This document shows positions 1-57,849 of a DNA stretch of 57,849 nucleotides, one piece after another; position 1 is the first letter of the stretch, and every line of letters begins with the position of its first letter. Origin of the DNA: a virus (Duplodnaviria; Caudoviricetes); IMG/VR virus record IMGVR_UViG_3300004776_000002, positions 1-57,849 of that record; one strand, written 5' to 3'. The notes below the pieces were generated by a model that saw nothing but the letters and a program-made list of their open reading frames with translations, was not told the DNA's origin and ran no database searches. Both the position numbers and the translations under genes were made by a program.

Positions 1-3000
1 CTGGGCTCAAAATATTAATGGTGCAGGTTATAGTTTATTTGGTAGTAGTGTAGTTAGTGGTAATCTTACTTTAGATTCTACTTCTGATTCTACTAAAGGA
101 TACATAATTCTACAACCAACAACAGGCAATGTTGGTATTGGAATAACTACACCTACTACAAAGTTAACAGTAGATGCTTCTACTCTAAATACTATAGGAA
201 ATGCCACTACAATAACATTCTCTCAAATAAATTATGCTCTTGGTAACTATGTAGTTGACTATAATACTCATACTATTAGAGTTTATGCATATAAATTAGT
301 CAATGGAAACAAAGTGTTTTCTGTTACACCATTAGAAAGTTACTTGACAGACGATGGAACAAGTGGTGTAGTTTGTCAGTTATATTGGAGTTGGTCCGCA
401 GTTACTGGAGCTGATGGTTATAGATTACTAAAGTCTAATGAAGATTTGAATTGGAATTTCGACCACTATTTAGATACCCCAAATGCATATATTTACGATG
501 GAGATTCCTCAGATTGGACTTTAGGAAGTACAGTTACACCTACAGTAATACCTACGTATGTTGATTCAATTTATTCAAAAGGTAACATTAAGATAGGATA
601 TGAAGCTAGTATCAAACCAGATGTTGATGCTACAGACGCTCTAAGTATCGCGCAAGCTGATGGGACTAACTTTGTTACATTCGATACAACTAATAAGAGA
701 GTTGGAATTAACTCATCACCTGGTAGTACTTTAGATGTTAAAGGAACATTAAGATTGTCTGGTTCATCTGCAGGTTTTGTTGGATTAACTCCGGCCGCAA
801 CTGCTGGGTCAACCACTTATACCCTACCTTCCACAGATGGAACTTCAGGGTATGTTCTATCTACTGATGGTTCAGGTACTCTTTCTTGGACTACTGGTAG
901 TAGTGGATATTCTGGTGTTGGTACTTCCGGTTATAGTGGAATTAGTGGATACTCTGGAATTTCTGGTTATTCAGGTATTAGTGGATACTCTAGTTATTCA
1001 GGTTACTCAGGGATTAGTGGATACTCTGGATATAGTGGTAAGAGTGGTTATAGTGGAATAAGTGGATACTCTGGTATATCTGGTTACTCAGGTTACTCTG
1101 GGGTTTCTGGTTACTCGGGCATATCTGGGTACTCTGGAATTTCTGGTTATTCGGGTTACTCAGGATATTCCGGAATAAGTGGTTACTCTGGTTATTCGGG
1201 TATTAGTGGTTACTCCAGTTATTCCGGTTACAGTGGAATTAGTGGTTACTCCGGATACTCAGGCATATCTGGATATTCAGGCTACAGTGGAATTAGTGGG
1301 TATTCTAGTTACTCAGGTTACTCTGGTTATAGTGGTATTAGTGGTTATTCAGGATATTCTGGCATATCTGGGTACTCTGGTTACTCAGGAATATCTGGAT
1401 ACTCAGGATATAGTGGTAAGAGTGGGTACTCAGGGATAAGTGGTTACTCGGGCATATCTGGGTACTCTGGTTATAGCGGAATAAGTGGGTATTCTGGTAT
1501 ATCTGGGTATTCAGGAATTTCAGGGTTTAGTGGATATTCTGGAATTTCTGGTTATTCAGGTATTAGTGGTTACTCAGGTATTTCTGGTTACAGTGGAATT
1601 TCTGGTTACTCAGGTTATTCTGGAATTTCTGGTTATTCAGGTTACTCAGGCATATCTGGGTACTCTGGTTATAGCGGAATAAGTGGGTATTCTGGTATAT
1701 CTGGGTATTCAGGAATTTCAGGGTTTAGTGGTTACTCTGGTATATCTGGTTACAGTGGAATTTCTGGTTACTCAGGTTATTCCGGAATTAGTGGATACTC
1801 AGGTTACTCAGGCATATCTGGGTACTCAGGTTACTCTGGTATATCTGGATACTCTGGTTATAGTGGTATTAGCGGTTACTCAGGCATATCTGGTTACTCT
1901 GGTTATAGTGGAATTAGTGGTTACTCTGGCATATCTGGGTATTCTGGTATTAGCGGTTACTCAGGTTACTCAGGTATTAGTGGTTACTCTGGATACAGTG
2001 GTATATCTGGGTATTCAGGTTACTCAGGTACTAGCGGTTACTCCGGATATAGTGGTATTTCTGGTTACTCTGGTTATAGTGGTAAGAGTGGTTATAGTGG
2101 AATAAGTGGATACTCTGGTATATCTGGTTACTCAGGAATATCAGGATATTCAGGTATCGGAACTTCTGGTTATAGTGGGGGTGCTGGTTCCCAGACTCCT
2201 TGGTTAAGTGATGTTTACGCTAATGGTTATAGTTTATTTGGTGGAAGCGTACAAAATACTAATCTTATTCTAGATTCTAGCTCAAATATAATTAAAGGAT
2301 ATTTAGTACTTCAGCCATCTGGTGGTACTGTAGGCATTGGTACAGCAAGTCCAGGTTCTTATATTTTAGATATAAGTAGTGCTGGAAATGATTCTTGTTC
2401 TGTTAGAGTAAAAAGTATAGATATTTTATCAGATCGATCAGCTGGATTTAGAGCAGAAAATAATTCGGGTTATTATAGTAGATTTTTAAAATGTTGTTCT
2501 AGTTATAGTCTTTATAAAGTATTTACAAATAACGATGCAGTACTTTATAATGATACTTCCGCTGGAAATATAGTATTACTTAATGACTACGCTTCAGGTA
2601 AGATTATCTTAACTGCTGGTGGTGCTTCTGTTGCACATCTAACAGTAGATTCAACTGGTAGTGTTGGAATTAATCAACCATCCCCAGGTAGTACACTAGA
2701 TGTAAAAGGAACACTAAGATTGTCTGGTTCTAGTTCCGGTTATGTTGGATTAGCACCCGCGGCAGCCGCAGGATCAGTAACTTATACTCTACCTTCCACA
2801 GATGGAACTTCTGGGTATGTTCTATCTACTAATGGTTCAGCTGTTCTTTCCTGGGCCTCAGGAGCTGGTGGGTCCTCTGGTTACTCGGGTATTAGCGGTT
2901 ACTCTGGATATAGTGGTAAGAGTGGTTACTCAGGAATAAGTGGTTACTCTGGTATATCTGGATACTCTGGTTATAGTGGTATTAGCGGTTACTCTGGTTA

Positions 3001-3634
3001 CTCCGGAATAAGTGGTTACTCCGGTTACTCCGGTAAATCGGGTTACTCCGGTGTTGGAACTTCTGGTTACAGTGGTTCAGGGGTTGCTATTGGAGGTAGT
3101 ATTTCCGGAAGCTCTGCTAATGATATTCTTTATATGAATGCCTCTAATGCCCTTGCTTGTAGTGATTTTCTTAAATGGGTTGTTGTTTCTGCACATGGTA
3201 CTTTACGTGTTTATGGAATTGCTGACGGTGGTTATGGAACTTATGCACATGTAGAAGGATATAATGACGGCACCGGTTTACATAAGATGTGGTCACTCGG
3301 TGATGACGGTTCCGGTGCTTATGGTATGGTCGGGTTCTTTGGTACTACTAGTGCTGGTCGAATAATGGAGTTTGATGCTTTTGATACTGAGATTTCAGGT
3401 GGAGATAAAAGAGCTGGGACATTTAGTTGTGATCCTAGCGGAGATGGATATTACAGTTGGACTTATCTAGTGAGTAACGGTTCAGGAGACTTTAGTTACG
3501 CAGCACAGATGTATCATGATCACATGACTGTTCCAAGTATAAGACCAGCTGATGGAGTTGCATCAGATTCTTTTACTGACCTTAATGGAAGAGTCGTAAC
3601 AGTATCGTACGGGATTATAACTAGTATTACATAA
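1..3634 (+). CDS. Tail fibre / collagen-like virion protein (5'-truncated)
   Basis: The frame is open from position 2 (WAQNINGAGYSLFG...) into the 314..3634 ORF. It has long Gly-X-Ser tracts and repeated VGIG/VGIN...PGSTLDVKG modules typical of fibre proteins. Confidence 0.75.
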   Translation, partial: WAQNINGAGYSLFGSSVVSGNLTLDSTSDSTKGYIILQPTTGNVGIGITTPTTKLTVDASTLNTIGNATTITFSQINYALGNYVVDYNTHTIRVYAYKLVNGNKVFSVTPLESYLTDDGTSGVVCQLYWSWSAVTGADGYRLLKSNEDLNWNFDHYLDTPNAYIYDGDSSDWTLGSTVTPTVIPTYVDSIYSKGNIKIGYEASIKPDVDATDALSIAQADGTNFVTFDTTNKRVGINSSPGSTLDVKGTLRLSGSSAGFVGLTPAATAGSTTYTLPSTDGTSGYVLSTDGSGTLSWTTGSSGYSGVGTSGYSGISGYSGISGYSGISGYSSYSGYSGISGYSGYSGKSGYSGISGYSGISGYSGYSGVSGYSGISGYSGISGYSGYSGYSGISGYSGYSGISGYSSYSGYSGISGYSGYSGISGYSGYSGISGYSSYSGYSGYSGISGYSGYSGISGYSGYSGISGYSGYSGKSGYSGISGYSGISGYSGYSGISGYSGISGYSGISGFSGYSGISGYSGISGYSGISGYSGISGYSGYSGISGYSGYSGISGYSGYSGISGYSGISGYSGISGFSGYSGISGYSGISGYSGYSGISGYSGYSGISGYSGYSGISGYSGYSGISGYSGISGYSGYSGISGYSGISGYSGISGYSGYSGISGYSGYSGISGYSGYSGTSGYSGYSGISGYSGYSGKSGYSGISGYSGISGYSGISGYSGIGTSGYSGGAGSQTPWLSDVYANGYSLFGGSVQNTNLILDSSSNIIKGYLVLQPSGGTVGIGTASPGSYILDISSAGNDSCSVRVKSIDILSDRSAGFRAENNSGYYSRFLKCCSSYSLYKVFTNNDAVLYNDTSAGNIVLLNDYASGKIILTAGGASVAHLTVDSTGSVGINQPSPGSTLDVKGTLRLSGSSSGYVGLAPAAAAGSVTYTLPSTDGTSGYVLSTNGSAVLSWASGAGGSSGYSGISGYSGYSGKSGYSGISGYSGISGYSGYSGISGYSGYSGISGYSGYSGKSGYSGVGTSGYSGSGVAIGGSISGSSANDILYMNASNALACSDFLKWVVVSAHGTLRVYGIADGGYGTYAHVEGYNDGTGLHKMWSLGDDGSGAYGMVGFFGTTSAGRIMEFDAFDTEISGGDKRAGTFSCDPSGDGYYSWTYLVSNGSGDFSYAAQMYHDHMTVPSIRPADGVASDSFTDLNGRVVTVSYGIITSIT
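701..2854 (+). repeat. Internal direct repeat of about 190 bp (701..889 and 2663..2854)
   Basis: Both copies encode VGIN..PGSTLDVKGTLRLSGSS.G.VGL.PAA.AGS.TYTLPSTDGTSGYVLST.GS..LSW directly before a GXS tract. Confidence 0.9.
905..2176 (+). repeat. 9-bp coding tandem repeat (GYS/GIS triplets, about 140 units)
   Basis: Degenerate ggttactct/ggtatatct/ggaattagt units give Gly at every third residue, with short GVGTS/GIGTS breaks. Confidence 0.95.
2879..3073 (+). repeat. Second GYS/GIS triplet tract (about 20 units)
   Basis: Same unit as 905..2176. Confidence 0.9.
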
Positions 3635-3645
3635 GGAGGTTTGTA

Positions 3646-3894
3646 ATGGATGTAAAAAAAGAAACAATGGTTTTACCAAATCAATCTACTCAGGAAGTTT
3701 ATGCTTTTCCTATATATCAGACTATGAAGGATAGAAACGGTAATGATGTAGACGTAGTTGTACAGACAAAACGGCTAACTCGAGAACAACTTTTAAAGCA
3801 GAAAGAAACAATTGATAGTATGGTTGCGGCAGCGGATGACTTAGAGACATCCTTAAAAGCAGGCGAACTACCGATAGAAGAACCTAAACCATAA
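3646..3894 (+). CDS. Small protein downstream of the fibre (possible fibre assembly factor)
   Basis: Strong SD AAGGAGG. Function is inferred from position only. Confidence 0.5.
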   Translation: MDVKKETMVLPNQSTQEVYAFPIYQTMKDRNGNDVDVVVQTKRLTREQLLKQKETIDSMVAAADDLETSLKAGELPIEEPKP

Positions 3895-4508
3895 TGAAAC
3901 AGTTTATAATCACATCATACTATACTTTGGATACTCCTTATCAAAAAGTTAGTCATGACTATTTGTTGAATTCTTTGCGTAAATTAAACTTAAAGTCTGA
4001 TATCAGAGGTGTTAATAATTTAGGGAATTGGCAGAAAAATACTTTATATAAAGCTACTTTTATCAAACAGATGCTTGAGAAACATATTGACAGAAATGTT
4101 GTTTTTCTCGATGCCGATGCTGAAATTCTCAAGTATCCAGCATTGTTTGATGAGATACCAGAAGAATATAATTTTGCAGCTCACTTTTTGGATCGTGATA
4201 AATGGTACAATCAACAGTTTGACGAGCCAAGAGAATTGTTATCTGGAACTCTATTTCTTCGAAATAGTCAGGAATCTAAACGCATAGTTGAAATCTGGGA
4301 ACATGCTTGTGCATCATATAAAATGATCTGGGAACAACGCCTGCTTCAAACTGTAATTGAACAAGAGAAGATAAAGGTATTTGAATTGCCGATTGAATAT
4401 GCTTGGATTAAATCTATGCCTAACGGAGATACGCCATTTGTTAAGCCAAAAGGTGACATAATCATTCAACATAATCAAGTTTCACGACAACTCAAAAATA
4501 AAGTCTAA
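3894..4508 (+). CDS. GT-A fold glycosyltransferase
   Basis: FLDADA DxD motif, LLSGTLF, WEQ, and a C-terminal H-N-Q motif. Confidence 0.75.
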   Translation: MKQFIITSYYTLDTPYQKVSHDYLLNSLRKLNLKSDIRGVNNLGNWQKNTLYKATFIKQMLEKHIDRNVVFLDADAEILKYPALFDEIPEEYNFAAHFLDRDKWYNQQFDEPRELLSGTLFLRNSQESKRIVEIWEHACASYKMIWEQRLLQTVIEQEKIKVFELPIEYAWIKSMPNGDTPFVKPKGDIIIQHNQVSRQLKNKV

Positions 4509-5272
4509 TGGGTTACACGATAGAAGTAGAAGGAAAACACATAGTCAACAAAGAGTATAAGAACTTCGTGATTATGAATAAAAGTAATCATTCCTACGCA
4601 GTTAATAAAAAGATTACGGAAGTACTTAATTCGAATAGTTGGGTTGGCCAGCGTTGTTTCCTAATTGGTGGTGGTGAGAGTCTTAAAGGATTTGACTTCA
4701 GTCGGCTAAATGGAGAGTTGACTATAGGAATTAACAAGGCTTTTCAGGCATATCAGAACGCTACTATAAATTACGCGATGGATTCGACCTTCTACGATGC
4801 GTTAAAAAAAGGCCACTATGATGTAATCTCAGGAGAAAAACTTTGGGATAAATGGTTATCCTTTAAGGGCATTCGAGTATTTCTTACTCCTATGGAAATA
4901 AAGGAATTTGGAAAAGAGGTGTATCTAATCAGACGCATATTAGATTTTAATATCAGTCGCGACTTAGAAGCGGGCATTCATGGGGGAATTAACTCTGGTT
5001 TTGGTGCAATAATGTTAGCTGTAGCGTTAGGAGCTACTAAGATATATCTTTTAGGATATGACATGAAGGCCAAGACGACTAGTCATTGGCATAGCGGATA
5101 TCCTGACAGAGATTTAGTTGAATTCAATCAGAAACTTGCGGAATACAAACAAGAGATTCAGAAGGCACTTCCTTGGGTACTCAAGGTTGGCGTTTCCGTA
5201 GTTAATTTGTCTCCAGATAGTGATTTGAAATGTTTTGGTTATGATTCGATAGATAATGTGTTGAAAGGATAA
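4508..5272 (+). CDS. Maf/DUF115-like (sialyltransferase-fold) glycosyltransferase
   Basis: IGGGESL, IGIN, NSGFGAIMLAVALGATKIYLLGYD motifs. Confidence 0.65.
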   Translation: MGYTIEVEGKHIVNKEYKNFVIMNKSNHSYAVNKKITEVLNSNSWVGQRCFLIGGGESLKGFDFSRLNGELTIGINKAFQAYQNATINYAMDSTFYDALKKGHYDVISGEKLWDKWLSFKGIRVFLTPMEIKEFGKEVYLIRRILDFNISRDLEAGIHGGINSGFGAIMLAVALGATKIYLLGYDMKAKTTSHWHSGYPDRDLVEFNQKLAEYKQEIQKALPWVLKVGVSVVNLSPDSDLKCFGYDSIDNVLKG

Positions 5273-5276
5273 TTCG

Positions 5277-5699
5277 TTGCCTGCGTACAAGAACGTTACA
5301 AATCAGAGACAGACGTTGAACGGTAAAGTTATTGAGTCTGGTCAATCTGTGTTCACTACTGCTTACTACGACGAGAATGACACTAAACTGCTCAAGATTG
5401 ACGATGCCCCGTACTTCAATCCAGTCATTTTATCTGAAGTTATAGAAGAGAATGAGATAGTAAAGATTCCAGAGAAAGATAACTTAGGCAATAAAGTAAC
5501 TAAATATGCTATTCACTTTTATTTGGAGAAAGGAGAAGTTGAGATATTCTACAATTCATTACACAATGTTCCATCGTTGAAACTCTACTCCGGCGCTAAA
5601 TGGAACTTACGATGTTTCGAGAGAAATATTGATCAGATTATTGTGAATTCTATTAATCAGAACTTCATTCTTTGGATAATAATAGAACGATTAGTATAG
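5277..5699 (+). CDS. Hypothetical protein
   Basis: 140-aa ORF with AAAGGA SD, tightly packed. Confidence 0.5.
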   Translation: MPAYKNVTNQRQTLNGKVIESGQSVFTTAYYDENDTKLLKIDDAPYFNPVILSEVIEENEIVKIPEKDNLGNKVTKYAIHFYLEKGEVEIFYNSLHNVPSLKLYSGAKWNLRCFERNIDQIIVNSINQNFILWIIIERLV

Positions 5700-5710
5700 G
5701 AGAGAAATAT

Positions 5711-6196
5711 ATGACCGAAACCTGGCTGGGAACAATACCGTTTATTGGTACAGTAATATTAGCATTTGGGTGCCTACTGTATATGCTTGGAGGTAGAGAT
5801 GGCAAGTGGAAACGAAGATTCATTGGAAGTCTCATCTGCGCAACCGCAATTTGGGTAGAGACATTGCTTCTGAGTGTATTCACATGGAAACAATTGGCAG
5901 TGTATCCGCTTTTGGCTATTGCATTCTCTCTTGGTTATGGTGCAGAGATTCCAATTATAAAGATAATTAAGAGATCAATTGTTGTGTTGTGTTCTTTACT
6001 TACTGGTTTACTGTTCTGTCTTACTATTGGACACACTGCTTGGCTGATACTTCCTATTCAAGTGGTGGTAGCAGCAGTGTCAATTTGGTTGGGCGTAAAG
6101 AATCCAATACCAGCAGCTGCTGAAGAATATTTTGTCTGTTTATTTTTAACCGAGTGTAACCTTCTTTATCCCTTTGCAGCAGTAATGTTGAGATAA
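5711..6196 (+). CDS. Multi-pass membrane protein
   Basis: Several hydrophobic segments. GGAGAG SD favours the ATG at 5711. Confidence 0.6.
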   Translation: MTETWLGTIPFIGTVILAFGCLLYMLGGRDGKWKRRFIGSLICATAIWVETLLLSVFTWKQLAVYPLLAIAFSLGYGAEIPIIKIIKRSIVVLCSLLTGLLFCLTIGHTAWLILPIQVVVAAVSIWLGVKNPIPAAAEEYFVCLFLTECNLLYPFAAVMLR

Positions 6197-6206
6197 GGAG
6201 TTCGTT

Positions 6207-6542
6207 ATGATTGATGTCATTAATCGATTTCGCAGACAAAATAATGTTGACCCGGTAGGACATATTGACAGTCAAGTTAATCAATATTGTCTAATGCATT
6301 GTTTAGAAATGTCCCGACAAAATAGCGTATGTCATGCACCTGATTATTACTTGAATGAATGGTCTGAAGCAGTAGCAATGATACAATATTGTGAGGATTG
6401 GCAAGACAGAGTAATCTTTGATATACTAGGATCTAGCGATGTAGGTCATCGAGATTTGCTTCTACAGTCTAATACTATATCATATGCATCCTGTATTCAT
6501 GATTGGGTTGTGTATGTAACAATTCGTGGAACGAATAATTAA
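6207..6542 (+). CDS. CAP/SCP-like small protein
   Basis: INRFR...HCLEMS...H...EAVA...SDVGHRDLLL pattern. Confidence 0.45.
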   Translation: MIDVINRFRRQNNVDPVGHIDSQVNQYCLMHCLEMSRQNSVCHAPDYYLNEWSEAVAMIQYCEDWQDRVIFDILGSSDVGHRDLLLQSNTISYASCIHDWVVYVTIRGTNN

Positions 6543-6548
6543 GGAGGT

Positions 6549-6795
6549 GATGAGTATGACAACAATAACAATAAACATGCCACATGTAACGAAAGAGGAG
6601 TTGTTGGTGTGGTTATTGGCATTAAATGGATTATTGGCCGCTATTGTTAAATTCTGTCCAACGATTCCGTCGAAATACCCGTGGTTAGTAACGATCATCA
6701 AGATATTGGGTAAAATTACTCATAATCAAACGGATGACGACGCAGTACGCGCAATACAGAATAATCAATTAACAACACAGAAAAAAGAAGAATAG
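6549..6795 (+). CDS. Small membrane protein, holin-like (start approximate)
   Basis: One to two TM segments and a charged C-terminus, preceded by AAGGAGGTG SD. Confidence 0.4.
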
Positions 6796-6796
6796 A

Positions 6797-7024
6797 GTGA
6801 AGAACAAGATATTAGTAATAGTTCTAATCATTGTAGCAATTGTTATCGTGGCATTAGTGTTGAAATCGAAAAAACAATCTGTTGCGAAAACGTCAGTTGC
6901 AATAGTAGAAGTGAAGGCACCAGTTGCGGTAGTAGCAAAGGAAGAAGTGAAGAAAGTGGAAGTGACACCGGTTGTAGCAGTAGCAAAGGAAGAGATTAAC
7001 GTAACAACGTCAACAATTAAATAA
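6797..7024 (+). CDS. N-terminally anchored small membrane protein
   Basis: Hydrophobic N-terminus and a repeated VAKEE motif. Confidence 0.5.
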   Translation: MKNKILVIVLIIVAIVIVALVLKSKKQSVAKTSVAIVEVKAPVAVVAKEEVKKVEVTPVVAVAKEEINVTTSTIK

Positions 7025-7036
7025 AGGAGAATAGCA

Positions 7037-7549
7037 ATGAAAAGATTTTTAGCTATATGCATTGCGACATTGACAATGTTAGCGATGGTTGTGCCGTCGA
7101 TAGCTGACACCACCAAGACCACCACGACACCATCGACTGTGACATTATTACCCGCAAGACCTGCTGTTTTGTTATCTGATGTTGCTAATCAATTGCCTCC
7201 GTTGAAGCAGGGAATTATGTACAGTGTACTAGACAGTAAAATCAAATATCTGACTACTGTTGAAGTGCTGAACCTGAACAATGTCAATATGCCAAAGTGG
7301 GCAACGTGTGTCAAGAATCTTGATTTAGAATTTGGATATTCTACCGAAGAGACTGGCGTTGTGATTGTCTCATATCCAATTGTCAAATTAAAAGATTTAG
7401 GTGTTACTATGCCAATTCTTGATTTAATTGAATGTAACGTTGGTGTTGCAGCTGGTATGAAGAGAATTGGTTTAGGTGCTGGCAACGCGAAGGGCAATAA
7501 TGAATTTGACTGGGGTGTCACAGCAACATTGATTAATATAAAGTTTTAA
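7037..7549 (+). CDS. Secreted / outer-membrane protein
   Basis: Signal peptide (MKRFLA...SIA). Ends in an alternating beta pattern with terminal Phe. Confidence 0.5.
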   Translation: MKRFLAICIATLTMLAMVVPSIADTTKTTTTPSTVTLLPARPAVLLSDVANQLPPLKQGIMYSVLDSKIKYLTTVEVLNLNNVNMPKWATCVKNLDLEFGYSTEETGVVIVSYPIVKLKDLGVTMPILDLIECNVGVAAGMKRIGLGAGNAKGNNEFDWGVTATLINIKF

Positions 7550-7625
7550 GGGAAATAGCGGTCAGAACGTTAACCACAAAAGACTGCGGGTAGACCAACG
7601 TTCAGTCTACCTACCGTAAAAAGGG

Positions 7626-7829
7626 GTGATTATGTGGTGGGATGCATTATTAGATATATTAAACAAATTTATACCTAACAGAAAAGCCGCATTAGTTGAT
7701 CAGTTGAATGCTTTAAATGTGAAGTATCAACAGGCTCTTCAGGAAGGTCGCGATACGGACGCTGCAACTATTAGGAAACAGATGGATGAATTAAGACAAA
7801 AGGCTGGACTTACAGGGGGTGATGTATGA
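7626..7829 (+). CDS. Small coiled-coil protein (possible spanin component)
   Basis: Overlaps the next lipoprotein gene via ATGA. Confidence 0.35.
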   Translation: MIMWWDALLDILNKFIPNRKAALVDQLNALNVKYQQALQEGRDTDAATIRKQMDELRQKAGLTGGDV

Positions 7830-8197
7830 GAAACTTGACGAAGTTAATGCTCGTTCTTCTTCTGCTGGTTTCAATAGCCGGTTGTGCATCCTGGATAGTT
7901 CAACCTCAAAAGGTGGTTCTGTTACCCGAAGAGAGAATATTCACAGTTCCAGCAGGACAAAAGATTGACGTTCTTTTAGACAAGAAACCTCTATCGATGA
8001 CTTTTCCATATGATATGAAGTTAGTCAGTCCTGCAGTATTAGTGGCGCAAGAACAGAAATTGAATGATGCAACCTTTAAACAAATATCAGCAGAGAAGAG
8101 AAACAGTGGAATATTGCAATTCTTAACGGTGTTGTTTGGGGCATGCGGCGGAGCAATAGCATTGTGGCTTAAAAATAAAGTGACAAAGAAAGTCTAA
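7826..8197 (+). CDS. Lipoprotein with C-terminal TM segment (u-spanin-like architecture)
   Basis: Lipobox IAGC after a hydrophobic signal, and C-terminal TM ILQFLTVLFGACGGAIALWL. Confidence 0.5.
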   Translation: MRNLTKLMLVLLLLVSIAGCASWIVQPQKVVLLPEERIFTVPAGQKIDVLLDKKPLSMTFPYDMKLVSPAVLVAQEQKLNDATFKQISAEKRNSGILQFLTVLFGACGGAIALWLKNKVTKKV

Positions 8198-8240
8198 GGT
8201 TTACTCAAATATCCGTTGATCTGTAAAGGGAGGATTCCTC

Positions 8241-8408
8241 GTGAAAGTCTACTTCAATACATCCAAAGAAAAAGACAGTCCAAGAAAATTGATTGATGTC
8301 GAGTTGGTAAAAGATTTCAAGACTACCTTTCTGGTGCGACTTCCAGATGGAAATGTCGTACTTCGCAAGAAGAATCGAGATTTGATACAAGATGAAATGA
8401 AAGGTTAA
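8241..8408 (+). CDS. 55-aa hypothetical protein (not in the ORF track)
   Basis: GGGAGG SD, GTG start, MKVYFNTSKEKDSPRKLIDVELV...KG stop. Confidence 0.55.
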   Translation: MKVYFNTSKEKDSPRKLIDVELVKDFKTTFLVRLPDGNVVLRKKNRDLIQDEMKG

Positions 8409-8412
8409 ATCT

Positions 8413-10944
8413 ATGGATCTATCTATTATAATACCCAGTTTCAAAAGAGCTAATTTATTGCAATATGGACTGCAATCTCTTGTTCGTCAAAAAGTTACTT
8501 TTTCCTATGAAATAATAGTTCTGAATGATGGGATAGTTGACGAGACTCAGAAAGTCTGTGATTCTTTCAAGGATAAATTGAACATACGATATATATTTAC
8601 TGGTCATCGTAACGTTCCTAAACCTGTCTGGCGGATTCCGGGTTTCGCAATTAATATTGGGGCTAAGATGGCTAAGGGTAAGTTTATGATTATTATGTGC
8701 CCTGAGATATATCTTTTAGATGATTGCATTCAGGGTATTGTTGATACTCTCAAGAACAGCAAGAAACAAATAGTTATTACTAATGGTAAAGATGATTTAG
8801 ATGAAACATTCTTAAATCATGTGCGTCGAGGGTTAACACCAGAACAACTGCTTACTTTATATGATGCAAGACCAGAATTAAATACCGAGTTTCCATTCTT
8901 CTTGGGTTTAACCACCAGCGAGTTCATTGATATAGGTGGATACGATGAAGACTTTATTGGAAACTGTTGGGATGATCAAGATATAGTAACTCGGTTGAAA
9001 CAAAATGGTGGAGTGTATGAAAAACTGGCGTATAGAGTAATTCATCTGTATCATTCTCGGATCCGATATGATAATGAAAAGACTAAAGAGATGTGGGACT
9101 ACAACAAAAAGGTTTATGATACCAAACTTGGCACAATAAAGAGAAATGTTGGCAAGGTATGGGGCAACGTAATTCAAGCGCCAGAAACTAGACAGCCAAG
9201 TGAACTAGAAAAATATTTTACGAATATATACGAACAGAATACGTGGAATGGAAAAGAATCGCGGTCGGGTACTGGATCTGATTTAGTTAACACCGCTGCC
9301 CTGCGCCCACTATTGGTAGAATTTATAAACTCTTTAGCAGGAACTTCTCAGGAAATAAACTCTATGCTGGATCTTCCTTGTGGCGATTTTAATTGGATGA
9401 AGGAGATTATTGGACAGTTGAAAATAAAAGAGTACCTAGGTGGGGATATAATACCAACAATGCTCAAAGATAATGAAGTAAGATATGGCGGAATGTCTAT
9501 TGTAACAACCCCAAAATTTGCATATATCAACATGTTAGAAGATGTCCCGCCAAAGGTGGACTTGATACTGTGTCGAGATGGACTTGTTCATTTGTCATAT
9601 AAGAGCGTAATTAAAGTATTAAAGAACTTTATAGCTTCAGGATCAACATTTCTTCTAATGACCGCCTTCACAGACAAAAAACGTTCCTACCCAGACATAA
9701 ATGATGGTGAATGGCGCCCAATAAATTTTCAACTTCCGCCATTTAACTTTCCAGCACCGCGAACTACACTTTTGGAACAATGCACTGAAGGTAGTAATCT
9801 TTTTTTAGATAAGTCTTTAAGCCTTTGGACCTTGAATGATATAAAGCAGGCCTTGGAACCTTCTTTAGTAGTACCCGAAATAGTAGTCGAGGACACCAGA
9901 TATGTAACGTTTGGAACAGATGCTACGCTTAAATATGATGCTGTAGATTCTAAGTTCTGTGTGAATACTTCTAGGAAAATTAAGTTAAAAGTTGCTCATA
10001 TTCACCCCTGGTGGGACAGTGCCGGTGTAGGTATTATTCATGCTCGAATGATGAATAAATATACCAACATAGAAGTACGGCATATAGTAGCCGGTAGTAC
10101 GTGCTTAAATCATGCGCTTGATTTGGTATTGGGAGAACATGACGATAAAATTAGAAAAGTTCTTGCTGATGCAGATATTCTTCACTTCAATACTTTTTGG
10201 TATGATGATATTCAACTTCCAATTAAATTCCCCTGGAAAGATTATGTGACAGGGAAAAAGTTGATTTTTCATATGCATGGTGGGGCTGTTTGCTTTGATT
10301 ACAAGAAGTTGGAAGAAATATCTAAGATTGCTATGATGGTTACTTGTTCACCATTGATACCCAAGTTTATGCCCTTTGCTACGTGGGTACCTAACATTTT
10401 GCCAATTGATGAACAACAATGCCTTCCAAAAACACGGGTTAGCCAAGTGCCAATGAAGTTTTTGCTTCTTGTTAATCATGATCATAATAAGGGCAGAGCA
10501 GAAATAGAGTGGTTGTTTCATAAGTTAACCGCAATTTACGGTTATAATATTCCATTTGAGAGTTGGCTCCATAAATATTCCTATGCGGAATGTCTGGAAA
10601 AGCGGAAAAACTTTGATATTGTCATAGATAATATTACTCAGGGATTTATTGGAATGGTAGGTTGGGAATCTATGAGCCAGGAACAGGTATGCATCGCTCG
10701 GTTGTCTCCTACAGTATTAAAAAATTATACAGAGTTAGGAATGGGAGTAGCGCCACCAATCGTCAATGTGTCAGGCATAGATGAATTAGCTAAGAATATT
10801 CTTGAACTGGTAACGAACAAGGAAAAAGTGCAAGAAATTCAGAAGAATGGTCGAATTTGGATGGAGAAGTACTACAGCCCAAAGAGATTATGTCAATTGT
10901 GGGAAGAACGATACTTAGGAATGATGAAAGGTAAAAATGAGTAA
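8413..10944 (+). CDS. Multidomain GT2 glycosyltransferase + SAM methyltransferase + GT-B glycosyltransferase
   Basis: N-terminal LSIIIPS...IIVLNDG...GGYDEDF.GNCWDDQD; central SGTGS...LDLPCGDF...DLILCRD; C-terminal DIVID...GMVGWESM. Confidence 0.75.
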   Translation: MDLSIIIPSFKRANLLQYGLQSLVRQKVTFSYEIIVLNDGIVDETQKVCDSFKDKLNIRYIFTGHRNVPKPVWRIPGFAINIGAKMAKGKFMIIMCPEIYLLDDCIQGIVDTLKNSKKQIVITNGKDDLDETFLNHVRRGLTPEQLLTLYDARPELNTEFPFFLGLTTSEFIDIGGYDEDFIGNCWDDQDIVTRLKQNGGVYEKLAYRVIHLYHSRIRYDNEKTKEMWDYNKKVYDTKLGTIKRNVGKVWGNVIQAPETRQPSELEKYFTNIYEQNTWNGKESRSGTGSDLVNTAALRPLLVEFINSLAGTSQEINSMLDLPCGDFNWMKEIIGQLKIKEYLGGDIIPTMLKDNEVRYGGMSIVTTPKFAYINMLEDVPPKVDLILCRDGLVHLSYKSVIKVLKNFIASGSTFLLMTAFTDKKRSYPDINDGEWRPINFQLPPFNFPAPRTTLLEQCTEGSNLFLDKSLSLWTLNDIKQALEPSLVVPEIVVEDTRYVTFGTDATLKYDAVDSKFCVNTSRKIKLKVAHIHPWWDSAGVGIIHARMMNKYTNIEVRHIVAGSTCLNHALDLVLGEHDDKIRKVLADADILHFNTFWYDDIQLPIKFPWKDYVTGKKLIFHMHGGAVCFDYKKLEEISKIAMMVTCSPLIPKFMPFATWVPNILPIDEQQCLPKTRVSQVPMKFLLLVNHDHNKGRAEIEWLFHKLTAIYGYNIPFESWLHKYSYAECLEKRKNFDIVIDNITQGFIGMVGWESMSQEQVCIARLSPTVLKNYTELGMGVAPPIVNVSGIDELAKNILELVTNKEKVQEIQKNGRIWMEKYYSPKRLCQLWEERYLGMMKGKNE

Positions 10945-11437
10945 GCCATCATATTTATTTATTACATATCTTAATAGTTTACTTACACCAAATGGCACGG
11001 TATTGGATATTGGGTGTGGAACAAAAGAGATAGCGAAGGAATTGAAGTGTGCTAGAGTTGTTACTTTAGATGTCTGGAAGCCGTTCAATCCAGACATTTG
11101 GTGTGATTTGTCTTTAATTTCAAAGTTACCATGTGAAGACAATACATTTGAGTTGGTATTGTTGATAGATGTGATTGAACATCTGCCTAAAGTCTGTGGT
11201 TTTCGAATACTGAAAGAGGTCAAACGAGTTACTAGTAAATACGTTTTTATACTGACTCCGCTTTGGTGGGATGAAAATATCGTACCTATGAATGATCCCG
11301 AGTCACCCTACTATAAGAATGAGTTTGATAGACATTTAAGTTTGTGGGATGCAGATGACTTGATTGAGTTTGAACAGGTTACATCTATAACCACACTTAA
11401 AAATTATTTTTTAGGTATATGGAGAAAAGATGAATGA
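10937..11437 (+). CDS. Class I SAM methyltransferase
   Basis: VLDIGCG motif I and DVIEHL. Confidence 0.8.
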   Translation: MSKPSYLFITYLNSLLTPNGTVLDIGCGTKEIAKELKCARVVTLDVWKPFNPDIWCDLSLISKLPCEDNTFELVLLIDVIEHLPKVCGFRILKEVKRVTSKYVFILTPLWWDENIVPMNDPESPYYKNEFDRHLSLWDADDLIEFEQVTSITTLKNYFLGIWRKDE

Positions 11438-12002
11438 GAAAATACTGAATCTGACGAATTCAAAGACATCTACAGCAAGCAAAGTCTTTGTTACCGGTAT
11501 TTATGGAAGTGGCAAAAGCTTTTATGCCAAGACCTATGCTAAACAATTTGGGTTGAAATATATAGATTTCGATAAGTACTTTTCTTATGCAAAAATAAAC
11601 CCAAATATATCAGCATCTGCAGAGGACAATTTCTTCAACATTTTATCTGATAGGTTTATCACTGATGCTATTCCATTTGCCGAAAATGGCAGTTCTGCGA
11701 GATTTATACAATATGCTCAAGAGAATGCCATTCTGCTAGTTTGTTGTGTATGTCCAAAAAAGGAAGTTTGGGTTGATCGAATTAAGAAGAAGGAAGAGAT
11801 GAAAGGGAAAAAATGTGCCACGGTCACCATTATGCAGTATGCTGATTTTTGTAGCTTCTATTATAAGAGTTTTCCGGCATATTCTAATCTTAATATAGAA
11901 TACTATGACACCTATATGAATGAATACATTACTCGAGAACAGATGTATGAAAGAATAAGTTGGCTTAAACCACTTTTAGATATAATCTATGAGATATATT
12001 GA
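11430..12002 (+). CDS. P-loop kinase
   Basis: VFVTGIYGSGKS Walker A followed by YIDFD, an NMP/sugar-kinase-like pattern. Confidence 0.6.
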   Translation: MNEKILNLTNSKTSTASKVFVTGIYGSGKSFYAKTYAKQFGLKYIDFDKYFSYAKINPNISASAEDNFFNILSDRFITDAIPFAENGSSARFIQYAQENAILLVCCVCPKKEVWVDRIKKKEEMKGKKCATVTIMQYADFCSFYYKSFPAYSNLNIEYYDTYMNEYITREQMYERISWLKPLLDIIYEIY

Positions 12003-12027
12003 CAGGGTTACTGGAACATGATATAAT
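11981..12027 (+). promoter_or_regulatory. Sigma70-type promoter with upstream TATAATCTAT box
   Basis: TTGACA 11999, 17-nt spacer ending in TGA, TATAAT 12022. Confidence 0.85.
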
Positions 12028-12036
12028 GAGAGGTGG

Positions 12037-12813
12037 TTGATTATGATATATCCATTTCATGCTACCTACAAAAATATGTGGCATTTTACAACTGAAAGCA
12101 TCCTGCCGTGTTTAGACTATTTGCCAGATTACAAAAAAGAAGACACTATACTTGTTCCCAATATCCCATACTATCCTATAGGTTTGGTTAGAAGAGCCCT
12201 GACTGGGTTTAACGTTGTGGAAACAGATACTTTTATTTCGAAGAAATATATGTCCTGTTATATGGCTCTCAGTGGTGTGGAAACAGTAAGAAGGCTCTGC
12301 AAACAACTGATGTCTTATGTAACACCGAAGCAAATAGATAAAGCAGGTAAGCCTTGTATTTACATGAATTTCAGGTTGCACATGAGAAGATGGCTGCCTT
12401 TAAGTAATATACAGACATTGGTGGATAGACTAAAGGATAAGTACACTATTCTATTATGCCTAAATCCTAAGTGTGAAAAGATAACTAACGTTCCTGATAT
12501 AACTGGCGTTATAAAAATATATGATCTTACTTATGAAGAGCAATTGTCCTATGCTATGATTGCCGATTATGCTATATATGGGAATGGCGCAGGCATGATT
12601 ATTCCTAGAATTGTTGGTATGCCCTCTGTTCTAGTGACACCTTGTTTGATAACAGAAACAGCTCCAGTTGGCCCATATTATGGAAAGAACGAAATAGTAG
12701 TCTCTGATAAAAAACTTGATTACAATGCGCAATGGAACTTTGATACGGAAAATGTTTCAGTAGATGCGGTTTTAGAAGCTTTTGATAAAGCTATCAAGAC
12801 GCCGTGGGCATGA
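12037..12813 (+). CDS. Putative GT-B glycosyltransferase (GT61/GT9-like)
   Basis: NMWHFTTE near the N-terminus and LTYEEQL...AIYGNGAGM. Confidence 0.5.
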   Translation: MIMIYPFHATYKNMWHFTTESILPCLDYLPDYKKEDTILVPNIPYYPIGLVRRALTGFNVVETDTFISKKYMSCYMALSGVETVRRLCKQLMSYVTPKQIDKAGKPCIYMNFRLHMRRWLPLSNIQTLVDRLKDKYTILLCLNPKCEKITNVPDITGVIKIYDLTYEEQLSYAMIADYAIYGNGAGMIIPRIVGMPSVLVTPCLITETAPVGPYYGKNEIVVSDKKLDYNAQWNFDTENVSVDAVLEAFDKAIKTPWA

Positions 12814-13376
12814 TGTTAGTTGAGAATGATTTTATTCCAATAATTAGTGGTGTCTTCGGATATTTGGGTTTGAAAGAGGGTTATTTACTATATGAACTGG
12901 CTAGTAAATCAGCCAGTAAGTGTGTATTGGAAGTAGGAGCATTGCATGGATTATCAAGTATATTTTTGGCTATGTCCGGTAAGCAGGTTCTATCCATAGA
13001 TTTGTGGGATGGCAGAAATATTTCTGACGGAAAAAGCTACATAAGTACAGATCTGATAAGTTATATTCGTAATATGACAACCAGAGGATTGTATAATTTT
13101 ATTCCTTTTAAGATGTCTTCCAAACAAGCATCTGAGATAATAACAAATAATTATGATATTGGGTTAATATTTATAGATGGGGCACACGATTATCCTTCTG
13201 TTTGTAGTGATATTCGGAACTGGGAAGTTAGATTAAAGCCAAACACTTGGTTTCTTTTTCACGATTATAACCAACCATGCGGAGTAAAGAAGGCAGTTGA
13301 TGAATGGGTAGAGAAGAACGCTGGCCGAATAAAAGAGAGACTAGATGTATGCAGCATTGTAGGATTTAGAGTATGA
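12804..13376 (+). CDS. Methyltransf_24-like SAM methyltransferase
   Basis: LEVGALHGLS, IFIDGAHDY, FHDY motifs. Confidence 0.8.
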   Translation: MGMMLVENDFIPIISGVFGYLGLKEGYLLYELASKSASKCVLEVGALHGLSSIFLAMSGKQVLSIDLWDGRNISDGKSYISTDLISYIRNMTTRGLYNFIPFKMSSKQASEIITNNYDIGLIFIDGAHDYPSVCSDIRNWEVRLKPNTWFLFHDYNQPCGVKKAVDEWVEKNAGRIKERLDVCSIVGFRV

Positions 13377-14452
13377 ACATTCTAACTATTTTAGGTACGC
13401 GACCAGAAATTATACGTTTATCAAGAATTATTCCTAAACTGGATAAGTTGTGTACTCATACGTTAGTACATACTGGTCAGAATTATGATATTCGATTAAA
13501 TGACATCTTCTTCAAAGAGTTGCGTATTCGAAAACCAGATATTTTTCTTGGAATAATGACAAGTAATTTCGGAGAACAGGTTGGCTGTATGTTCCAGAGG
13601 TTAGAAAGAATATTAGTAGATAAGAAGCCGGATAAGGTTCTGATTTTGGGGGATACAAATAGTGGTTTGTGTGCGATTGTGTGTGAGCGCCTAGGAATAC
13701 CGGTATATCATATGGAAGCCGGAAACCGCTGTTTCGATAAACGCGTTCCTGAAGAAATAAACAGGAAATTAATAGATTCAATTTCATCCTACAATCTGCC
13801 TTATACTAATTTGAGCAAAGAGAATTTGTTGCATGATGGCGTGTCAAAGAACCGAACATTTGTTACAGGGAACCCGATCTATGAAGTGTTGAATTATTAT
13901 TTATCTGATATAAATAAAAGTCAGGTTTTGAAACGTCTGAAATTGAAGTCAGGTAAGTATTTTCTTTCTACTTTTCATCGTGCAGAGAATGTAGATGATC
14001 ACATGACTCTAAAGCAGATAGTTGAGGGTATTTCTCTGATTGCTAATTATTATAAGATGCCGGTTATTTGCAGTATTCATCCGCGTACTTTAGAGAAGTT
14101 ATTGGCAATTAATGCCGATAATCCTAATGTAATCTTTTGTAAACCGTTTGGTCTGTTTGACTTTGTAAAGTTAGAAAAAAATGCCAAATGTATTATTAGC
14201 GATAGTGGCACAATTGCTGAGGAAGCATGCATCTTAAAAACGCCCAATGTTATTATTCGATGCGCAACCGAGCGACCAGAAGTGATTGAATGTGGAAGCA
14301 ATGTCTTGGCGGGTACTAACTGCGATGATATTTTGAGATGCACACAGATAATGTGTTCTATGAATAAGAATTGGGAAATACCTGAAGGATATGATGTAAA
14401 GAATGTATCCAACTGCGTAGTAAAAATCTTGTTAGGAAAGGATGATTTATGA
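13373..14452 (+). CDS. wecB: UDP-HexNAc 2-epimerase (WecB/FnlC/QnlB family)
   Basis: GTRPEIIR, HTGQ, GDTNS, HMEAGNR, PEEINR, HRAEN, SDSG..EEA, TERPE motifs. Confidence 0.9.
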   Translation: MNILTILGTRPEIIRLSRIIPKLDKLCTHTLVHTGQNYDIRLNDIFFKELRIRKPDIFLGIMTSNFGEQVGCMFQRLERILVDKKPDKVLILGDTNSGLCAIVCERLGIPVYHMEAGNRCFDKRVPEEINRKLIDSISSYNLPYTNLSKENLLHDGVSKNRTFVTGNPIYEVLNYYLSDINKSQVLKRLKLKSGKYFLSTFHRAENVDDHMTLKQIVEGISLIANYYKMPVICSIHPRTLEKLLAINADNPNVIFCKPFGLFDFVKLEKNAKCIISDSGTIAEEACILKTPNVIIRCATERPEVIECGSNVLAGTNCDDILRCTQIMCSMNKNWEIPEGYDVKNVSNCVVKILLGKDDL

Positions 14453-15411
14453 AATTAGATATATCAGGGCCAGTTCTTTGTTTTGGGGGTTCAGGTAGTT
14501 GGGGTTGGCAATTAGCTAAAACTCTTTTAGATGATTCAAGTATACCTTCTGTTACTATATTTTCCAGGAATGAGTTTAACCAAGTAAAAATGCAGAGAGC
14601 CTTTAATAACGATAGGTTAAAGTTTATTATTGGTGATGTTAGAGATTATGAAGCAGTTCTTAGTGCATGCGCTAATAAGTGTACTGTGTATCTTTTAAGT
14701 GCGATTAAGCATGTTCCGATTTGTGAGGAACAACCCGATGAGGCAATTAAGACTAATATTATTGGAACACAAAACGTGATTCGAGCTAGTATTGTACAGA
14801 GAGTAGTTAAAGTGGTTGATGTTTCTTCTGATAAGGCTGCTGCCCCGAGTAATCTGTATGGAATGACTAAAGCAGTAGGAGAAAAACTTATTTTGGCTGC
14901 TAATAAACAATTAAATACTCGGTTCAAATGTATTCGGGCTGGAAATGTGTTAGGTAGTAATGGATCTGTGTGCCAGTTATTTATTGATCAGATTAAAAAA
15001 GATAATATTGTCAAAATTACCTCTAAGGGAATGAGTAGATACTTTCTTACACTTCCGCAGGCAATTCGTTTGTTGATAACTGCTTGTGAGTTTGACGCAG
15101 ATATGTTGGTTATGAAGATGCCCAGTTGTCGAATTTATGATTTGGCTAAGGTACTTATCAAGTATCATGGTAACAAAGACACAAGAATTATCGAAACTGG
15201 CATACGACCGGGCGAAAAATTACACGAGTTATTGATTACGGAATGGGAAGCATCAAAAACATATAAATTTGGTGACGACTTCTATGCTATCTCAGATACT
15301 CCCTTGAACCTTCCTAAAGTGGACTTTCCGTTTTATAGTTCAAACTCGCAATCATATATGACGATGAAACAAATTGAAACTATGTTAGGTAAAGGAGGGT
15401 TCTTGAAATGA
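14449..15411 (+). CDS. UDP-GlcNAc 4,6-dehydratase (FnlA/PseB/CapD family)
   Basis: GGSGSWG, GDVRD, KHVP, SSDKA, YGMTK, GNVLGSNGSV, IRPGEKLHE motifs. Confidence 0.9.
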   Translation: MKLDISGPVLCFGGSGSWGWQLAKTLLDDSSIPSVTIFSRNEFNQVKMQRAFNNDRLKFIIGDVRDYEAVLSACANKCTVYLLSAIKHVPICEEQPDEAIKTNIIGTQNVIRASIVQRVVKVVDVSSDKAAAPSNLYGMTKAVGEKLILAANKQLNTRFKCIRAGNVLGSNGSVCQLFIDQIKKDNIVKITSKGMSRYFLTLPQAIRLLITACEFDADMLVMKMPSCRIYDLAKVLIKYHGNKDTRIIETGIRPGEKLHELLITEWEASKTYKFGDDFYAISDTPLNLPKVDFPFYSSNSQSYMTMKQIETMLGKGGFLK

Positions 15412-16256
15412 AAAAAGTTGTTGTATTGGGTAGTAGTGGCATGGCAGGACATATGGTGTATAAATTTTTAGAGACAACTGGTAAGTATAATATTCTGGGC
15501 ATTTCTCGAACGCAAGAGTCAGGAATCACAAGTGAGTTATTTGACATAGAGAATGACTTAGTTGAATGTGTAAAATTTCTAAGTAAATACAAACCAGATG
15601 TAATTATTAATTGCATTGGCGTGTTGGTAAAGTCATCTCAGGATGATCCAACTCGAGCTATATTTACTAATAGTTTTTGGCCGCATGTTCTTGAAGATGT
15701 CAGTCGGGAACTGAACGCCAGACTTATTCATATCAGTACAGATTGTGTATTTGACGGAAAGAATGGTCCCTACAGTGAGACAGATTGGCCCACTGAGAAG
15801 AACTGGTATGGACGTAGCAAAGCCTTAGGTGAGATTGTAAATGATAGAGATTTAACTATTCGAACATCTATTATTGGGCCAGAGTTGAAGGATGACGGTA
15901 CAGGATTATTTGAATGGTTTATGCAACAGACTGGAGAAGTCTCTGGATTTACTAACGTGATGTGGAATGGTATTACAACTTTGGAACTGGCTAAGCAGAT
16001 TTACAGGATCTTGGACACTAACCTTACTGGTCTTTATCATTTGGTTACTGACGTTCCAATTTCCAAAGGTGATCTGTTAGTGGCAATGCAGAATATCTTT
16101 GGAAAGACTGACGTTAAGATAAATCTGACTGTTAATAATAATCAACGAAACAAAGTGTTAATCAATAATCGAATTGATGAGTACGATCCGAAAATACCTA
16201 CATACGAGATTCAACTCATCGAGTTGAAGAATATAAATGAACAACGAAATAATTAA
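15408..16256 (+). CDS. RmlD-like NDP-4-keto-6-deoxysugar reductase (QnlA/WbvR-like)
   Basis: GSSGMAG, ISTDCVFDG, YGRSK, RTSIIGPE motifs. Confidence 0.85.
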   Translation: MKKVVVLGSSGMAGHMVYKFLETTGKYNILGISRTQESGITSELFDIENDLVECVKFLSKYKPDVIINCIGVLVKSSQDDPTRAIFTNSFWPHVLEDVSRELNARLIHISTDCVFDGKNGPYSETDWPTEKNWYGRSKALGEIVNDRDLTIRTSIIGPELKDDGTGLFEWFMQQTGEVSGFTNVMWNGITTLELAKQIYRILDTNLTGLYHLVTDVPISKGDLLVAMQNIFGKTDVKINLTVNNNQRNKVLINNRIDEYDPKIPTYEIQLIELKNINEQRNN

Positions 16257-16572
16257 CAAACCATGGGGAGCTGAGGAAATAATTTGGAGACGAGATCGTT
16301 TTCTATTTAAAATTATACATATCAATAGAAACGAAGTTACTTCTTGGGTATATAACGAGAAACGCAAGGTACTTTTGTGCATAGGTGACAATGCTTGTGT
16401 GTTCTATCAAAACGAAGACATCGGCGTGTGTCTCAGATTGAATGATATAATAGTAGTAAATGCTGATGACAAACATAGAATTCAAGCGTTAGAGAAGGAC
16501 GTTACTCTCGTCGAGTTAAGTATGTCTGGACGTAGTTCCTTTGACAGGGAAAGTACTGCTTCTTCATTCTGA
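16237..16572 (+). CDS. Cupin protein (mannose-6-phosphate isomerase type II C-terminal-like), possibly degenerate
   Basis: KPWG...KIIHIN...HRI...VE pattern. The usual His ligands are partly absent. Confidence 0.55.
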   Translation: MNNEIINKPWGAEEIIWRRDRFLFKIIHINRNEVTSWVYNEKRKVLLCIGDNACVFYQNEDIGVCLRLNDIIVVNADDKHRIQALEKDVTLVELSMSGRSSFDRESTASSF

Positions 16573-16612
16573 ATGTATATATCGCGCAAAATATATTATA
16601 TAGTTCGATAAA

Positions 16613-16659
16613 TATAATCCACAACAGTACTTGACACCGCGACTGCTTCGTGATATAAT
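16613..16659 (+). promoter_or_regulatory. Sigma70-type promoter
   Basis: TATAATCCAC 16613, TTGACA 16631, 17-nt spacer, TATAAT 16654. Confidence 0.85.
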
Positions 16660-16665
16660 AATGTC

Positions 16666-16749
16666 GTGGACGGTGACGCGGTACGTCAAATTAGGCTTAC
16701 GAATATTTTCAGCTCTGATTGCAGCTCAACCAACTGCCCGTTCACACCA
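16666..16749 (+). ncRNA. tRNA-like small RNA ending in ACCA
   Basis: GTGGACGG/CCGTTCAC 8-bp stem plus ACCA and three internal hairpins. The 5' end falls at the predicted +1 of the promoter. Confidence 0.6.
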
Positions 16750-16754
16750 ATAAC

Positions 16755-16801
16755 TATAATCTATGCAATATATTGACAAACCGAACAATCTGTGATAAAA
16801 T
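16755..16801 (+). promoter_or_regulatory. Sigma70-type promoter
   Basis: TATAATCTAT 16755, TTGACA 16773, 17-nt spacer, TAAAAT 16796. Confidence 0.8.
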
Positions 16802-16807
16802 AATTTT

Positions 16808-17040
16808 GGTCGTTAAGCAATGCGTGAATGTCTCATCAACGTTCGCGAAGGGTGGGTACAGAGCTGAGAGGCTGCGATATATGTTTGACCAGCATATCAC
16901 ATTTTCCACCATTGGCTTCCTAAACTTGGAAGGCGCTGTCACCTTGACAAGACATCCAGCGCAGGTTTATTAGTTGATACCTCTGAGAGTGTGGATAGAG
17001 CACTCCAGTATTAAACAACTAACTAAGATAGAGTTTTCTT
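16808..17040 (+). ncRNA. Candidate structured RNA or long structured leader
   Basis: A series of stems (GGTGG/CCACC, CTTCC/GGAAG, GCGCTG/CAGCGC, TTAGTTG/CAACTAA) followed by a pyrimidine tract, with no convincing SD-led ORF. Confidence 0.45.
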
Positions 17041-17440
17041 TCTTTCTTTCTCATCCTAGTGATGATTTTGGACTTCTCTATCTTGGAAATTTAGAAAGAT
17101 ACATAATGAAACTTAAACTTACATACATACGATTACCAAAAGGCACCAAAGGGTGCATAGAACAATCACACTACGACTTACATACAGTAGAAAAAGAATC
17201 ATTAAATATAGCGTGTATACTGACAAATAAAAATGGCGCTAAACTTATCAGAAGTTGGATTGAAAAACATAATGCCATATATAGACACAAATAAACCACA
17301 CTTTATTGGAAAGAAGTTCATACCATACGCCGTACGACGTGATGAGTTTGGTTATGTCGTGGAATGTGCTAGGTGTAATATTAAAAATAGTTGTAGAAAA
17401 TGTTTATTTACAAGCAGTTGTTTTTGCAAAGGAGGCTGTT

Positions 17441-17614
17441 ATGGGAGTAACAAAGATTAGAACTGCAACACAGAAGGAACAAGTATGTTGTGAATGTAAG
17501 AAAATAATAAAGAAAGGTGAAAAGTACGCTGACACAGATATTAAGTTAGCTCCACCAAAACCTTTCCCAACTAGCAAGTATTGTCTTCCTTGTTCAGAGA
17601 AGATTGCTAAATAA
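17441..17614 (+). CDS. Small zinc-finger protein
   Basis: GGAGG SD before ATG 17441; CCEC...CLPC. Confidence 0.5.
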   Translation: MGVTKIRTATQKEQVCCECKKIIKKGEKYADTDIKLAPPKPFPTSKYCLPCSEKIAK

Positions 17615-17801
17615 GAAGACAGACAATTTAGTGTTAGTAGAACGAGTTAATGAAGAAAAGTTTAAACTAAGAACAGCTTATTTAGTTTATAGAAATGGCA
17701 GTCTGATTAAGACGACAGATGGAATTGTGCAATTCTTTTTTGACAAGAAGACAGCAAAAGAATTTATCAGACTGTTGAAGATACAAAAGTGAGATGTCGA
17801 G

Positions 17802-18395
17802 ATGTTATATACAATCGGACACTCTGTGCTTGCAGAGAATGAGTTTGAGAATCTCGTCTCAAAATTAGATATTATTTGGGACGTGCGTTCGCATCCAGGT
17901 TCATCAAAGTATCCAATATATAATAAAGAGAATTTAATTAAGTGGATGAAACGAATCGGCATTCAATATGAGTGGGTGTCTGATTTAGGCGGTTGGCGTG
18001 ACGTTGACTTGTTTGAACGCGAACGATTTCTAAAGTATGGTGTTGACGTCGCTAAGTACGCAAGCATCAAATTTCCAAAACATTATATTGCTAAAACAGT
18101 TCAAAAGAACGATTTCGGTCCACTGTTCTCAAAGACAGAGAAGTTTGACAAGCCAAGTTGGACAAACGTTGGGTTATATGATTATTCCTGGTTTATGACG
18201 TTGAACAAGTTTCTCAAGGCAGTGGATGTATTGATAGCATTGGGAGAGAAAAACAATATTGGAATAATGTGTGCAGAGTTACTATGGTGGAAGTGTCATC
18301 GTAGTATGATTTCTGATTATGTAGCATGGCGCGGTGTAAAAATATATCATTTGCAACCCAAGTTTGTGGAACACTATTCTGGAGATATGGAATGA
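17802..18395 (+). CDS. DUF488 family protein
   Basis: YTIGHS, DVRS.P, LGG, MCAE..WW.CHR motifs. Confidence 0.85.
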   Translation: MLYTIGHSVLAENEFENLVSKLDIIWDVRSHPGSSKYPIYNKENLIKWMKRIGIQYEWVSDLGGWRDVDLFERERFLKYGVDVAKYASIKFPKHYIAKTVQKNDFGPLFSKTEKFDKPSWTNVGLYDYSWFMTLNKFLKAVDVLIALGEKNNIGIMCAELLWWKCHRSMISDYVAWRGVKIYHLQPKFVEHYSGDME

Positions 18396-18874
18396 TTACA
18401 GAGAAGACAGAACGAAACAAACAAATTAAAGAATTATATAGTCGAGGTGATATTTCTACTACAAAATTGGCTGTGCAGTTTGGTCTTTCAGAACCACGCG
18501 TTTGGCGCATTATCAATGGGTACTTGCGCCCGTTGGAAGGTCGCAGACGACGATTCAAAAAAGTAAATGAGTGGAAACGCAATAATAAAAACGTTGAGTT
18601 TTATAAGTTTTTGGCTAAGAAACACACCAGACTAAACAGATTAAAACGTTTGAAAGTTGTTGGTTCTCATACGTGGCAAGAATGGGAAGATTTGAAGAAG
18701 AAATATAATTATTGTTGCGCAATATGTGGCAAACGCGAGCCATTTAAAAATCAATATTATAAGTTTCTAACAGAAGATCACAAGTTGGCGATTGTTAATG
18801 GTGGAACTGATAACATCAATAACATACAGCCAGCATGTTTTCGATGTAATTCGAGTAAACAAGATTTCTATTGA
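18392..18874 (+). CDS. HNH endonuclease with N-terminal HTH
   Basis: CAICG...DHKL...GG...NI..AC..CN..K. ATG 18392 overlaps the upstream stop. Confidence 0.85.
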   Translation: MITEKTERNKQIKELYSRGDISTTKLAVQFGLSEPRVWRIINGYLRPLEGRRRRFKKVNEWKRNNKNVEFYKFLAKKHTRLNRLKRLKVVGSHTWQEWEDLKKKYNYCCAICGKREPFKNQYYKFLTEDHKLAIVNGGTDNINNIQPACFRCNSSKQDFY

Positions 18875-19026
18875 TGTCGAGAGACATACTACTACCGGTA
18901 GAGCAAGACGTTCCAAAAACGTAAGTCCTATTCGAGCCAACCAAACGATACACCAACTTCTATTCTGAAATATATACAACCTGTTGTGCTTAAGACGTTC
19001 CAATAAGTTTGGTGCGTTCCAAATAC

Positions 19027-19055
19027 TTGACACCGAACTCAGAACATGTTATAAT
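19027..19055 (+). promoter_or_regulatory. Sigma70-type promoter
   Basis: TTGACA, 17-nt spacer ending in TGT, TATAAT. Confidence 0.85.
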
Positions 19056-19111
19056 TGTTATGTAAGATTTTGAGATGTCGAGAGTAACACAAACAGAAAG
19101 GAGATGTTGAG

Positions 19112-19258
19112 ATGAAAGAAGCCCCAAAAGAAATGACAATTTGTAATCTCGAGGTATTAGTAATGCCAAACGGAGAAGTTCTTTGTTTAGGTAGAACAGT
19201 CGGTTGGGTTAAGGAACTTGGTAAGTATCTTACTAAGAAGGAAGAGAAACATAAATAA
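19112..19258 (+). CDS. 48-aa protein, paralog of 20931..21086 (not in the ORF track)
   Basis: MKEAPKEMTICNLEVLVMPNGEVLCLGRTVGWVKELGKYLTKKEEKHK with SD AAAGGAG. Confidence 0.75.
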   Translation: MKEAPKEMTICNLEVLVMPNGEVLCLGRTVGWVKELGKYLTKKEEKHK

Positions 19259-19362
19259 AAAATGTGCTAGCGCGTTCTACAAGTTTGTTTATCGCGGCTT
19301 TCGAGATTAAACTGGCATCGAATAATTTCTTATCAATCACCAAATCGAAAGGAGATGTCGAG

Positions 19363-20034
19363 ATGAAAGAAGTTTACAGAATTGCAACGTACGAGATACG
19401 TACTAGTGAATACACCAAAGACGTCGAAGTTGTAAACAGTGATATCAGGGAACTTTCTTTTGTTACTGTCGAAGATGCTAAACTCGTTGCGAAGTTGGCT
19501 AATCTTAAGAGTTTTGGTGTGTTCAAAATCAAGTTTAATAAGGACAATTATGAGTCTATATCAATTAGAGACAACGACAGAGTGTTTGTCACGCCCGATG
19601 TAATCGAGGGAGAGTTGACAGAAGCGAGTCAACGTGAACGTGATAAAAATAAGAAAAACCTTACAATAAAAAACATTAATGCGTTGCCTAAGACTGTTAG
19701 ACTTTATCTTGATAAAGACTTCAACATTACTGCAACGCGTACAGATGCCGATGACAGTTATCGTGGTTTAGATGTTCATTATTCAATGAAGATAATGTTC
19801 AAAGATGAAGAATTAAGTTCGTGGAATAAATACGTCAACGATGCAGGTCAAGTTCTCAAGAAGAAGTTCGTAAAAGATATATATGAAAGAGAATTTGCCG
19901 ACAAGAAGAGTTGGGAAACAGAGCTGAACAATATTCCTGTTGATTATGTTGCGAAGAAGTCGTTGATAATTGTTACTGCAGTCAAGAAGTTGAATGAGAT
20001 GAATAAGAAGATAGACGACGCGAAGTATAAATAA
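19363..20034 (+). CDS. Hypothetical protein
   Basis: Start reassigned to the ATG following GGAGATGTCGAG. Confidence 0.6.
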   Translation: MKEVYRIATYEIRTSEYTKDVEVVNSDIRELSFVTVEDAKLVAKLANLKSFGVFKIKFNKDNYESISIRDNDRVFVTPDVIEGELTEASQRERDKNKKNLTIKNINALPKTVRLYLDKDFNITATRTDADDSYRGLDVHYSMKIMFKDEELSSWNKYVNDAGQVLKKKFVKDIYEREFADKKSWETELNNIPVDYVAKKSLIIVTAVKKLNEMNKKIDDAKYK

Positions 20035-20050
20035 GAAAGAGAGTGTCGAG

Positions 20051-20434
20051 ATGAAAATAACAAAAAAGATTTTGAAGTTGATTTGGTCTCTTGTAGGTTT
20101 GATTTGGACCTTTTTAATGTTCTGTTTGAAAATATTTGTTGAACAAACGCGAGAAGAACGTGAATGGAAATTAACTCATCCAGATACAACTCAATCCCTA
20201 AACACTTCTTTTACGTCATCTATGACGAAGAAAGATTATGAAGTGTCTGAAATCACAAGCCCGACGAACAAACTCTGGGCTAGATTTGAAGAAGATGATA
20301 ATGTTATTAGACTTAGAGGACCAGCAAACGAATATTTAGGTTATTATGACAAACATCAGAACATTACGTGTACAGTAACTGGTAGAATGATTGCACGTGG
20401 AAACATATTAGCTTCACTGATAAAAGAAATATAA
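20051..20434 (+). CDS. Hypothetical membrane-anchored protein
   Basis: N-terminal hydrophobic helix and a motif-led start. Confidence 0.55.
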   Translation: MKITKKILKLIWSLVGLIWTFLMFCLKIFVEQTREEREWKLTHPDTTQSLNTSFTSSMTKKDYEVSEITSPTNKLWARFEEDDNVIRLRGPANEYLGYYDKHQNITCTVTGRMIARGNILASLIKEI

Positions 20435-20455
20435 TAAAAGAAAGGAGATGTCACG

Positions 20456-20917
20456 ATGGGTTTTGGTGTTTATGGTGTCAAGCCAGACAATGCTAAAGGT
20501 GAGTATTTTCGCAACAACTGTTGGTGGTGGAGACCTCTTTGGAACTTCGTGTGTGAAGTGTGTGCAGACATTATTACCGACGAGGAACGCGATTCTGGTC
20601 ATTTCAACAACGGATATTTTATTGACGAGAGGCGTGCATTAACAATATCTGCGCGACTTGTTCATCTTATCGATCAGGGTGAAGTCAAGGCGTACGAGCA
20701 ACGATATGTACAACGTTTAAAAGAACTGCCTGACGAGAAGTGTTGGTTATGCAAAGGTACTGGCAAACGCAAAGATATGATAGTTCCGAACGGATGTAAT
20801 TCGTGCCGTGGGACTGGCAAGATTAGACCGACAGAGTGTAGTTATCCGTTCAGTGAAGACAACGTTAAAGAGTTTGCCAAGTTCTGCAAGTACAGCGGCG
20901 GGTTCGAGATAAATTAA
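20456..20917 (+). CDS. Protein with DnaJ-like CxxCxGxG zinc finger
   Basis: CWLCKGTG and CNSCRGTG. Confidence 0.6.
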   Translation: MGFGVYGVKPDNAKGEYFRNNCWWWRPLWNFVCEVCADIITDEERDSGHFNNGYFIDERRALTISARLVHLIDQGEVKAYEQRYVQRLKELPDEKCWLCKGTGKRKDMIVPNGCNSCRGTGKIRPTECSYPFSEDNVKEFAKFCKYSGGFEIN

Positions 20918-20930
20918 GAAAGGAGTTTCA

Positions 20931-21086
20931 ATGAAAAAAGTTGAAGAAATGACAATTTGTAATCTTGAAGTATTAGTAATGCCGAACGGTGAAGTTCTCT
21001 GTTTAGGTAAGACAATCGGTTGGTTCAAAGACCTACACAAGTATCTAACTAAGAAGGAGAAGACAGATGGCGCACAATCTAAGTAA
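20931..21086 (+). CDS. 51-aa protein, paralog of 19112..19258 (not in the ORF track)
   Basis: MKKVEEMTICNLEVLVMPNGEVLCLGKTIGWFKDLHKYLTKKEKTDGAQSK with SD AAAGGAG. Confidence 0.75.
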   Translation: MKKVEEMTICNLEVLVMPNGEVLCLGKTIGWFKDLHKYLTKKEKTDGAQSK

Positions 21087-22032
21087 TAAAGACGGAAAGA
21101 CCACGATGTTTTATGTTGGGGAAAAGCCTTGGCACGAATTAGGCACTGAATTGAATGCGCCTGCAACAGCCAAAGAGGCAATCGAGGCGGCTCATCTTGA
21201 TTATACTGTAATCAGAGAGAACATCAGAACTGACTCTGGTATTGATATTATTGAGAAGGTTGCTACTGTGAGAGAAGACACCAATCAATATCTGAACGTT
21301 GTTGGGCGCGACTATCAGATAATTCAGAACGTGGAAGCGTTCGATTTCTTTGATAGTATAGTTGGTGAAGGCAAAGCAATTTATCATACTGCGGGTGCGT
21401 TGGGTAAGGGCGAGAGAGTTTGGATTATGGCGAAGTTGCCTAATGATATAATCGTTGCGAACGAAGACAATATAGAAAAGTATTTATTGTTGACCAATTC
21501 GCACGATGGGCGTACCGCATTGCGTATGTTCTTCACTCCCGTACGTGTAGTGTGCCAAAATACTCTTGTTATGGCGTTAGGCAAACAATCAGAAGAAGGT
21601 ATTGTAATCAGACATACTGGATCAATTAAAGACAAAATTGAACAGGCACAGGAAGTTTTAGGGTTGTCCAAGAAGTTCTACGATGATTTAGGTAATCAGT
21701 TTCAGAGGCTCGTTCGCACAACACTTGACACTAACGGTGTCAAGCATTACTTTATTAAAGTAGTGTACGGAACTGATACGATAGTCAGGCCCACTCCAAT
21801 CATGGAGAACAGAGTGCATACTATGAACGAGTTGTTTGTGAATGGAAAGGGTAACAACGTTGACGGAGTACGCGGTACTCTCTGGGCAGCCTTGAACGCA
21901 GTAACCGAAATGGTTGATCATTATCGTTCGCACAAAGATACTGACGATGGCAAGTTGCGCAATGTCTGGTTTGGCTCAGGTGCTAGATTAAAACAACGCG
22001 CTTTCGACGTTGCGGTGTCTTTAGCAAAGTAA
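21067..22032 (+). CDS. DUF932 (phage/plasmid-like) protein
   Basis: PWH.LG, YQIIQN.EAF, TAGAL..G, NSHDG, TPVRVVCQNT, GTLWAALNAVTE motifs. Confidence 0.85.
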   Translation: MAHNLSNKDGKTTMFYVGEKPWHELGTELNAPATAKEAIEAAHLDYTVIRENIRTDSGIDIIEKVATVREDTNQYLNVVGRDYQIIQNVEAFDFFDSIVGEGKAIYHTAGALGKGERVWIMAKLPNDIIVANEDNIEKYLLLTNSHDGRTALRMFFTPVRVVCQNTLVMALGKQSEEGIVIRHTGSIKDKIEQAQEVLGLSKKFYDDLGNQFQRLVRTTLDTNGVKHYFIKVVYGTDTIVRPTPIMENRVHTMNELFVNGKGNNVDGVRGTLWAALNAVTEMVDHYRSHKDTDDGKLRNVWFGSGARLKQRAFDVAVSLAK

Positions 22033-22303
22033 TATCAGAGTGAAGGATCTATATAAACGGAACCAAGAGCAGTACTTTCGAGTGCAAGGTCCGAAAGAAA
22101 GGAGATGTCGAGATGGGTGCAAGATTAACTTTGAGACAAGGAACTGGGTATGTGTGTCGTATCTGTGGGAAGAAGATTGAGATATATCATAAACAGATTA
22201 CTTTCAAGGGTTGGAATTCTGGTGCAGTTATTCATTCAGATTCGAGAGATTGTGACAGAAAGAAGAGATTGTCAAAACAAACAGGCGGATGTTAATAGAA
22301 TAC

Positions 22304-22332
22304 TTGACAGAGCGTTCAAGGCGTGTTATAAT
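22304..22332 (+). promoter_or_regulatory. Sigma70-type promoter
   Basis: TTGACA, 17-nt spacer ending in TGT, TATAAT. Confidence 0.85.
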
Positions 22333-22384
22333 GTATGTGTGGTTGAGATGTCGAGGAAGTACAACAGTTTGAGGGAGGTGTAGA

Positions 22385-22822
22385 GTGGAGTTAATTCGTG
22401 ACGATGGTGGTCGTGCGTCTGTTGGCTACAAGGGTACCGCAGGCGACTGCGTTATCAGAGCCATCGCAATAGCTACCGAAATTCCCTACCAAAAGGTCTA
22501 CAAAGACTTATTTGCACTAAACAAGAAACAATTAGGGTCAATGCACGGCAAGAGTCCAATGAGAGGCGGTACTCGTATGCGTACGATTAAAAAGTATCTG
22601 TCTTCTATTGGTTGGACTTGGGTATCCACTATGAAAATTGGACAGGGTTGTCGTGTTCATTTAAAGAAAGAAGAATTGCCGACAGGCAATTTGATTGTTC
22701 GTGTTAGTAAACATCTCGTTGCAGTTATTGATGGCGTGATATATGACAATCACGACTGTTCGCGAGATGAGACGCGTTGCGTATATGGATATTTCATCAA
22801 AGCAAAGGAAGTTGGGGAATGA
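22385..22822 (+). CDS. Conserved phage protein, possible Cys/His peptidase-like fold
   Basis: GDCVIRAIAIA ... HLVAVIDG..YD. Confidence 0.45.
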   Translation: MELIRDDGGRASVGYKGTAGDCVIRAIAIATEIPYQKVYKDLFALNKKQLGSMHGKSPMRGGTRMRTIKKYLSSIGWTWVSTMKIGQGCRVHLKKEELPTGNLIVRVSKHLVAVIDGVIYDNHDCSRDETRCVYGYFIKAKEVGE

Positions 22823-22974
22823 AGATGTCGAGACTAAACGTCTGTCGTCATTTGATGATTTTAGGTTGTTATATTGTAGTTAATTTATTAGTAGCGAGTT
22901 TAATATTTTATTATATTATAAAGTTAATGATTTATATTGATAAATTATTGATTAAACTCTAAGGAGGTGTCGAG

Positions 22975-23973
22975 ATGATTAAAGACGGAGAGGTCGTTGA
23001 GGTTCAAGGTTCGGCTGCCGAACCATATAAAGTAAAGAGAACAGGCGATGTCATTTCGTGTTCGTGTCCAGCGTGGCGCAATCAGTCACTTCCCATCAAC
23101 AAACGTACCTGCAAACATATAAGAAAGATAGAAGGCGACGAGGCTGAGTCCGCACGTATTGGCGGCTCTCTGACTATGAGAGCGCCTAAGACCAAGGGCA
23201 AAGAGCAGGCAGTCCCGCCAGCACTACTGTTGGCTAACAAGTGGACTTCTAACATTGACCCGACTGGTTGGTGGATGTCAGAGAAGTTGGACGGGATACG
23301 TGCATTGTGGAATGGAAAAGAATTCATATCCCGATTGGGTAACAAGTTCTATGCACCTGAGTGGTTCACAGAAGGCATGGGTAACATTCGACTCGATGGA
23401 GAATTGTGGATTGGGCGCGGTAAGTTTCAAGAAACGATGTCTGTCGTGCGTTCGCAGGGTTTAGTCAAAGAGTGGAGACAGGTTAAGTATTTAGTGTTTG
23501 ATATGCCAGATTCACCGCACAAATTCGAGACGCGTTGGCGAGCCATGTATAAGTTATTGCTTCCTAAACATTGTGAGATAGTAAAACAAACGCAATGTAC
23601 TGGTGTGAAACATCTGAAAGAGTGTCTCAAACTTGCGGAAAGTCTCGGTGGAGAGGGTATAATGTTGCGCCAGTCGGGTTCTCTCTACGACGGGCGACGT
23701 TCGAGTACGTTGCTCAAAGTAAAGAATTTCTTTGACGATGAGGCAACAATCATCAGTTATGAGGCAGGCAAGGGTAGGCATTTTGGTCGTCTTGGTGGGT
23801 ATGAGTGCAGATTAAAGAATGGAAAGATTTTTAATGTTGGATCTGGTCTGACTGACAAGGAACGCGACAATCCGTTGAAGATAGGCACTAAGATAACGTT
23901 TGCATATCAAGAGTTATCTAATGACGGCATTCCTCGATTTCCAACTTTTGTGGGTGAGGCAATAGATAAATAA
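22975..23973 (+). CDS. lig: ATP-dependent DNA ligase with N-terminal SWIM zinc finger
   Basis: CSCPAW...CKH SWIM motif; EKLDG, LDGEL, VFD, EGIML, LLKVK, PRFP ligase motifs. Confidence 0.9.
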   Translation: MIKDGEVVEVQGSAAEPYKVKRTGDVISCSCPAWRNQSLPINKRTCKHIRKIEGDEAESARIGGSLTMRAPKTKGKEQAVPPALLLANKWTSNIDPTGWWMSEKLDGIRALWNGKEFISRLGNKFYAPEWFTEGMGNIRLDGELWIGRGKFQETMSVVRSQGLVKEWRQVKYLVFDMPDSPHKFETRWRAMYKLLLPKHCEIVKQTQCTGVKHLKECLKLAESLGGEGIMLRQSGSLYDGRRSSTLLKVKNFFDDEATIISYEAGKGRHFGRLGGYECRLKNGKIFNVGSGLTDKERDNPLKIGTKITFAYQELSNDGIPRFPTFVGEAIDK

Positions 23974-24166
23974 CTTTGGAGAACAACAATGTATAAGATA
24001 AAAGAAAACGAATTTTATATTATGTTTAGAACTTCGCATAAGCGTTTTAGATATTCTATTTATAGAACTAATACTTACGGCGGTGATTTATTTAAAGAGG
24101 TTAATACAATAAAAGAAGCTCACAGTTTATTTAATAAAGTCACAAAAGAAGCAAATATAAGTAGAA

Positions 24167-24562
24167 ATGAGATTAATTAAAAACGGAATAGTTATATTAA
24201 TTACCATTTTAACTTGTGTAGTAGTGACGGCACATGCAGACGCGACATCTTCAGCACATTTTAAACTGCAAGAATTTGCTTGTAAATGTTGTGGAGTAGT
24301 GAAAGTTAACTCAGTATTATTGACAAAATTAGAGATGTTACGAGTAAAATTAAATGCACCAATAATTATCACAAGCGGTTATCGTTGCCCGAAACATAAC
24401 AAAGTAATAGGCGGTGCAAGATATAGCCAACATTGCTTGGGTAACGCAGTAGATATTAAAGTTAAAGGTTATACGCCGATACAAGTAGCAAGAATGGCAA
24501 GACAAGTCGGATTTACTTGGGTAAAAACATATAGAAGTTGGACGCATGTTGATATAAGATAA
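24167..24562 (+). CDS. Peptidase M15A (Zn peptidoglycan peptidase) with signal peptide
   Basis: HF...EFAC.CCG, ITSGYRC..HN, SQH..GNAVD, HVD motifs. Confidence 0.85.
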   Translation: MRLIKNGIVILITILTCVVVTAHADATSSAHFKLQEFACKCCGVVKVNSVLLTKLEMLRVKLNAPIIITSGYRCPKHNKVIGGARYSQHCLGNAVDIKVKGYTPIQVARMARQVGFTWVKTYRSWTHVDIR

Positions 24563-24806
24563 CTGAAAGGAGGAATACAATGATAAAGTTGAAACTTTGT
24601 AAATTCAGCGAAACAGAATATCTTATTGTTATGTTAGATAATGCTGGCGGAAAATTCAACGCAGAAGTTCTTGACTGTGTTTCGACACTAAAGCACGGGC
24701 ACAACAAACTTAATGATTATTTATTCTTACAGAATAAAAGTAAGCCAGAATTGGCACAACTGATGAAGATGAGAGATGTTGTCAATAAAGAATGAGGAGG
24801 TGTCGA

Positions 24807-25493
24807 GTGAATGAATTAATAAATATAAAGTGTAAAGTATGTCATCAAGAGCGCGCCGTTAACACAGCCAATCGTAAACTGTTTGAGTCACAGATAGTGC
24901 AAGAGAACTACGTGTGCATGTTGTGCGACGGTAAAGTAAAGAAGATGATGATTTCTCTGATTTGTGCTAAGTGCAAGCACCCGTTCAAGACCAAGATTTT
25001 AGCAGTTAATAAAGATAAGTACGGTTCGATGTGGGAATGTCCTGCGTGTATGAGCAATGCTATAGCGCAACCAAAAGTGACAGAGAAGAAGAACTGCATA
25101 GAGTTGAATTGCGCAGACTGTAAAGTAGAACGCGGAGTATGTGTTCATCCTGAATTGAATTGCACTCTCTCTAAAAATTTTCCGCGTTTCGGTAATGGAG
25201 ACTTGTTCTATCTGAAAGATGGTGCTACTATTCTGTCAGTTCACGCGATAGATGAATCTAGACCAGACATTCACTGTTTCGAGTACACTATTCTATATAG
25301 AAACAAATATGCGTTGTCTCCGCGCAATCACGTTATTATCAGACAACGTTTAGGCTCTAAGAAGAGTTTCATGACCAACGTCATTGTTTATAAATATAAC
25401 GCGCATGAACATAAGTTCAACGTTGTGTTTGATGAGAAGTTTGACAAGGGCAAGGATTGGATAGTACCGATGCGAGATTTTCTATTAAAGTAA
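24807..25493 (+). CDS. Cys-rich multi-zinc-finger hypothetical protein
   Basis: Several CxxC pairs. GTG start after GGAGGTGTCGA. Confidence 0.55.
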   Translation: MNELINIKCKVCHQERAVNTANRKLFESQIVQENYVCMLCDGKVKKMMISLICAKCKHPFKTKILAVNKDKYGSMWECPACMSNAIAQPKVTEKKNCIELNCADCKVERGVCVHPELNCTLSKNFPRFGNGDLFYLKDGATILSVHAIDESRPDIHCFEYTILYRNKYALSPRNHVIIRQRLGSKKSFMTNVIVYKYNAHEHKFNVVFDEKFDKGKDWIVPMRDFLLK

Positions 25494-25897
25494 AGGAGAT
25501 TAGATGAGAAGAACAGATCACAAGATTCGTCACGAAGAGTTGCACAAGATGCTTGATGAGTTGGTTGCAGATATGATAACTCATACCAATATGTTGCCTT
25601 CTGAGACAACTGTATTGGGACTTATGCGATGGAGTGCAGAACAGATAGATAACCCAACGGTGAAACAATGAAACTGTTTGTTGTCAGATGTTTTATGGAA
25701 GGGTGCGAAGAGTGTGGTGATGTGTATCACATAGTTGGTGTGTTCTCTTCACGCAAACAAGCTGAGAATGCACAGAGTGTTCATCGTAAATATAAACATC
25801 TGCACTCTTTTGTCTGTATTGATATTGACGAGGTTACTCTTGACGAGTATCGATTCTCGTACGGAGAAGGTCAACCAGATTATATTAAGAAAGACTA

Positions 25898-26446
25898 ATG
25901 AAGACGTATTTCACTGCTGATTTGCACTTGGGACATTTCAATATTATTAAATATTGCAATCGCCCGTTCAAGACGTTGGAACAGATGAATGTTACGTTGA
26001 TCCGCAACTGGAATTCTCGAGTGAAGTCAGAAGATGTTGTCTATCACGTTGGCGACTTCTGTTTTAGAAATTCTCCTGGTGGAAAGTCTGGCGAAGGCGA
26101 GGTGCTCAAGGCAGAACACTACGTCAAGCAACTCAATGGTCGAATTGTTTTTATCAAGGGCAATCACGACCGAAATAATTCAATGAAGACTGATATTGAA
26201 CGTTTAGTTATCGGCTACGCGAAACATCGAATAAATCTGGTGCATTTGCCTGATATGGCTGACGTTGGCTATGAATTAAACTTCGTCGGTCATGTCCACG
26301 AACAATGGAAGTTCAAACGCGTTCGTATAGGATTCAGTTTCACTGATTTGATTAATGTTGGCGTTGATGTTAATAAGTTTATGCCACGCACGTTCGAAGA
26401 GTTGTATTCAGAATATAAACAATGGGTAACAGATATTTTGACATAA
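25898..26446 (+). CDS. Calcineurin-like metallophosphoesterase
   Basis: DLHLGH, GD, GNHD, GHVH, NVGVD motifs. Confidence 0.9.
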   Translation: MKTYFTADLHLGHFNIIKYCNRPFKTLEQMNVTLIRNWNSRVKSEDVVYHVGDFCFRNSPGGKSGEGEVLKAEHYVKQLNGRIVFIKGNHDRNNSMKTDIERLVIGYAKHRINLVHLPDMADVGYELNFVGHVHEQWKFKRVRIGFSFTDLINVGVDVNKFMPRTFEELYSEYKQWVTDILT

Positions 26447-26548
26447 ACGAACGAATGAAGTTGTCGAGGAGAACACCGCGTTGCAGAAAGAGAACAGAGA
26501 ACTGATGACGTTGCTCGAAGAGATTATTCTTCAAGAAGGGAGCTAATT

Positions 26549-26839
26549 ATGTACGGGAATTTGAAGTTGGCAATTTGGAAATACAAGTTGGAACCAGTAG
26601 ATGAACAAATATTAGCAGTGTCTTATCCTGCCAAAGTTTTGTCAGTTGGTGAACAACGTGGTGATATAGTACTTTATGCGCTTGTGGCACCAGAGTCATT
26701 ACACGGACAGACTAACGTTACGGTGCGTATTCATGGCACAGGTCATCAAGTGGCAAATGATATTTCAAATTTTGATTTTGTCGGTACTGTTAAGCTGATG
26801 GATGGTGCATTAATGTTTCACGTGTTCGTTGGAAAATGA
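26549..26839 (+). CDS. Conserved phage hypothetical protein
   Basis: IWKY...VLSV..Q...GTGH...GTV...HVF pattern. Confidence 0.55.
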   Translation: MYGNLKLAIWKYKLEPVDEQILAVSYPAKVLSVGEQRGDIVLYALVAPESLHGQTNVTVRIHGTGHQVANDISNFDFVGTVKLMDGALMFHVFVGK

Positions 26840-26841
26840 GA

Positions 26842-26888
26842 TATAATCTATCTAATATCTTGACAGCAACGCAAACCTGTGATATAAT
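26842..26888 (+). promoter_or_regulatory. Sigma70-type promoter with upstream TATAATCTAT box
   Basis: TTGACA 26860, 17-nt spacer, TATAAT 26883. Confidence 0.85.
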
Positions 26889-26916
26889 AAATGTCTGTGA
26901 AGGGAGGTGACGAGAG

Positions 26917-27087
26917 ATGTGCAAGTTTAAAGTAGGTAGTCGAGTTGAGTTTCTTGGTGGTACGTATGGCAGTAAAGGTATGAAGGGTAAAGTAGTTTCA
27001 GTGCCTGATGACATCGTTGAAGTGAATGTCGAAGGTCAGATTTATCAGAAACATGTAAAGAATTTAAAGTTAGTCAAAACCAAATAA
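26917..27087 (+). CDS. 56-aa KOW/SH3-like protein (not in the ORF track)
   Basis: FKVGSRVEFLGG...GMKGKVV...V.V pattern with GGGAGGTG SD. Confidence 0.55.
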   Translation: MCKFKVGSRVEFLGGTYGSKGMKGKVVSVPDDIVEVNVEGQIYQKHVKNLKLVKTK

Positions 27088-27099
27088 GGAGATGTCGAG

Positions 27100-27501
27100 A
27101 TGTCAAAAACTGATATTGTTGCAAATCTGTCTGATGTCGTAAAGACTCAAGTTCTGACTGATAAGACGCAAATAACCGAAGTATTGAAGGACAACAAGAT
27201 TATTGTTTCAATTTTAAAGGGTCCTCAGGTGCTTGTCAAGGTAATCAAAGTGTCTAAAGTTGCGCCGAAACAGCGCGTTCTGTCGAATGAGACAGTTGAA
27301 GAACTAAAGAACGCGAAAAAGCTTTTGAAGAACAATGTTGATTTGATTTATCTAATCACGTTGTTGGCCAAGGTCAAAGACTTATTGTCCAATCTGGATG
27401 TCAAGAATCTGAATGTCGAGGGCAGTAAGTTGATAAAGAGTGTTGTCGAGGATGCAGTATCAAAGTTGAGAATAGTTGACGAGAAGTTGATGTTGAAATA
27501 A
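27100..27501 (+). CDS. Hypothetical protein
   Basis: Motif-led start, 133 aa. Confidence 0.55.
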   Translation: MSKTDIVANLSDVVKTQVLTDKTQITEVLKDNKIIVSILKGPQVLVKVIKVSKVAPKQRVLSNETVEELKNAKKLLKNNVDLIYLITLLAKVKDLLSNLDVKNLNVEGSKLIKSVVEDAVSKLRIVDEKLMLK

Positions 27502-27513
27502 GGGAGGTGTCGA

Positions 27514-27909
27514 GTGAAGAAGCGCAGTTCAACGAAACTGGACGAGTTGCGTGAAGTTTTGGAACGTGGCGGAGTCCATAAGACGAGTGAGTTAGCAAAC
27601 GAGTTAGACGTATCAAATTTAAAAGTGAATGCACTAGTGCATGATTACAGAGCGAAGTTTCTCAATGGTGAGAACCTGCCGTACATATACTCCGCGATGG
27701 GTGGTGGATATACTATGGACGACTCTGGTGAACATGTAGCATGGGAAAGCAAGAAACGTATCAGTATGGGCTATAGCGTTATTGCTAACGGGGTGTTCGT
27801 GTTCAAAAGATGTAGGAAGATAGCAGCTAAAGAGTTTGCTGCTCTTAACATCGCTTATAGACCACAAATGCTCACTGTCAAACAGTTGTTAGCTAAAGAT
27901 GTCGAATAA
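27514..27909 (+). CDS. Putative winged-HTH DNA-binding protein
   Basis: TSELANELDVSNLKV...GGGY. Confidence 0.5.
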   Translation: MKKRSSTKLDELREVLERGGVHKTSELANELDVSNLKVNALVHDYRAKFLNGENLPYIYSAMGGGYTMDDSGEHVAWESKKRISMGYSVIANGVFVFKRCRKIAAKEFAALNIAYRPQMLTVKQLLAKDVE

Positions 27910-28035
27910 GAGATGTCGAAGAAGAATAAACATAATCATTTCTATTGTGATGTCCAATGATTGTCTGTTCTTGCGGTAAGAAAAAGAAAATACCGATGTT
28001 AAATCCGAGAGTTATTAATCAAAGGAGATGTCGAG

Positions 28036-28425
28036 ATGGCAAGACATAATTATTCGAAATGCGAACTCAATTTTCTGAACAAGGCAGTAGAACAAAACTT
28101 GACTACTCATGATGTAGCAGATGAATTTAGAAAAAGATTCGAGTGTACCGATGTTTCTAATGGTGCAATTGGCCTAGCGTTGCGTAGATGCCGAAAGAAA
28201 CTCGGTAAGACTGAGAGTGTCGTTCCAATAATCAAACGAGGCAAGAATCCCCTCAAGATATTACAACGAAGCAATTATCTTGTTCTTGTTTTTGATAGAG
28301 TTCAAGGGTTCGATACCGAAGAGGAAGTATCTGAATTCTTGAAGAAATCTCAGATATTAGGTGGAGTGAAGTTGTTTAAAGCGGTACCTATCGAAATCAA
28401 GTATGATATCTCGATAGGCAGATAA
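28036..28425 (+). CDS. Hypothetical protein
   Basis: Motif-led start, basic N-terminal helical region. Confidence 0.5.
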   Translation: MARHNYSKCELNFLNKAVEQNLTTHDVADEFRKRFECTDVSNGAIGLALRRCRKKLGKTESVVPIIKRGKNPLKILQRSNYLVLVFDRVQGFDTEEEVSEFLKKSQILGGVKLFKAVPIEIKYDISIGR

Positions 28426-28439
28426 GAAAGGAGTAACAA

Positions 28440-29453
28440 GTGAGTGAACAGAAGCATTACGTGGTTTCCATGGGAGCAGAAGTTATGTTTGGCCCTGAGA
28501 CGGACTATGCCAAAGTAAAGGCATTTATGGATAGTCTGGCGCCTGCAATTAAGGGTAAGTGTACGGTGAAAGTAATCACCAAAAAGATAGCGGAACCGGC
28601 ACCAGCTGCAGTTGTCGAAGAAGAGTCAGTTGCACCTGTTCAAGCGAATGTTAAATCGAAGGCTACCGCTAAGTCAGCGGCAGACGTTGATGACGTATTC
28701 GGTTCGTATCTTGAGGGTGGCGGTCAGTCTGATTTCTGGAAACCCAAAGATGGCAGGAACTTAATTCGTATTCTGCCTATTGGTGGAGTTCTTCCGTCTG
28801 ATTGGGAGACACCGTATCCGTTCATCATGTCTGGAGTGCATTACAATGTTGGTTTGTCAATGAAAGAGATAGTATACTGTCCGAGAATTACGCATAACAA
28901 GGCATGTCCTATCTGTCAATTCGTCTGGAAGTTGTGGAATACTAAGGACGAGAACGACATCGCGATTGCACGACGTATCAAGGGTGCAAACAGAGTTATC
29001 GCGAACATCATTGACTTGTCAGACGTTGACAAGGGAGTGCAGAAGTATGCATTTGGTAAGACTCTTGCACGCAAGATACAGTCTTATATGAAAGATGATG
29101 AGTTCAGACCGTTGTTGGATGCAGATAAAGGTCACAACTTCGTTGTTATTAAGAAGACTGTTGACAATTATCCCAACTATGACGATTCTCGCCCTGAGGT
29201 CAAGGTAACTTCTCTAGCTCAGATTTATCCGAATTGGAAGAAGGATGCATTTGATTTGAAGAAGGAAATCTCCGAGAAGTCGTGGGACGAGATGATGATT
29301 GTTCTGAACGACACCAAGAAGGCTATTTTAGCAACTGATGCTAATGATTTAGGTATCGGTTCGCAACGCGGTGCGAAAAAGCCTAGTGCTGCCGAAGAAG
29401 TCATCGAAGAAGTTAATGTTGATGAAATTGGAGACAGAATAGACGGTATATAA
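28440..29453 (+). CDS. gp32-like single-stranded DNA-binding protein
   Basis: FWKP..G...IRILP, H...CP.....CPIC zinc site, PNYDDS, acidic tail. Confidence 0.8.
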   Translation: MSEQKHYVVSMGAEVMFGPETDYAKVKAFMDSLAPAIKGKCTVKVITKKIAEPAPAAVVEEESVAPVQANVKSKATAKSAADVDDVFGSYLEGGGQSDFWKPKDGRNLIRILPIGGVLPSDWETPYPFIMSGVHYNVGLSMKEIVYCPRITHNKACPICQFVWKLWNTKDENDIAIARRIKGANRVIANIIDLSDVDKGVQKYAFGKTLARKIQSYMKDDEFRPLLDADKGHNFVVIKKTVDNYPNYDDSRPEVKVTSLAQIYPNWKKDAFDLKKEISEKSWDEMMIVLNDTKKAILATDANDLGIGSQRGAKKPSAAEEVIEEVNVDEIGDRIDGI

Positions 29454-29462
29454 ATTGAATAA

Positions 29463-29711
29463 TGAGCTGTGGCGTGATGAACACGTTGCTAATCCGTTCT
29501 TGCCAATATCGAAGCGCACTTCTGAAGGGAGTTGCCTAGACAATTAGCTATTGCCCTCCAAGAACGCTACGACGAAAGTTATGGGCGTATTCAGAAGTTC
29601 GAGAATTGGAAGCTACAGGAAACGGTCAAAGTCAAACAATAAGGATATGCGGAAGCCGAGTGCCATATTGGGCATAAATACGCATAGCAGGTAGAAATCC
29701 TGCCAGCTCTT
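29463..29711 (+). ncRNA. About 250-nt structured RNA with tRNA-like acceptor, D and T arms
   Basis: GAGCTG/CAGCTC, CGTG-ATGAA-CACG, GCAGG-TAGAAAT-CCTGC, and nested internal helices. Confidence 0.6.
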
Positions 29712-29722
29712 AACTAATACAG

Positions 29723-30583
29723 ATGGAGAATTTAAAAGTAAAATACAATTCGACCAGAACTAAATTATATGCATGTTGTCCTTTTTGCATATCTGCTGGC
29801 AAGAAACCTGACACGAAATATCATCTTTTTATTACCCCTGGTCGCGCTGCCTTTTGTTTCCGGTGCGGCTACAAAACGTCTTATTTCAAACTTACGCAGA
29901 TTTATCGAATTGATACTTCTGCATATAGAGGCGATGATTCAGTCAAGTCACAATCTGACTTTGATGTTGATGTTGCAAAGAATGTGATGGAATTCAACGA
30001 CTCTATGTATTCTCAGGGAGCTGTGAATTATCTGCACAAACGAAAAGTTGATGACAATGTCATCAAGTACATGCACGTCAAGTTGGGTAAGGAACGACTG
30101 TTTGGTCGAGTAGTATTTACTGACGATATCAATAAATACTATGTCGCTCGGGCATTTCTTCCAGGGGTTGAGCCAAAAACGTTGAACCCAAAATCTACTA
30201 ACAGATCGTTGATGTGTTTTACGCGTGCTATTCATAGAACATTGTGGTTGGTAGAGGGAGTGTTCGACGCAGTCCCATTCATAAAGACTGGTAGAGACGT
30301 TGCAGTAATATTAGGAAAGAATCTAAGTCAGTTTCAATTGAAACAGTTACAGTTAAGTGCGATTAACAACGTAATAATCGCTTTAGATACCGATGCTTAC
30401 GCCACAGCTCAGATATTGTCTGGTATACTGGCCGGTGCGCTCCCGTTTGTTAATATTGGTATAATGACTTATGAATCTGGCTCTGGCAAAGATCCATCTG
30501 ATTATGATATCGAATTGTTTAATAATACATCGGTCTACTGGACGCGGATCGTAGACCGTTCCTTAATGGAGATAATCATATGA
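29723..30583 (+). CDS. DNA primase (Zn finger + TOPRIM)
   Basis: CPFC...H...CFRC, VEGVFD, ALDTD, KDP motifs. Confidence 0.85.
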   Translation: MENLKVKYNSTRTKLYACCPFCISAGKKPDTKYHLFITPGRAAFCFRCGYKTSYFKLTQIYRIDTSAYRGDDSVKSQSDFDVDVAKNVMEFNDSMYSQGAVNYLHKRKVDDNVIKYMHVKLGKERLFGRVVFTDDINKYYVARAFLPGVEPKTLNPKSTNRSLMCFTRAIHRTLWLVEGVFDAVPFIKTGRDVAVILGKNLSQFQLKQLQLSAINNVIIALDTDAYATAQILSGILAGALPFVNIGIMTYESGSGKDPSDYDIELFNNTSVYWTRIVDRSLMEIII

Positions 30584-30813
30584 GTATTAGAGAAAGAGTA
30601 ATAAAGGTTATAAGAGATACTATTAATTCAAGTAAAGAGATTGATGATACCGACAATCTGGTTGATGATTTGGGATACGACGAGTTGGATAATGTCGAGA
30701 TGGTTATGGCGTTGGAGTCAGAGTTTAGTATTGAGATTCCTGATGAGGACGCTGAAGAGTTTCTAAATGTTAGCGATGTTGTCAGATACATTGAGGACAA
30801 AGTAGAGGAGTAG
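30580..30813 (+). CDS. Acyl carrier protein homolog lacking the phosphopantetheinylated Ser
   Basis: DDLGYDELDNVEMVMALESEFSIEIPDEDAE versus canonical DLGADSLD.VELVMALEEEF..EIPDEEAE. Confidence 0.85.
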   Translation: MSIRERVIKVIRDTINSSKEIDDTDNLVDDLGYDELDNVEMVMALESEFSIEIPDEDAEEFLNVSDVVRYIEDKVEE

Positions 30814-31190
30814 AAATCCTGCAATGAAGACTTCCAAACAATTCAAAGTAGTATATTCACCAGACGTCATGATTAACAAATTAATGCGCAGTGTGGATAT
30901 GATGCAGAAAGGAGAAGGAATCTGCACAGATAAAATTTTTACTATTGTCTGGAAGGACGGCGAAGTCGTTGATCAACAACGCATGGAAGCCACCAAACTT
31001 AATCTGCGTAAGGCTATCGAGTTGGCGGGTGGTGAAGTTTTTAGTGTAGAGGAGTTGATATGAAGCTTAAAAGAAAGAAGTTAGTGTTTAAGGTAGAGTT
31101 CGTAGATAATAAGGAGGTTGAAGAGTTGATACGCAAGATTGTTGGATGTCTCAATACCTCTGAGAGCAAAGTAACGATTAAAGAATCGAA

Positions 31191-33248
31191 ATGAAACCAG
31201 AGTTGAAGGACTATCAAGTAAGAGCGATTAAGTTCGCGTTAGACGTCCCAAAGACGGCTCTATTTCTTCCGACGGGGTGCCTTAGTGGTAGCACTTTAAT
31301 ACCTATAAATCGTGGAAAGAGAGGCTTCAAGATTAGATTAGATAGATTGTATAATCAATACTATAAAAGAGATAAACTTGGGGATATAAGGTTTGATTTG
31401 TCTATTTCTACTTATGTTAGATCTTTTAGTAAAGATGTTATTAGATTAAATAAAATGATTGATGTGAAGTATAGTGGTAAAAAATTAATATATTTGCTTT
31501 CTTTAGAGAATGAATGTTGTATTAAAGCTACTGATAATCATAAAATTATGACGCAAAATGGTTACAAAGAATTAATTCAATTAAACAGTAACGATTTCGT
31601 TATGTGTGACAATGCTTGTTACCAAAAATCTAATGTTAAGGCTCAAAAGCTTTTCACTACCGATATAAAAGGAACTCGATTTCATCCACATAAAAGACGC
31701 GTAAAAACTGACAAAAGACACAGCATCGATAGTTATAATTATTTTAATTATAGAATAACATTGCCCAGAGCAGTTTACGAGGCGCATATTAACAACTTGA
31801 CGTTAGATGAGTACAAATATATAATTAGACATGATGAGAAAAAAGCGCGTAAATTGAAATATCTCGATTCTAATATGCATATTCATCATGAAGACGGCAA
31901 TCATTATAACAATGTTTTTGAAAATTTAGCTGTTACTGATTTATTTAATCATGGCAAATTACATGGTGATGATTATTATAAGAATTTTGGTATGGGCTTG
32001 CCGAATTTTAGTAGAGTAAAATCGATAACTAAACTTGATTATGAGGACACATATGATATTTGTTGTCTTTCGCCAAACAACAACTTTGTTGCTAATAATA
32101 TTGTAGTTCATAACTCTGGTAAAACGTTGGTATCTCTTCTCTATATCAAGGTTCTCGACAAGTCAACAATAATTATTACTCCTGCGTCAGTCAGACACGT
32201 ATGGCTGGACGAGAACAAAAAGTTCGACATTGGTCTGCACATATCAACCGACTATCGAGAAGGCGGAAAGATTACGATTATCTCGTACGATACTATCAAG
32301 AATTCTCCAGAGATTATGAAGGACTATGAGATAATTGTACTTGATGAAGCTCATTGTATATCAGACTCCGAAACTGTACGTTATAAACAGTTGTCACCAA
32401 TAATCAAGAGTAAAGAACGCGTGTTACTGTTGGCTGGATATCCCGTCGAGAACAAGTTGAATGAGATTTATATGTTATCTCTGATTACCGACGTCTTAGG
32501 CAAGAACTATTATCATTTTCTTGGTAAGTTCTTCCACGTGATTCGCCACAATGGGCGTATTATTAAGACTGTACCAAAGGCGGGATCGTTTGAGAAGATA
32601 GTCGAGTTAATTCGACCGTTCGTGTTTATTGTTGACAAGTCTGAGGCAGTACCAAAAGAAATAAAGAAAGAAACAGTAGTTGTGCGATACGCGTTGTCTG
32701 ACTACCAGAAAAATATTATCAATGCTCTTTCCGAATTTGGTGAATTTAGTGACAAGAATATTCACGTCACCTGCAAGAATGCATTAGTGGCCTTTGGGAA
32801 AGTGATGCAAGTAATATCTGGTTTCATATATCACACTAATGACATGAGCGAGTTGTATCCAGTATATTTTGATACTAATCCGAAACTTGAGGCATTGCGT
32901 AAGGTAGTTAAAGATAGAGACAACTATTTATTGTGGCACGTGTTCGATGCAGAGTTCGATATAATTAAAGAATTTGATAGTAGATGTCGATTGTCTAAGT
33001 TGCAGACTGATTCGCGTGGGTTGAATCTTCAAGAGTACGATTTCGCAGTTTATTACTCTGTGCCACTATCTGGGGGAATGTATTACCAGAGTCAGGACCG
33101 ACTATATAGGTTGGGTCGAACGAAGAATGTCTTGTCGATAGTCTTAATACCTGAGGGTGACTTCGGAGATAGACTTCTACAAATGTTGGACAGAAAGTTC
33201 AAGTTGACTAAGAGTTTCATTAACGAGTTGTTGAGGACTAAAGCATGA
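31191..33248 (+). CDS. SNF2-like SF2 helicase with intein
   Basis: YQ, spliced PTG|SGKT Walker A, DEAH, GLNLQ, QS.DR.YR.G motifs. Confidence 0.85.
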   Translation: MKPELKDYQVRAIKFALDVPKTALFLPTGCLSGSTLIPINRGKRGFKIRLDRLYNQYYKRDKLGDIRFDLSISTYVRSFSKDVIRLNKMIDVKYSGKKLIYLLSLENECCIKATDNHKIMTQNGYKELIQLNSNDFVMCDNACYQKSNVKAQKLFTTDIKGTRFHPHKRRVKTDKRHSIDSYNYFNYRITLPRAVYEAHINNLTLDEYKYIIRHDEKKARKLKYLDSNMHIHHEDGNHYNNVFENLAVTDLFNHGKLHGDDYYKNFGMGLPNFSRVKSITKLDYEDTYDICCLSPNNNFVANNIVVHNSGKTLVSLLYIKVLDKSTIIITPASVRHVWLDENKKFDIGLHISTDYREGGKITIISYDTIKNSPEIMKDYEIIVLDEAHCISDSETVRYKQLSPIIKSKERVLLLAGYPVENKLNEIYMLSLITDVLGKNYYHFLGKFFHVIRHNGRIIKTVPKAGSFEKIVELIRPFVFIVDKSEAVPKEIKKETVVVRYALSDYQKNIINALSEFGEFSDKNIHVTCKNALVAFGKVMQVISGFIYHTNDMSELYPVYFDTNPKLEALRKVVKDRDNYLLWHVFDAEFDIIKEFDSRCRLSKLQTDSRGLNLQEYDFAVYYSVPLSGGMYYQSQDRLYRLGRTKNVLSIVLIPEGDFGDRLLQMLDRKFKLTKSFINELLRTKA
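31278..32114 (+). mobile_element. Intein with HNH-type endonuclease (279 aa)
   Basis: G|CLSGST ... TDNH ... HIHHEDGNHYNN..ENL ... NNFVANNIVVHN|S. Confidence 0.9.
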
Positions 33249-33694
33249 ATGTGTATGTAATAAATAGTCGCGAGGCACTAAAATACAAATTAGATTCTCC
33301 ACATATTTATATCTCAATATGTGATCCAGGAGATCAACATCCGAGACTGCCTAAGAATATTGCTCGAGTGGCTACGTTGCAGTTGAAGTTTCACGACGTG
33401 GATAACAGAGGAGTGTTCCATGGTAATGCTGCTGATCAACTTGTATTTATGTCAGAGAAACAGGCTAAATGCGTGGTCGAGTTCGTTCAGAAATATAGAA
33501 AGAAAGTTAACTCTATAATATGTCAGTGTAACGTTGGTATATGCAGAAGTCCCGGCATGGCAGCGGCATTGGCTAAATGTATAAACGGTGACGACAAGGC
33601 TTATTTTAACTGTTACGCTTACGTACCTAATATGTTGGTTTACAAAAGAGTAATCGATGCCTGGTGCAAAAATGAAGTTTACAGTCTGGTATGA
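33245..33694 (+). CDS. Predicted protein-tyrosine/dual-specificity phosphatase
   Basis: ISI.DP, F.D, CNVGICRS (Cx5R), PN..V motifs. Confidence 0.75.
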   Translation: MNVYVINSREALKYKLDSPHIYISICDPGDQHPRLPKNIARVATLQLKFHDVDNRGVFHGNAADQLVFMSEKQAKCVVEFVQKYRKKVNSIICQCNVGICRSPGMAAALAKCINGDDKAYFNCYAYVPNMLVYKRVIDAWCKNEVYSLV

Positions 33695-33813
33695 GAGTGT
33701 TAGATACGAAGTAGAATCAGAGATCGCTATCGAAAAGAATGACAAGAACGAAATAATTGCATTCATCGATAGAAACAAGGTATTGAGTTCCACAAAACTG
33801 AAAGAAGATAAGA

Positions 33814-35073
33814 ATGTACACAACTGACGCCTTCGAGTTAATGTTGTTGTCCACGATAGTTAAGGACACGACAGTTTTCAACAAAGTAGTGGGTATAGCC
33901 GATTATCAGTTGTTCTCTTCTTCGCTCTCCGCAGAAATCTACGATATAATCAAAGTCTTTAACAAAGAATATGCACGTGTTCCTTCCCAAGACGAAATTC
34001 TGCACATCTACAAGCGAGATCGTACTGTAACTGACGATACCACCGTAACGCACTTTCTGAACGTAATATTTAGTCGAAATGTCGATGTCAAGTTTGTCAC
34101 AGACGAGTTGACTAAGTACGTGAAACTCAAAAAACTCGAGAATCTTCACAAGACCGCATTCGAACAGTTAAAGTCTGGTCAAGACGTTGATGTATCGTCT
34201 ACCGTTGCTGATATGTTTAAGATTCAGATGGAGTCTATTCAAGATAAACATATCTACGGTGTCAATATTGATGAGTCTGAGTATATGTCTCAGAAGGATT
34301 CGCTTAGAAATTATATACCAACGAACATTCACTTTCTCAACGGGATACTTAACGGTGGTCTTGCAGGGGGACAATTAGGTGTAATATTAGCGCCGCCTAA
34401 CTACGGTAAGACGATGTCGTTGTTGAATTTTGCTATCTATGCGTGGTTGAAGAAGAACAACGTATTGTTCGTAACTCTCGAAATGCCAGAGTTCTCTATC
34501 GCGAAACGTATCAATATGTTGTTGTCCGGTGCGTTGGATATGTCTATTGGTATCGATACGATAAAGAAAATAAGCGCAAAAGTAGATAAGAAGTTCATGT
34601 TGTTGTACAGACCAGTCAAGTCAATTTCTGTTGATTATTTATATTCAGTATTTCATCAGGCTACAGCAGATGGTGTCAATTTCGATATAATATTCATAGA
34701 CTACGCGGACTTGTTGACTACAGCATCCAAACAGAAAGAGAAACGATTTGAGTTGGCTGAGATATTTGCGTCGTTGAAGTCGTTCTCTCAGGTGTTGAAT
34801 ATACCAGTTTGGTCGGCTACACAATCTAACAGAGAAGGTCTTAGAGCGGACGTTGTTGATATGTCTCATATGTCTGAGTCTATTGATAAAGCGTTCATTT
34901 CAGACGTTGTACTGTCTCTATCAGAGAAAGTAGAAGCAAATAAAGTATCGAAGTTGTTTCTAACGAAACACAGAGAGGGAGTGAGCGACAAATACATCGA
35001 TATTCAGGTTGACAAGAATATGTGGTTTAGTGATTCTGATCAAATAGGCGCAGTTGGGTTGGATCATGTATAA
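33814..35073 (+). CDS. dnaB: Replicative DnaB-like helicase
   Basis: APPNYGKT, TLEM, IFIDYAD, ATQSNR, K.R.G motifs. Confidence 0.9.
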   Translation: MYTTDAFELMLLSTIVKDTTVFNKVVGIADYQLFSSSLSAEIYDIIKVFNKEYARVPSQDEILHIYKRDRTVTDDTTVTHFLNVIFSRNVDVKFVTDELTKYVKLKKLENLHKTAFEQLKSGQDVDVSSTVADMFKIQMESIQDKHIYGVNIDESEYMSQKDSLRNYIPTNIHFLNGILNGGLAGGQLGVILAPPNYGKTMSLLNFAIYAWLKKNNVLFVTLEMPEFSIAKRINMLLSGALDMSIGIDTIKKISAKVDKKFMLLYRPVKSISVDYLYSVFHQATADGVNFDIIFIDYADLLTTASKQKEKRFELAEIFASLKSFSQVLNIPVWSATQSNREGLRADVVDMSHMSESIDKAFISDVVLSLSEKVEANKVSKLFLTKHREGVSDKYIDIQVDKNMWFSDSDQIGAVGLDHV

Positions 35074-35345
35074 GTGTATTGACTGTACGAACTTTAAGAC
35101 AAGAGTAATTACTCAAATGATGATTGACAAGCGTTTTCGCAAGGCTTCGCGTTCGATGTTGGATGAGTTGGGAATTAAACTTGGGTTTCCAATTAATGCT
35201 GTGATGTTGAGACGTTTAGATAAAGAATCAGAAATTGTTATTTATTATTGCATTAATGGTTTAATGAATAGAGAGGTTTACATTGCAACCAGTCACAATA
35301 ATCTGATTAAGTTGTCCCCTAAAGATGGTTATTGTAAGTGTTATC

Positions 35346-35392
35346 TATAATCTATGAAATATATTGACAAAACGAACGAGGCATGATATAAT
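35346..35392 (+). promoter_or_regulatory. Sigma70-type promoter with upstream TATAATCTAT box
   Basis: TTGACA 35364, 17-nt spacer, TATAAT 35387. Confidence 0.85.
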
Positions 35393-35418
35393 GTATAGTC
35401 AATTAGGGAGATGTCGAG

Positions 35419-38400
35419 ATGTCTGAATTAAAGTTAACTGACGGTGTCGGCTTAGCTGAATGTAATGAATGTCCGTTGAACAATTCATCGCAAGTCTTAT
35501 CTCATTTAGTCAATAAAGAAATAGTTGATATTTTGGTAATCGGTCAATGTTATTCGTCAGATACAGAAGTGTTGACTGATGTTGGATGGAAGTTGTTTAA
35601 AGATTTGAATAGAACAGAACGCATTGCTACTCTAAATCCACAAAATAATGTAATTTCATATCATCAACCAATTAAATATTTAGAGTTTAATTATGAAGGT
35701 AAGATGTACAACATTCGTAGTAATTACATCGATTTGTTAGTTACTCCTGATCATAATGTTCTTGTCAATAGACGCGCATTTCCGAGTCAAGAGATAAAAA
35801 GTAGAACTGAATTTGTGAAAGCAAGAGATTTTAACTTTCATACGCATCGAATATTGAGAAATGGTGTGTGGCTTGGTCAATCTGAATTGAAATTTACGTT
35901 GCCATCAATAGATATTGCTTATGCAGTATTTGGTAAAAATAAACGTATTGACGTTGTCAATGAAATCGATATCAATATTGATGATTGGTTAGCTTTTTTT
36001 GGGTTCTGGATTGCTGAGGGTTGGACATATAGGAGAAAACATAAAAATTATTCAAATTCATTTGCGTACTATGTTGGTGTAGGTCAGAATGACAATAAAA
36101 AATGCGATGAATTTGAAGTCTTACTTAAGCGACTTCCATTTAAATATAAGAAAAAAATTGACAGGGCTGGGTTTGTTAGATTTTTTATATATAATAAACA
36201 ATTGTATAGTTATCTTGAACAGTTTGGTAAATGTTATAACAAACATATACCAAATTGGATAAAGTTTCTGTCAACTGATAAATTAAAGATATTGTTTGAC
36301 TGGATGATGAAAGGCGACGGAAATGTTCATCGAGGATGTTTGTTTTACACAACCACAAGTAAACAGTTAGCTGATGATGTACAGGAAATTGCTTTAAAAT
36401 TAGGTTTATCTGCTATTGTGCGTTTACGTAAACGTGATTCTAAGTATATAAAAGATAATAAATGTTACGATTCGTCTAAATGGCGATCAGTTTATCAAAT
36501 ATCAATAATAAGAAAGGTTAGTCCGTCTTCATTTAAGAAAGCACCGGTGTTAATAGACTATTTTGATAAAGTTTATTGTGTTGAAGTTCCAAATCACGTA
36601 ATTTACGTTCGTAGAAATGGCAGAGCCTGTTGGTGTGGAAATTCACCTGGTTTAGACGAAGTGAAGCAGGGCAGACCGTTTATTGGGCGTTCTGGTAATC
36701 TAATCAATCCGGTGTTGAACAAGTATTCGTATGGCGTTGCTTACATCAATGTAATCAATTGTCGCCCGTTAGACGCAGACACGCAGAAAGACAGACAACC
36801 GCTTACAGCAGAAGTAAAGTGTTGCAGACCACGTTTCGATTCAGACTTCGATTACGTATTAGTCAATTATCATCCGAAGATAATTGTAGTACTTGGCGCC
36901 TTCGCGAAGAAAGAGATGCAACGATTGATGAAGACGAGAGAGTTCAAGATGCCGATTTACTTTACCGAACATCCTGCTTACATTCTCCGCAACGAACACC
37001 TGAAACCGCGATACATTACTGGATTGCATAATAATCTAAAATCTGTGTTTGGAAACGACGAATCAGAGATAGTTAATTCGTTTATATCATACACTGACGA
37101 CGTGCGTCTTCAATTCATGGAGGATGTTAACTCGTCAATACGCGTTGGTGTTGATATTGAAACTAACAGTCTTAATATGTTTGACCCGACGTTTGTTATT
37201 GGTACGGTAGCTGTCAGTTGCGATAAGTGTACATATTTCTTTGATGGTAGACAGAAAGATATTCGAGAGTATGACGCGTTGATAGACGTGTTGAAGAACG
37301 AGAGGGTGCAGAAAATATTTGCCGATATTATGTTCGACGTGGTGTCGTTTGAACAGTACGATATCAAGGTGAACAATTACACTGATTTGTTTCCGTTGGC
37401 GTACATTCACGACAACACGTTTCAGGAATATTCGTTGGCAGCAATAACTATGCGTTATCTACCTGAGTTGGCTGGCTATAAGGCGAAATTTCAGTCAACT
37501 GTATCTCCCGATAAATATCTCGAGGCTCCTACTTCAGAGTTGCGTATATATAATTCAATGGATGCATACGCCACCAAAACTCTATATAACTATATATACG
37601 AACGCATTGAGCCGAATTCCAAGAGGATATTCGAGAGAATAACGTTGAGAATGTTGCCAATGATTGTGATGATGAAAGTCGTTGGTATGAAGGTTGATAT
37701 AGACTTGTTGGAACAATACGAGAAATTGTTTCAAAATCGATTTGTAGAGTTGTCTAAGTTTTTCACTGATAAGTGGGGCATTACGAACATTAACTCTACT
37801 CTGCAGATTAAGAAATGGTTGTTTGAGACTCTTAAATTGAAACCAGTAAAGTTCAACGAGATTACAGCAACGCAGAGAGCTAAGGGAGCTACTAAGGGAA
37901 GTCCGTCTACTGATAAAGAGGTGCTTGAGATATATGCCGCAGAAGTACCTGAGACGAGAGCACTTTATGAGGCACGCAGAGTAGCTAACGTTCTTAACTA
38001 CTTTCTTGCGTCAATCAAAAATAACACTGATTTTAACGACATCATTCATCCGAATCTAAAACATTATGGCATCTCCAGTTATCGTCTGTCTTGTTCGTCT
38101 CCTAATCTTCAAGGCATACCGCGAGATGAGACTAAGATTGAGTTTCTCGATAAATATCCGTTGCGGCGTCTATTCAGAGCAAGATACTCTGATTCCAGTA
38201 TCTTAGAGTTTGACTTCTCTCAGCAGGAAGTTCGCATAGTTGCTGAGTTGGCTCGCGATGAGAAATTGTTGGATGCGTTTGCTAAGGGGAAAGACGTTCA
38301 CGCATTCGTTGGTTCTATTGTATTTGACAAACCGATTAATGAGATAACTAAACTCGAAAGGCAGATAGCTAAGGGTTGCGTGTTTGGTGCAATATTCGGC

Positions 38401-38901
38401 GCGTCTTATAAAGAAATGTCAATCAGACTGCATATACCAGAGAAACAGGCACGTGCTTATCTAACCAAATTCTTTGCGTTATTCAGTAGCATAGACAGTT
38501 TCATCAAGAGACAACATCGTATAGTTTTAGAGAGAGGAGTAATAACTACAATACTTGGTAGACCGCGCAGATTTATTATGAGTTCTGATAATATTGAGGA
38601 GGTGAAACGAGAAGCAGGAAATCACGTCATTCAAGCCGTTGCGGTTGATATCACTTTTCTTTCTCTGATTAGAATTTACGAGAAACTGCGAACTGATAAT
38701 ATGTTAGGAACATACGTGATTCCAATGAATACAGTACACGACTCGATATTGTTTGACGTGCGTCAGTCTGCAGTAGAATATGCAAATACAGAGATAACAG
38801 CTATTATGTCTGGTGTTCCGAAAGCGTTAGGTTTTAATGTAGTATATCCAGTAGAGGTCAAACAGGGCCGTCGCTGGGATGAAAAGATGAAAGGGGTGTA
38901 A
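35419..38901 (+). CDS. polA: Family A DNA polymerase fused to an N-terminal family-4 uracil-DNA glycosylase, with intein
   Basis: UDG: CxxC, GQ|SPG..E...G.PF.G.SG, N...CRP, HPAY. Exonuclease: DIET, FD, Y...D. Polymerase motifs DFSQQE, R..AK...FG, HDS. Confidence 0.9.
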   Translation: MSELKLTDGVGLAECNECPLNNSSQVLSHLVNKEIVDILVIGQCYSSDTEVLTDVGWKLFKDLNRTERIATLNPQNNVISYHQPIKYLEFNYEGKMYNIRSNYIDLLVTPDHNVLVNRRAFPSQEIKSRTEFVKARDFNFHTHRILRNGVWLGQSELKFTLPSIDIAYAVFGKNKRIDVVNEIDINIDDWLAFFGFWIAEGWTYRRKHKNYSNSFAYYVGVGQNDNKKCDEFEVLLKRLPFKYKKKIDRAGFVRFFIYNKQLYSYLEQFGKCYNKHIPNWIKFLSTDKLKILFDWMMKGDGNVHRGCLFYTTTSKQLADDVQEIALKLGLSAIVRLRKRDSKYIKDNKCYDSSKWRSVYQISIIRKVSPSSFKKAPVLIDYFDKVYCVEVPNHVIYVRRNGRACWCGNSPGLDEVKQGRPFIGRSGNLINPVLNKYSYGVAYINVINCRPLDADTQKDRQPLTAEVKCCRPRFDSDFDYVLVNYHPKIIVVLGAFAKKEMQRLMKTREFKMPIYFTEHPAYILRNEHLKPRYITGLHNNLKSVFGNDESEIVNSFISYTDDVRLQFMEDVNSSIRVGVDIETNSLNMFDPTFVIGTVAVSCDKCTYFFDGRQKDIREYDALIDVLKNERVQKIFADIMFDVVSFEQYDIKVNNYTDLFPLAYIHDNTFQEYSLAAITMRYLPELAGYKAKFQSTVSPDKYLEAPTSELRIYNSMDAYATKTLYNYIYERIEPNSKRIFERITLRMLPMIVMMKVVGMKVDIDLLEQYEKLFQNRFVELSKFFTDKWGITNINSTLQIKKWLFETLKLKPVKFNEITATQRAKGATKGSPSTDKEVLEIYAAEVPETRALYEARRVANVLNYFLASIKNNTDFNDIIHPNLKHYGISSYRLSCSSPNLQGIPRDETKIEFLDKYPLRRLFRARYSDSSILEFDFSQQEVRIVAELARDEKLLDAFAKGKDVHAFVGSIVFDKPINEITKLERQIAKGCVFGAIFGASYKEMSIRLHIPEKQARAYLTKFFALFSSIDSFIKRQHRIVLERGVITTILGRPRRFIMSSDNIEEVKREAGNHVIQAVAVDITFLSLIRIYEKLRTDNMLGTYVIPMNTVHDSILFDVRQSAVEYANTEITAIMSGVPKALGFNVVYPVEVKQGRRWDEKMKGV
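35548..36642 (+). mobile_element. Intein with LAGLIDADG endonuclease (365 aa)
   Basis: Q|CYSSDTEVLT..GW ... VTPDH ... FFGFWIAEG ... MMKGDG ... VYCVEVP ... WCGN|S. Confidence 0.9.
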
Positions 38902-38903
38902 TT

Positions 38904-39935
38904 ATGCAAGAAGGCAAGCTGAATTTTCTTATTGGTATTTCGTTTGGGAGTGAAGGTAAAGGGAACGTGGCTGCGTATTTGGGAGAGCGAAACAAACTTG
39001 ACTTGTGTATATCGAATAACAGTCCCAATGCGGGACACTGTTTCAAAGAGAATGGCGGTGTTGGAGAATCACATATAATTAAGATGTTGCCAGTTTCTGG
39101 AATCGTGAACAAAGAGTCAAACATACTCTTAGGTTCAGGTTCTGTGATTAATTTAGATAGATTGCTCGAGGAGATCAAGACGTACGACGTCGGTAATCGT
39201 CTACTTATCTCCGCTACTGCTCCAGTTGTCAACAAAGAGTGCATTGCATACGAAGAAGAACATCTGCGTTATATATCTTCCACGTTTCAGGGAACAGGCG
39301 CCGCGATAGGTTTCAAAGCAATGCGTTCACCCAAGATTAAATTGGTGAAGGATTATCCAGAATTAGATAAATACTGTCACAAGCATATAGCCGACATCAT
39401 ATTGAATAGAATTGATAAATGTGGCTATACAGGTCTGGTCGAGATTTGTCAGGGATACGGTTTATCAGTTGATAGCGAGATGTATCCGTTTACTACATCT
39501 CGTCCAGTGAACGTTGGGCAGGCTCTTGCATATCTGGATGTTCCTCCAAGCATTGTTGGCGATGTCATTGGCATTGCTAGGACATACATTATCAGAGTTG
39601 GTAATGTTCCCGATGGCTATTCTGGTGATACGTTCTTCGACTCAAAAGAATTGTCGTGGGATGAGATGTCTAAGAAGTTAGGTTACAATGTGTTGGAAAA
39701 AACTACCGTCACAAAAAGAGTACGGAGAGTATTCTCTTTCTCGAAATATTTATTTGAACAAGCAGTAAGACGAAATGGAGTAAACGTATTGTTTCTTACG
39801 TTTACTGACTACTTGATTGGCCGAGAACGTCAAGAGTTTATTGATTATCTGACGTCGTCGAAATTCTCATTCAAAGAGATTTATTTTGTGAATGGGTACG
39901 GAAACTACGATTCTATGATAGAGAAGATAAAATGA
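38904..39935 (+). CDS. purZ: PurZ/PurZ0-like adenylosuccinate synthetase homolog
   Basis: FGSEGKG (Ser at the PurA catalytic Asp), SPNAGH, QGYGLS, YPFTTSR, TYIIRVG, TTVTKR.RR, LTFTDY. Compact 343-aa length. Confidence 0.7.
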   Translation: MQEGKLNFLIGISFGSEGKGNVAAYLGERNKLDLCISNNSPNAGHCFKENGGVGESHIIKMLPVSGIVNKESNILLGSGSVINLDRLLEEIKTYDVGNRLLISATAPVVNKECIAYEEEHLRYISSTFQGTGAAIGFKAMRSPKIKLVKDYPELDKYCHKHIADIILNRIDKCGYTGLVEICQGYGLSVDSEMYPFTTSRPVNVGQALAYLDVPPSIVGDVIGIARTYIIRVGNVPDGYSGDTFFDSKELSWDEMSKKLGYNVLEKTTVTKRVRRVFSFSKYLFEQAVRRNGVNVLFLTFTDYLIGRERQEFIDYLTSSKFSFKEIYFVNGYGNYDSMIEKIK

Positions 39936-40345
39936 GTAACTATCTGTATCACAAGGAATACCGTCGAAGAAATGCGTCAAACATAGCGAAAATGAAACAC
40001 CAGTGGTATTTAAGAAACAAGAAACACGTCAGAGAGTACCAAGATTCTTATAAAGAAGAACATCCTGAGAAGGTGCGTAACTACAAATTAGATTGGAACA
40101 GAAAGAACAAAGATAAGAAAAGAGCGAGTGCTAGAAAATATTATGAGAATAACACAGAAAAGATGAGACATTTTCATCCTGTAAGTCGAAGTAGTGAATA
40201 TGAAGGTAAAGATATCAATGAACGTACTAATCTTGGTGTTGCTCATGGTGATAGAAGCAAAGAGAAATGCAATAACATAAAGAAAAATAAGACTTTAGAT
40301 GAGTGGTTTAAATTTGTTGAGAAGGAGATTAAACATGAATCTTAG
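39932..40345 (+). CDS. Degenerate HNH endonuclease
   Basis: Basic helical repeats, then HFHPVSR...N...NL...CN..K.NK. The first CxxC pair is missing. Confidence 0.55.
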   Translation: MSNYLYHKEYRRRNASNIAKMKHQWYLRNKKHVREYQDSYKEEHPEKVRNYKLDWNRKNKDKKRASARKYYENNTEKMRHFHPVSRSSEYEGKDINERTNLGVAHGDRSKEKCNNIKKNKTLDEWFKFVEKEIKHES

Positions 40346-42038
40346 TGATAATGCAATTAAGGTTCTCCAGAAACGATATTTGACTCGTGATCAGAAGGGT
40401 AACATTATAGAGAGTCCAGAACAAATGTTTACTCGAGTTGCCCGTACCATTGCTGGTGCAGAACGTGATGAGTCCGCTATCGAGTATGAGGAGAAGTTCT
40501 ACAAAATAATGACGAATCTGGAATTTCTGCCAAATACTCCAACATTAATCAACGCAGGAAAAGATTTGGGACAACTATCGGCATGTTTTGTTCTTCCTAT
40601 CGATGATAGTATGGATAGTATATTTACCACACTTCGAGATGCCGCTCTCGTTCAGAAGTCTGGTGGCGGGTGCGGGTTTAATTTCTCGAATATACGACCT
40701 ATCAATGATACAGTGAAGTCTACGAATAAATGTGCAGGTGGACCCATTCAGTTTATTTACATATTTGATAGAGCTTTGGAAGTAATTAGTCAGGGCGGAG
40801 TGCGTCATGGTGCAAACATGGGTTGTCTAAGAGTTGATCATCCGGATATACTGGAGTTTATCAAATTGAAAGAGAAAGAGGGAACGATACCTAATTTCAA
40901 TATATCGGTTGGCATTACAGATGAGTTTATGTCAGCTGTCAGAGGGTGCCGTAAACATCAATTAATAAATCCGCGTACTGGCGCAGTGACGAAGGAAGTT
41001 AGCGCTGTCGAATTGTTCAACTCGATAGTAGAGCATGCGTGGAATAATGGCGAGCCTGGAGTGTTGTTTCTCGATGAGATTAACAGGTGCAACGTTGTTC
41101 CTCATGTTGGATCTATTGAGGCTACTAACCCCTGTGGAGAACAACCCCTTTTAGGATATGAGTCTTGCAATCTCGGATCTATCAATCTTGGTAGGCTCAT
41201 TAAAGCTAAGACAATTGATTTTGAGAGATTAGCGTATTTAGTAAAGTTGGCTGTTAGATTTCTCGACAACGTAATTGATATGAATAGATATCCAATATCA
41301 CAGATTGAAACGAAAACCAAACAGACGCGCAAGATAGGTCTTGGTGTGATGGGATTCGCAGACTTGTTGATTAAGTTGGATATCAAATACGATACCGATG
41401 AGGCAGTGCAGATGGCTCACAAGGTGATGGGTTTTATTCAGAAACACGCAACCGAGGCATCCACAGAGTTAGCTGAAACCCGTGGGGTGTTTCCCGCGTA
41501 TCGCGGTAGCGTGTGGCACATGGAACGCGGTGTTCGTATGCGTAATGCTGCTGTCACTACGGTGGCTCCCACAGGAACGTTGTCTATTATAGCTAATTGT
41601 TCCTCAGGTATTGAACCATATTACTCAAAGACTATAAAGAAACATATACTAAGTACTATTCTTGAGGAAGAAGTAGAGTTTGCGAAGGAAGAGAGTTTCA
41701 TCACTGCTCAGGATATCACTCCTGACTGGCATATCAAAATTCAGGCTGCGTTTCAGACGCACGTTGATTCTGCAGTGTCTAAGACGATAAACTTTTCTAA
41801 TTCTGCGACGAAAGAGGACGTGAAGAGAGCGTACATGACTGCGTATAAGATGAAATGCAAAGGTCTGACTATCTATCGCGATAATTCACGCGAGTCGCAG
41901 GTTCTATATGCAGGAAAGACAGAATCGCCTAAGATGGAACTGCAGAAATGTCCGTCATGTGGTGCAGAGTTAGTCAACGAATCTGGATGTCAGTCGTGTG
42001 CAGCAAAATGCGGATGGTCAGCTTGTCGTATCTCTTGA
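40335..42038 (+). CDS. nrdJ: Class II (B12-dependent) ribonucleotide reductase
   Basis: PNTPT, LSACFV, TNPCGE, CNLGS, APTGT, YRD.SR and C-terminal Cys cluster. No beta-subunit gene nearby. Confidence 0.9.
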   Translation: MNLSDNAIKVLQKRYLTRDQKGNIIESPEQMFTRVARTIAGAERDESAIEYEEKFYKIMTNLEFLPNTPTLINAGKDLGQLSACFVLPIDDSMDSIFTTLRDAALVQKSGGGCGFNFSNIRPINDTVKSTNKCAGGPIQFIYIFDRALEVISQGGVRHGANMGCLRVDHPDILEFIKLKEKEGTIPNFNISVGITDEFMSAVRGCRKHQLINPRTGAVTKEVSAVELFNSIVEHAWNNGEPGVLFLDEINRCNVVPHVGSIEATNPCGEQPLLGYESCNLGSINLGRLIKAKTIDFERLAYLVKLAVRFLDNVIDMNRYPISQIETKTKQTRKIGLGVMGFADLLIKLDIKYDTDEAVQMAHKVMGFIQKHATEASTELAETRGVFPAYRGSVWHMERGVRMRNAAVTTVAPTGTLSIIANCSSGIEPYYSKTIKKHILSTILEEEVEFAKEESFITAQDITPDWHIKIQAAFQTHVDSAVSKTINFSNSATKEDVKRAYMTAYKMKCKGLTIYRDNSRESQVLYAGKTESPKMELQKCPSCGAELVNESGCQSCAAKCGWSACRIS

Positions 42039-42085
42039 AATTATGATTAGTAATGAGCAAAAGAAAAATCTTAGTAAAGAGTAGA

Positions 42086-42132
42086 TATAATCTATGAGAT
42101 ATATTGACGGAGTGAATGGAGCATGATATAAT
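42086..42132 (+). promoter_or_regulatory. Sigma70-type promoter with upstream TATAATCTAT box
   Basis: TTGACG 42104, 17-nt spacer, TATAAT 42127. Confidence 0.8.
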
Positions 42133-42290
42133 GAAATATAAACGAGATGTCGTGAAACGAGTAGTTCGTCATTACCGAGGTGTCTGTCCTGAATGTCAAA
42201 TGTTAATCAACTTAATAAAAATAGATAAAAATAGTTGGTCAAGCTGTCACTGCGGTTACGTATTTACTATAACAAAAAAGGAGATGTCGA

Positions 42291-42776
42291 ATGAATCAAA
42301 TTGACGAAATTCTAAACAAAATATCGTTGGCATTTGGGGTCGAGAATCTAGAAATTGTCTTTCCAGAGGACTTGATGGTTGATTTGACGTTGTTTAAGAT
42401 TGCGAATATCGATGCTTCGCGTCTGGACGATGAATTGATTTCGTCTGGAAAACTGTATATTCTTTTTGAGACTATTCTGGCTCACGTGTCCGACAAATAT
42501 AGCAAACAGGACGCCAAGGTCAAACAACTCGAGGCAGAGTTAGCTCTCAAGTATGAGAAGAGTTTGAGTGCATCTGGAGACAGAGTTTCTGACAAGAAGA
42601 TTGAGAAACTCGTTGACGCCGACAAAGATTTCATTGACGCTATTGACAAGAAGTTAGAGTATAAGAATCTTGTCATTACGTTTACTAACATATTGACTTC
42701 GTTAGATAAACGACACGATATGTTGATACAGTTGTCTGCGAAACGAAACAAAGAGATTGGCGGTAACTTAGGATAA
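42291..42776 (+). CDS. UvsY-like recombination mediator
   Basis: Helical 161-aa protein ending L.KR..ML.QL...R, located near the recombinase gene. Confidence 0.55.
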   Translation: MNQIDEILNKISLAFGVENLEIVFPEDLMVDLTLFKIANIDASRLDDELISSGKLYILFETILAHVSDKYSKQDAKVKQLEAELALKYEKSLSASGDRVSDKKIEKLVDADKDFIDAIDKKLEYKNLVITFTNILTSLDKRHDMLIQLSAKRNKEIGGNLG

Positions 42777-42949
42777 GGAGATAGAATGAAGAAAGTAGAC
42801 CCATTAATTGCGATTACCGTTATTTCAGTTGTAGTTACTATACTTCTATCTATGTATATTCTTTACTCGATAAATACGGCAGCTGAGACGGTGAAAAGAA
42901 ATGGCGGTCTTAAGAAGATTCTGACACCTTATTGGGAAGGAGAAAAGAA

Positions 42950-44080
42950 GTGAACAAGAATAAACAAATAGTGAAGAAGGAAGAAAAGACTGATATATCG
43001 AAGTTTGTTAGCAATCTCGTTGGAGAGTACCGAAAGAAGAATATGATGGTTGAGACTGGTCATATTGACTGCGAGTTCTTCGATTCTGGTAACTATGCAC
43101 TTAACTATATTCTCTCTGGTAACTTCGAGGCAGGCATGCCTGAGAATCAGGTTATCAACGTGCATGGCGACTCCATGACCGGCAAGTCTTTAATGATTTA
43201 CAACTGCATAGCAAATTTCTTAAAGAAATATTCTGATGGCGTAGTTATTCTCGACGATACAGAGTATTCGTATGTTAATTATCTTGGGAGTACTCTGCAG
43301 ATAGACGAATCGCGTTTTATTCGTATATCTACGTCTACCGTAGAGGAACACTCCAAGGTGGTATTCTTTGGTGGCACTATTAAGTCTATCGATGAATTAG
43401 GAGATCCGGTTGATATCAAGATAGATGAGCCGTTGGTTCCTAAACTGTACAAACAAGGAATCAAACATATATTGATTGCTGTAGATAGCATTGCTGCCTG
43501 GTCTACTGAACATGAGATTGATATTAAACTTGAGAAACCAGATATGTCGAAGGCTAAGATTCTACGAGCATTGTTGCGTACTATTATGCCTGAGATAAAA
43601 AAATATGGGTTGACCTATATGATTAGCAATCATATGATATTCAACATTGGCGATATGTGGGGTCCAAAGAAGATTGAAGGCGGCGGCACCAGTCCCGCAT
43701 ATTGGTCTGCAGTGAGATTGTGTCTATCGCTAGCTGGTAAGATTAAGATTGGCGAGAAGAAAGAAGAACGCATAGTCGGAGTAGTGTCCAGAGCGACGAC
43801 AGTAAAGAACAGATTCGCGCCTCCGTATCGCAACTGCGAGATTGAAATTAGAAACGACAGTGGCATGTCTCGATTCTCTGGATTGCTGAAACTTTTGATT
43901 GACTTAGGCATCGTGGAACTTAAACCCGGCGGCTGGTATACGACCTACGACGGTGCTATCAGATTTCAGTCGAAAGATTTCGAGAGCAAATGGTTAGAAA
44001 TAAAAGAGAAAATAACACCAGATAGAATAAAGATGAGAGAGTCCGCACCAACTACGGTGGAAGAATTAAAGGAAGACTAA
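42950..44080 (+). CDS. uvsX: RecA/UvsX-like recombinase
   Basis: SG..ALN.ILSG, GDSMTGKS, DTE, VDSIA, GG, KNRF.PP motifs. GTG 42950 follows GAAGGAG. Confidence 0.9.
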   Translation: MNKNKQIVKKEEKTDISKFVSNLVGEYRKKNMMVETGHIDCEFFDSGNYALNYILSGNFEAGMPENQVINVHGDSMTGKSLMIYNCIANFLKKYSDGVVILDDTEYSYVNYLGSTLQIDESRFIRISTSTVEEHSKVVFFGGTIKSIDELGDPVDIKIDEPLVPKLYKQGIKHILIAVDSIAAWSTEHEIDIKLEKPDMSKAKILRALLRTIMPEIKKYGLTYMISNHMIFNIGDMWGPKKIEGGGTSPAYWSAVRLCLSLAGKIKIGEKKEERIVGVVSRATTVKNRFAPPYRNCEIEIRNDSGMSRFSGLLKLLIDLGIVELKPGGWYTTYDGAIRFQSKDFESKWLEIKEKITPDRIKMRESAPTTVEELKED

Positions 44081-44545
44081 ATGCAAGAAAATGTTAGAGC
44101 GTTGAGAGATATTGTAACGTGGATAAAAATCGTTCCGAATAATCAACTTGGTTGGCATATGGAACGTTTGGAGTATTTCACCAACGAGTTGTTCAAATAT
44201 GCCAAATTTAAAGTTGGTCAGAAAGTCAAGTTAATCAAAGTTCCTCAAATTGACGAGAAAACTAATCACGGTTGGATTAGTTACAAACATATTCTCACAC
44301 AAGGCGCGGTGGCTACTGTAATTGAAGTAGATCACTACAACGGGCGATTTCGATACGCGTTGGTGTTTACAGCGATGAATAAAATAAAGGTGACTAATTT
44401 AGACGACGTCTTAATTAATACTTACGGCGGGTCATTTGCGTTCTATGAAGAGTATTTAGCTTCATACAGGAGGAACAATGGTAGAAAAAAATTCAATATC
44501 AAATTTGAAAATCGATATAGCCGTTTACGAGAAGAAACAAAATAG
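44081..44545 (+). CDS. Hypothetical protein
   Basis: 154-aa ORF containing FKVGQKV (SH3-like). Confidence 0.45.
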   Translation: MQENVRALRDIVTWIKIVPNNQLGWHMERLEYFTNELFKYAKFKVGQKVKLIKVPQIDEKTNHGWISYKHILTQGAVATVIEVDHYNGRFRYALVFTAMNKIKVTNLDDVLINTYGGSFAFYEEYLASYRRNNGRKKFNIKFENRYSRLREETK

Positions 44546-44560
44546 GAGAGGAGGTGTACC

Positions 44561-45694
44561 ATTTTTAAATTTCATCACCAATCAATCTCTTTAGACGAGA
44601 TTGCAGTAATTCCGGAGTCAGTGACTACGTATTCTGATAGCGATGTTGATGTAAGTGTGCAGATTGGTAATCTCAAATTAAGTATACCTATTATAGGCGC
44701 TGCCATGGACAGTGTCACTAGCTCCGAAACCGTACTTAGAGAGTTGCATAGATTCGGTGGAATCGGTATCGTTAATCTGTGCGGATTGATATCTCGATAT
44801 AGTTTCTCTGCTTATCATGCAATATTGCCGAAATTAGTAGAGAACCCAACGATAAAGACGTTGCAGGATATCTACAACTCTGCGCCTGTTGATATTGGCA
44901 TATTGGGAAAGAATCTTAAGACGTTGCAGGAGTTGTTAGGTGACGTTCAGTTTGTCGTATCTGCTACTCCACAACAGGCAGAGAGGTTGTTTGATGTTGC
45001 GTTGCAATTGAATATAAAGACGTTTGCTATACAATCGTCATTTATATCGCCGTACTGGACATCTCCTAATGCTACTGGGCTTAATGTGGGCAAATACATT
45101 CAATATTTGCATCAACACGATAACACAGTCATGGTTGGGAATATTGCATCACTCAACGCTGCTGTTCCTTTCATTGAAGCTGGGGTTGACGCAATCATAG
45201 AGGGTGTGGGTTCGGGAGTTCAATGCACAACCCGTTTTGTTCTGGGAATTGGTGCAGGTCACGTGGCTACGATAGACGCGTTGCGTGACTACATAGAGAA
45301 ACAGAAGTCTAAGACGAAGATTATTGCAGATGGCGGAATCAGTAACTCTGGAGATATCGTCAAGTTGTTATGTATAGGTGCACATGCAGTAATTATCGGT
45401 GGAATGATTGCAAAGACGAATGCAGGACCGTTTAATGGATTTCACTACGGTATGTCTGCCTATCATAGTATACTTCCTCGTGGAGATTTGTTGAAGTTTG
45501 AGATTGAAGACAATGTTACTATTGAAAGACTGTTGATGGGACCTTCTGACAGAGCAGACGGCACTCTTGCATTGATTCCTGCGTTGACTAATGCATTGTC
45601 TAACTTAGGTTGCAAAGATATCAATAGTGCATATCGAGACACTCTTGTGACGCGGTTTCCGGGAATTAAGTCGGAAGGCAAATTAAAGAAATGA
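44561..45694 (+). CDS. guaB: IMP dehydrogenase / GMP reductase family (GuaB3-like), probable ATT start
   Basis: LDEIAVIP, AAMDSV, GVGSG..CTTR catalytic loop, IIADGG, YGM, GPS..DGT motifs. Confidence 0.85.
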   Translation: MFKFHHQSISLDEIAVIPESVTTYSDSDVDVSVQIGNLKLSIPIIGAAMDSVTSSETVLRELHRFGGIGIVNLCGLISRYSFSAYHAILPKLVENPTIKTLQDIYNSAPVDIGILGKNLKTLQELLGDVQFVVSATPQQAERLFDVALQLNIKTFAIQSSFISPYWTSPNATGLNVGKYIQYLHQHDNTVMVGNIASLNAAVPFIEAGVDAIIEGVGSGVQCTTRFVLGIGAGHVATIDALRDYIEKQKSKTKIIADGGISNSGDIVKLLCIGAHAVIIGGMIAKTNAGPFNGFHYGMSAYHSILPRGDLLKFEIEDNVTIERLLMGPSDRADGTLALIPALTNALSNLGCKDINSAYRDTLVTRFPGIKSEGKLKK

Positions 45695-45701
45695 GGAACA
45701 T

Positions 45702-46055
45702 ATGAATGGAAATGCTCAAATACAAAGTACAATGTTTGGGTATGAGGATGGGATTATGACCTGTCTTCTTTATCTTAGACAGGGAGCTCTTGGTCAGAGG
45801 TTTGGTGATTTTTGTTTGGACAATGTTCCAAAGAAAGATGAATTTGATAGGCAGCCAAGTAAACTTTGTGGATTCTGCATTAAACGTATTCTTGAGACAG
45901 TAGGAGTTGGGAAATGGGAAGATTTGTCTGGGAAATTTATTAGAGTAGAAGGGGATAATGTCAGAATTATCAAGATTGGTCATGTTATTGAAGACAAGTG
46001 GTTCGAACCTAAGAAAGAGATTCAAATGTTGCTTGAATCAATAAAAAATGAGTAA
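45702..46055 (+). CDS. Conserved phage hypothetical protein
   Basis: NA.I.ST.FG.EDGI...VGV.KWEDL.GK..R...IGH...DKWF. Confidence 0.55.
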   Translation: MNGNAQIQSTMFGYEDGIMTCLLYLRQGALGQRFGDFCLDNVPKKDEFDRQPSKLCGFCIKRILETVGVGKWEDLSGKFIRVEGDNVRIIKIGHVIEDKWFEPKKEIQMLLESIKNE

Positions 46056-46659
46056 ATTATTGTTTATAGACGTTGAGACTACTGGTGTAAATCCAAACAA
46101 GAATGGCATAATTCAACTTGCTTGTCTGATTGAGATTGACGGAAAAGTTGTTGATAAGTGTCATCTCAAAATTAAGCCGTTTGAGAAAGACGTTATCGAA
46201 CAGTCTGCGTTAGATACCGTTGGTGTTACTTTAGAGGAAATTATGCAGTATGAGGACCCGACCAATGCGTATTGGCAGTTTCGCAAGATGCTTGAGAAGT
46301 ACATCAATGTATATGACAAGAACAAGGCGAATAAGTTTATTCCTGTTGGTTATAACGTGCAGTTTGATTTAGACTTTCTGGATGCGTTTTTCAGAAAGAA
46401 TCAGGATAAATACATAGGTTCGTTCTTCAACTGGCGCAAACTTGACGTTCTGCAGATGTTTTATTGGAGACACTATCTTGGAATTGATAGTCTCGAGAGT
46501 TATAAATTAGAAAAAGTCTGCGAAAAATATAAAGTTCCGTTAGAGGCTCACGACGCATTCAACGACATAGTGGCTACTCGTACTTTGTTCAAGATGTTAG
46601 AGAAACAGATATTATTCACCACAGAACAGGAGGGTACAAATGGAGAGACAAGCAGTTAA
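46048..46659 (+). CDS. DEDDh 3'-5' exonuclease
   Basis: DVETTG, YNV.FD, H.A..D motifs. Confidence 0.9.
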   Translation: MSKLLFIDVETTGVNPNKNGIIQLACLIEIDGKVVDKCHLKIKPFEKDVIEQSALDTVGVTLEEIMQYEDPTNAYWQFRKMLEKYINVYDKNKANKFIPVGYNVQFDLDFLDAFFRKNQDKYIGSFFNWRKLDVLQMFYWRHYLGIDSLESYKLEKVCEKYKVPLEAHDAFNDIVATRTLFKMLEKQILFTTEQEGTNGETSS

Positions 46660-46927
46660 GAGTTCGAATATCGCGTCAATCGGGTATGATGAGGCAAATA
46701 GCATTTTGGAAGTGCAGTTTCTCAATGGTAAAGTGTTTCAGTACGCAGGCGTTCCCAAGGAGTTGCACGAGAATTTTATGAAGTCGGAGTCTAAGGGTAA
46801 GTTCTTCTATGCTAACATTCGCAAGGCTGATTTCGTGTGCAAACCAATCGTAGAGGTAAAAGATGAAAAGAAAGAAAGAGATTTGGCCGTTGGAACAGAG
46901 GAAACGGGAGCCAGCGAACAAGTTTGA
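46640..46927 (+). CDS. KTSC domain protein
   Basis: V.SSNI.SIGYD....LEV.F..G..FQY.GVP...S.G.FF...IR. Confidence 0.85.
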   Translation: MERQAVKSSNIASIGYDEANSILEVQFLNGKVFQYAGVPKELHENFMKSESKGKFFYANIRKADFVCKPIVEVKDEKKERDLAVGTEETGASEQV

Positions 46928-47249
46928 CGGTGGAAGTAAGAACAGATACGACTTAGTTCCTCCTCGCGCATTTGATGAAGTAGTCGAAATCTACACTTAC
47001 GGCTCCAAGAAGTATACCGATCACAACTGGCTCAAAGGTATGTCGTGGTCGAGAATATTCGGTGCTTTGATGAGGCATTGTTGGGCATTCTGGAGGGGAG
47101 AAGACGTTGATCCAGAGTCAGGTAAGCCGCACATGGCTCACGCGGCTTGGTGCTGTCTTGCTCTTCTTGAGTTCTCCAGAGTGCATCGCAAGTTTGATGA
47201 TAGAATATCAACTACAGGGCTGCCGAATGTTGAAAAAGTTAAGTCATGA
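46863..47249 (+). CDS. DUF5664 / dATP-dGTP diphosphohydrolase N-terminal-like protein
   Basis: KFDG.K.RYDLVP, YG..KY..HNW..G, A.MRH, GED.DPESG..H.AH motifs. Confidence 0.8.
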   Translation: MKRKKEIWPLEQRKREPANKFDGGSKNRYDLVPPRAFDEVVEIYTYGSKKYTDHNWLKGMSWSRIFGALMRHCWAFWRGEDVDPESGKPHMAHAAWCCLALLEFSRVHRKFDDRISTTGLPNVEKVKS

Positions 47250-47822
47250 CCGCAGGATAATCAGAGCTAATGTCGAGTTAGAACGCAGACGGGTTCCTTA
47301 CGTTTATAAATACGAAATTAAAGAAGTGGCTCATCTTCTCGAGGTTGATACAAGAGTTCTGCAGGAAATGATTCGTGAAAAATTAGAAGAGTACAAAAAC
47401 ATGATAGACAGTGGTTCATAATAAGAGAGGAGAAACAAATGGCAAAACCAGTATTAGGGAATAAAAAGTTCGATTCGATGTTGCAGGGAGCATGCAAAAC
47501 GATTGAGCACGTTCTTAACAACGTGAGCGTCAGACAGTATGATGGCGAGACGTTGTGTGATATGCAAGTAGTACGCGACAAATTCAATAAGTTGGACATT
47601 GAGAAATGGTTGAATATTCGCGTACAGCAATCAGATGGCGGAAGAGTTGGGGCGTCGAGAAAGTATAACAAAGAATAGATATAAGTAAGAGGGAGGTGAT
47701 TTAATGTTAGAGTTGTTGTTTGATGCCGCTCTGTTTTGTGCAATAGTACTGGGAGTGGCATATTGTGTGAAGCGTTTGTTGAACTTGGATAAAAAGAGAG
47801 AAGAAATTAAGAAGGGAGAAAA

Positions 47823-48620
47823 ATGAGACTTACAATTTGGGCTGTAGTAGTCGTAATCGCATTCGTGTTGTTGTCAATCATTAATCCGTTTGTTATTATT
47901 CCGGCGGGACATGTTGGAGTATTGATGAACTGGGGAGCAGTATCACCTACGGTGTATTCACCTGGTCTGCACTGGCGTACTCCTGTAGTACAGAGCGTAG
48001 TTGTTATTGATACGCAGATTCAGAAAGAAGAGGCAAAAGCTGGTGCAGCGTCTAAGGATTTGCAGGAGTTGAATACAGTAGTTGCTCTTAACTATCATTT
48101 GGACCCTGCAAAGGTCAATGAGTTGTATCAACGTATAGGTTTATCGTACAGTTCGCGAATAATTGATCCGGCGATACAAGAAGCAATGAAGTCGGCAGCA
48201 GCGAAATTTACAGCAGAAGAGGCGATAACCAGGAGACCAGAAGTTAAAGAAGCTGTCAAACAATTATTGACTGACAGACTTGCGCGAGAAGATATCGTAT
48301 TAGATGAAATCTCAATCAAAGATTTTGACTTCTCTAATGAATTTAATAAGGCTATCGAAGCCAAAGTAACTGCCGAACAACAGGCTCTGCAGGCGAAGAA
48401 CGTGCTTGAGAGAGTAAAATTCGAGGCAGAACAGAGAATAGCGCAAGCCGAGGGAGAGGCGAAGGCTATTAAGACGCAGGTTGAGAGTATTGCTCAGACC
48501 GGTGGTTGGAGTTACGTTCAGTTGAAGGCAATCGAGAAGTGGGACGGAAAGTTGCCTACTCAAATGATACCTAATGCTACTGTGCCGTTTCTTGATTTAA
48601 ACCAGAAGGAACAGAAATAA
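47823..48620 (+). CDS. SPFH/prohibitin family membrane protein
   Basis: N-terminal TM, G.VGV...G, SKDLQ, AIEAK..AEQ, AEGEA, KWDG.LP motifs. Confidence 0.9.
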   Translation: MRLTIWAVVVVIAFVLLSIINPFVIIPAGHVGVLMNWGAVSPTVYSPGLHWRTPVVQSVVVIDTQIQKEEAKAGAASKDLQELNTVVALNYHLDPAKVNELYQRIGLSYSSRIIDPAIQEAMKSAAAKFTAEEAITRRPEVKEAVKQLLTDRLAREDIVLDEISIKDFDFSNEFNKAIEAKVTAEQQALQAKNVLERVKFEAEQRIAQAEGEAKAIKTQVESIAQTGGWSYVQLKAIEKWDGKLPTQMIPNATVPFLDLNQKEQK

Positions 48621-49313
48621 GTGAAGATTCAAAAGCAGGTCGAATACAAAGTTAAAGAGTTCAACTCTGAGGAACTAAGCCTTTCTCAACGCGTGTTTGG
48701 CTTGGTTCCTCAGGCTGTTTATTTTAAATTCGATGTTGACTTGGATATAGACTTAGACAAGAATAAACTTATTTATGTCTACGGCTTGTTCGGTGAAGGC
48801 AAGACTATCTTTAAGGATGAATTAAAGAAACAGTTACAGAATACTCATTACGTTATTGACTACGACGACGAGAATATTGACGCAGATAAGAAGTTAATGG
48901 AATTATTTGATTTTAATAATAACAGAGAATTTCTCATTCGACTATTCTCCACGTTCGGAATGTTCGAGATGAGAAACATCTTCTCTAAATTCAGTGAGTT
49001 ATCTGCAGGTCAACAGAAACGAGTTCGATATATGTATTTGTTGTATAAGGCGCACGTTGATGAAACTATTGACAAGTCAAATTGCGTTGTATTGATAGAT
49101 GAATTTCTCACCTTCGTTGATTCTCTTTCAGCCAAGGTGTTTGCGCAAGGTTTGCGCAAGTTCATGACCAAACATATGGCAAACACTTTATTTTTTGGTT
49201 TTGGCTGTAATGATAGCATTTGTATGTACTGGGAAGACTTGAATATTCATATGCAAAATGGTAAAATCTATTCAATTACAGAAGTTACCGACGTTGACAG
49301 GGAACAGGAATAA
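48621..49313 (+). CDS. ABC-type ATPase (COG2401-like)
   Basis: GLFGEGKT, LSAGQQKR, VLIDEF motifs, with no membrane partner. Confidence 0.7.
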   Translation: MKIQKQVEYKVKEFNSEELSLSQRVFGLVPQAVYFKFDVDLDIDLDKNKLIYVYGLFGEGKTIFKDELKKQLQNTHYVIDYDDENIDADKKLMELFDFNNNREFLIRLFSTFGMFEMRNIFSKFSELSAGQQKRVRYMYLLYKAHVDETIDKSNCVVLIDEFLTFVDSLSAKVFAQGLRKFMTKHMANTLFFGFGCNDSICMYWEDLNIHMQNGKIYSITEVTDVDREQE

Positions 49314-49648
49314 TGGGTTACTTTAGAGAGATGTATGGCAGTCAGTCCAAAGAATTTATTAGAGGAGTTGTCGCCGGGTTGAAAGCATATGCTTACTGGA
49401 AAGATGGAGTTGAATATGTTGATTACTCTACAGTTCAGACGTTAAAGTTGGCTGTCGAAGAAATATGCGGAGAATTGGGTTGGAAAGAAGATTGGGGTAA
49501 CGCTTGATTACTAATATGCCTAAGAAATGGACAACATCAGTTCCAATAGATTTGAACAATAAACAGACAATTGAAGAAGCCCTGATAGAACTATTTGAAG
49601 ATAAATTCGTTGAGTGTTTTGGGCATCACTCTAAAGGCTATATGAAAT

Positions 49649-50776
49649 ATGTTAAACGAAATAGTACTAAGAAAAAATCTAAATGACGAGGTAGTGTTCG
49701 AGATTGAAACATTCACTACCAGCCAGAAGAAACGAAAACGTTCTGCATATGAATTGTTGGAGCGTCTCGATATTCTACAATATCACTATTTCAGCAGCGA
49801 ATATGAAGCGTTGAAGTCGTGTTACATTTATAATCTTCTGTATATACGTTACGGAAAACATCGCTATCTGGCGGGCGCTATATCGTGGCACGTCTCGGGT
49901 ATGAACAAGATATTGCGCAACATATTCTTTGGCTCTGAGTTCTTTGGTCATTTCAGAAAACATATGTTGGACAATCATCAGATTCCTGCGAAATTTCTTA
50001 CTATCTCTCGATTTGTTCTATTTCCGCAGTTTCGCGGAATTGGTTGGGCATCGAAATTCGCAGAGTTGGCTACCAAAGAAGTAGAGAAACAGTCAGATGT
50101 AATGATGCTTGAAATATTCTCTTCGATGTTATACAACTTTGACTTCATGCCAGATAATTGGGTTAAATACTCAAATGTCGTGCAGAAGATGTTTTCTAAC
50201 TTCGAGGAATATTCTGTCTTCTGCAGGCAGGCGAAGATGGTGCGTACATTAGAAGACGCGAGAAAGGTGTTGAATAGAGCAAAACGCGTGATTGATGATG
50301 AGCAGGCAGTGAGTGCTGTTGACGATGAACTACTAGACAATTTAGATTCAAAGAAGCGCAATCAATCGTTTCGTCAGTCTAAACAGATGTATCGTAGAGT
50401 ACCGCGAGCAGATAAGTTTATAAAAAGAAAATCCGGCTCAATGTTCAATCGTATGGATAATGCAGAATCGTTCGTTAATATAGCATCATTTATGTTTTAT
50501 ATACCACAGGATAAGTTTCATTATTTTAATGAATATTTTGGTTTCGATGAAATGATAAATTACAATTCAGTATTATCAAGTTATCGTTACTTTGATGCGT
50601 TGTGTCGTGCAAAGATATCTAGTTATCATTGGCATCGAACACAACAACCTATATTTGTAGATTTGTTCTCTGATTTCTGTGATGGGAGTGCCTACAAAAA
50701 CCGAATGACAATGTTGCAGGAAGTCACCTCTCAAAAAATATTGATGAAGAAAAAAGCTGAAAGAGAACAGATATAA
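49649..50776 (+). CDS. GNAT acetyltransferase-like protein (COG2401-like)
   Basis: QYHY near the N-terminus and ISRFVLFPQFRGIG acetyl-CoA-binding motif. Confidence 0.65.
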   Translation: MLNEIVLRKNLNDEVVFEIETFTTSQKKRKRSAYELLERLDILQYHYFSSEYEALKSCYIYNLLYIRYGKHRYLAGAISWHVSGMNKILRNIFFGSEFFGHFRKHMLDNHQIPAKFLTISRFVLFPQFRGIGWASKFAELATKEVEKQSDVMMLEIFSSMLYNFDFMPDNWVKYSNVVQKMFSNFEEYSVFCRQAKMVRTLEDARKVLNRAKRVIDDEQAVSAVDDELLDNLDSKKRNQSFRQSKQMYRRVPRADKFIKRKSGSMFNRMDNAESFVNIASFMFYIPQDKFHYFNEYFGFDEMINYNSVLSSYRYFDALCRAKISSYHWHRTQQPIFVDLFSDFCDGSAYKNRMTMLQEVTSQKILMKKKAEREQI

Positions 50777-50818
50777 TTTATCTGATATATTGACAGCATT
50801 GCAGAGGCGTGATATAAT
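50772..50818 (+). promoter_or_regulatory. Sigma70-type promoter with upstream TATAATTTAT box
   Basis: TTGACA 50790, 17-nt spacer, TATAAT 50813. Confidence 0.85.
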
Positions 50819-50838
50819 AATTCAACTTAGGAGAAGTC

Positions 50839-51321
50839 ATGAATGATAAATTCAAAATTGAAGTAGTCATCCGCAAAGAAAACAATGATGCTATAGATAA
50901 GTTTAGAGGTATTATCAATAGTTATCAGGTTGCTGATTTAGAACACAAAATTATACTTAACTTTCCTAGCTACTGGACTGGTTTTGCCGATGGCATTATG
51001 GCAGATATGTGGAAGGTTATGGGTGAGCATATGTATATCGCATTAGCCTACTTTGCTGATTCGGACGATATTGTTACTGACGTACATGGTGATTTCTGCG
51101 ATAGTTTTGAGGTGATCGTTGACGATAAGAAAGTCAATAAGTACGTCAAGAAGAATTTAAGAATAATTAATATTAAGAACAAGGAAGAGAACGTATTCGG
51201 GGTTAAGGCGTACGTCTTCGATATTCGACTTGTACCGCCGATAGTTAAAATTCTTGATGTTTATAGTGGCTCTAAAGACTCTGGTGTCAAGTTAAATATG
51301 TTTGCTAGCGGAAACAGATAA
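50839..51321 (+). CDS. Hypothetical protein
   Basis: First ORF after the promoter, with AGGAG SD. Confidence 0.55.
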   Translation: MNDKFKIEVVIRKENNDAIDKFRGIINSYQVADLEHKIILNFPSYWTGFADGIMADMWKVMGEHMYIALAYFADSDDIVTDVHGDFCDSFEVIVDDKKVNKYVKKNLRIINIKNKEENVFGVKAYVFDIRLVPPIVKILDVYSGSKDSGVKLNMFASGNR

Positions 51322-51490
51322 TGAGATTGGATATTCAAATCTGTCTGGGTAAAGAGTATAAACGGTGGTGCAAGAAATATGGTAAAGAATTTACCGATGC
51401 TAGTATTTCTAATGAGTTACAATTATACGCTGACAATTTAAATGACGACGTATTTGAGGGTCATAAAACAATATATCCTGAACTCTTAAA

Positions 51491-54448
51491 ATGAAATTAG
51501 CAATATTTAGCGACTTCCATCTTCATACCTGGAAATCTTTTGGTACCTCTGATGACAAGGTAATTTCGAAAAGATTGCAGGATCAGATTAACATTTTGGA
51601 ACAAATTTATGAGATAATTCAACAAAATGATATTAAATTTCTGATATTCGCAGGTGACTTGTTTCACAAACGTGGTGAGATTCCTGTAGAGTGTCTGAAC
51701 ATCATTACCGAATGGTTGTATCGAATAGAGAAGATTTGCATGGTAATAATGGTGCGGGGTAACCATGACTTATACAATGACCGACACTATCATAAGTTAA
51801 ATGATGCTCTTAACTTTCTTGAACACAACAAGAAGTCTGGTTATGAAATTGAACGCATTGGCGATTTAACAATCAAGACCGTTGGTTATTGCGATGAAGT
51901 AGATTACGAGAAGATTAAGAATTATGATTTAGTTATCGTTCATAAACAACCAGAGATTACTAATGAGTACGGTCATCATTTCACTGGTGTAAATTGGAAA
52001 AAGTTGGCATCACAGAACAAACTTGTATTTTTTGGTCACTACCACAAACGCAACAGATTATCAGACAATTGTTTCATCATTGGTTCACCGTTAGCACTTA
52101 CCTTCGATGATAAAAACGATAGGGGAATCTGGATAGTAGATACAACTGGATTGGAATCTACATTGTCCTACGATTTCGAAGTTATTAACAATCTTGCAGT
52201 AGCGTTCGTTCCACTCAAATATCCCAAGTTCATTACAGTAAACGAAGAGTCAGAAGTAGTGCATGGCGACGGTAATTACTATCGTGTGTTAAATGCTACC
52301 ACAAAGAGTACTGATGTCAATGTGGTGAACGTCATCAAACCAGAGTTCTTTGAGGAACGCATTAAGTCGAACGATTTCAATGATGTATTGCGCGAGTGGT
52401 TGACTTTACATCAGAAAGACGACACTGCATTAGAAGTGATAAAAGATGTTGTGACCGATAAGGTGCAGTCGGTTAAGAGGCTGTTCGATGGTGTAGTTAC
52501 TAAAGTAGCAATCAAAGATTTTCTCTCTATTGGTGAGATAGAATTGAATGTAGAGAACGGTTTCACTCTCATTACGGGCCTCAATCTAGATACCAACGAT
52601 TCTAACGGTTCTGGTAAGACCGGAATCTTCGAGTCAATATATTGGTGTCTATTTGGCGAGACTACCAAAGGTTTGACTGGAGACGATGTCATACGCAGAG
52701 GAGTAAAGAACTGCAAGGTAACTCTTAATCTCGTTGGCAAGGAAGCTGCGTTTGTTGTAAGCCGTTCGCGCAAAGAGGGTCTTATTGTTGATCAAATTAA
52801 AGAGGGTGAACATACTGAATTAGTAGAAGGTCTTAAACAGATAGATCGCCAGGCATTTCTCGAACAACAGATATTGGGATTTGATAAGAACATATTTCTT
52901 GCATCATGTTATTTTTCTCAAGAGAATCTAGTGATGTTGACTGGTTTATCAGACGTTGAGAAGACTAGCATGCTTACTAAGCTGTTGGGATTCGATACCT
53001 ATGACGACTTATATCTCAAGACATTTGCTAAGATTAAATTGTTCCAGACTGATATCTTTAATATTGAAAATGAGAAACACGATTTGAACAGTCAGATTAA
53101 TAACAATCAAGCCAAAATTGATGTTCTGAACAGAACTATTAAATCGTTTGAAGATGACATCAAACGTTATGAGAACGAAGCGTCTAGATACAAACAACAG
53201 ATTGAACAAATTGCTTCAACTGAGGAGATACCTCCAATTGTTGTTGACTACGACGCGAAATTAGATGAAGTGAACACTAAGATTGAGAAGCTTGAAGGCG
53301 AGATTTATTCGTGCGATACTGATATTGAAGTAGCGACTACCAATAACGCAGACGATAGTAAAGATTATTTTAGATTTTCTAGTGAGAGAAATTCGCTGAC
53401 TGATCAAGTCAATAGATTGAATAGACAGATGATCAAATTCCACGACGCGAAAGCCGGTGTGCGTTGTGAAATTTGCGGCTCTTTGGTGACTGCTGAGAAT
53501 CTGCATAAATGCATAGAAGAGAAACGTCAGGAGATTGAACAGACTAATGTTATTTTAAGCGGCATTAATGAACAATATTCTAAGGCGGAAGAGTTGAAGA
53601 ACGTTGGAGAATCTGCTATACGCGATTTGAAAGCAAAAAAATCTAACAAAGAGAACAATTTGCGTGTTCTAAAGACTGAATTGCGCAGTATCACTGCAGA
53701 GAAGAGAACGTACGACGAAAAAGTTAGTCAATACGAGAGACGTAAGGATACGATTAAACATGAGATAGAAAAGTTGGAGGTTAGCATTAAGAGTATGATT
53801 AGTCTGATCCCCGACACAAACAAGAAAATAGAAGACAACGTAAAACAACGCGATGTATGCAACGATGTTATATTAGACATTGACGACAAGATTAAAAAAA
53901 TTGACTGGCGCATTGACAAATTAAATAAAGGAATTGAAGTGTTGGAGTTCTGGAAGATGTCGTTCTCTCCAAATGGTATACGTGCGTTGTTGTTAGATCG
54001 TTTTTGCAACCAATTCAATTCGTTAGTAAATGATTATCTCTCTACAGTAAGTGCAGGAACAATGTCTATTGCAGTGTCTCCAACCAAGACTCTCAAGTCT
54101 GGGGAAGAGAGAAATCGCATCGGTTTAGATATCTATACTAATGGAACGATGGTTAAGTATGAGTCACTATCTGGCGGGGAAAAGCGCAGAATCGACATGT
54201 CTTTGTGTCTTACTCTGAATCATTGGGTAAGCATGACGTATCAATTATCTCATGGCTTATTGGGTATTTTGATATTAGATGAATTGTTCGCATTTGTTGA
54301 TCATTTAGGTGAAGAATCGATAGCAACTCTGTTATACGAAGAAGGACAGGATAAGGCAGTGTATGTGGTATCACATACCGCAGATTTATCTTCCTACGGT
54401 GAGAACAGGCTGACTGTAATAAAAGAGAAAGGAGTCACGCATTTATGA
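51491..54448 (+). CDS. Fused SbcD(Mre11)-SbcC(Rad50) nuclease/ATPase
   Basis: DFH, GD, GNHD, GHYH nuclease motifs, then NGSGKT, FSQE, coiled coil with CEIC hook, LSGGE, ILDE, SH. Confidence 0.9.
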   Translation: MKLAIFSDFHLHTWKSFGTSDDKVISKRLQDQINILEQIYEIIQQNDIKFLIFAGDLFHKRGEIPVECLNIITEWLYRIEKICMVIMVRGNHDLYNDRHYHKLNDALNFLEHNKKSGYEIERIGDLTIKTVGYCDEVDYEKIKNYDLVIVHKQPEITNEYGHHFTGVNWKKLASQNKLVFFGHYHKRNRLSDNCFIIGSPLALTFDDKNDRGIWIVDTTGLESTLSYDFEVINNLAVAFVPLKYPKFITVNEESEVVHGDGNYYRVLNATTKSTDVNVVNVIKPEFFEERIKSNDFNDVLREWLTLHQKDDTALEVIKDVVTDKVQSVKRLFDGVVTKVAIKDFLSIGEIELNVENGFTLITGLNLDTNDSNGSGKTGIFESIYWCLFGETTKGLTGDDVIRRGVKNCKVTLNLVGKEAAFVVSRSRKEGLIVDQIKEGEHTELVEGLKQIDRQAFLEQQILGFDKNIFLASCYFSQENLVMLTGLSDVEKTSMLTKLLGFDTYDDLYLKTFAKIKLFQTDIFNIENEKHDLNSQINNNQAKIDVLNRTIKSFEDDIKRYENEASRYKQQIEQIASTEEIPPIVVDYDAKLDEVNTKIEKLEGEIYSCDTDIEVATTNNADDSKDYFRFSSERNSLTDQVNRLNRQMIKFHDAKAGVRCEICGSLVTAENLHKCIEEKRQEIEQTNVILSGINEQYSKAEELKNVGESAIRDLKAKKSNKENNLRVLKTELRSITAEKRTYDEKVSQYERRKDTIKHEIEKLEVSIKSMISLIPDTNKKIEDNVKQRDVCNDVILDIDDKIKKIDWRIDKLNKGIEVLEFWKMSFSPNGIRALLLDRFCNQFNSLVNDYLSTVSAGTMSIAVSPTKTLKSGEERNRIGLDIYTNGTMVKYESLSGGEKRRIDMSLCLTLNHWVSMTYQLSHGLLGILILDELFAFVDHLGEESIATLLYEEGQDKAVYVVSHTADLSSYGENRLTVIKEKGVTHL

Positions 54449-54670
54449 TAATAGATAAGAAAATAATCTGCGACTTTTGTGAAGCTGAAGAAGAGCATGA
54501 TATTGTTGGAAATAGTGCTTTAGCGAAATGGAGTGGTGGAATAAGAGGTAAGACGTTTTCAGTTCTTCCTTATTCTGAATTTGCTAATGAAATAGTGAAG
54601 CATGGCTGTTCGAGAGAATTGTGTCAGGCAAAATTACTTGCGTGGTCAAGAAGTTAAGGAGGTATGAACT

Positions 54671-55381
54671 ATGAGCTTGTTAAAGAATTTGTTGAAGAAA
54701 TTTAGAAAAGATAAGAATTATAAGTACCAGTCAATGCAACTCGATACGGAGACGTTGACTACAAATACTTATGTTACGTGGAACAATGGGACTTCAACGG
54801 CTGTACCTGTAGTTAATTCAGTCCCAGAAGATTCGAACTTTGTACCGAAAAACGATGACCGAATTGAGAAGAAACCAGTTGAATTAATCAATGAAATCGT
54901 CAACGAGACACCAGCCTTCGATTGTGCAGATATTAAACGGCAAATCAGAGTGGTCAAGAGACGATTAGATACTTTGCTTAGACAGAAGGCTAATGCTGGG
55001 GATGAGAAAGAGGCGTTGAGATATCTTGAAGCGCGTAAGAAGTTTGCCAAGTATCATAAACTCTTCAACTGGACGGTTACTAATGAGATCAAAATCAGGG
55101 AGCTGTGCAGTAAGTATAAAGTTCAGACGGTTGGGTTTATCAGTTATGCTCGAAATATTCCAATGGAAGCAATCGACGAAATAGAGAAGTTTGAAAAGGC
55201 GTTATCTAAAGTTACAGACAGAGAACCGGAACTAAGTCTTATTATTGATGTTGGTGGCAAGGAACAGAAGAAAGATCCAATACTTCTAGCGCGTTCGCCA
55301 TTCGGTCGGTGGTATTATGTACTCGGTGCCTGGGATAAGGAAGTTGAAATCGTTGACAAAATTATCTACGATGGGAAATAG
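54671..55381 (+). CDS. Conserved phage hypothetical protein
   Basis: IP.EA...KDPIL...YVLGAWD.E pattern. Confidence 0.55.
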   Translation: MSLLKNLLKKFRKDKNYKYQSMQLDTETLTTNTYVTWNNGTSTAVPVVNSVPEDSNFVPKNDDRIEKKPVELINEIVNETPAFDCADIKRQIRVVKRRLDTLLRQKANAGDEKEALRYLEARKKFAKYHKLFNWTVTNEIKIRELCSKYKVQTVGFISYARNIPMEAIDEIEKFEKALSKVTDREPELSLIIDVGGKEQKKDPILLARSPFGRWYYVLGAWDKEVEIVDKIIYDGK

Positions 55382-55549
55382 CATAGTTAGTTTAATAAAA
55401 AGATTTAAATGTTTTCTCGGCTTTCATAAGTGGCAATGGGCTGTTTGGCATGAATCTGGAGCTAGAAGAAAATTGTGCATAGTTTGCGGTAAAAAAGAAT
55501 ACTGGGGAAAGACTGCAATTTATCGGAACGCTGTTAAGGGGGTGAACTA

Positions 55550-55876
55550 ATGTTTTGGGGTAAGAAGAAGTACGAATTAAAGAAGAAAGAGGTCGATTTG
55601 GAAGTTGCTAAGTATGAAGCTGACATGCAACTTAAAGGCAATGCTCAGAGAAATGCGTATGAATGTGAATGGCATAATGAAAGAGAAGCCAGACGAGTTG
55701 AACTGGCTAAACTCGATGCCGAAATCGATGCTAAAAGAGAAAGCAGAGAGTTCTATAAACAAATGACTGATGAGAAAGATAAGCAGATTCTATATCTTCA
55801 GTCTATTATTAACAATTTGACCGATGCTCTTGGTGGTAAATTAGCTGAAGTTTGTGATGGTAAAAAAGAATATTAA
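55550..55876 (+). CDS. Coiled-coil hypothetical protein
   Basis: 108-aa charged helical ORF with SD. Confidence 0.5.
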   Translation: MFWGKKKYELKKKEVDLEVAKYEADMQLKGNAQRNAYECEWHNEREARRVELAKLDAEIDAKRESREFYKQMTDEKDKQILYLQSIINNLTDALGGKLAEVCDGKKEY

Positions 55877-56269
55877 GGAAGAAGTATGAGATAGTGTACA
55901 AGATTATTTACGATGGAAAATAAAAAGACTAATATATTTAGTAGAATCTTCAAGCCTCAGTCAAAGATAACTATCGAAGAGAAGACTTACAAAGATGGTC
56001 ATTTATACATCAGACGCGAGACTAAGACTGGAGAAGTTGCTGAGAAGGAAATTGAGAAACACTCTAAATCGATGTCTGATTGGATTAGGAATTTTCTGGA
56101 GGCTCTTGATGAGTAAACTACTTAAAGTAACAATGGAGTTTAAGGACTACGTCCAGACACTTGAAGGTGAAGAAGCGTATAAGTGGTTAGAAGCAGTTAA
56201 TGCTATATGTGTTATGGAACATATTCATGGGAGACCATTTCCTGAATTTAAGTGGAAGAAGACAGACAA

Positions 56270-56806
56270 ATGAAACCAGGCGCCGGCAGCAGAAAGGGAA
56301 GTAGTTATGAACGCAAGATAGCCAAAGATTTGTCGTTGTGGTGGTCTGACGGTAAACGCAACGACTTATTTTGGAGAACTCATTCTTCTGGTCAACTGGG
56401 TACTCGTTCGAAGAAGATGACGGAGTACGGTGATCTTATGAGTATACACGATAACGGCAAAGAATTCACTGAAAAGTTTCATATAGAGTGTCGTCATGGA
56501 AAGTGTATCAAGATTCACGATTTGGTGTATGCACCAAAGGCATCGTCCTCAAATATGACGGGTTTCATTCAAGAGGGTTTTACCGGTGCTAAAGCGTCGT
56601 TACGCACACCTCTTTGGATATTTAGAGAACAGGGTCAAGAGATAATGGTAATGATGACGTACACTGATTACTGTTTTTATATACCGCAGATTGTTGCTAT
56701 CAAGAATGATGCGACGGTTGCTCTGTTTCCTCTATATGAACTGGTGTTGATGACCTACGATAACTTCAAAAAGTGTTTTAAAAGGGAGACTTTATGTACG
56801 AAGTAA
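56270..56806 (+). CDS. Holliday junction resolvase-like PD-(D/E)xK nuclease
   Basis: KG.SYER.IA..L, SG, GD, IECR motifs. Confidence 0.7.
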   Translation: MKPGAGSRKGSSYERKIAKDLSLWWSDGKRNDLFWRTHSSGQLGTRSKKMTEYGDLMSIHDNGKEFTEKFHIECRHGKCIKIHDLVYAPKASSSNMTGFIQEGFTGAKASLRTPLWIFREQGQEIMVMMTYTDYCFYIPQIVAIKNDATVALFPLYELVLMTYDNFKKCFKRETLCTK

Positions 56807-56951
56807 TTAAAGAAAGAATAAAGAACGATGAATGTCTAATATGCGGTAAGAAGTTGGGAAAGAATATAATTGTGATTGAGCACATGAAAGCTGGCGTGGG
56901 TTATATTTGCGATACTCATCCTGTACAAGGTGAGATACTGAAGGAGGAATA

Positions 56952-57158
56952 ATGGATACGGATGTATTTCTTGCTGTTCTTACAATAATTGGTATAATCT
57001 TAATCGTTGCATTTTGTCTTGGTGCGTATTTTCTGCCGACGATAATAGCGTTGATTATGCATCACCCTCATAAACTTGCGATATTTTTAATTAATTTCTT
57101 TGCTGGTTGGACTGGAGTTGGTTGGTTAGGTTCGTTAATATGGGCTTGCATAGTATAA
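56952..57158 (+). CDS. Superinfection immunity (Imm-like) membrane protein
   Basis: YFLPTIIA...H....IF..N...GWT..GW...L.WA. Confidence 0.85.
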   Translation: MDTDVFLAVLTIIGIILIVAFCLGAYFLPTIIALIMHHPHKLAIFLINFFAGWTGVGWLGSLIWACIV

Positions 57159-57171
57159 AGGGAGAGACAAC

Positions 57172-57579
57172 ATGCCTTGTAAAAAGTGTGGAAGTGTCAA
57201 GGACATCTCGAAAGTAGTAGAGAAGTTTCATATACCGTTCAAATGTAGTGTGTGCGGTTCGATAGATTTTCCCTATATAGCTCTTCACGGCATTGTATTC
57301 GTTTGGCGTGAACCGCAACCTGAGAAGGTTGGTTCTATTTGGATGCCGCAGACATTAAATCAACCATTCACTTCGTATATGGGGGTCGTTCTCTCTTCTG
57401 GTAAAGGAGTAATCGAAAAGAAGACTGGTAAGTTTATACCGTCGGAACTCGAGACCGGAGATACAGTATGGAGAGATAGAGACACACCGTGGTCTATGAT
57501 GATTTCGGCACCCGATGGTAAGAAGTACGAAGTTCCGTATATGAATCTTCTGGACGTGTGGACCATATATACAGAATAA
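57172..57579 (+). CDS. groES: GroES-like co-chaperonin with N-terminal zinc ribbon
   Basis: L.G.V.V...GSI.MP...G.V.S.G.G......P..L..GD.V pattern, preceded by CKKC...CSVC. Confidence 0.6.
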   Translation: MPCKKCGSVKDISKVVEKFHIPFKCSVCGSIDFPYIALHGIVFVWREPQPEKVGSIWMPQTLNQPFTSYMGVVLSSGKGVIEKKTGKFIPSELETGDTVWRDRDTPWSMMISAPDGKKYEVPYMNLLDVWTIYTE

Positions 57580-57606
57580 GAAGTTAAAGGCTAAAGGAGG
57601 AGTGAA

Positions 57607-57849
57607 ATGAAAGTAATAGAGGGATTAAAGAAAATCAAAGATTTACAGAGGAAAGCGTCTGACCTGAGAAACAAGGTAGCGCAGTGTTCTGCGTATCTTG
57701 ATTACGAGACTCCGTTGTATGCAGATCAGAAGAAACAGGTGTCTGACTGGTTGCAGGCTCATTCTGACACTATATTACTAAGAAATTATAAACCTAATTG
57801 GTTTATGGAAAAAGACGTAAAGAAACTAAAAAAGAACAAAAACAAAATG
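57607..57849 (+). CDS. Hypothetical protein (3'-truncated)
   Basis: AAAGGAGGAG SD, and the frame is open to the window end. Confidence 0.55.
   Translation, partial: MKVIEGLKKIKDLQRKASDLRNKVAQCSAYLDYETPLYADQKKQVSDWLQAHSDTILLRNYKPNWFMEKDVKKLKKNKNKM

What the first reader, a model, noticed from the sequence alone, without database searches (positions are those of the whole stretch)
16666..16749. Promoter-defined 84-nt tRNA mimic with encoded CCA but no canonical anticodon arm
Seen: the predicted +1 (7 nt after TATAAT) is the first base of an 8-bp stem GTGGACGG/CCGTTCAC (with a G4.U wobble) followed by ACCA. The arms are TGACG-CGGTA-CGTCA, AATTAGGCT-(13-nt loop)-AGCTCTGATT and GCAG-CTCAACCAA-CTGC. 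The 8+4 acceptor/T stack has the tRNA length of 12 bp, but there is no TTCRA loop and no 7-nt anticodon loop. Inference: a non-decoding tRNA mimic, for example a decoy for anticodon nucleases or synthetases, an amino-acid donor, or the tRNA-like piece of a split RNA.
Basis: partly seen in the sequence, partly recalled or inferred. Interest (0 to 1): 0.75.

Follow-up and report, generated by a model that had tools for sequence, protein, structure and literature searches.

The report
Orphan tRNA-shaped RNA cassette in phage
A strong phage promoter is followed at once by an 84-base sequence that folds like a tRNA and ends in CCA but cannot decode; it looks like a small RNA gene, yet no relative or expression data exist to show that it is one.

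Summary
A perfect TTGACA-17-TGnTATAAT promoter (16631-16659) puts +1 at G16666. Bases 16666-16749 fold into the four-arm cloverleaf described: 8-bp acceptor, 4-bp T-like stem, ACCA tail (MFE -27.1 kcal/mol, z -2.97). ARAGORN and Rfam find no tRNA, tmRNA or other family. The element fills the gap between two copies of the phage's promoter module.

The interpretation cannot be confirmed. The element is an orphan. Covariance-model and pattern searches of viral and genome collections found no homologue. The only relative (G006, DnaB 65% identical) lacks it. The runs that hold this DNA are all DNA runs with identical sequence. It has no T-loop consensus, no 7-nt anticodon loop and no single-stranded junction linkers, so 3D tRNA mimicry is unproven.

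Best reading (about 0.4): a discrete early-expressed, non-decoding, 8/4-type tRNA-shaped RNA. Rivals: a 5' leader of tandem-promoter transcripts, a chance fold in a recombination scar, a decayed tRNA, a mini-ORF.

The more solid result lies next door. The RNA made from the second promoter (16808 to about 17095) is conserved in G006, with 12 compensatory pairs and none broken, and matches no Rfam family.

The parts
16608..16630 (+). Upstream module of promoter P1 (ATAAATATAATC...GTAC)
   Evidence: It is a direct repeat of 16750-16761 at 142-nt spacing (D2). It resembles the module upstream of other window promoters and of G006 promoters.
16631..16659 (+). Promoter P1: TTGACA, 17 nt, TGaTATAAT
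   Evidence: It scores 12/12 with the extended -10. It is one of 9 such sites, all on the + strand, against 0.31 expected.
16666..16749 (+). 84-nt cloverleaf-shaped RNA, from predicted +1 to encoded ACCA
   Evidence: Fold. Descriptor scan and shuffles. GC is 0.50 against about 0.29-0.45 in the flanks.
16666..16673 (+). Acceptor-like stem, 5' strand (pairs with 16738-16745; G4.U wobble)
16674..16688 (+). D-like arm: 5 bp with 5-nt loop CGGUA
   Evidence: The palindrome TGACG-N5-CGTCA has no second exact copy in the window.
16689..16720 (+). Central arm: 9 bp with one bulged U and a 13-nt loop (optionally 3 more bp and a UAUU tetraloop). There is no 7-nt anticodon loop.
16721..16737 (+). T-like arm: 4 bp with 9-nt loop CUCAACCAA (no UUCRA)
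16738..16745 (+). Acceptor-like stem, 3' strand
16746..16749 (+). Single-stranded ACCA tail (A discriminator plus CCA)
16750..16801 (+). Second promoter module and P2 (TTGACA 16773, TGaTAAAAT to 16801). It begins one base after the CCA.
   Evidence: Copies of this module occur at 35342-35377, 11981-12004 and 42086-42108.
16808..17095 (+). Neighbouring conserved structured RNA transcribed from P2. It is context, not part of the tRNA-like element.
   Evidence: It aligns with G006 18258-18550. Of 55 predicted pairs, 12 changed on both sides and 0 are broken. It matches no Rfam family.

Best explanation
A self-contained small-RNA cassette. The host sigma-70 RNA polymerase starts at G16666 from an early-type consensus promoter. 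The first 84 nt fold into a closed four-arm cloverleaf whose 8-bp + 4-bp acceptor/T-like stack carries a free ACCA.

Inferred steps:
- No terminator follows, so the 3' end would be made as for CCA-encoding bacterial tRNA genes. An endonuclease cuts in the AU-rich trailer (which is also the next promoter's upstream module), and exonucleases then trim back to the protected CCA.
- Read-through transcripts from the upstream operon could be cut at the 5' side by RNase P.
- The product cannot decode. It would act through its acceptor-CCA minihelix, occupying or being used by a protein that reads tRNA ends (CCA-adding enzyme, a synthetase, EF-Tu, an aminoacyl-transferase or a tRNA-directed defence nuclease).

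Shown: promoter, fold, CCA, cassette boundaries, absence of tRNA family signal. Inferred: transcription, processing, any protein partner.
For: - P1 belongs to the phage's own promoter family: 9 sites against 0.31 expected, sharing the C[AG]TG-N-TATAAT form. The seven sites other than P1 and P2 are followed by a ribosome-binding site and an ORF. P1 is followed instead by the fold.
- The terminal stem begins at the predicted +1 and the CCA ends one base before the repeated promoter module, so the RNA fills the cassette exactly.
- The fold is well defined: 43% of the ensemble, z -2.97. It is strand-specific and keeps its shape with flank added.
- Its stability equals that of real tRNAs caught by the same descriptor. 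It is rare in shuffles: 2 candidates at -27.1 or below in 60 shuffled windows.
- It is a GC island (0.50) in flanks of about 0.29-0.45 GC, as is the neighbouring conserved RNA.
- 8/4 acceptor branches, some with A73, occur in phage tRNAs (PMC5389517, section 12).
- T4 carries stable tRNA-cluster RNAs of unknown function (PMC9697503, passage).
Against: - It is an orphan. Model R1 found nothing in 8 sources, 5 + 2 related phage records, the whole of G006, or the 11 viral and 19 genome pattern hits.
- The only relative that keeps the neighbouring RNA lacks it.
- There is no terminator, and a second promoter follows directly, so it may be only a leader.
- It has no UUCRA T-loop and no 7-nt anticodon loop. 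The predicted junction has 0 unpaired bases, against 8-13 in the control tRNAs. That argues against a tRNA-like L-shape unless end pairs open.
- No tRNA-handling enzyme was found among the window's proteins.
- It was selected post hoc by a reader scanning very many windows.
Confidence: 0.4

Rival explanations
1. It is the 5' leader of a tandem-promoter unit. P1 and P2 both drive the conserved downstream RNA and early operon. The 84 nt are simply the extra 5' end of P1 transcripts. The stem that begins at +1 protects the 5' end from 5'-end-dependent decay, and the CCA is incidental.
For: No terminator lies between P1 and P2. P2 follows 142 nt after P1. The downstream RNA is the conserved entity, and G006 manages with one promoter. 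A fully paired 5' end is the known form of 5' stabilisers (established knowledge, not tested here).
Against: A simple hairpin would suffice, yet this is a closed four-arm fold that ends precisely in NCCA at the cassette border. Complementarity to the downstream RNA does not exceed that of shuffles (-51.0 against -46.1 +/- 4.2; 12.7% of shuffles as good).
Confidence: 0.25
2. It has no function. It is spacer DNA left when promoter-flanked modules recombined, and it happens to fold.
For: It is absent from G006 and from everything else searched. It lies at the right-hand edge of a ~10-kb sugar/methyltransferase module that G006 lacks. It is flanked by direct repeats of the promoter module. Two candidates at least as stable arose in 60 shuffled windows.
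Against: By my arithmetic, the joint chance of such a fold starting at +1 of a consensus promoter is about 1e-5 per window. The GC island and the exact fit to the cassette also argue against chance.
Confidence: 0.2
3. It is a decayed tRNA gene, the remnant of a former phage tRNA cluster.
For: It has a cloverleaf, an encoded CCA and GG in the D-like loop. Homologues of the nearby DUF488 gene sit beside tRNA genes in 2 of 7 related loci: L010 has 1 tRNA and L011 has 8.
Against: No residual tRNA signal appears at E<=10 or with ARAGORN at 80% thresholds. All stems are intact, and decay breaks stems first. It has its own consensus promoter. There are 0 tRNAs in 57.8 kb.
Confidence: 0.07
4. It is a mini-protein gene: 30 aa from ATG16661, or 36 aa leaderless from GTG16666.
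For: Both frames are open (my reading).
Against: ATG16661 lies upstream of the predicted +1 and has no ribosome-binding site. The phage's early genes use a conspicuous GAGATGTCGAG or GGAGG site. GUG16666 would be buried in an 8-bp stem. Neither peptide matches a PHROG family.
Confidence: 0.04
5. It is a DNA-level element: an operator (TGACG-N5-CGTCA at +9 to +23), or part of a replication origin in the long non-coding stretch with tandem promoters.
For: There is a perfect 5-5-5 palindrome just downstream of +1. The region holds tandem strong promoters and a pyrimidine run in about 650 nt with no convincing gene. This resembles promoter-primed phage origins, which is established knowledge and only an analogy.
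Against: The palindrome is not repeated at any other promoter (2 matches at <=1 mismatch against 0.98 expected). An operator does not explain the nested 8-bp closing stem or the CCA.
Confidence: 0.04

Closest known systems
(8/4) tRNAs and allo-tRNAs of bacteria and phages (Mukai et al. 2017, PMC5389517; sections 12 and 16 read)
   Same: Both have a 12-bp acceptor branch split 8/4, and a long D-stem with a small D-loop. The phage (8/4) tRNA-His species have A73 and no G-1. Some irregular members are charged but not used in translation, or are inactive.
   Different: Those RNAs keep a recognisable anticodon loop and were found through similarity to the tRNA-Sec model. Many have a long variable arm. 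This RNA has a 13-nt loop, no variable arm, a 9-nt non-consensus T-like loop and no Rfam tRNA or tRNA-Sec signal. The supplementary figures showing their exact cloverleaves could not be seen.
Phage T4 stable RNAs RNAC and RNAD (species 1 and 2)
   Same: They are small phage-encoded non-coding RNAs of unknown function (PMC9697503, passage; annotation). RNAC pairs its ends and carries a tRNA-type arm.
   Different: The T4 RNAs are 139 and 119 nt and lie inside a tRNA cluster next to tRNA-Arg. RNAC has a hairpin CCGGG-UUCGAAU-CCCGG and no encoded CCA. The present RNA is 84 nt, has its own promoter, encodes CCA, lacks the T-loop, and has no tRNA neighbour.
tRNA-like domain of tmRNA (one- or two-piece)
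   Same: Both have an acceptor stem with a G.U pair and a CCA end but no anticodon.
   Different: ARAGORN tmRNA mode finds nothing. The G.U is at pair 4, not pair 3. There is no T-loop consensus and no tag reading frame. No partner pairing with the adjacent RNA exceeds chance.
Bacterial Y-RNA-like YrlA and other tRNA mimics (PMC4201824, abstract in search listing only)
   Same: They are non-decoding RNAs that imitate part of a tRNA.
   Different: There is no Rfam hit. No Ro/TROVE protein appears among the window's Pfam hits. In YrlA the ends lie in the Ro-binding stem rather than in an acceptor stem; this point is recalled, not tested.

Membership tests
Canonical tRNA (Rfam RF00005 / ARAGORN) | Detection by the covariance model or ARAGORN | tested here: not met
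   ARAGORN finds 0 genes in the window. It finds none on the + strand even at 80% thresholds or with introns allowed; only reverse-strand artefacts appear at 70%. No Rfam hit at gathering score or at E<=10 on 96 nt.
Canonical tRNA (Rfam RF00005 / ARAGORN) | 7-nt anticodon loop with U33 on a 5-bp stem | tested here: not met
   The central arm is 9 bp plus a bulge with a 13-nt loop.
Canonical tRNA (Rfam RF00005 / ARAGORN) | 7-nt T-loop UUCRANN on a 5-bp stem; D-loop GG for the elbow | tested here: not met
   The T-like loop is the 9-nt CUCAACCAA on 4 bp. GG is present in the 5-nt D-like loop, but no partner motif exists.
Canonical tRNA (Rfam RF00005 / ARAGORN) | Acceptor stem followed by a discriminator and CCA | tested here: met
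   An 8-bp stem followed by A-CCA.
(8/4) allo-tRNA / tRNA-Sec-like tRNAs | 12-bp acceptor branch divided 8/4 | tested here: met
   8-bp acceptor and 4-bp T-like stem. The definition comes from PMC5389517, section 12.
(8/4) allo-tRNA / tRNA-Sec-like tRNAs | [quoted passage not shown] | tested here: not met
   No tRNA-Sec hit at E<=10. The fold has no anticodon loop and no variable arm.
tmRNA tRNA-like domain | ARAGORN/Rfam tmRNA detection; G3.U70; T-arm; tag ORF in the same or a partner RNA | tested here: not met
   The G.U is at pair 4.
T4 RNAC-type stable RNA | Position within a tRNA cluster and a canonical T-arm | tested here: not met
   No tRNA in the window. T4 RNAC shows the hairpin CCGGG-UUCGAAU-CCCGG, and this RNA does not.
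Phage sigma-70 early promoter family of this genome | TTGACA-17-TGnTAnAAT with a shared upstream module | tested here: met
Functional tRNA mimic (any) | A discrete transcript with a CCA end; recognition by a tRNA-binding enzyme | not testable with these tools
   All 5 runs that hold the DNA are DNA runs.

The most novel reading that the evidence does not exclude
An uncultured freshwater phage that carries the genes for 2-aminoadenine DNA also carries a one-gene cassette: consensus early promoter, 84-nt RNA, CCA. The product would be a non-decoding 8/4 tRNA mimic with no T-loop and no anticodon. It would be made within the first minutes of infection to sponge or exploit a host factor that reads the acceptor-CCA end, for example a CCA-adding or repair enzyme, a synthetase, EF-Tu, or a tRNA-end-directed defence nuclease. 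That would be a minimal tRNA decoy class unrelated in sequence to any tRNA.
Probability: 0.15. Interest if true: 0.8.

Novelty: new variant of a known kind. Interest (0 to 1): 0.45.

Why it matters
Phages are known to bring decoding tRNAs, and T4 has stable tRNA-cluster RNAs whose role has stayed unknown for decades. A promoter-defined, CCA-ended RNA that keeps only the acceptor-branch geometry would show which part of a tRNA is worth copying for a non-translational purpose. It would also offer a compact handle, 84 nt with its own promoter, for finding the host factor it engages. If it is only a leader or a scar, the case is a useful caution that a neat cloverleaf plus CCA can arise without being a tRNA relative. 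The adjacent conserved RNA, which does show covariation, is a better-founded new RNA candidate. It marks this intergenic region as an RNA-rich control point at the start of the early genes.

Tried and rejected
- The upstream 111-aa ORF has no relative in viral contigs.
- The 5'-half pattern gave 5 viral hits, all unrelated on inspection. The 3'-half pattern gave 0.
- The loop-anchored pattern gave 11 viral hits, none scoring with model R1. It gave 19 genome hits, about the number expected by chance. The best scored 13.1 bits, E 0.9, with many broken pairs.
- R1 on seven related phage records: best 12.2 bits, E 4.5.
- Blocks of the neighbouring RNA found only G006, one metagenome contig with near-identical sequence and nothing in genome contigs. 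Model R2 found only G006 in 9 records.
- blastn of 16400-17400 against GenBank phages gave no match. The nearest cultured phages have DnaB at 25% identity or less.
- No RNA holder was listed among the sequencing runs. The contigs laid from 4 DNA runs carry no differing letter across 16200-17800, so there is no population variation to test pairing.
- Pairing between the 84-nt RNA and the neighbouring RNA is not better than for shuffles.
- The palindrome as a repeated operator is not supported.
- The mini-ORFs match no PHROG family. I ran no further search on 30-36-aa peptides.
- Hammerhead-like CUGA/GAA letters were considered by eye and dropped, because no ribozyme family appeared at E<=10.
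- A T-box-like reading of GGGUGGGUAC in the neighbouring RNA was considered and dropped for the same reason.
- Literature searches listed no report of a promoter-defined, CCA-ended, anticodon-less phage RNA. That is three keyword searches, not proof of absence.
- Supplementary figures of PMC5389517, which show the irregular tRNA cloverleaves, could not be consulted.

Full report
**What is there**

The window is a 57,849-bp fragment of an uncultured phage (an IMG/VR record), with all long ORFs on the + strand. Between the end of ORF 16237-16572 and the next convincing gene lies a non-coding stretch that holds two consensus promoters.

P1 reads TTGACA (16631-16636), a 17-nt spacer, TG (16651-16652), one base, TATAAT (16654-16659). 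The seventh base after the -10 is G16666.

- 8-bp terminal stem GUGGACGG/CCGUUCAC, with G.U at pair 4;
- UGACG-CGGUA-CGUCA;
- a 9-bp central stem with one bulged U and a 13-nt loop;
- GCAG-CUCAACCAA-CUGC;
- a free ACCA.

The MFE is -27.1 kcal/mol and that structure makes up 43% of the ensemble. The z-score is -2.97, and 1 of 200 shuffles folds as well. The fold persists when 81 nt of 3' flank are added. The opposite strand is unremarkable (z -1.00).

**Is it more than chance?**

I wrote a descriptor: a terminal stem of at least 7 bp with at most one G.U, three enclosed hairpins in the MFE fold, then NCCA, with a total length of 60-100 nt.
- On both strands of the window it returns two candidates, this one at -27.1 and one at -9.8 kcal/mol.
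- Sixty dinucleotide-shuffled windows gave 49 candidates (0.82 per window). Nine were at -20 or below, three at -25 or below, and two at -27.1 or below.
- As a control, the same descriptor picks up real CCA-encoding tRNAs in L011 and in phage T4, at -17.5 to -26.8 kcal/mol.

So a cloverleaf this stable turns up by chance roughly once in 30 windows of this size. What is improbable is that it begins at +1 of one of the nine TTGACA-N14-TGnTAnAAT sites, all on the + strand, against 0.31 expected. My arithmetic gives about 4e-4 for that coincidence, hence about 1e-5 jointly. This number is post hoc, and the first stage looked at very many windows, so chance is reduced but not excluded.

Two further points fit an RNA gene:
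- The 84 nt are a GC island (0.50) in flanks of about 0.29-0.45 GC.
- The CCA ends at 16749, one base before ATAACTATAATC (16750-16761). That sequence repeats ATAAATATAATC (16608-16619) at 142-nt spacing and opens the next promoter module. The same module recurs at 35342-35377, 11981-12004 and 42086-42108.

The RNA therefore fills one promoter-to-promoter cassette exactly. The seven promoters other than P1 and P2 are each followed by a short leader, a ribosome-binding site and an ORF.

**Is it a tRNA?**

No.
- ARAGORN finds no tRNA or tmRNA in the window. On the region it finds none on the + strand at 90% or 80% thresholds, with introns allowed, or in tmRNA mode. At 70% only reverse-strand artefacts appear.
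- Rfam gives nothing at gathering score, nothing relevant at E<=10 on 801 nt, and no tRNA, tRNA-Sec or tmRNA at E<=10 on 96 nt.
- The T-like loop (CUCAACCAA, 9 nt) lacks UUCRA, and there is no 7-nt anticodon loop.
- The predicted four-way junction has 0 unpaired bases, against 8-13 in the control tRNAs.

A perfectly paired junction would not give the tRNA L-shape unless terminal pairs open. The resemblance is therefore established only at the level of secondary structure and the acceptor-CCA end.

**Relatives**

The element is an orphan.
- A covariance model of the single sequence (R1) scores 115.7 bits on itself. The next best hit among 131,407 bases of window plus seven loci is 9.4 bits.
- It finds nothing better than 12.2 bits (E 4.5) in five related phage records. 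It finds nothing in two records of the closest relative lineage or in the whole 97,890-bp G006.
- Exact or loop-anchored patterns found only chance matches in viral and genome contigs.
- GenBank phages hold nothing similar. The nearest cultured phages share 25% DnaB identity or less.
- Five public runs hold the DNA, all freshwater DNA runs and none RNA. The contigs of four of them show no differing letter across 16200-17800. Neither expression nor population covariation can be read.

**The one informative comparison**

G006 has DnaB 65% identical and 22 window ORFs with matches. It is syntenic around the site:
- window 6207-6542 corresponds to G006 16801-17121;
- the small zinc-ribbon ORF 17441-17614 corresponds to G006 18595-18756.

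G006 lacks the ~10-kb glycosyltransferase, methyltransferase and UDP-sugar module of window 7037-16572. It also lacks the tRNA-like element. Upstream of its single promoter (18222) is GC-rich sequence with a terminator-like hairpin, with no tRNA, no R1 hit and only a -9.2 kcal/mol descriptor candidate elsewhere.

G006 does keep the RNA that starts at the window's second promoter. Window 16802-17100 aligns with G006 18251-18550 at 79% column identity. RNAalifold predicts 55 pairs, of which 12 changed on both sides and none is broken. Neither copy matches an Rfam family. In G006 this RNA runs up to the ribosome-binding site of the zinc-ribbon gene, so it may be a structured 5' UTR.

The conserved unit is thus the P2 RNA, and the P1 cassette is an add-on in this phage. 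P1's upstream module (AAATATAATCCACAACAGTAC) resembles the module before G006's promoter (AAATGTAATCCACTTGCCTAC). This fits insertion or loss of a cassette by recombination between promoter modules, which is inference.

**How it most likely works**

I commit, at about 0.4, to a discrete early small RNA. Host polymerase starts at G16666, and the closed cloverleaf forms co-transcriptionally. Because no terminator follows, the 3' end would be made as for CCA-encoding bacterial tRNA genes. That means an endonucleolytic cut in the AU-rich trailer, then exonucleolytic trimming that stops at the CCA next to the stem. This pathway is established knowledge of tRNA 3' maturation and is not tested here. 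Read-through from the upstream operon could be released by RNase P, which measures a 12-bp acceptor/T stack (PMC4919913, abstract in the search listing only).

The product cannot decode, so any activity must come from the acceptor-CCA minihelix. It could be a sponge or substrate for a protein that reads tRNA ends. The window encodes no tRNA-handling enzyme that would point to a partner, so the target is open.

Precedents:
- Phage (8/4) tRNAs exist, including tRNA-His species with A73 and no G-1, as do irregular 8/4 tRNAs that are charged but not used in translation (PMC5389517, sections 12 and 16).
- T4 RNAC and RNAD remain of unknown function (PMC9697503, passage). T4 RNAC lies in the tRNA cluster and carries the hairpin CCGGG-UUCGAAU-CCCGG but no encoded CCA. 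This differs from the present RNA.

**Rivals**

- 5' leader or stabiliser of tandem-promoter transcripts (0.25). It rests on the lack of a terminator and on the fact that only the P2 RNA is conserved.
- Recombination scar with a chance fold (0.2). It rests on orphan status, the position at a module edge and the look-elsewhere problem.
- Decayed tRNA (0.07). DUF488 homologues sit beside tRNAs in 2 of 7 related loci, but the stems are intact and there is no tRNA signal.
- Mini-ORF (0.04). There is no ribosome-binding site, although early genes here use a striking GAGATGTCGAG cassette (19 sites against 1.9 expected). No family matches.
- Operator or origin DNA element (0.04). The palindrome is not repeated.
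- The 'split RNA' idea found no support.

**Verdict**

If real, it is a new variant of the known kind 'phage tRNA-like small RNA', closest in geometry to 8/4 tRNAs but not a member by any sequence or loop criterion. Interest is moderate (0.45). The anatomy is clean, but there is no conservation and no expression evidence, and the only relative does without it.

Noticed in passing
window 16808-17095 (promoter P2 at 16773-16801); L020 18258-18550: A structured RNA of about 290 nt starts at the second consensus promoter and is conserved in the related phage G006. Of 55 predicted pairs, 12 are compensatory and none is broken. One hairpin has an invariant 7-nt loop CUCAUCA, and there are invariant blocks CCACCAUUGGCUUC and GAGAGUGUGGAnAGAGCACUCC. 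It matches no Rfam family. In G006 it runs up to the ribosome-binding site of a small zinc-ribbon gene, so it could be a 5' UTR element or a free RNA.
   Followed up: partly
window 17791-17801, 19072-19082, 19352-19362, 22102-22112, 22345-22355, 27089-27099, 28025-28035, 35408-35418 and others: The motif GAGATGTCGAG occurs 19 times at <=1 mismatch, against 1.9 expected, and 17 of the 19 are on the + strand. In many cases it lies directly before a start codon. It looks like a fixed translation-initiation cassette or the binding site of a translational regulator of early genes.
   Followed up: partly
window 38904-39935, 46863-47249, 44621-45694: An adenylosuccinate-synthetase-like gene (the PHROG family annotated as the PurZ type), a dATP/dGTP diphosphohydrolase N-domain protein and an IMPDH/GMP-reductase-like gene lie together. 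This suggests a phage with 2-aminoadenine (Z) DNA. The replication genes are T4-like: gp32, UvsX, UvsY, DnaB-type helicase, SbcCD.
   Followed up: no
window 7037-16572: A module of about 10 kb is absent from G006. It holds a glycosyltransferase-methyltransferase fusion, several methyltransferases, a kinase-like protein, and the trio UDP-GlcNAc 2-epimerase / Polysacc_synt_2 dehydratase / RmlD-like reductase. From recall, that trio is the set for a UDP-6-deoxy-N-acetyl-hexosamine. Its target, virion protein or DNA, is unknown.
   Followed up: no
window 31191-33248 and 35419-38901: The SNF2-type helicase carries an intein splicing domain (Pfam). The 1160-aa DNA polymerase aligns to G006 over only 754 residues. 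Its N-terminal ~150 residues hit PHROG families named for thymidylate synthase and ribonucleotide reductase, which may indicate an inserted or fused element.
   Followed up: no
window 17802-18395; L010 4869-4942; L011: Homologues of the DUF488 protein (29-48% identity) lie right beside tRNA genes in 2 of 7 related viral loci. L010 has one tRNA-Arg 59 nt upstream, and L011 has eight tRNAs around it.
   Followed up: no
window 17314-17343: In run X4 the contigs break here, and one continues with unrelated letters after 17343. This hints at a structural variant in the population inside the stretch that G006 lacks.
   Followed up: no
window 30580-30813: A 77-aa acyl-carrier-type protein (PP-binding, E 1.2e-9) sits among the replication genes.
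   Followed up: no
L020 18089-18257, minus strand: A sub-threshold cobalamin-riboswitch match (19.3 bits against a gathering score of 31.5, E 0.0099) has many non-canonical pairs and overlaps the G006 promoter. It is probably spurious.
   Followed up: no

Follow-up and report, generated by a model that had tools for sequence, protein, structure and literature searches.

A start-associated sequence, a 15- to 17-nt block of the form (AA)GGAG-R-TGTCGAG-ATG, occupies the ribosome-binding region of many early and replication genes in the phage DNA analyzed here (the window, a 57,849-nt genome fragment). In it, a normal Shine-Dalgarno (SD) core is followed by a spacer that is invariant, unusually rich in G+C and extends up to the start codon. 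The block or a close variant adjoins 15 of 92 gene starts, and seven further copies lie elsewhere, giving about 22 asymmetric copies in a single orientation. Judging from sequence, we find it plausible, if somewhat short of probable, that the motif acts as an operator on mRNA, read by a sequence-specific trans-acting factor that would co-regulate an early and replication regulon. The phage itself is an uncultivated, low-GC freshwater virus.

A fixed block at gene starts

The exact 12-mer GGAGRTGTCGAG has eight matches, all on the + strand and none on the - strand (expected 0.00, 100 shuffles), and these precede the starts at 19363, 22113, 22975, 24807, 27100, 27514, 28036 and 35419. Allowing up to two mismatches gives 26 matches against 5.8 expected; TGTCGAG has 23 (21 on +) against 5.8, and RTGTCGAR has 26 (24 on +, 2 on -) against 8.1 with strands pooled. 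Once tail-fibre repeats are excluded, no 10- or 12-mers in the genome recur more often than those of the motif. An earlier note on this DNA had named enrichment over background as a check, and the 12-mer counts confirm it, as does the distribution among starts: of the 23 genes lying from 17.8 to 28.5 kb, 13 carry the motif, compared with 2 of 69 elsewhere (Fisher p = 4e-8). Each of the 14 starts that it had listed is immediately preceded by the motif or a close variant, and the copies it had placed away from starts (19071/19072, 22344/22345, about 18870 and 27895-27920) are present. It missed four: the g46 start copy (26903-26916), copies at 22821-22832 and 42143-42154, and a weak look-alike, GGAGGTGATGAGT-ATG, ahead of the start at 6556. 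The copies at starts are:

17790..17804, + strand: g27 (DUF488), TGAGATGTCGAG-ATG, one mismatch (TGAG..), whose TGA terminates the ORF upstream
19100..19114, + strand: g29 (48 aa), GGAGATGTTGAG-ATG, one mismatch (..TTGAG)
19351..19365, + strand: g30, exact motif and ATG
20039..20053, + strand: g31, GAGAGTGTCGAG-ATG; core GTGTCGAG exact, SD part GAGAG
20444..20458, + strand: g32, GGAGATGTCACG-ATG, two mismatches (..TCACG)
22101..22115, + strand: g35 (60 aa, Cys-rich), exact motif and ATG
22374..22387, + strand: g36, GGAGGTGTAGA-GTG, offset -1, one mismatch (..TAGAG)
22963..22977, + strand: g37 (ATP-dependent DNA ligase), exact motif and ATG
24796..24809, + strand: g41, GGAGGTGTCGA-GTG, offset -1
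26903..26919, + strand: g46, variant GGAGGTGACGAGAG-ATG, offset +2
27088..27102, + strand: g47, exact motif and ATG
27503..27516, + strand: g48, GGAGGTGTCGA-GTG, offset -1
28024..28038, + strand: g49, exact motif and ATG
35407..35421, + strand: g60 (family A DNA polymerase with intein), exact motif and ATG
42280..42293, + strand: g65 (weakly UvsY-like), GGAGATGTCGA-ATG, offset -1, one mismatch (..TCGAA)

These roughly 15 carriers are early and replication genes, including the ligase, the DNA polymerase and the UvsY-like gene. Across the 92 genes scanned, starts ahead of 17.8 kb or beyond 42.3 kb never carry the motif, in agreement with the earlier limits of 17 and 43 kb, and it is absent from the tail-fibre and sugar-enzyme genes of this 57.8 kb fragment.

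The register relative to the start codon is nearly constant, with a motif-to-start offset of 0 nt in 10 copies, -1 in four and +2 in one (n = 15). The -1 offsets, at the GTG starts 22385, 24807 and 27514 and the ATG at 42291, arise because the start codon overlaps the last motif base; the GTG of g41 (24807) is supported by the N-terminus of its orthologue in G001, the only relative found (about 60% amino acid identity). Eight genes keep the register with 68-237 nt of non-coding space upstream, where a site free of register could lie anywhere. Column information content shows AA-GGAG-R-TGTCGAG-start conserved, with sharp edges and unrelated flanks, which argues for a conserved site rather than the remnant of duplicated segments. 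Read directly, the block contains an internal repeat, GAGATG-TC-GAGATG, with an 8-nt period that is not helical. Secondary structure in the leaders and initiation regions is not significant (z -0.7 to 0.0), so any reader would meet a linear single strand.

Part of the block is an ordinary initiation signal: 13 of the 15 start copies contain GGAG (14 when counted by column), A-rich bases upstream extend its anti-SD pairing, the SD-to-start distance of 7-8 nt is normal, and every carrier is the true first start of its ORF. The spacer is not ordinary. Its 7 nt are identical in eight of the 15 motif genes and differ by one or two changes in the other seven, whereas the A+T-rich spacers of the 76 remaining genes, 43 of which have a recognizable SD core, are nearly all distinct (one 7-mer occurs twice); G+C content over the 7 nt before the start is 54% and 31%, respectively. 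The usual definition of an SD element, with an unconstrained spacer, therefore does not describe the block. TGTCGAG has no complementarity to what we take to be the canonical bacterial 16S 3' end, and the earlier statement that it does not extend anti-SD pairing holds against that end, which may not be the host's.

A cis-only "super" initiation region is an alternative that these ordinary traits favor. Here the ribosome alone would read a strong SD together with a spacer/E-site context optimal in the host, fixed register being a requirement of such an element, and the best-working region would have been copied to many genes by selection or short-tract gene conversion. We consider this unlikely. 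Position 5 is A in nine of the 15 start copies, which breaks GGAGG pairing; the 76 other genes, many with an SD core of their own, use A+T-rich and mostly distinct spacers; and the G001 orthologues of g30, g41, g60 and g65 have ordinary, mutually different ribosome-binding site (RBS) regions. The copies described next also speak against it, as they offer a ribosome neither GGAG nor a start codon and one of them is identical at 13 of 13 positions in diverged leaders.

Copies without a Shine-Dalgarno core

All seven further copies lack GGAG and a start codon and keep GATGTCGA(G/A), a pattern of retained core and lost edges that is partly ascertainment, the copies having been found by likeness to the core. 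Three lie 10-15 nt past consensus promoters and four at gene ends; RTGTCGAR occurs six times in a non-coding, non-start context. These copies and the promoters associated with them are:

19071..19082, + strand: leader copy TGAGATGTCGAG, no SD or start, 15 nt past the -10 box of the class B promoter 19027-19055
22344..22355, + strand: leader copy TGAGATGTCGAG, no SD or start, 11 nt past the -10 box of the class B promoter 22304-22332
42143..42154, + strand: leader copy CGAGATGTCGTG, 10 nt past the -10 box of promoter 42104-42132
18870..18881, + strand: gene-end copy ATTGATGTCGAG, overlapping the TGA stop of the HNH gene g28, no start after it
22821..22832, + strand: gene-end copy GAAGATGTCGAG, immediately past the g36 stop, with ACT where a start would be
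27895..27920, + strand: tandem pair of copies at the end of g48, AAAGATGTCGAA-TA-AGAGATGTCGAA, around its stop codon
19022..19055, + strand: class B promoter, AATACTTGACA-N17-TATAAT with TGn
22299..22332, + strand: class B promoter, second copy, paralogue of the first

The copy at 42143..42154 is ambiguous, as its final GTG (42152) could start g64, a small Zn-ribbon ORF.

The two class B promoters head paralogous promoter-leader modules in which only the -35 region, the extended -10, the leader copy and the RBS copy are conserved. The leader copy, TTGAGATGTCGAG, is identical at 13 of 13 positions across both modules, and the sequence between blocks has diverged; the two modules count as one evolutionary event, not two. 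In each module the leader copy sits just upstream of the RBS copy, at 29 nt for g29 and 30 nt for g36. Start copies can also follow promoters closely: those of g46 and g60 each lie 14 nt past a -10 box (promoters 26860-26888 and 35364-35392). Altogether, at five of the nine consensus promoters with an extended -10, a motif copy begins 10-15 nt past the -10 box.

This arrangement, with the other copies in intergenic spaces or at gene ends and all of them asymmetric and in one orientation, matches the layout outlined for L5-type operators and stoperators in the portions of PMC9283540 available to us. A phage transcription regulator might thus bind the motif as DNA, blocking initiation near promoters and elongation at intergenic sites, with the RBS overlap secondary. 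The promoter-downstream copies and the one-orientation intergenic pattern fit such a DNA operator as well as they fit an mRNA operator, and to that extent count against the latter. Two small genes within the motif-rich cluster, g48 and g49, look helix-turn-helix (HTH)-like by eye and have no family match. We nevertheless regard a DNA operator as rather improbable: 14 of the 15 start copies hold their register to within 1 nt despite long gaps, a precision needless for a roadblock; the 8-nt repeat period does not follow the helix; and PHROGs and Pfam searches of the 92 proteins of this incomplete 57.8 kb fragment found no repressor-like family or integrase.

Comparison with other DNA bears on the motif's history. 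G001 contains no TCGA anywhere and so cannot hold the motif, of which it has no copy; among the 15 motif genes only g30, g41, g60 and g65 have a homologue there, and the other 11 have none. G001 is too distant for breakpoints to be mapped, and relatives closer than it were not found. Between the paralogues g29 and g33, 83% identical over 125 nt, the difference falls exactly in the spacer (ATGTTGAG versus TTTCA), which indicates that the motif was not inherited with the gene. In contigs from four metagenome runs, genes are neither gained, lost nor rearranged at motif copies, and the only difference there is an extra G after 27093, inside the g47 copy, in run X3 and part of X4. That the block is a recombination junction or scar, at which single-gene cassettes and promoter modules were exchanged and imprecise joins left the SD-less and start-less copies, would suit the many genes without a G001 homologue, the g29/g33 difference and the start-less copies at the ends of g28 (an HNH gene of the mobile type), g36 and g48, past each of which comes a non-coding stretch of 126-237 nt, but it is very improbable given that 12-15 bp is short for homologous exchange, that the block stands at three conserved core genes (g41, the polymerase g60 and g65), that the contigs show only the 1-nt insertion, and that scars should decay evenly whereas the leader copy is as well conserved as the promoter hexamers.

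A possible mRNA operator and its candidate reader

We infer that the motif would be read as RNA: its non-SD core, (G)AGAUGUCGAG, may be recognized in single-stranded mRNA as the operator of a sequence-specific factor, for which a phage-encoded endoribonuclease or RNA-binding protein is the likeliest identity. By binding or cutting at the spacer, such a factor could control 30S access and thereby co-regulate the roughly 15 early and replication genes, through either repression or activation. The SD-less leader copies, near the leader 5' ends, would act as auxiliary sites for cooperative binding or for control of mRNA ends, and the gene-end copies might be auxiliary sites likewise. The shared operator for a trans-acting factor that the earlier note had proposed gains from retention of the core in GGAG-less copies, from the fully conserved leader copy and from the fixed register.

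The search for the factor yields a tentative lead. PHROGs and Pfam searches of the 92 proteins returned neither RegA nor RegB, nor any translational regulator of another known kind. Of two candidates suggested earlier, the KTSC domain at 46640 is present (Pfam E 7e-23), and the KOW assignment at 26917 stands at the level of fold and no further. The gene concerned is:

26917..27087, + strand: g46, 56 aa, a KOW/SH3-like barrel by model

It is a stand-alone protein encoded behind a motif-type start, the first of four consecutive motif genes, and on its modeled fold we take it as a lead for an RNA-binding factor that may or may not belong to the system. It is possible, though we lean against it, that the block serves as operator for a phage protein that binds single-stranded RNA sequence-specifically, with g46 the lead candidate, and that the genes make up a translational regulon under autoregulation, its dual-site leaders having their sites 29-30 nt apart. 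If so, this would be the first mechanism for start-associated sequences, unexplained since 2011.

Phage T4 offers a functional parallel. Its RegB nuclease cleaves early mRNAs at the GGAG within their SDs, and RegA is a translational repressor of early mRNAs whose sites are A+U-rich and poorly conserved. By analogy, an mRNA operator here would likewise expose the initiation regions of early and replication genes to one phage RNA-level factor. The earlier comparison with RegA and RegB goes no further than this, since neither has a relative among the 92 proteins; a RegB target needs GGAG, which none of the seven non-start copies has; and the block is long, G+C-rich and nearly invariant, unlike RegA sites.

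Comparison with known repeats

The cluster A stoperators (e.g., of L5) are described in the available text of PMC9283540 as DNA sites for a monomeric HTH repressor in temperate phages. They share with the motif an asymmetric sequence, placement at promoters and in intergenic spaces, and orientation with transcription. As described there, they have no fixed start-codon register, unlike the motif, and belong to systems with a cognate HTH repressor and a temperate phage; neither a repressor nor lysogeny genes were seen among the 92 proteins of this incomplete fragment.

Judged by sequence and layout, the closest known kind is the start-associated sequences (SAS) of cluster K mycobacteriophages. 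In the accessible parts of Pope et al. 2011 (PMC3203893), SAS are short asymmetric repeats with 11-19 copies per genome in one orientation, located at the RBS position near starts and confined to the non-structural part of the genome; they include an SD core and yet are conserved beyond 16S rRNA pairing, possibly as the binding site of a host or phage product. Excerpts from 2024-2025 still call their function "ill-defined" (PMC11373665, PMC12699233). So far as these texts describe SAS, the likeness covers 10-20 copies in one orientation (here 15 at starts and seven others), an RBS position within a few bases of start codons and confinement to non-structural or early genes (here as seen in a genome fragment). 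The motif also carries an SD core, GGAG, beside an invariant TGTCGAG that has no complementarity to the canonical 16S 3' end, though it might pair with that of the host.

The same texts also show differences. The SAS consensus, GGGATAGGAGCCC, is unrelated in sequence, and SAS lie 3-9 bp from the start, whereas the block here abuts or overlaps it and fixes the whole spacer. About half of SAS sites have an ESAS upstream (17-bp inverted repeats, said to hold promoters in Adephagia); the motif has no conserved upstream block or 17-bp inverted-repeat ESAS, although five of its copies begin 10-15 nt past consensus promoters and might stand in a comparable setting. SD-less copies in leaders and at gene ends are a feature of this phage, unlike cluster K as described. 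SAS are conserved across cluster K subclusters, which is the strongest argument in their favor, whereas the motif is missing from the only relative found, and the host types differ, mycobacteriophages on one side and a low-GC freshwater phage on the other. Because the sequences differ and G001 has none, the motif is an analogue of SAS rather than a member by descent.

Further examples are SAS-like repeats in Microbacterium cluster EF phages (PMC7302621) and a 26-bp repeat in Citrobacter phage Mordin (PMC4611695). Both are known to us from short descriptions, in which they differ from the motif in sequence and length and resemble it as over-conserved repeats at the RBS position, upstream of 8-10 genes of unknown function. 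On the strength of these descriptions, over-conserved repeats at the RBS position recur independently in unrelated phages.

A start-abutting repeat among the small early genes

The window spans the entire record, one contig of 57,849 bp (~38% G+C) in which all convincing genes lie on the + strand, and covers only part of the genome of a larger tailed phage. The phage is known from freshwater metagenomes alone; the window's DNA was found in six such runs, none of them an RNA run.

Gene content of the window
Window start, + strand: collagen-repeat tail fibre gene, inside which the window begins
4.5-16 kb: sugar and methyl transferases, with epimerases
17-28 kb: many small genes with no assigned function
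Following the small genes of 17-28 kb: replication and nucleotide block, recognized by family matches

Family searches place in the last block a gp32-like SSB, a primase, an SNF2 helicase with an intein, a DnaB-like helicase, a family A polymerase with a LAGLIDADG intein and a PurZ-like adenylosuccinate synthetase, along with ribonucleotide reductase, a UvsX-like recombinase, a MazZ-like dATP/dGTP diphosphohydrolase and SbcCD. The polymerase (gene at 35419-38901) has its intein with the LAGLIDADG domain at about residues 44-406, and this intein is absent from the orthologue in G001, the nearest relative; the SNF2-type helicase (g55, 31191-33248) has an intein splicing domain in its N-terminal part, which G001 also lacks. 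The PurZ-like gene (38904-39935) adjoins the polymerase, and the MazZ-like gene lies nearby (46863-47249). Together, these three family matches suggest that the phage may have a 2-aminoadenine (Z) genome. The 269-nt gap between SSB and primase (29454-29722) folds somewhat better than its shuffles (MFE -74.1 kcal/mol, z -2.25) and matched no Rfam family.

A block of the form (AA)GGAG-R-TGTCGAG plus start codon is a real, strongly non-random regulatory repeat of this window. The enrichment check suggested in an earlier note found eight exact copies of GGAGRTGTCGAG, all on the + strand, with 0 expected from 100 shuffles, and 26 matches at up to two mismatches (5.8 expected). TGTCGAG alone occurs 23 times (5.8 expected), 21 of them on the + strand, and RTGTCGAR 26 times, 24 on the + strand, against 8.1 in shuffles. 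Tail-fibre repeats aside, the most repeated 10- and 12-mers of the genome are k-mers of this motif, which thus surfaces without prior choice.

The motif or a close variant lies immediately 5' of 15 of the 92 gene starts; all 14 starts that the earlier note had listed hold, and g46 at 26917 is added. The block touches the start codon at ten starts, overlaps it by one base at four (three GTG starts and g65) and stands 2 nt away at g46. For 13 of the 15 genes the start is the first possible in its reading frame; the exceptions are g30, whose start is backed by orthologue alignment, and g41, whose GTG is backed by the N-terminus of its orthologue. Carriers are concentrated among genes g27-g49 (13 of 23, versus 2 of the 69 others; Fisher p 4e-8).

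Information content per column rises abruptly two bases 5' of GGAG and drops directly after the start codon, and the flanking sequences are unrelated between copies. Because the block abuts the start codon, the whole spacer between the Shine-Dalgarno (SD) core and the start is fixed. The spacers of 76 other genes are nearly all distinct (one 7-mer was seen twice), and the 7 nt 5' of the start average 54% G+C in motif genes versus 31% in those 76. Position 5 is always a purine, A in nine of the 15 copies and G in the other six; an A here breaks GGAGG pairing. The A's upstream of GGAG lengthen complementarity to the 16S end ...CCUCCUUU, and to our knowledge TGTCGAG has no complement in the canonical bacterial 16S 3' end, which may not be that of the host. 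Judged with this canonical, possibly non-host sequence, rRNA pairing does not explain the extra conservation of the block. Block and start codon together read as a direct repeat with an 8-nt period, GAGATG-TC-GAGATG. Predicted secondary structure of leaders and initiation regions does not exceed that of shuffles (z -0.7 to 0.0), and no shared hairpin or terminator was found in intergenic gaps.

Promoter modules and copies lacking a start codon

Nine + strand sites fit TTGACA-N17-TATAAT, allowing one mismatch, and also carry a TGn extended -10. Two constitute a second family (class B, D9); the other seven make up class A (D1), a family 53 nt long that includes a conserved upstream element.

Class A promoters (53 nt each, seven copies)
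11977-12029, + strand
16609-16661, + strand
16751-16803, + strand
26838-26890, + strand
35342-35394, + strand
42082-42134, + strand
50768-50820, + strand

In class A, the upstream element (TATAATCTAT...ATATATTGACA) is joined to a consensus -35, which a 17-nt spacer separates from a TGnTATAAT -10; this upstream part may serve as an UP element, as a further promoter or as an operator. A search of viral contigs for the class A element gave one match. Downstream of the class A promoters at 16631 and 16773, some 700 nt (16660-17440) contain only TTG-started open reading frames without an SD, and may represent a non-coding RNA or mis-called small genes.

At five of the nine promoters a motif copy begins 10-15 nt past the -10 box; in two of these cases, g46 and the polymerase gene g60, the copy is itself the ribosome-binding site (RBS). 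Seven additional copies lack both GGAG and a start codon and retain GATGTCGA(G/A).

Copies without SD and start codon
Promoter 19027, + strand: leader copy 15 nt after the -10 box
Promoter 22304, + strand: leader copy 11 nt after the -10 box
Promoter 42104, + strand: leader copy 10 nt after the -10 box
Ends of g28, g36 and g48, + strand: four gene-end copies on or just past the stop codons, two of them in tandem at g48

The third leader copy is ambiguous, since GTG 42152 could start a small Zn-ribbon reading frame (g64). A non-coding stretch of 126-237 nt follows each gene-end copy. The retention of the core with loss of the edges is partly built in, as start-less copies were sought by similarity to the core. 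Six RTGTCGAR sites fall in non-coding, non-start context, which looks far above expectation for ~4 kb of non-coding DNA, by a rough estimate rather than a computed expectation.

The two class B modules align as diverged paralogues. Four blocks alone are conserved between them: the -35 region, the extended -10, the leader copy TTGAGATGTCGAG (identical at 13 of 13 positions) and, 29 or 30 nt farther downstream, the RBS copy; promoter spacer, initial transcribed region and the stretch between both motif copies have drifted. This conservation of the leader copy is the best single evidence for selection on the non-SD core itself, and counts as one evolutionary event, not two. In both leaders (19075-19110 and 22348-22383), a frame of 11 codons begins at an ATG within the leader copy and ends exactly at the RBS copy's single departure from consensus, a C-to-T change that creates TGA in one module and a C-to-A change that creates TAG in the other. 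We did not adopt these upstream frames as a functional element, as they have no usable SD and rest on a single duplicated module.

Relatives and the spread of the block

No close relative was found in the collections searched. Megablast of 17-29 kb against GenBank phages gave no match, tblastn with the polymerase reached at best 27% identity, and a polymerase-based search for related loci in viral contigs found none. The ligase g37 has 472 relatives in metagenome contigs (49-54% identity); among the 80 loci kept, the exact motif occurs once (L054), indicating that these loci are not kin of this phage. Searches with SSB and DUF932 recovered G001/L088 as the only syntenic kin.

G001 (loci L117-L121) is an IMG/VR record of 97,890 bp rated complete; 23 of the 92 proteins have counterparts there, and its replication block is syntenic, with identities of 53-80%. 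At its orthologues of g30, g41, g60 and g65 the SDs are ordinary and the four spacers all differ. Indeed, G001 is unable to carry the motif, because TCGA is wholly absent: it has zero TCGA, CATG, CTAG and GATC sites, with 160-280 of each expected. G001 thus avoids these four palindromic tetramers completely; in the window, depletion is confined to GATC (79 vs 206), CTAG (60 vs 116) and GGCC (23 vs 59). Within the window, the paralogues g29 (19112-19258) and g33 (20931-21086) share 125 nt at 83% identity, and it is exactly at the spacer that they differ; each precedes a larger gene, and only g29 bears the motif. The ordinary RBSs of G001 and the g29/g33 difference indicate that the block was spread or maintained within the lineage independently of gene ancestry.

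In other viral contigs the 17-mer was found at seven loci, in single copy at each and recurrent in none. With R at the variable position, it occurs at no fewer than 120 loci in 185,579 genomes; the 80 matches listed have one copy per locus across unrelated phyla, so that among these its occurrence is at chance level. In contigs of four metagenome runs, the sole strain difference at motif copies is an extra G at 27093 in the g47 copy (GGAGATGGTCGAG), present in one run and part of another; it may be natural variation or may stem from misassembly. An apparent joint 35377->17000 proved an artefact of the repeated promoter element, and has a loose end at 16724-16748, beside the copy at 16751.

Possible functions and comparison with known repeats

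The SD core, its spacing and the fixed register imply that the block works as, or on, a translation initiation region. Our leading, still tentative reading, to which we give somewhat below an even chance on sequence evidence, is that it may be an operator read as linear, single-stranded RNA by a sequence-specific factor. We favor this because the extra conservation goes unexplained by pairing with the canonical rRNA end, because the composition is atypical for the genome, and because the core persists in copies unable to initiate, in RNA not predicted to fold. The factor would be a binding protein or nuclease that reads the single-stranded core and co-regulates an early/replication regulon, with leader and gene-end copies as auxiliary sites. 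T4 RegA and RegB provide comparable co-regulation of early and replication genes. The shared operator proposed in the earlier note thus gains from the fixed register and the start-less copies that keep the core, but the RegA/RegB side of the proposal does not: protein family searches of the 92 proteins found no relatives of either, and no repressors.

One candidate factor, as a lead only, is the 56-residue g46, which the earlier note had named as a KOW protein. A single-sequence model (mean pLDDT 84; 2 of 5 models confident) best matches KOW domains of Spt5/NusG, ribosomal L24 and the OapB chain 7k9b (Foldseek E ~0.01, TM 0.7-0.86), so that the suggestion stands at the level of predicted fold, but the Pfam KOW match is sub-threshold (E 0.021); Atlas scores are all <0.9. 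The KTSC domain of g72, the other candidate then offered, was confirmed, but nothing ties g72 to the motif.

Several other readers were considered and rejected. An Rfam search matched no family. For an antisense or small-RNA reader, the best + strand complement, 45052-45067 (CUGGACAUCUCCUAAU; -21.7 kcal/mol, ahead of the next by 2.4 kcal/mol), falls inside g69, a conserved IMPDH/GMP-reductase-like gene, and is probably a chance match; on the - strand, the promoter-like site at 27239-27211, devoid of TGn, upstream element and terminator, is most likely chance as well. CsrA- and TRAP-type consensus sites do not fit, and the SD and its spacing speak against a promoter for a phage RNA polymerase.

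The same SD core and spacing could instead mark an initiation region optimal purely in cis, which we consider unlikely given that the core persists where no initiation can occur. Slightly less probable still is a DNA operator of the stoperator kind, the L5-type site bound by a phage repressor: promoter-proximal copies would suit it, and the fixed register with the start codon argues against it. A recombination junction, also raised earlier, is improbable; in contigs of four metagenome runs, no gene was gained or lost at any copy. What probability remains belongs to an explanation not yet thought of.

The motif is of moderate interest. Over-conserved RBS regions have been described in several unrelated phage groups, with a role that papers of 2024-2025 still call unknown. 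The present case is unusually clean, since the whole SD-to-AUG spacer is fixed and the variable position is purine-only, and the SD-less copies separate the "extra" part of the block from its ribosome-binding part. The block therefore offers a short, well-defined RNA (or DNA) probe, with clear-cut mutants, of whether the ribosome alone or a dedicated factor is at work.

The closest parallel is the start-associated sequence (SAS) of cluster K mycobacteriophages, described as a 13-bp asymmetric repeat in RBS position at 11-19 non-structural genes, conserved beyond 16S pairing, with a host or phage product proposed as its reader (PMC3203893). Similar repeats are mentioned for Microbacterium cluster EF phages (PMC7302621) and Citrobacter phage Mordin (PMC4611695), and papers from 2024 and 2025 still call SAS function ill-defined (PMC11373665, PMC12699233). 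Our literature search on SAS-type repeats and stoperators found no such element for a low-GC or freshwater phage. By analogy, the window's block can be regarded as a counterpart of SAS, itself known but unexplained. As far as those descriptions go, the two share their positional and statistical features. In contrast, the window's block is unrelated in sequence, abuts the start codon and so fixes the entire spacer, recurs without an SD in leaders and at gene ends, and is without the inverted-repeat extended upstream element (ESAS); the conservation among relatives described for SAS is not seen in G001.

Follow-up and report, generated by a model that had tools for sequence, protein, structure and literature searches.

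Gene content and synteny of the locus

The window analysed here, a stretch of 57,849 nucleotides of a viral record (IMGVR_UViG_3300004776_000002), contains a PurZ-family gene among genes of replication and nucleotide supply (Table 1), with the features named in a first-pass annotation found at its coordinates and all on the plus strand. The PurZ gene comes immediately after the PolA gene, and NrdJ follows PurZ in the loci L011-L015. The order gp32-primase-SNF2-DnaB-PolA-PurZ-NrdJ-UvsY-UvsX-IMPDH is conserved among relatives with 42-84% protein identity. The region would represent the nucleotide-supply part of a replication module in an uncultured lineage of PolA-using phages of about 100 kb.

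Table 1. Genes of the PurZ locus, with positions counted from the first nucleotide of the window
Feature	Position	Strand	Evidence
Family-A DNA polymerase, 3'-5' exonuclease, N-terminal family-4 UDG-like domain split by a LAGLIDADG intein	35419..38901	+	PF00476 (1.9e-73), PF01612, PF03167, PF14528
PurZ-family (succino-amino-deoxyadenylate synthase-like) enzyme, 343 aa	38904..39935	+	PF00709, Ser16 P-loop, hybrid donor pocket
Class II (B12-dependent) ribonucleotide reductase NrdJ	40299..42038	+	PF02867 (8e-125); TIGR02504 662 bits (cut-off 400)
GuaB3-type IMP dehydrogenase, no CBS/Bateman domain, Cys loop GSGVQCTTR	44561..45694	+	PF00478, TIGR01304, PDB 8p4q
Stand-alone DUF5664 protein, predicted dATP/dGTP pyrophosphohydrolase	46863..47249	+	PF18909 (E 7.2e-35), phrog_801

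The relatives possess the same UDG-polymerase fusion without the intein. Among NCBIfam models the polymerase reaches 98.7 bits for DpoZ_1 (cut-off 500) and 48.6 bits for DpoZ_2 (cut-off 350), against 291 bits for the generic PolI model; the protein is far under both cut-offs and outside both described groups of DpoZ, the Z-selective PolA. Because the polymerase belongs to family A, the replicon is not, as had been proposed, T4-like in this feature, and its description as AT-rich is corrected to a G+C content of 38.4%.

The DUF5664 protein scores 119.4 bits against PF18909 (cut-off 27) and is 41% identical, over 92 residues with the core motifs aligned, to gp51 of Arthrobacter phage Wayne. A stand-alone DUF5664 enzyme has been assayed as a dATP/dGTP/dUTP diphosphatase (PMC12884076); we take gp51 to be that enzyme because it resembles the window protein in sequence and adjoins PurZ0, and not by a gene number. 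All five related records link PF18909 to PurZ; in G003 (102.8 kb, with terminal repeats) it comes immediately after PurZ, in G001 and G004 immediately after the IMPDH gene. PF18909, PolA and exonuclease domains are also among those located within 3 kb of purZ on contigs obtained by experimental dZ enrichment (bioRxiv 10.1101/2025.10.22.683976). Alone, PF18909 is not a Z marker: it was detected with tblastn in 1253 phage records, many of them from Mycobacterium and Propionibacterium phages.

The PurZ-family enzyme

The gene product is a short PurA-fold enzyme (PF00709, E 1.8e-31). Its best match among solved structures is phiVC8 PurZ (6fko, E 8.9e-40), followed by S-2L PurZ (7odx, 3.3e-35) and, more weakly, Pyrococcus horikoshii PurA (5k7x, 2.4e-21), PurZ0 (7vf6, 2.3e-15) and E. 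coli PurA (1ade, 1.9e-11). The PurZ model NF038379 is the top NCBIfam hit with 201.4 bits, under its cut-off of 300. The AlphaFold model (pLDDT 89.5) superposes with TM scores of 0.85 on 6fko, 0.84 on 7odx, 0.82 on 5k7x and 0.78 on 7vf6. The family is tight and uncultured, with 51-93% identity among members and a drop to 42% for the next sequences.

The motifs quoted in the first-pass annotation are all present, i.e. GSEGKG (Ser16), TYIIRVG (Ile230), TTVTKR (Arg272) and TFTD (Asp302), and two of them were rightly regarded as PurZ-like. Ser16 aligns with Ser14 of phiVC8 and with the catalytic Asp of E. coli; it is found in 13 of 14 rows of the reference alignment, where E. coli PurA has the sole Asp, in all 29 family members, and at the same position in 255 of the 257 PurZ-like proteins aligned. 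According to PMC12884076, 99% of PurA-group members keep Asp13, and 100% of 147 phage PurZ have Ser. Ile230 is present in all PurZ and PurZ0 rows; the PurA of E. coli and P. horikoshii have Thr instead. These features, the adjoining PolA gene and the linked PF18909 gene support a PurZ-family gene in a Z-pathway-like setting: the replicon carries a divergent PurZ-type enzyme, predicted from its sequence to start 2-aminoadenine synthesis.

Donor pocket and phosphate donor

The donor-base pocket, Thr299-Phe300-x-Asp302-Tyr303, is a hybrid, with Thr299 and Asp302 as in PurA/PurZ0 and Phe300 and Tyr303 as in PurZ. The reading of Asp in TFTD as PurA/PurZ0-like is borne out, as the counterpart of Asp302 is Asp333 in E. 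coli (Asp334 when Met is counted) and likewise Asp in both PurZ0 rows, but Asn or Gln in the PurZ of phiVC8, S-2L and three further phages. The residues that read the adenine 6-amino group in characterised PurZ, Asn294/Asn297 in phiVC8 and Asn305/Gln308 in S-2L, are replaced by Thr299/Asp302. Compared with the guanine pocket of archaeal PurA (T/S-M-x-D-Q/K), Thr and Asp are the same, Met is changed to Phe and Gln/Lys to Tyr; the corresponding sequences are LSMAD and LTMLD in PurZ0 and VTMLD and LTKLD in archaeal or E. coli PurA. The Arg in TTVTKR, once taken as a sign of a GTP donor, is uninformative, for the PurZ of Bm1 and BUCT555 carry Arg as well.

The GFGP stacking Pro is missing from the family (44 rows), and the equivalents of Phe300 and Tyr303 stabilise adenine in PurZ; with these two residues kept and the Pro missing, the pocket does not allow a confident reading. 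Across 256 proteins the two base-reading positions co-vary, with T/S+D in 80, N+N/Q in 145, mixed combinations in 19 and others in 12. Replacement of Asp333 by Asn reportedly changes the specificity of E. coli PurA from GTP to XTP (Kang et al. 1994). Since the window enzyme has Thr and Asp at the base-reading positions, as PurA and PurZ0 do, and not the Asn and Asn/Gln of ATP-using PurZ, its phosphate donor would be GTP sooner than ATP, a residue-based preference that we hold at about even confidence. DatZ lies beside 21 of 26 non-family loci with D-type pockets versus 23 of 46 N-type loci; DatZ thus accompanies D-type pockets no less often than N-type ones, and these counts lend a functional split no independent support.

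IMP dehydrogenase

The mechanical ORF begins at GTG 44621 (44621-45694); the probable start is ATT 44561, located after the Shine-Dalgarno sequence GGAGAGGAGG, and the frame upstream of the GTG matches the N-terminus of IMPDH homologues. The protein contains PF00478 alone, without PF00571. Its GuaB3-like character was recognised correctly: TIGR01304 (GuaB3) is the top model, best by 88 bits, at 202.9 bits (E 8.7e-60), under the cut-off of 342.1, and residues 9-355 match PDB 8p4q (E 2.7e-43), which we take to be Synechocystis GuaB3, with the Cys loop aligned. Synechocystis GuaB3 reportedly has IMPDH activity, in work of Hernandez-Gomez et al. from 2023. The catalytic Cys is present as in that protein (8p4q/8p37), unlike in 2qr6, and Cys202 and the IMP-binding DGG motif are invariant in a 15-row alignment. 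PMC13273366 cites Hernandez-Gomez et al. 2023 for GuaB3 IMPDH activity and describes cyanobacterial GuaB3 as the essential IMPDH, without a CBS pair; according to PMC9790621, actinobacterial GuaB3 has no known function.

The IMPDH subfamily is restricted to phages, its members being 49-100% identical before identity falls to 31%; the nearest non-member sequences in the alignment show only 30-36%. The gene keeps its syntenic position in four of the five related records, and all six IMG/VR homologues with at least 53% identity are located on PurZ-family contigs. No IMPDH gene is found beside the other PurZ genes (0 of 72 loci); its conservation with PurZ is confined to this clade. G003, a member of the family, lacks it, and the IMPDH is therefore not essential to the pathway. 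The suspicion that pairing PurZ with IMPDH is new among Z phages agrees with a literature search, in which none of the papers covered links the two. The IMPDH is the new element of the locus, and the set of PurZ, IMPDH, NrdJ and a dATP/dGTP-cleaving enzyme is unreported for Z-pathway phages.

Partner genes of Z pathways

An HD-domain DatZ is absent from the window, as first noted, according to Pfam searches of 63 of the 93 called ORFs and six-frame searches of the whole window. A search of the remaining genome for datZ and mazZ had been recommended; run on relatives, for datZ on two near-complete ones, it detected neither. DatZ/HD is absent from 3 of 3 records (G000, G001 and G003; phiVC8 DatZ query and PF01966, S-2L and Bm1 controls positive), and over all loci DatZ occurs in 0 of 8 of the family versus 44 of 72 with other PurZ. 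S-2L-type MazZ is absent from 5 of 5 records at E < 0.01 (Bm1 and BUCT555 controls positive), and the phiVC8 MazZ-2 query, a search without an independent control, found nothing next to the PurZ gene; a PF03819 profile search missed its S-2L control. DUF550 (PF04447) is likewise found in 0 of 5 records (Acinetobacter control positive), as is the dUTPase-like DutZ (PF00692; Wayne and Archimedes controls positive), which is present in 98 of 98 PurZ0 genomes (PMC12884076). DmtZ was found in none of 80 loci with phmmer and a single DmtZ query, a weak test. The genes guaA, gmk and purB are found neither in the window nor in the complete relative G001. The replicon's proposed own guanine-nucleotide supply extends to IMPDH and NrdJ only.

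Proposed pathway

The phage most likely places 2-aminoadenine (Z) in its DNA by a DatZ-less pathway whose IMPDH directs IMP into the guanine branch, the branch that must supply all purines; we give this reading a probability of roughly 0.55. The GuaB3-type IMPDH would convert IMP to XMP, committing the purine branch point to guanine, and, being without a Bateman domain, would escape nucleotide feedback. Host GuaA and Gmk would then make GDP, to be reduced by the phage NrdJ. From its assayed homologue in Wayne, the DUF5664 protein is predicted to convert dGTP to dGMP and to destroy dATP. The Ser16 signature and the gene context suggest that the PurZ-family enzyme joins dGMP with aspartate, after which host PurB and kinases would yield dZTP, a route established for phiVC8 in published work, for probable incorporation by the adjacent UDG-PolA.

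The first-pass phrase of a G-hungry PurZ0 has to be recast: since GTP used as donor returns as GDP, the extra guanine demand stems from dGMP, the substrate for every Z. At 38.4% G+C, a Z genome is computed to raise the demand for guanine-derived purines 2.6-fold. A phage IMPDH makes sense because such a genome draws all purines (50% of bases, versus 19% for G alone) through the guanine branch.

A wider reading, which we regard as possible and rather doubtful, takes the dimorphism of Thr/Ser...Asp versus Asn...Asn/Gln as the trace of changes of donor, between GTP and (d)ATP, that recurred throughout the PurZ superfamily, with this clade representing a GTP-driven, DatZ-less Z pathway with its own CBS-less, feedback-free IMPDH. 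If so, GTP-driven 'PurZ0-like' chemistry would be widespread outside actinophages, and purine flux in the infected cell would run from IMP to G to Z. In a bolder variant, the IMPDH may also take dIMP, closing a recycling loop from A to Z at the deoxynucleotide level.

Alternative readings

PurZ0 is said to use GTP, a finding of Tong et al. in Nat Microbiol in 2023. The Yang preprint agrees in substance on this donor, and one sentence of PMC12884076 gives the donors in the opposite order. The first-pass assignment of the window enzyme to the PurZ0 type is only partly supported because the pocket is hybrid, and it appears quite unlikely that the family is a true PurZ0, i.e. a deep member of the GTP-using lineage between archaeal PurA and PurZ instead of a PurZ that has kept or regained its Asp. 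Thr299/Asp302, shared with PurZ0 and with archaeal or E. coli PurA, the missing DatZ and the stand-alone DUF5664 protein, as in Wayne, agree with a true PurZ0, and an AU test does not reject the family and PurZ0 as one clade (p 0.488, delta lnL 1.59). In both FastTree and IQ-TREE phylogenies, where E. coli is the sole PurA outgroup, the family nevertheless falls on the PurZ side of a branch with 99% SH-aLRT that joins it with phiVC8 and S-2L PurZ and leaves PurZ0 outside. The scores also favour PurZ over PurZ0 (E 9e-40 versus 2e-15, TM 0.85 versus 0.78), stacking and flanking positions hold the Phe and Tyr of PurZ and not Met and Gln, and DutZ and, in its weak one-query test, DmtZ are lacking.

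An ordinary auxiliary pair, in which a PurA-like enzyme (IMP to adenylosuccinate), the IMPDH (to XMP) and NrdJ raise both purine pools for a canonical A genome, is unlikely in our view, and would account for the lack of DatZ, DutZ, DUF550 and a DpoZ-class polymerase and for PF18909 being widespread in phages with no known Z. An IMPDH-like gene indeed lies within 10 kb of PurA in the IMG/VR locus L191, but that PurA has GDCGKG, with the catalytic Asp, as well as the guanine motif NKMD, where the present family has the Ser typical of phage PurZ throughout. Ile230 and the short form are those of PurZ/PurZ0 and not of PurA, and the gene is situated between the replicative polymerase and the ribonucleotide reductase, always linked to a dATP/dGTP pyrophosphohydrolase homologue. 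It is highly improbable that the IMPDH-family enzyme does something other than convert IMP to XMP, as a GMP reductase or by acting on deoxynucleotides (dIMP to dXMP) and recycling adenine deoxynucleotides to dGMP and Z. The Cys loop is common to IMPDH and GMPR, the score is under the GuaB3 cut-off with 30-36% identity to the nearest other sequences, and the gene in G001 and G004 abuts that of the DUF5664 protein, which would yield dAMP and dGMP; actinobacterial GuaB3, too, has no known function (PMC9790621). However, the nearest of the characterised enzymes is cyanobacterial GuaB3, which works as an IMPDH, neither the catalytic Cys nor the DGG motif varies, no dIMP-making deaminase is found in the window or in G001, and a GMP reductase would oppose a pathway that needs guanine nucleotides.

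Comparison with known systems

With the PurZ of phiVC8 and S-2L the window enzyme shares the short PurA fold, Ser for the catalytic Asp, Ile before RVG and the donor-pocket Phe and Tyr, and in phiVC8 the PurZ gene is likewise near PolA. In contrast, identity is just 33%, Thr299/Asp302 are present and the GFGP Pro is not, neither DatZ nor MazZ adjoins the gene, and genome size is some 100 kb or more versus about 40 kb. The PurZ0 actinophages (Gordonia phage Archimedes, PDB 7VF6; Arthrobacter phage Wayne) have a pathway including DutZ, DmtZ and DUF5664. They resemble the window in Thr/Ser and Asp of the pocket, in lacking DatZ and in a stand-alone DUF5664 gene by the synthetase; they differ in an identity of 28-29%, in Met and Gln in place of Phe and Tyr, in possessing DutZ and in their position in the trees, which place the family elsewhere, not decisively. 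Synechocystis GuaB3 (8P4Q; C-to-S form 8P37) matches the IMPDH over its full length, without a CBS pair and with the Cys loop and DGG aligned, whereas the window IMPDH belongs to a phage-only subfamily under the TIGR01304 cut-off and is encoded beside PurZ.

Gene content of the window and its relatives

The window, 57,849 bp long, corresponds to a whole IMG/VR virus record, and every gene lies on its + strand. Its replication and recombination module spans 28.4-54.4 kb, and the region under study extends from the first base of the PurA-like gene to the last base of the DUF5664 stop. The observation of a Z-pathway-like gene set (Z, 2-aminoadenine) is confirmed: NrdJ, a GuaB3-like IMPDH and the DUF5664 protein, which the first-pass annotation had placed nearby, are all found downstream of the synthetase. 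Its interpretation as a PurZ0-type Z pathway with its own guanine supply is partly supported. Its 'T4-like' replicon is rejected, as the polymerase belongs to family A and the capsid of the related IMG/VR record G001 matches the SU10 MCP family.

Genes of the replication and recombination module
Feature	Position	Strand	Remark
gp32-like SSB, primase, DnaB-like helicase	within 28.4-54.4 kb module	+	
SNF2-type helicase	31191-33248	+	intein splicing domain PF14890, residues 75-308
Family-A polymerase with N-terminal UDG-like domain	35419-38901	+	
PurA-like gene	38904-39935	+	343 aa
Very basic ORF	39932-40345	+	137 aa; no family match
NrdJ	40299-42038	+	
UvsY-like, UvsX-like proteins	within 28.4-54.4 kb module	+	
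IMPDH-family gene	44621-45694	+	probable true start 44561
RNase T-type exonuclease, KTSC protein	within 28.4-54.4 kb module	+	
PF18909/DUF5664 protein	46863-47249	+	
SbcCD-like fusion	downstream of DUF5664 gene, same module	+	

A scan with the single synthetase gave no IMG/VR relatives; an alignment of its family (the uncultured PurZ-type relatives, hereafter the PurZ family) recovered seven loci at 58-73% identity. These include two near-duplicate pairs and come from five records that can be told apart. The conserved order is gp32-primase-SNF2-DnaB-PolA-PurZ-NrdJ-UvsY-UvsX-IMPDH. PF18909 is present in all five related records, immediately after the IMPDH gene in G001 and G004, and in G003 about 200 bases downstream of PurZ with one small ORF between. 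CheckV puts the completeness of the window at 34%, that of G003 at 66% although terminal repeats are present, and that of the 97.9-kb G001 at 100%; these values are inconsistent, and no genome size is therefore stated.

Several features of the window vary among the relatives. Their SNF2 helicases match only at the flanks of the intein, which is absent there. The family-4 UDG-like domain of the window polymerase is interrupted by a LAGLIDADG intein of ~360 aa; the UDG-PolA proteins of the relatives are intein-free (804 aa in G001, 855 aa in G003), and the fusion itself is conserved alongside the PurZ family. The 137-aa ORF between PurZ and NrdJ, overlapping the NrdJ start, may be an insertion; PurZ and NrdJ are separated by ~30 bases in the IMG/VR loci L011 and L012 and by a ~780-base gap in L013-L015. 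Outside the module, the window encodes a collagen-repeat protein (314-3634, 1106 aa) and a sugar-modification cluster (8413-16256) of GT2 glycosyltransferase, methyltransferases, UDP-GlcNAc 2-epimerase, PseB-like dehydratase and RmlD-like reductase, and a comparable set occurs in G001.

A PurZ-type synthetase with a hybrid donor pocket

The synthetase is a homologue of adenylosuccinate synthetase in its short form. Among solved structures it comes closest to PurZ of phiVC8 (E 8.9e-40) and of S-2L (3.3e-35), with weaker matches to Pyrococcus PurA (2.4e-21), PurZ0 of the actinophage Archimedes (2.3e-15) and E. coli PurA (1.9e-11). PHROGs places it with PurZ, which is also its best NCBIfam model at 201 bits, short of the cut-off of 300. 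The AlphaFold model (pLDDT 89.5) reaches TM scores of 0.85 to phiVC8 PurZ (6fko), 0.84 to S-2L PurZ (7odx), 0.82 to Pyrococcus horikoshii PurA (5k7x) and 0.78 to Archimedes PurZ0 (7vf6). Isolated phages contribute 213 matching records, all below 60% and none above 38% identical, and a collection of 5.8 billion proteins holds 48 that are 51-93% identical, the next being at 42%. In a library clustered at 50% identity the family consists of one full-length representative plus fragments.

All motifs quoted in the first-pass annotation are present in the protein. Ser16 sits at the catalytic Asp of PurA and, together with Phe300, Asp302 and Tyr303, is invariant in a 29-row family alignment. Ile230 is the state of PurZ and PurZ0, both PurA references having Thr. 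Arg272, offered as a hint at the donor, is uninformative: two bona fide PurZ proteins also carry Arg.

The donor motif reads LTKLDVL in E. coli PurA, VTMLDKY in Pyrococcus PurA, LSMADQL or LTMLDQV in PurZ0, LNF-x-(N/Q)-Y in five phage PurZ and LTFTDYL in the window. By these references Thr299 and Asp302 are of the GTP-using type, as had been proposed for Asp302, but at positions 300 and 303 the Phe and Tyr are those of PurZ. Asp302 aligns with Asp333 of E. coli PurA, whose change to Asn reportedly shifts the enzyme from GTP to XTP (Kang et al. 1994). The stacking Pro of the donor pocket is missing from all 44 family rows.

The PurZ0 assignment was also followed in two trees, one built with FastTree from 257 PurZ-like proteins and one with IQ-TREE from 97 (LG+C20 PMSF, quick search), with E. 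coli PurA as the single PurA outgroup. The window's family is a clade in both (100% support), sister to an Asn-type protein, P0121. The PurZ of phiVC8 and of S-2L fall with this family in a group with 99% SH-aLRT, from which both PurZ0 references are excluded, close to the E. coli root. Both trees tentatively speak against a PurZ0 type, but a joint clade of the family with PurZ0 is not rejected by the AU test (delta lnL 1.59, p 0.488).

The two pocket positions co-vary among 256 proteins: T/S goes with D in 80 and N with N/Q in 145, while 19 are mixed and 12 have other states. Asp occurs in many separate parts of the PurZ-like tree, whose starred branches require a minimum of 6 to 10 changes, and Asp-type pockets therefore reach far beyond the actinophage PurZ0 clade. 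PurZ0-like pockets are thus found far outside actinophages and may mean GTP use. Loss of DatZ was considered as a correlate of the Asp state and rejected, since 21 of 26 Asp-type loci outside the family have DatZ. The hybrid pocket and the co-variation offer a cheap, direct test of the determinants of ATP versus GTP use. Tong et al. 2023 reportedly found GTP as the donor of PurZ0 and ATP as that of PurZ. One sentence in section 24 of PMC12884076 gives PurZ0 and PurZ as preferring 'ATP and GTP, respectively', an order that is also opposite to what the Yang preprint implies and is probably a slip of that paper.

A GuaB3-type IMPDH linked to the PurZ family

The window IMPDH matches the catalytic barrel only; CBS domains are absent. 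Its best model is GuaB3 (TIGR01304), at 203 bits against a cut-off of 342, and among structures it is closest to the Synechocystis GuaB3 8p4q and the Cys-to-Ser variant of that protein, 8p37 (E 2.7e-43, residues 9-355). The catalytic loop GSGVQCTTR aligns with GPGAACTSR of 8p4q; structure 2qr6 has no Cys at this position. Cyanobacterial GuaB3 is described as the essential IMPDH and is without the CBS pair (PMC13273366); mycobacterial GuaB3 is described as missing the catalytic loop and having no known activity (PMC9790621). The phage enzyme, unlike the mycobacterial one, keeps the loop, which suggests an IMPDH of the active type. A 15-row alignment shows no variation at Cys202, Arg205, the DGG motif and some further positions. 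Homologues begin ~20 residues before the listed GTG start at 44621. In the region 44545-44621 the upstream frame is open, and the 20 codons before the GTG encode the N-terminal peptide that all homologues share. An ATT at 44561, where the homologues use ATG, is the probable start codon; it lies six bases downstream of the strong Shine-Dalgarno sequence GGAGAGGAGG.

This IMPDH subfamily is small (49-100% identity, the next at 31%). Each of the six IMG/VR homologues with at least 53% identity lies on a contig that also carries a PurZ-family gene, and six of eight PurZ-family loci possess the gene. One of the remaining loci ends after NrdJ on a contig that bears an IMPDH at its other end, which leaves G003 as the true absence; in none of 72 other PurZ loci was this IMPDH found within 10 kb. 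PurA and IMPDH could also form an auxiliary pair at the IMP branch point, as the first-pass annotation had allowed, and such a pair exists in nature: among 74 more distant viral IMPDH-like loci, L191 from an uncultured phage is the only one with a PurA-like neighbour. That ORF (~9281-10313) is, however, a true Asp-type PurA with GDCGKG and NKMD, unlike the synthetase of the window's clade. The combination of IMPDH and PurZ is not known from described Z phages, and a report linking them was not found in the searchable literature; IMPDH terms are absent from the main texts of PMC12884076 and the Yang preprint. Supplements lay outside that search (116 dZ-associated domains of Yang et al., gene tables of PMC12884076) and could mention IMPDH.

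DUF5664 and accessory genes of Z phages

The window DUF5664 protein (128 aa) is 41% identical to gp51 of the actinophage Wayne, whose gene adjoins Wayne PurZ0. Presumably gp51 is Wayne's stand-alone DUF5664 enzyme, a diphosphatase of dATP, dGTP and dUTP by assay (PMC12884076), and the window protein could therefore do both, remove dATP and supply dGMP. PF18909 occurs in 1253 phage records and alone proves nothing on Z, because many of the carriers are phages without known Z. In experimentally dZ-enriched contigs PF18909, HD_3 and PolA/exonuclease domains lie within 3 kb of purZ (bioRxiv 10.1101/2025.10.22.683976, section 9).

The window lacks HD-domain DatZ, as the first-pass annotation had stated. 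Its suggestion to look for datZ elsewhere yielded none in the near-complete relatives G001 (97.9 kb, CheckV 100%) and G003 (102.8 kb, terminal repeats) by the same searches, which matched the S-2L and Bm1 controls. The five related records contain no dUTPase/DutZ (controls Wayne and Archimedes matched), no DUF550 (Acinetobacter phage control matched) and no S-2L-type MazZ (Bm1 and BUCT555 controls matched). A PF03819 (MazG) search was discarded as a MazZ test since it missed S-2L MazZ, and the sole control of the phiVC8 MazZ-2 search is a self-hit. A phmmer/HMM screen of 80 loci, too insensitive for these families, gave MazZ in one locus, DUF550 in one and DmtZ in none. The window polymerase scores far under both DpoZ model cut-offs. 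G001 also encodes an NT5C-type deoxynucleotidase; guaA, gmk, purB, thymidylate synthase and dCMP deaminase were not found there. The PurZ-bearing G003 possesses two N6/N4 DNA methylases and a Dam-like D12 N6-adenine methyltransferase (L111:6633-7502, L115:3641-4426, L115:5576-6418), raising the question of their target if Z replaces A.

A candidate route to dZTP

The guanine branch has its committed and rate-limiting step at IMPDH, and adenine and guanine nucleotides regulate the bacterial enzyme through its Bateman domain. The window's clade most likely works by a route in which IMPDH would drive the guanine branch, source of every purine in a Z genome, the Bateman-less enzyme presumably escaping nucleotide regulation; NrdJ would reduce the ribonucleotide, DUF5664 would yield dGMP and clear dATP, the PurZ-family enzyme would make dSMP, and host PurB and kinases would complete dZTP, as reported for phiVC8. 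At 38.4% G+C, G by itself makes up 19.2% of bases, while the guanine branch of a Z genome has to provide 50%, so that demand on it rises 2.6-fold. The proposal that IMPDH feeds a G-hungry PurZ0 holds for this demand but not for the donor: GTP is regenerated from GDP and is therefore no explanation for IMPDH. G003 does without the gene, so IMPDH would be an enhancer, not a core part.

The PurZ-family enzyme and the IMPDH each score under curated family cut-offs. With DatZ, DutZ, DUF550 and a DpoZ-class polymerase missing, adenine exclusion would rest on one small enzyme: either DUF5664 alone excludes adenine, or substitution is partial. Z substitution in this clade may be partial or absent.

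Described Z phages steer their nucleotide pools in two ways: dATP is destroyed, and dGTP is cut to dGMP. To our knowledge none has been reported to boost guanine nucleotide synthesis, though each Z comes from dGMP. With a Bateman-less phage IMPDH tied to PurZ, the Z pathway would gain its first known gene for upstream supply. Published bacterial Z-DNA production systems reach partial substitution only, and IMPDH is a candidate part to add to such engineered systems. Compared with Synechocystis GuaB3 (8p4q), the window IMPDH shares the barrel and the Cys loop, and both are without the CBS pair.
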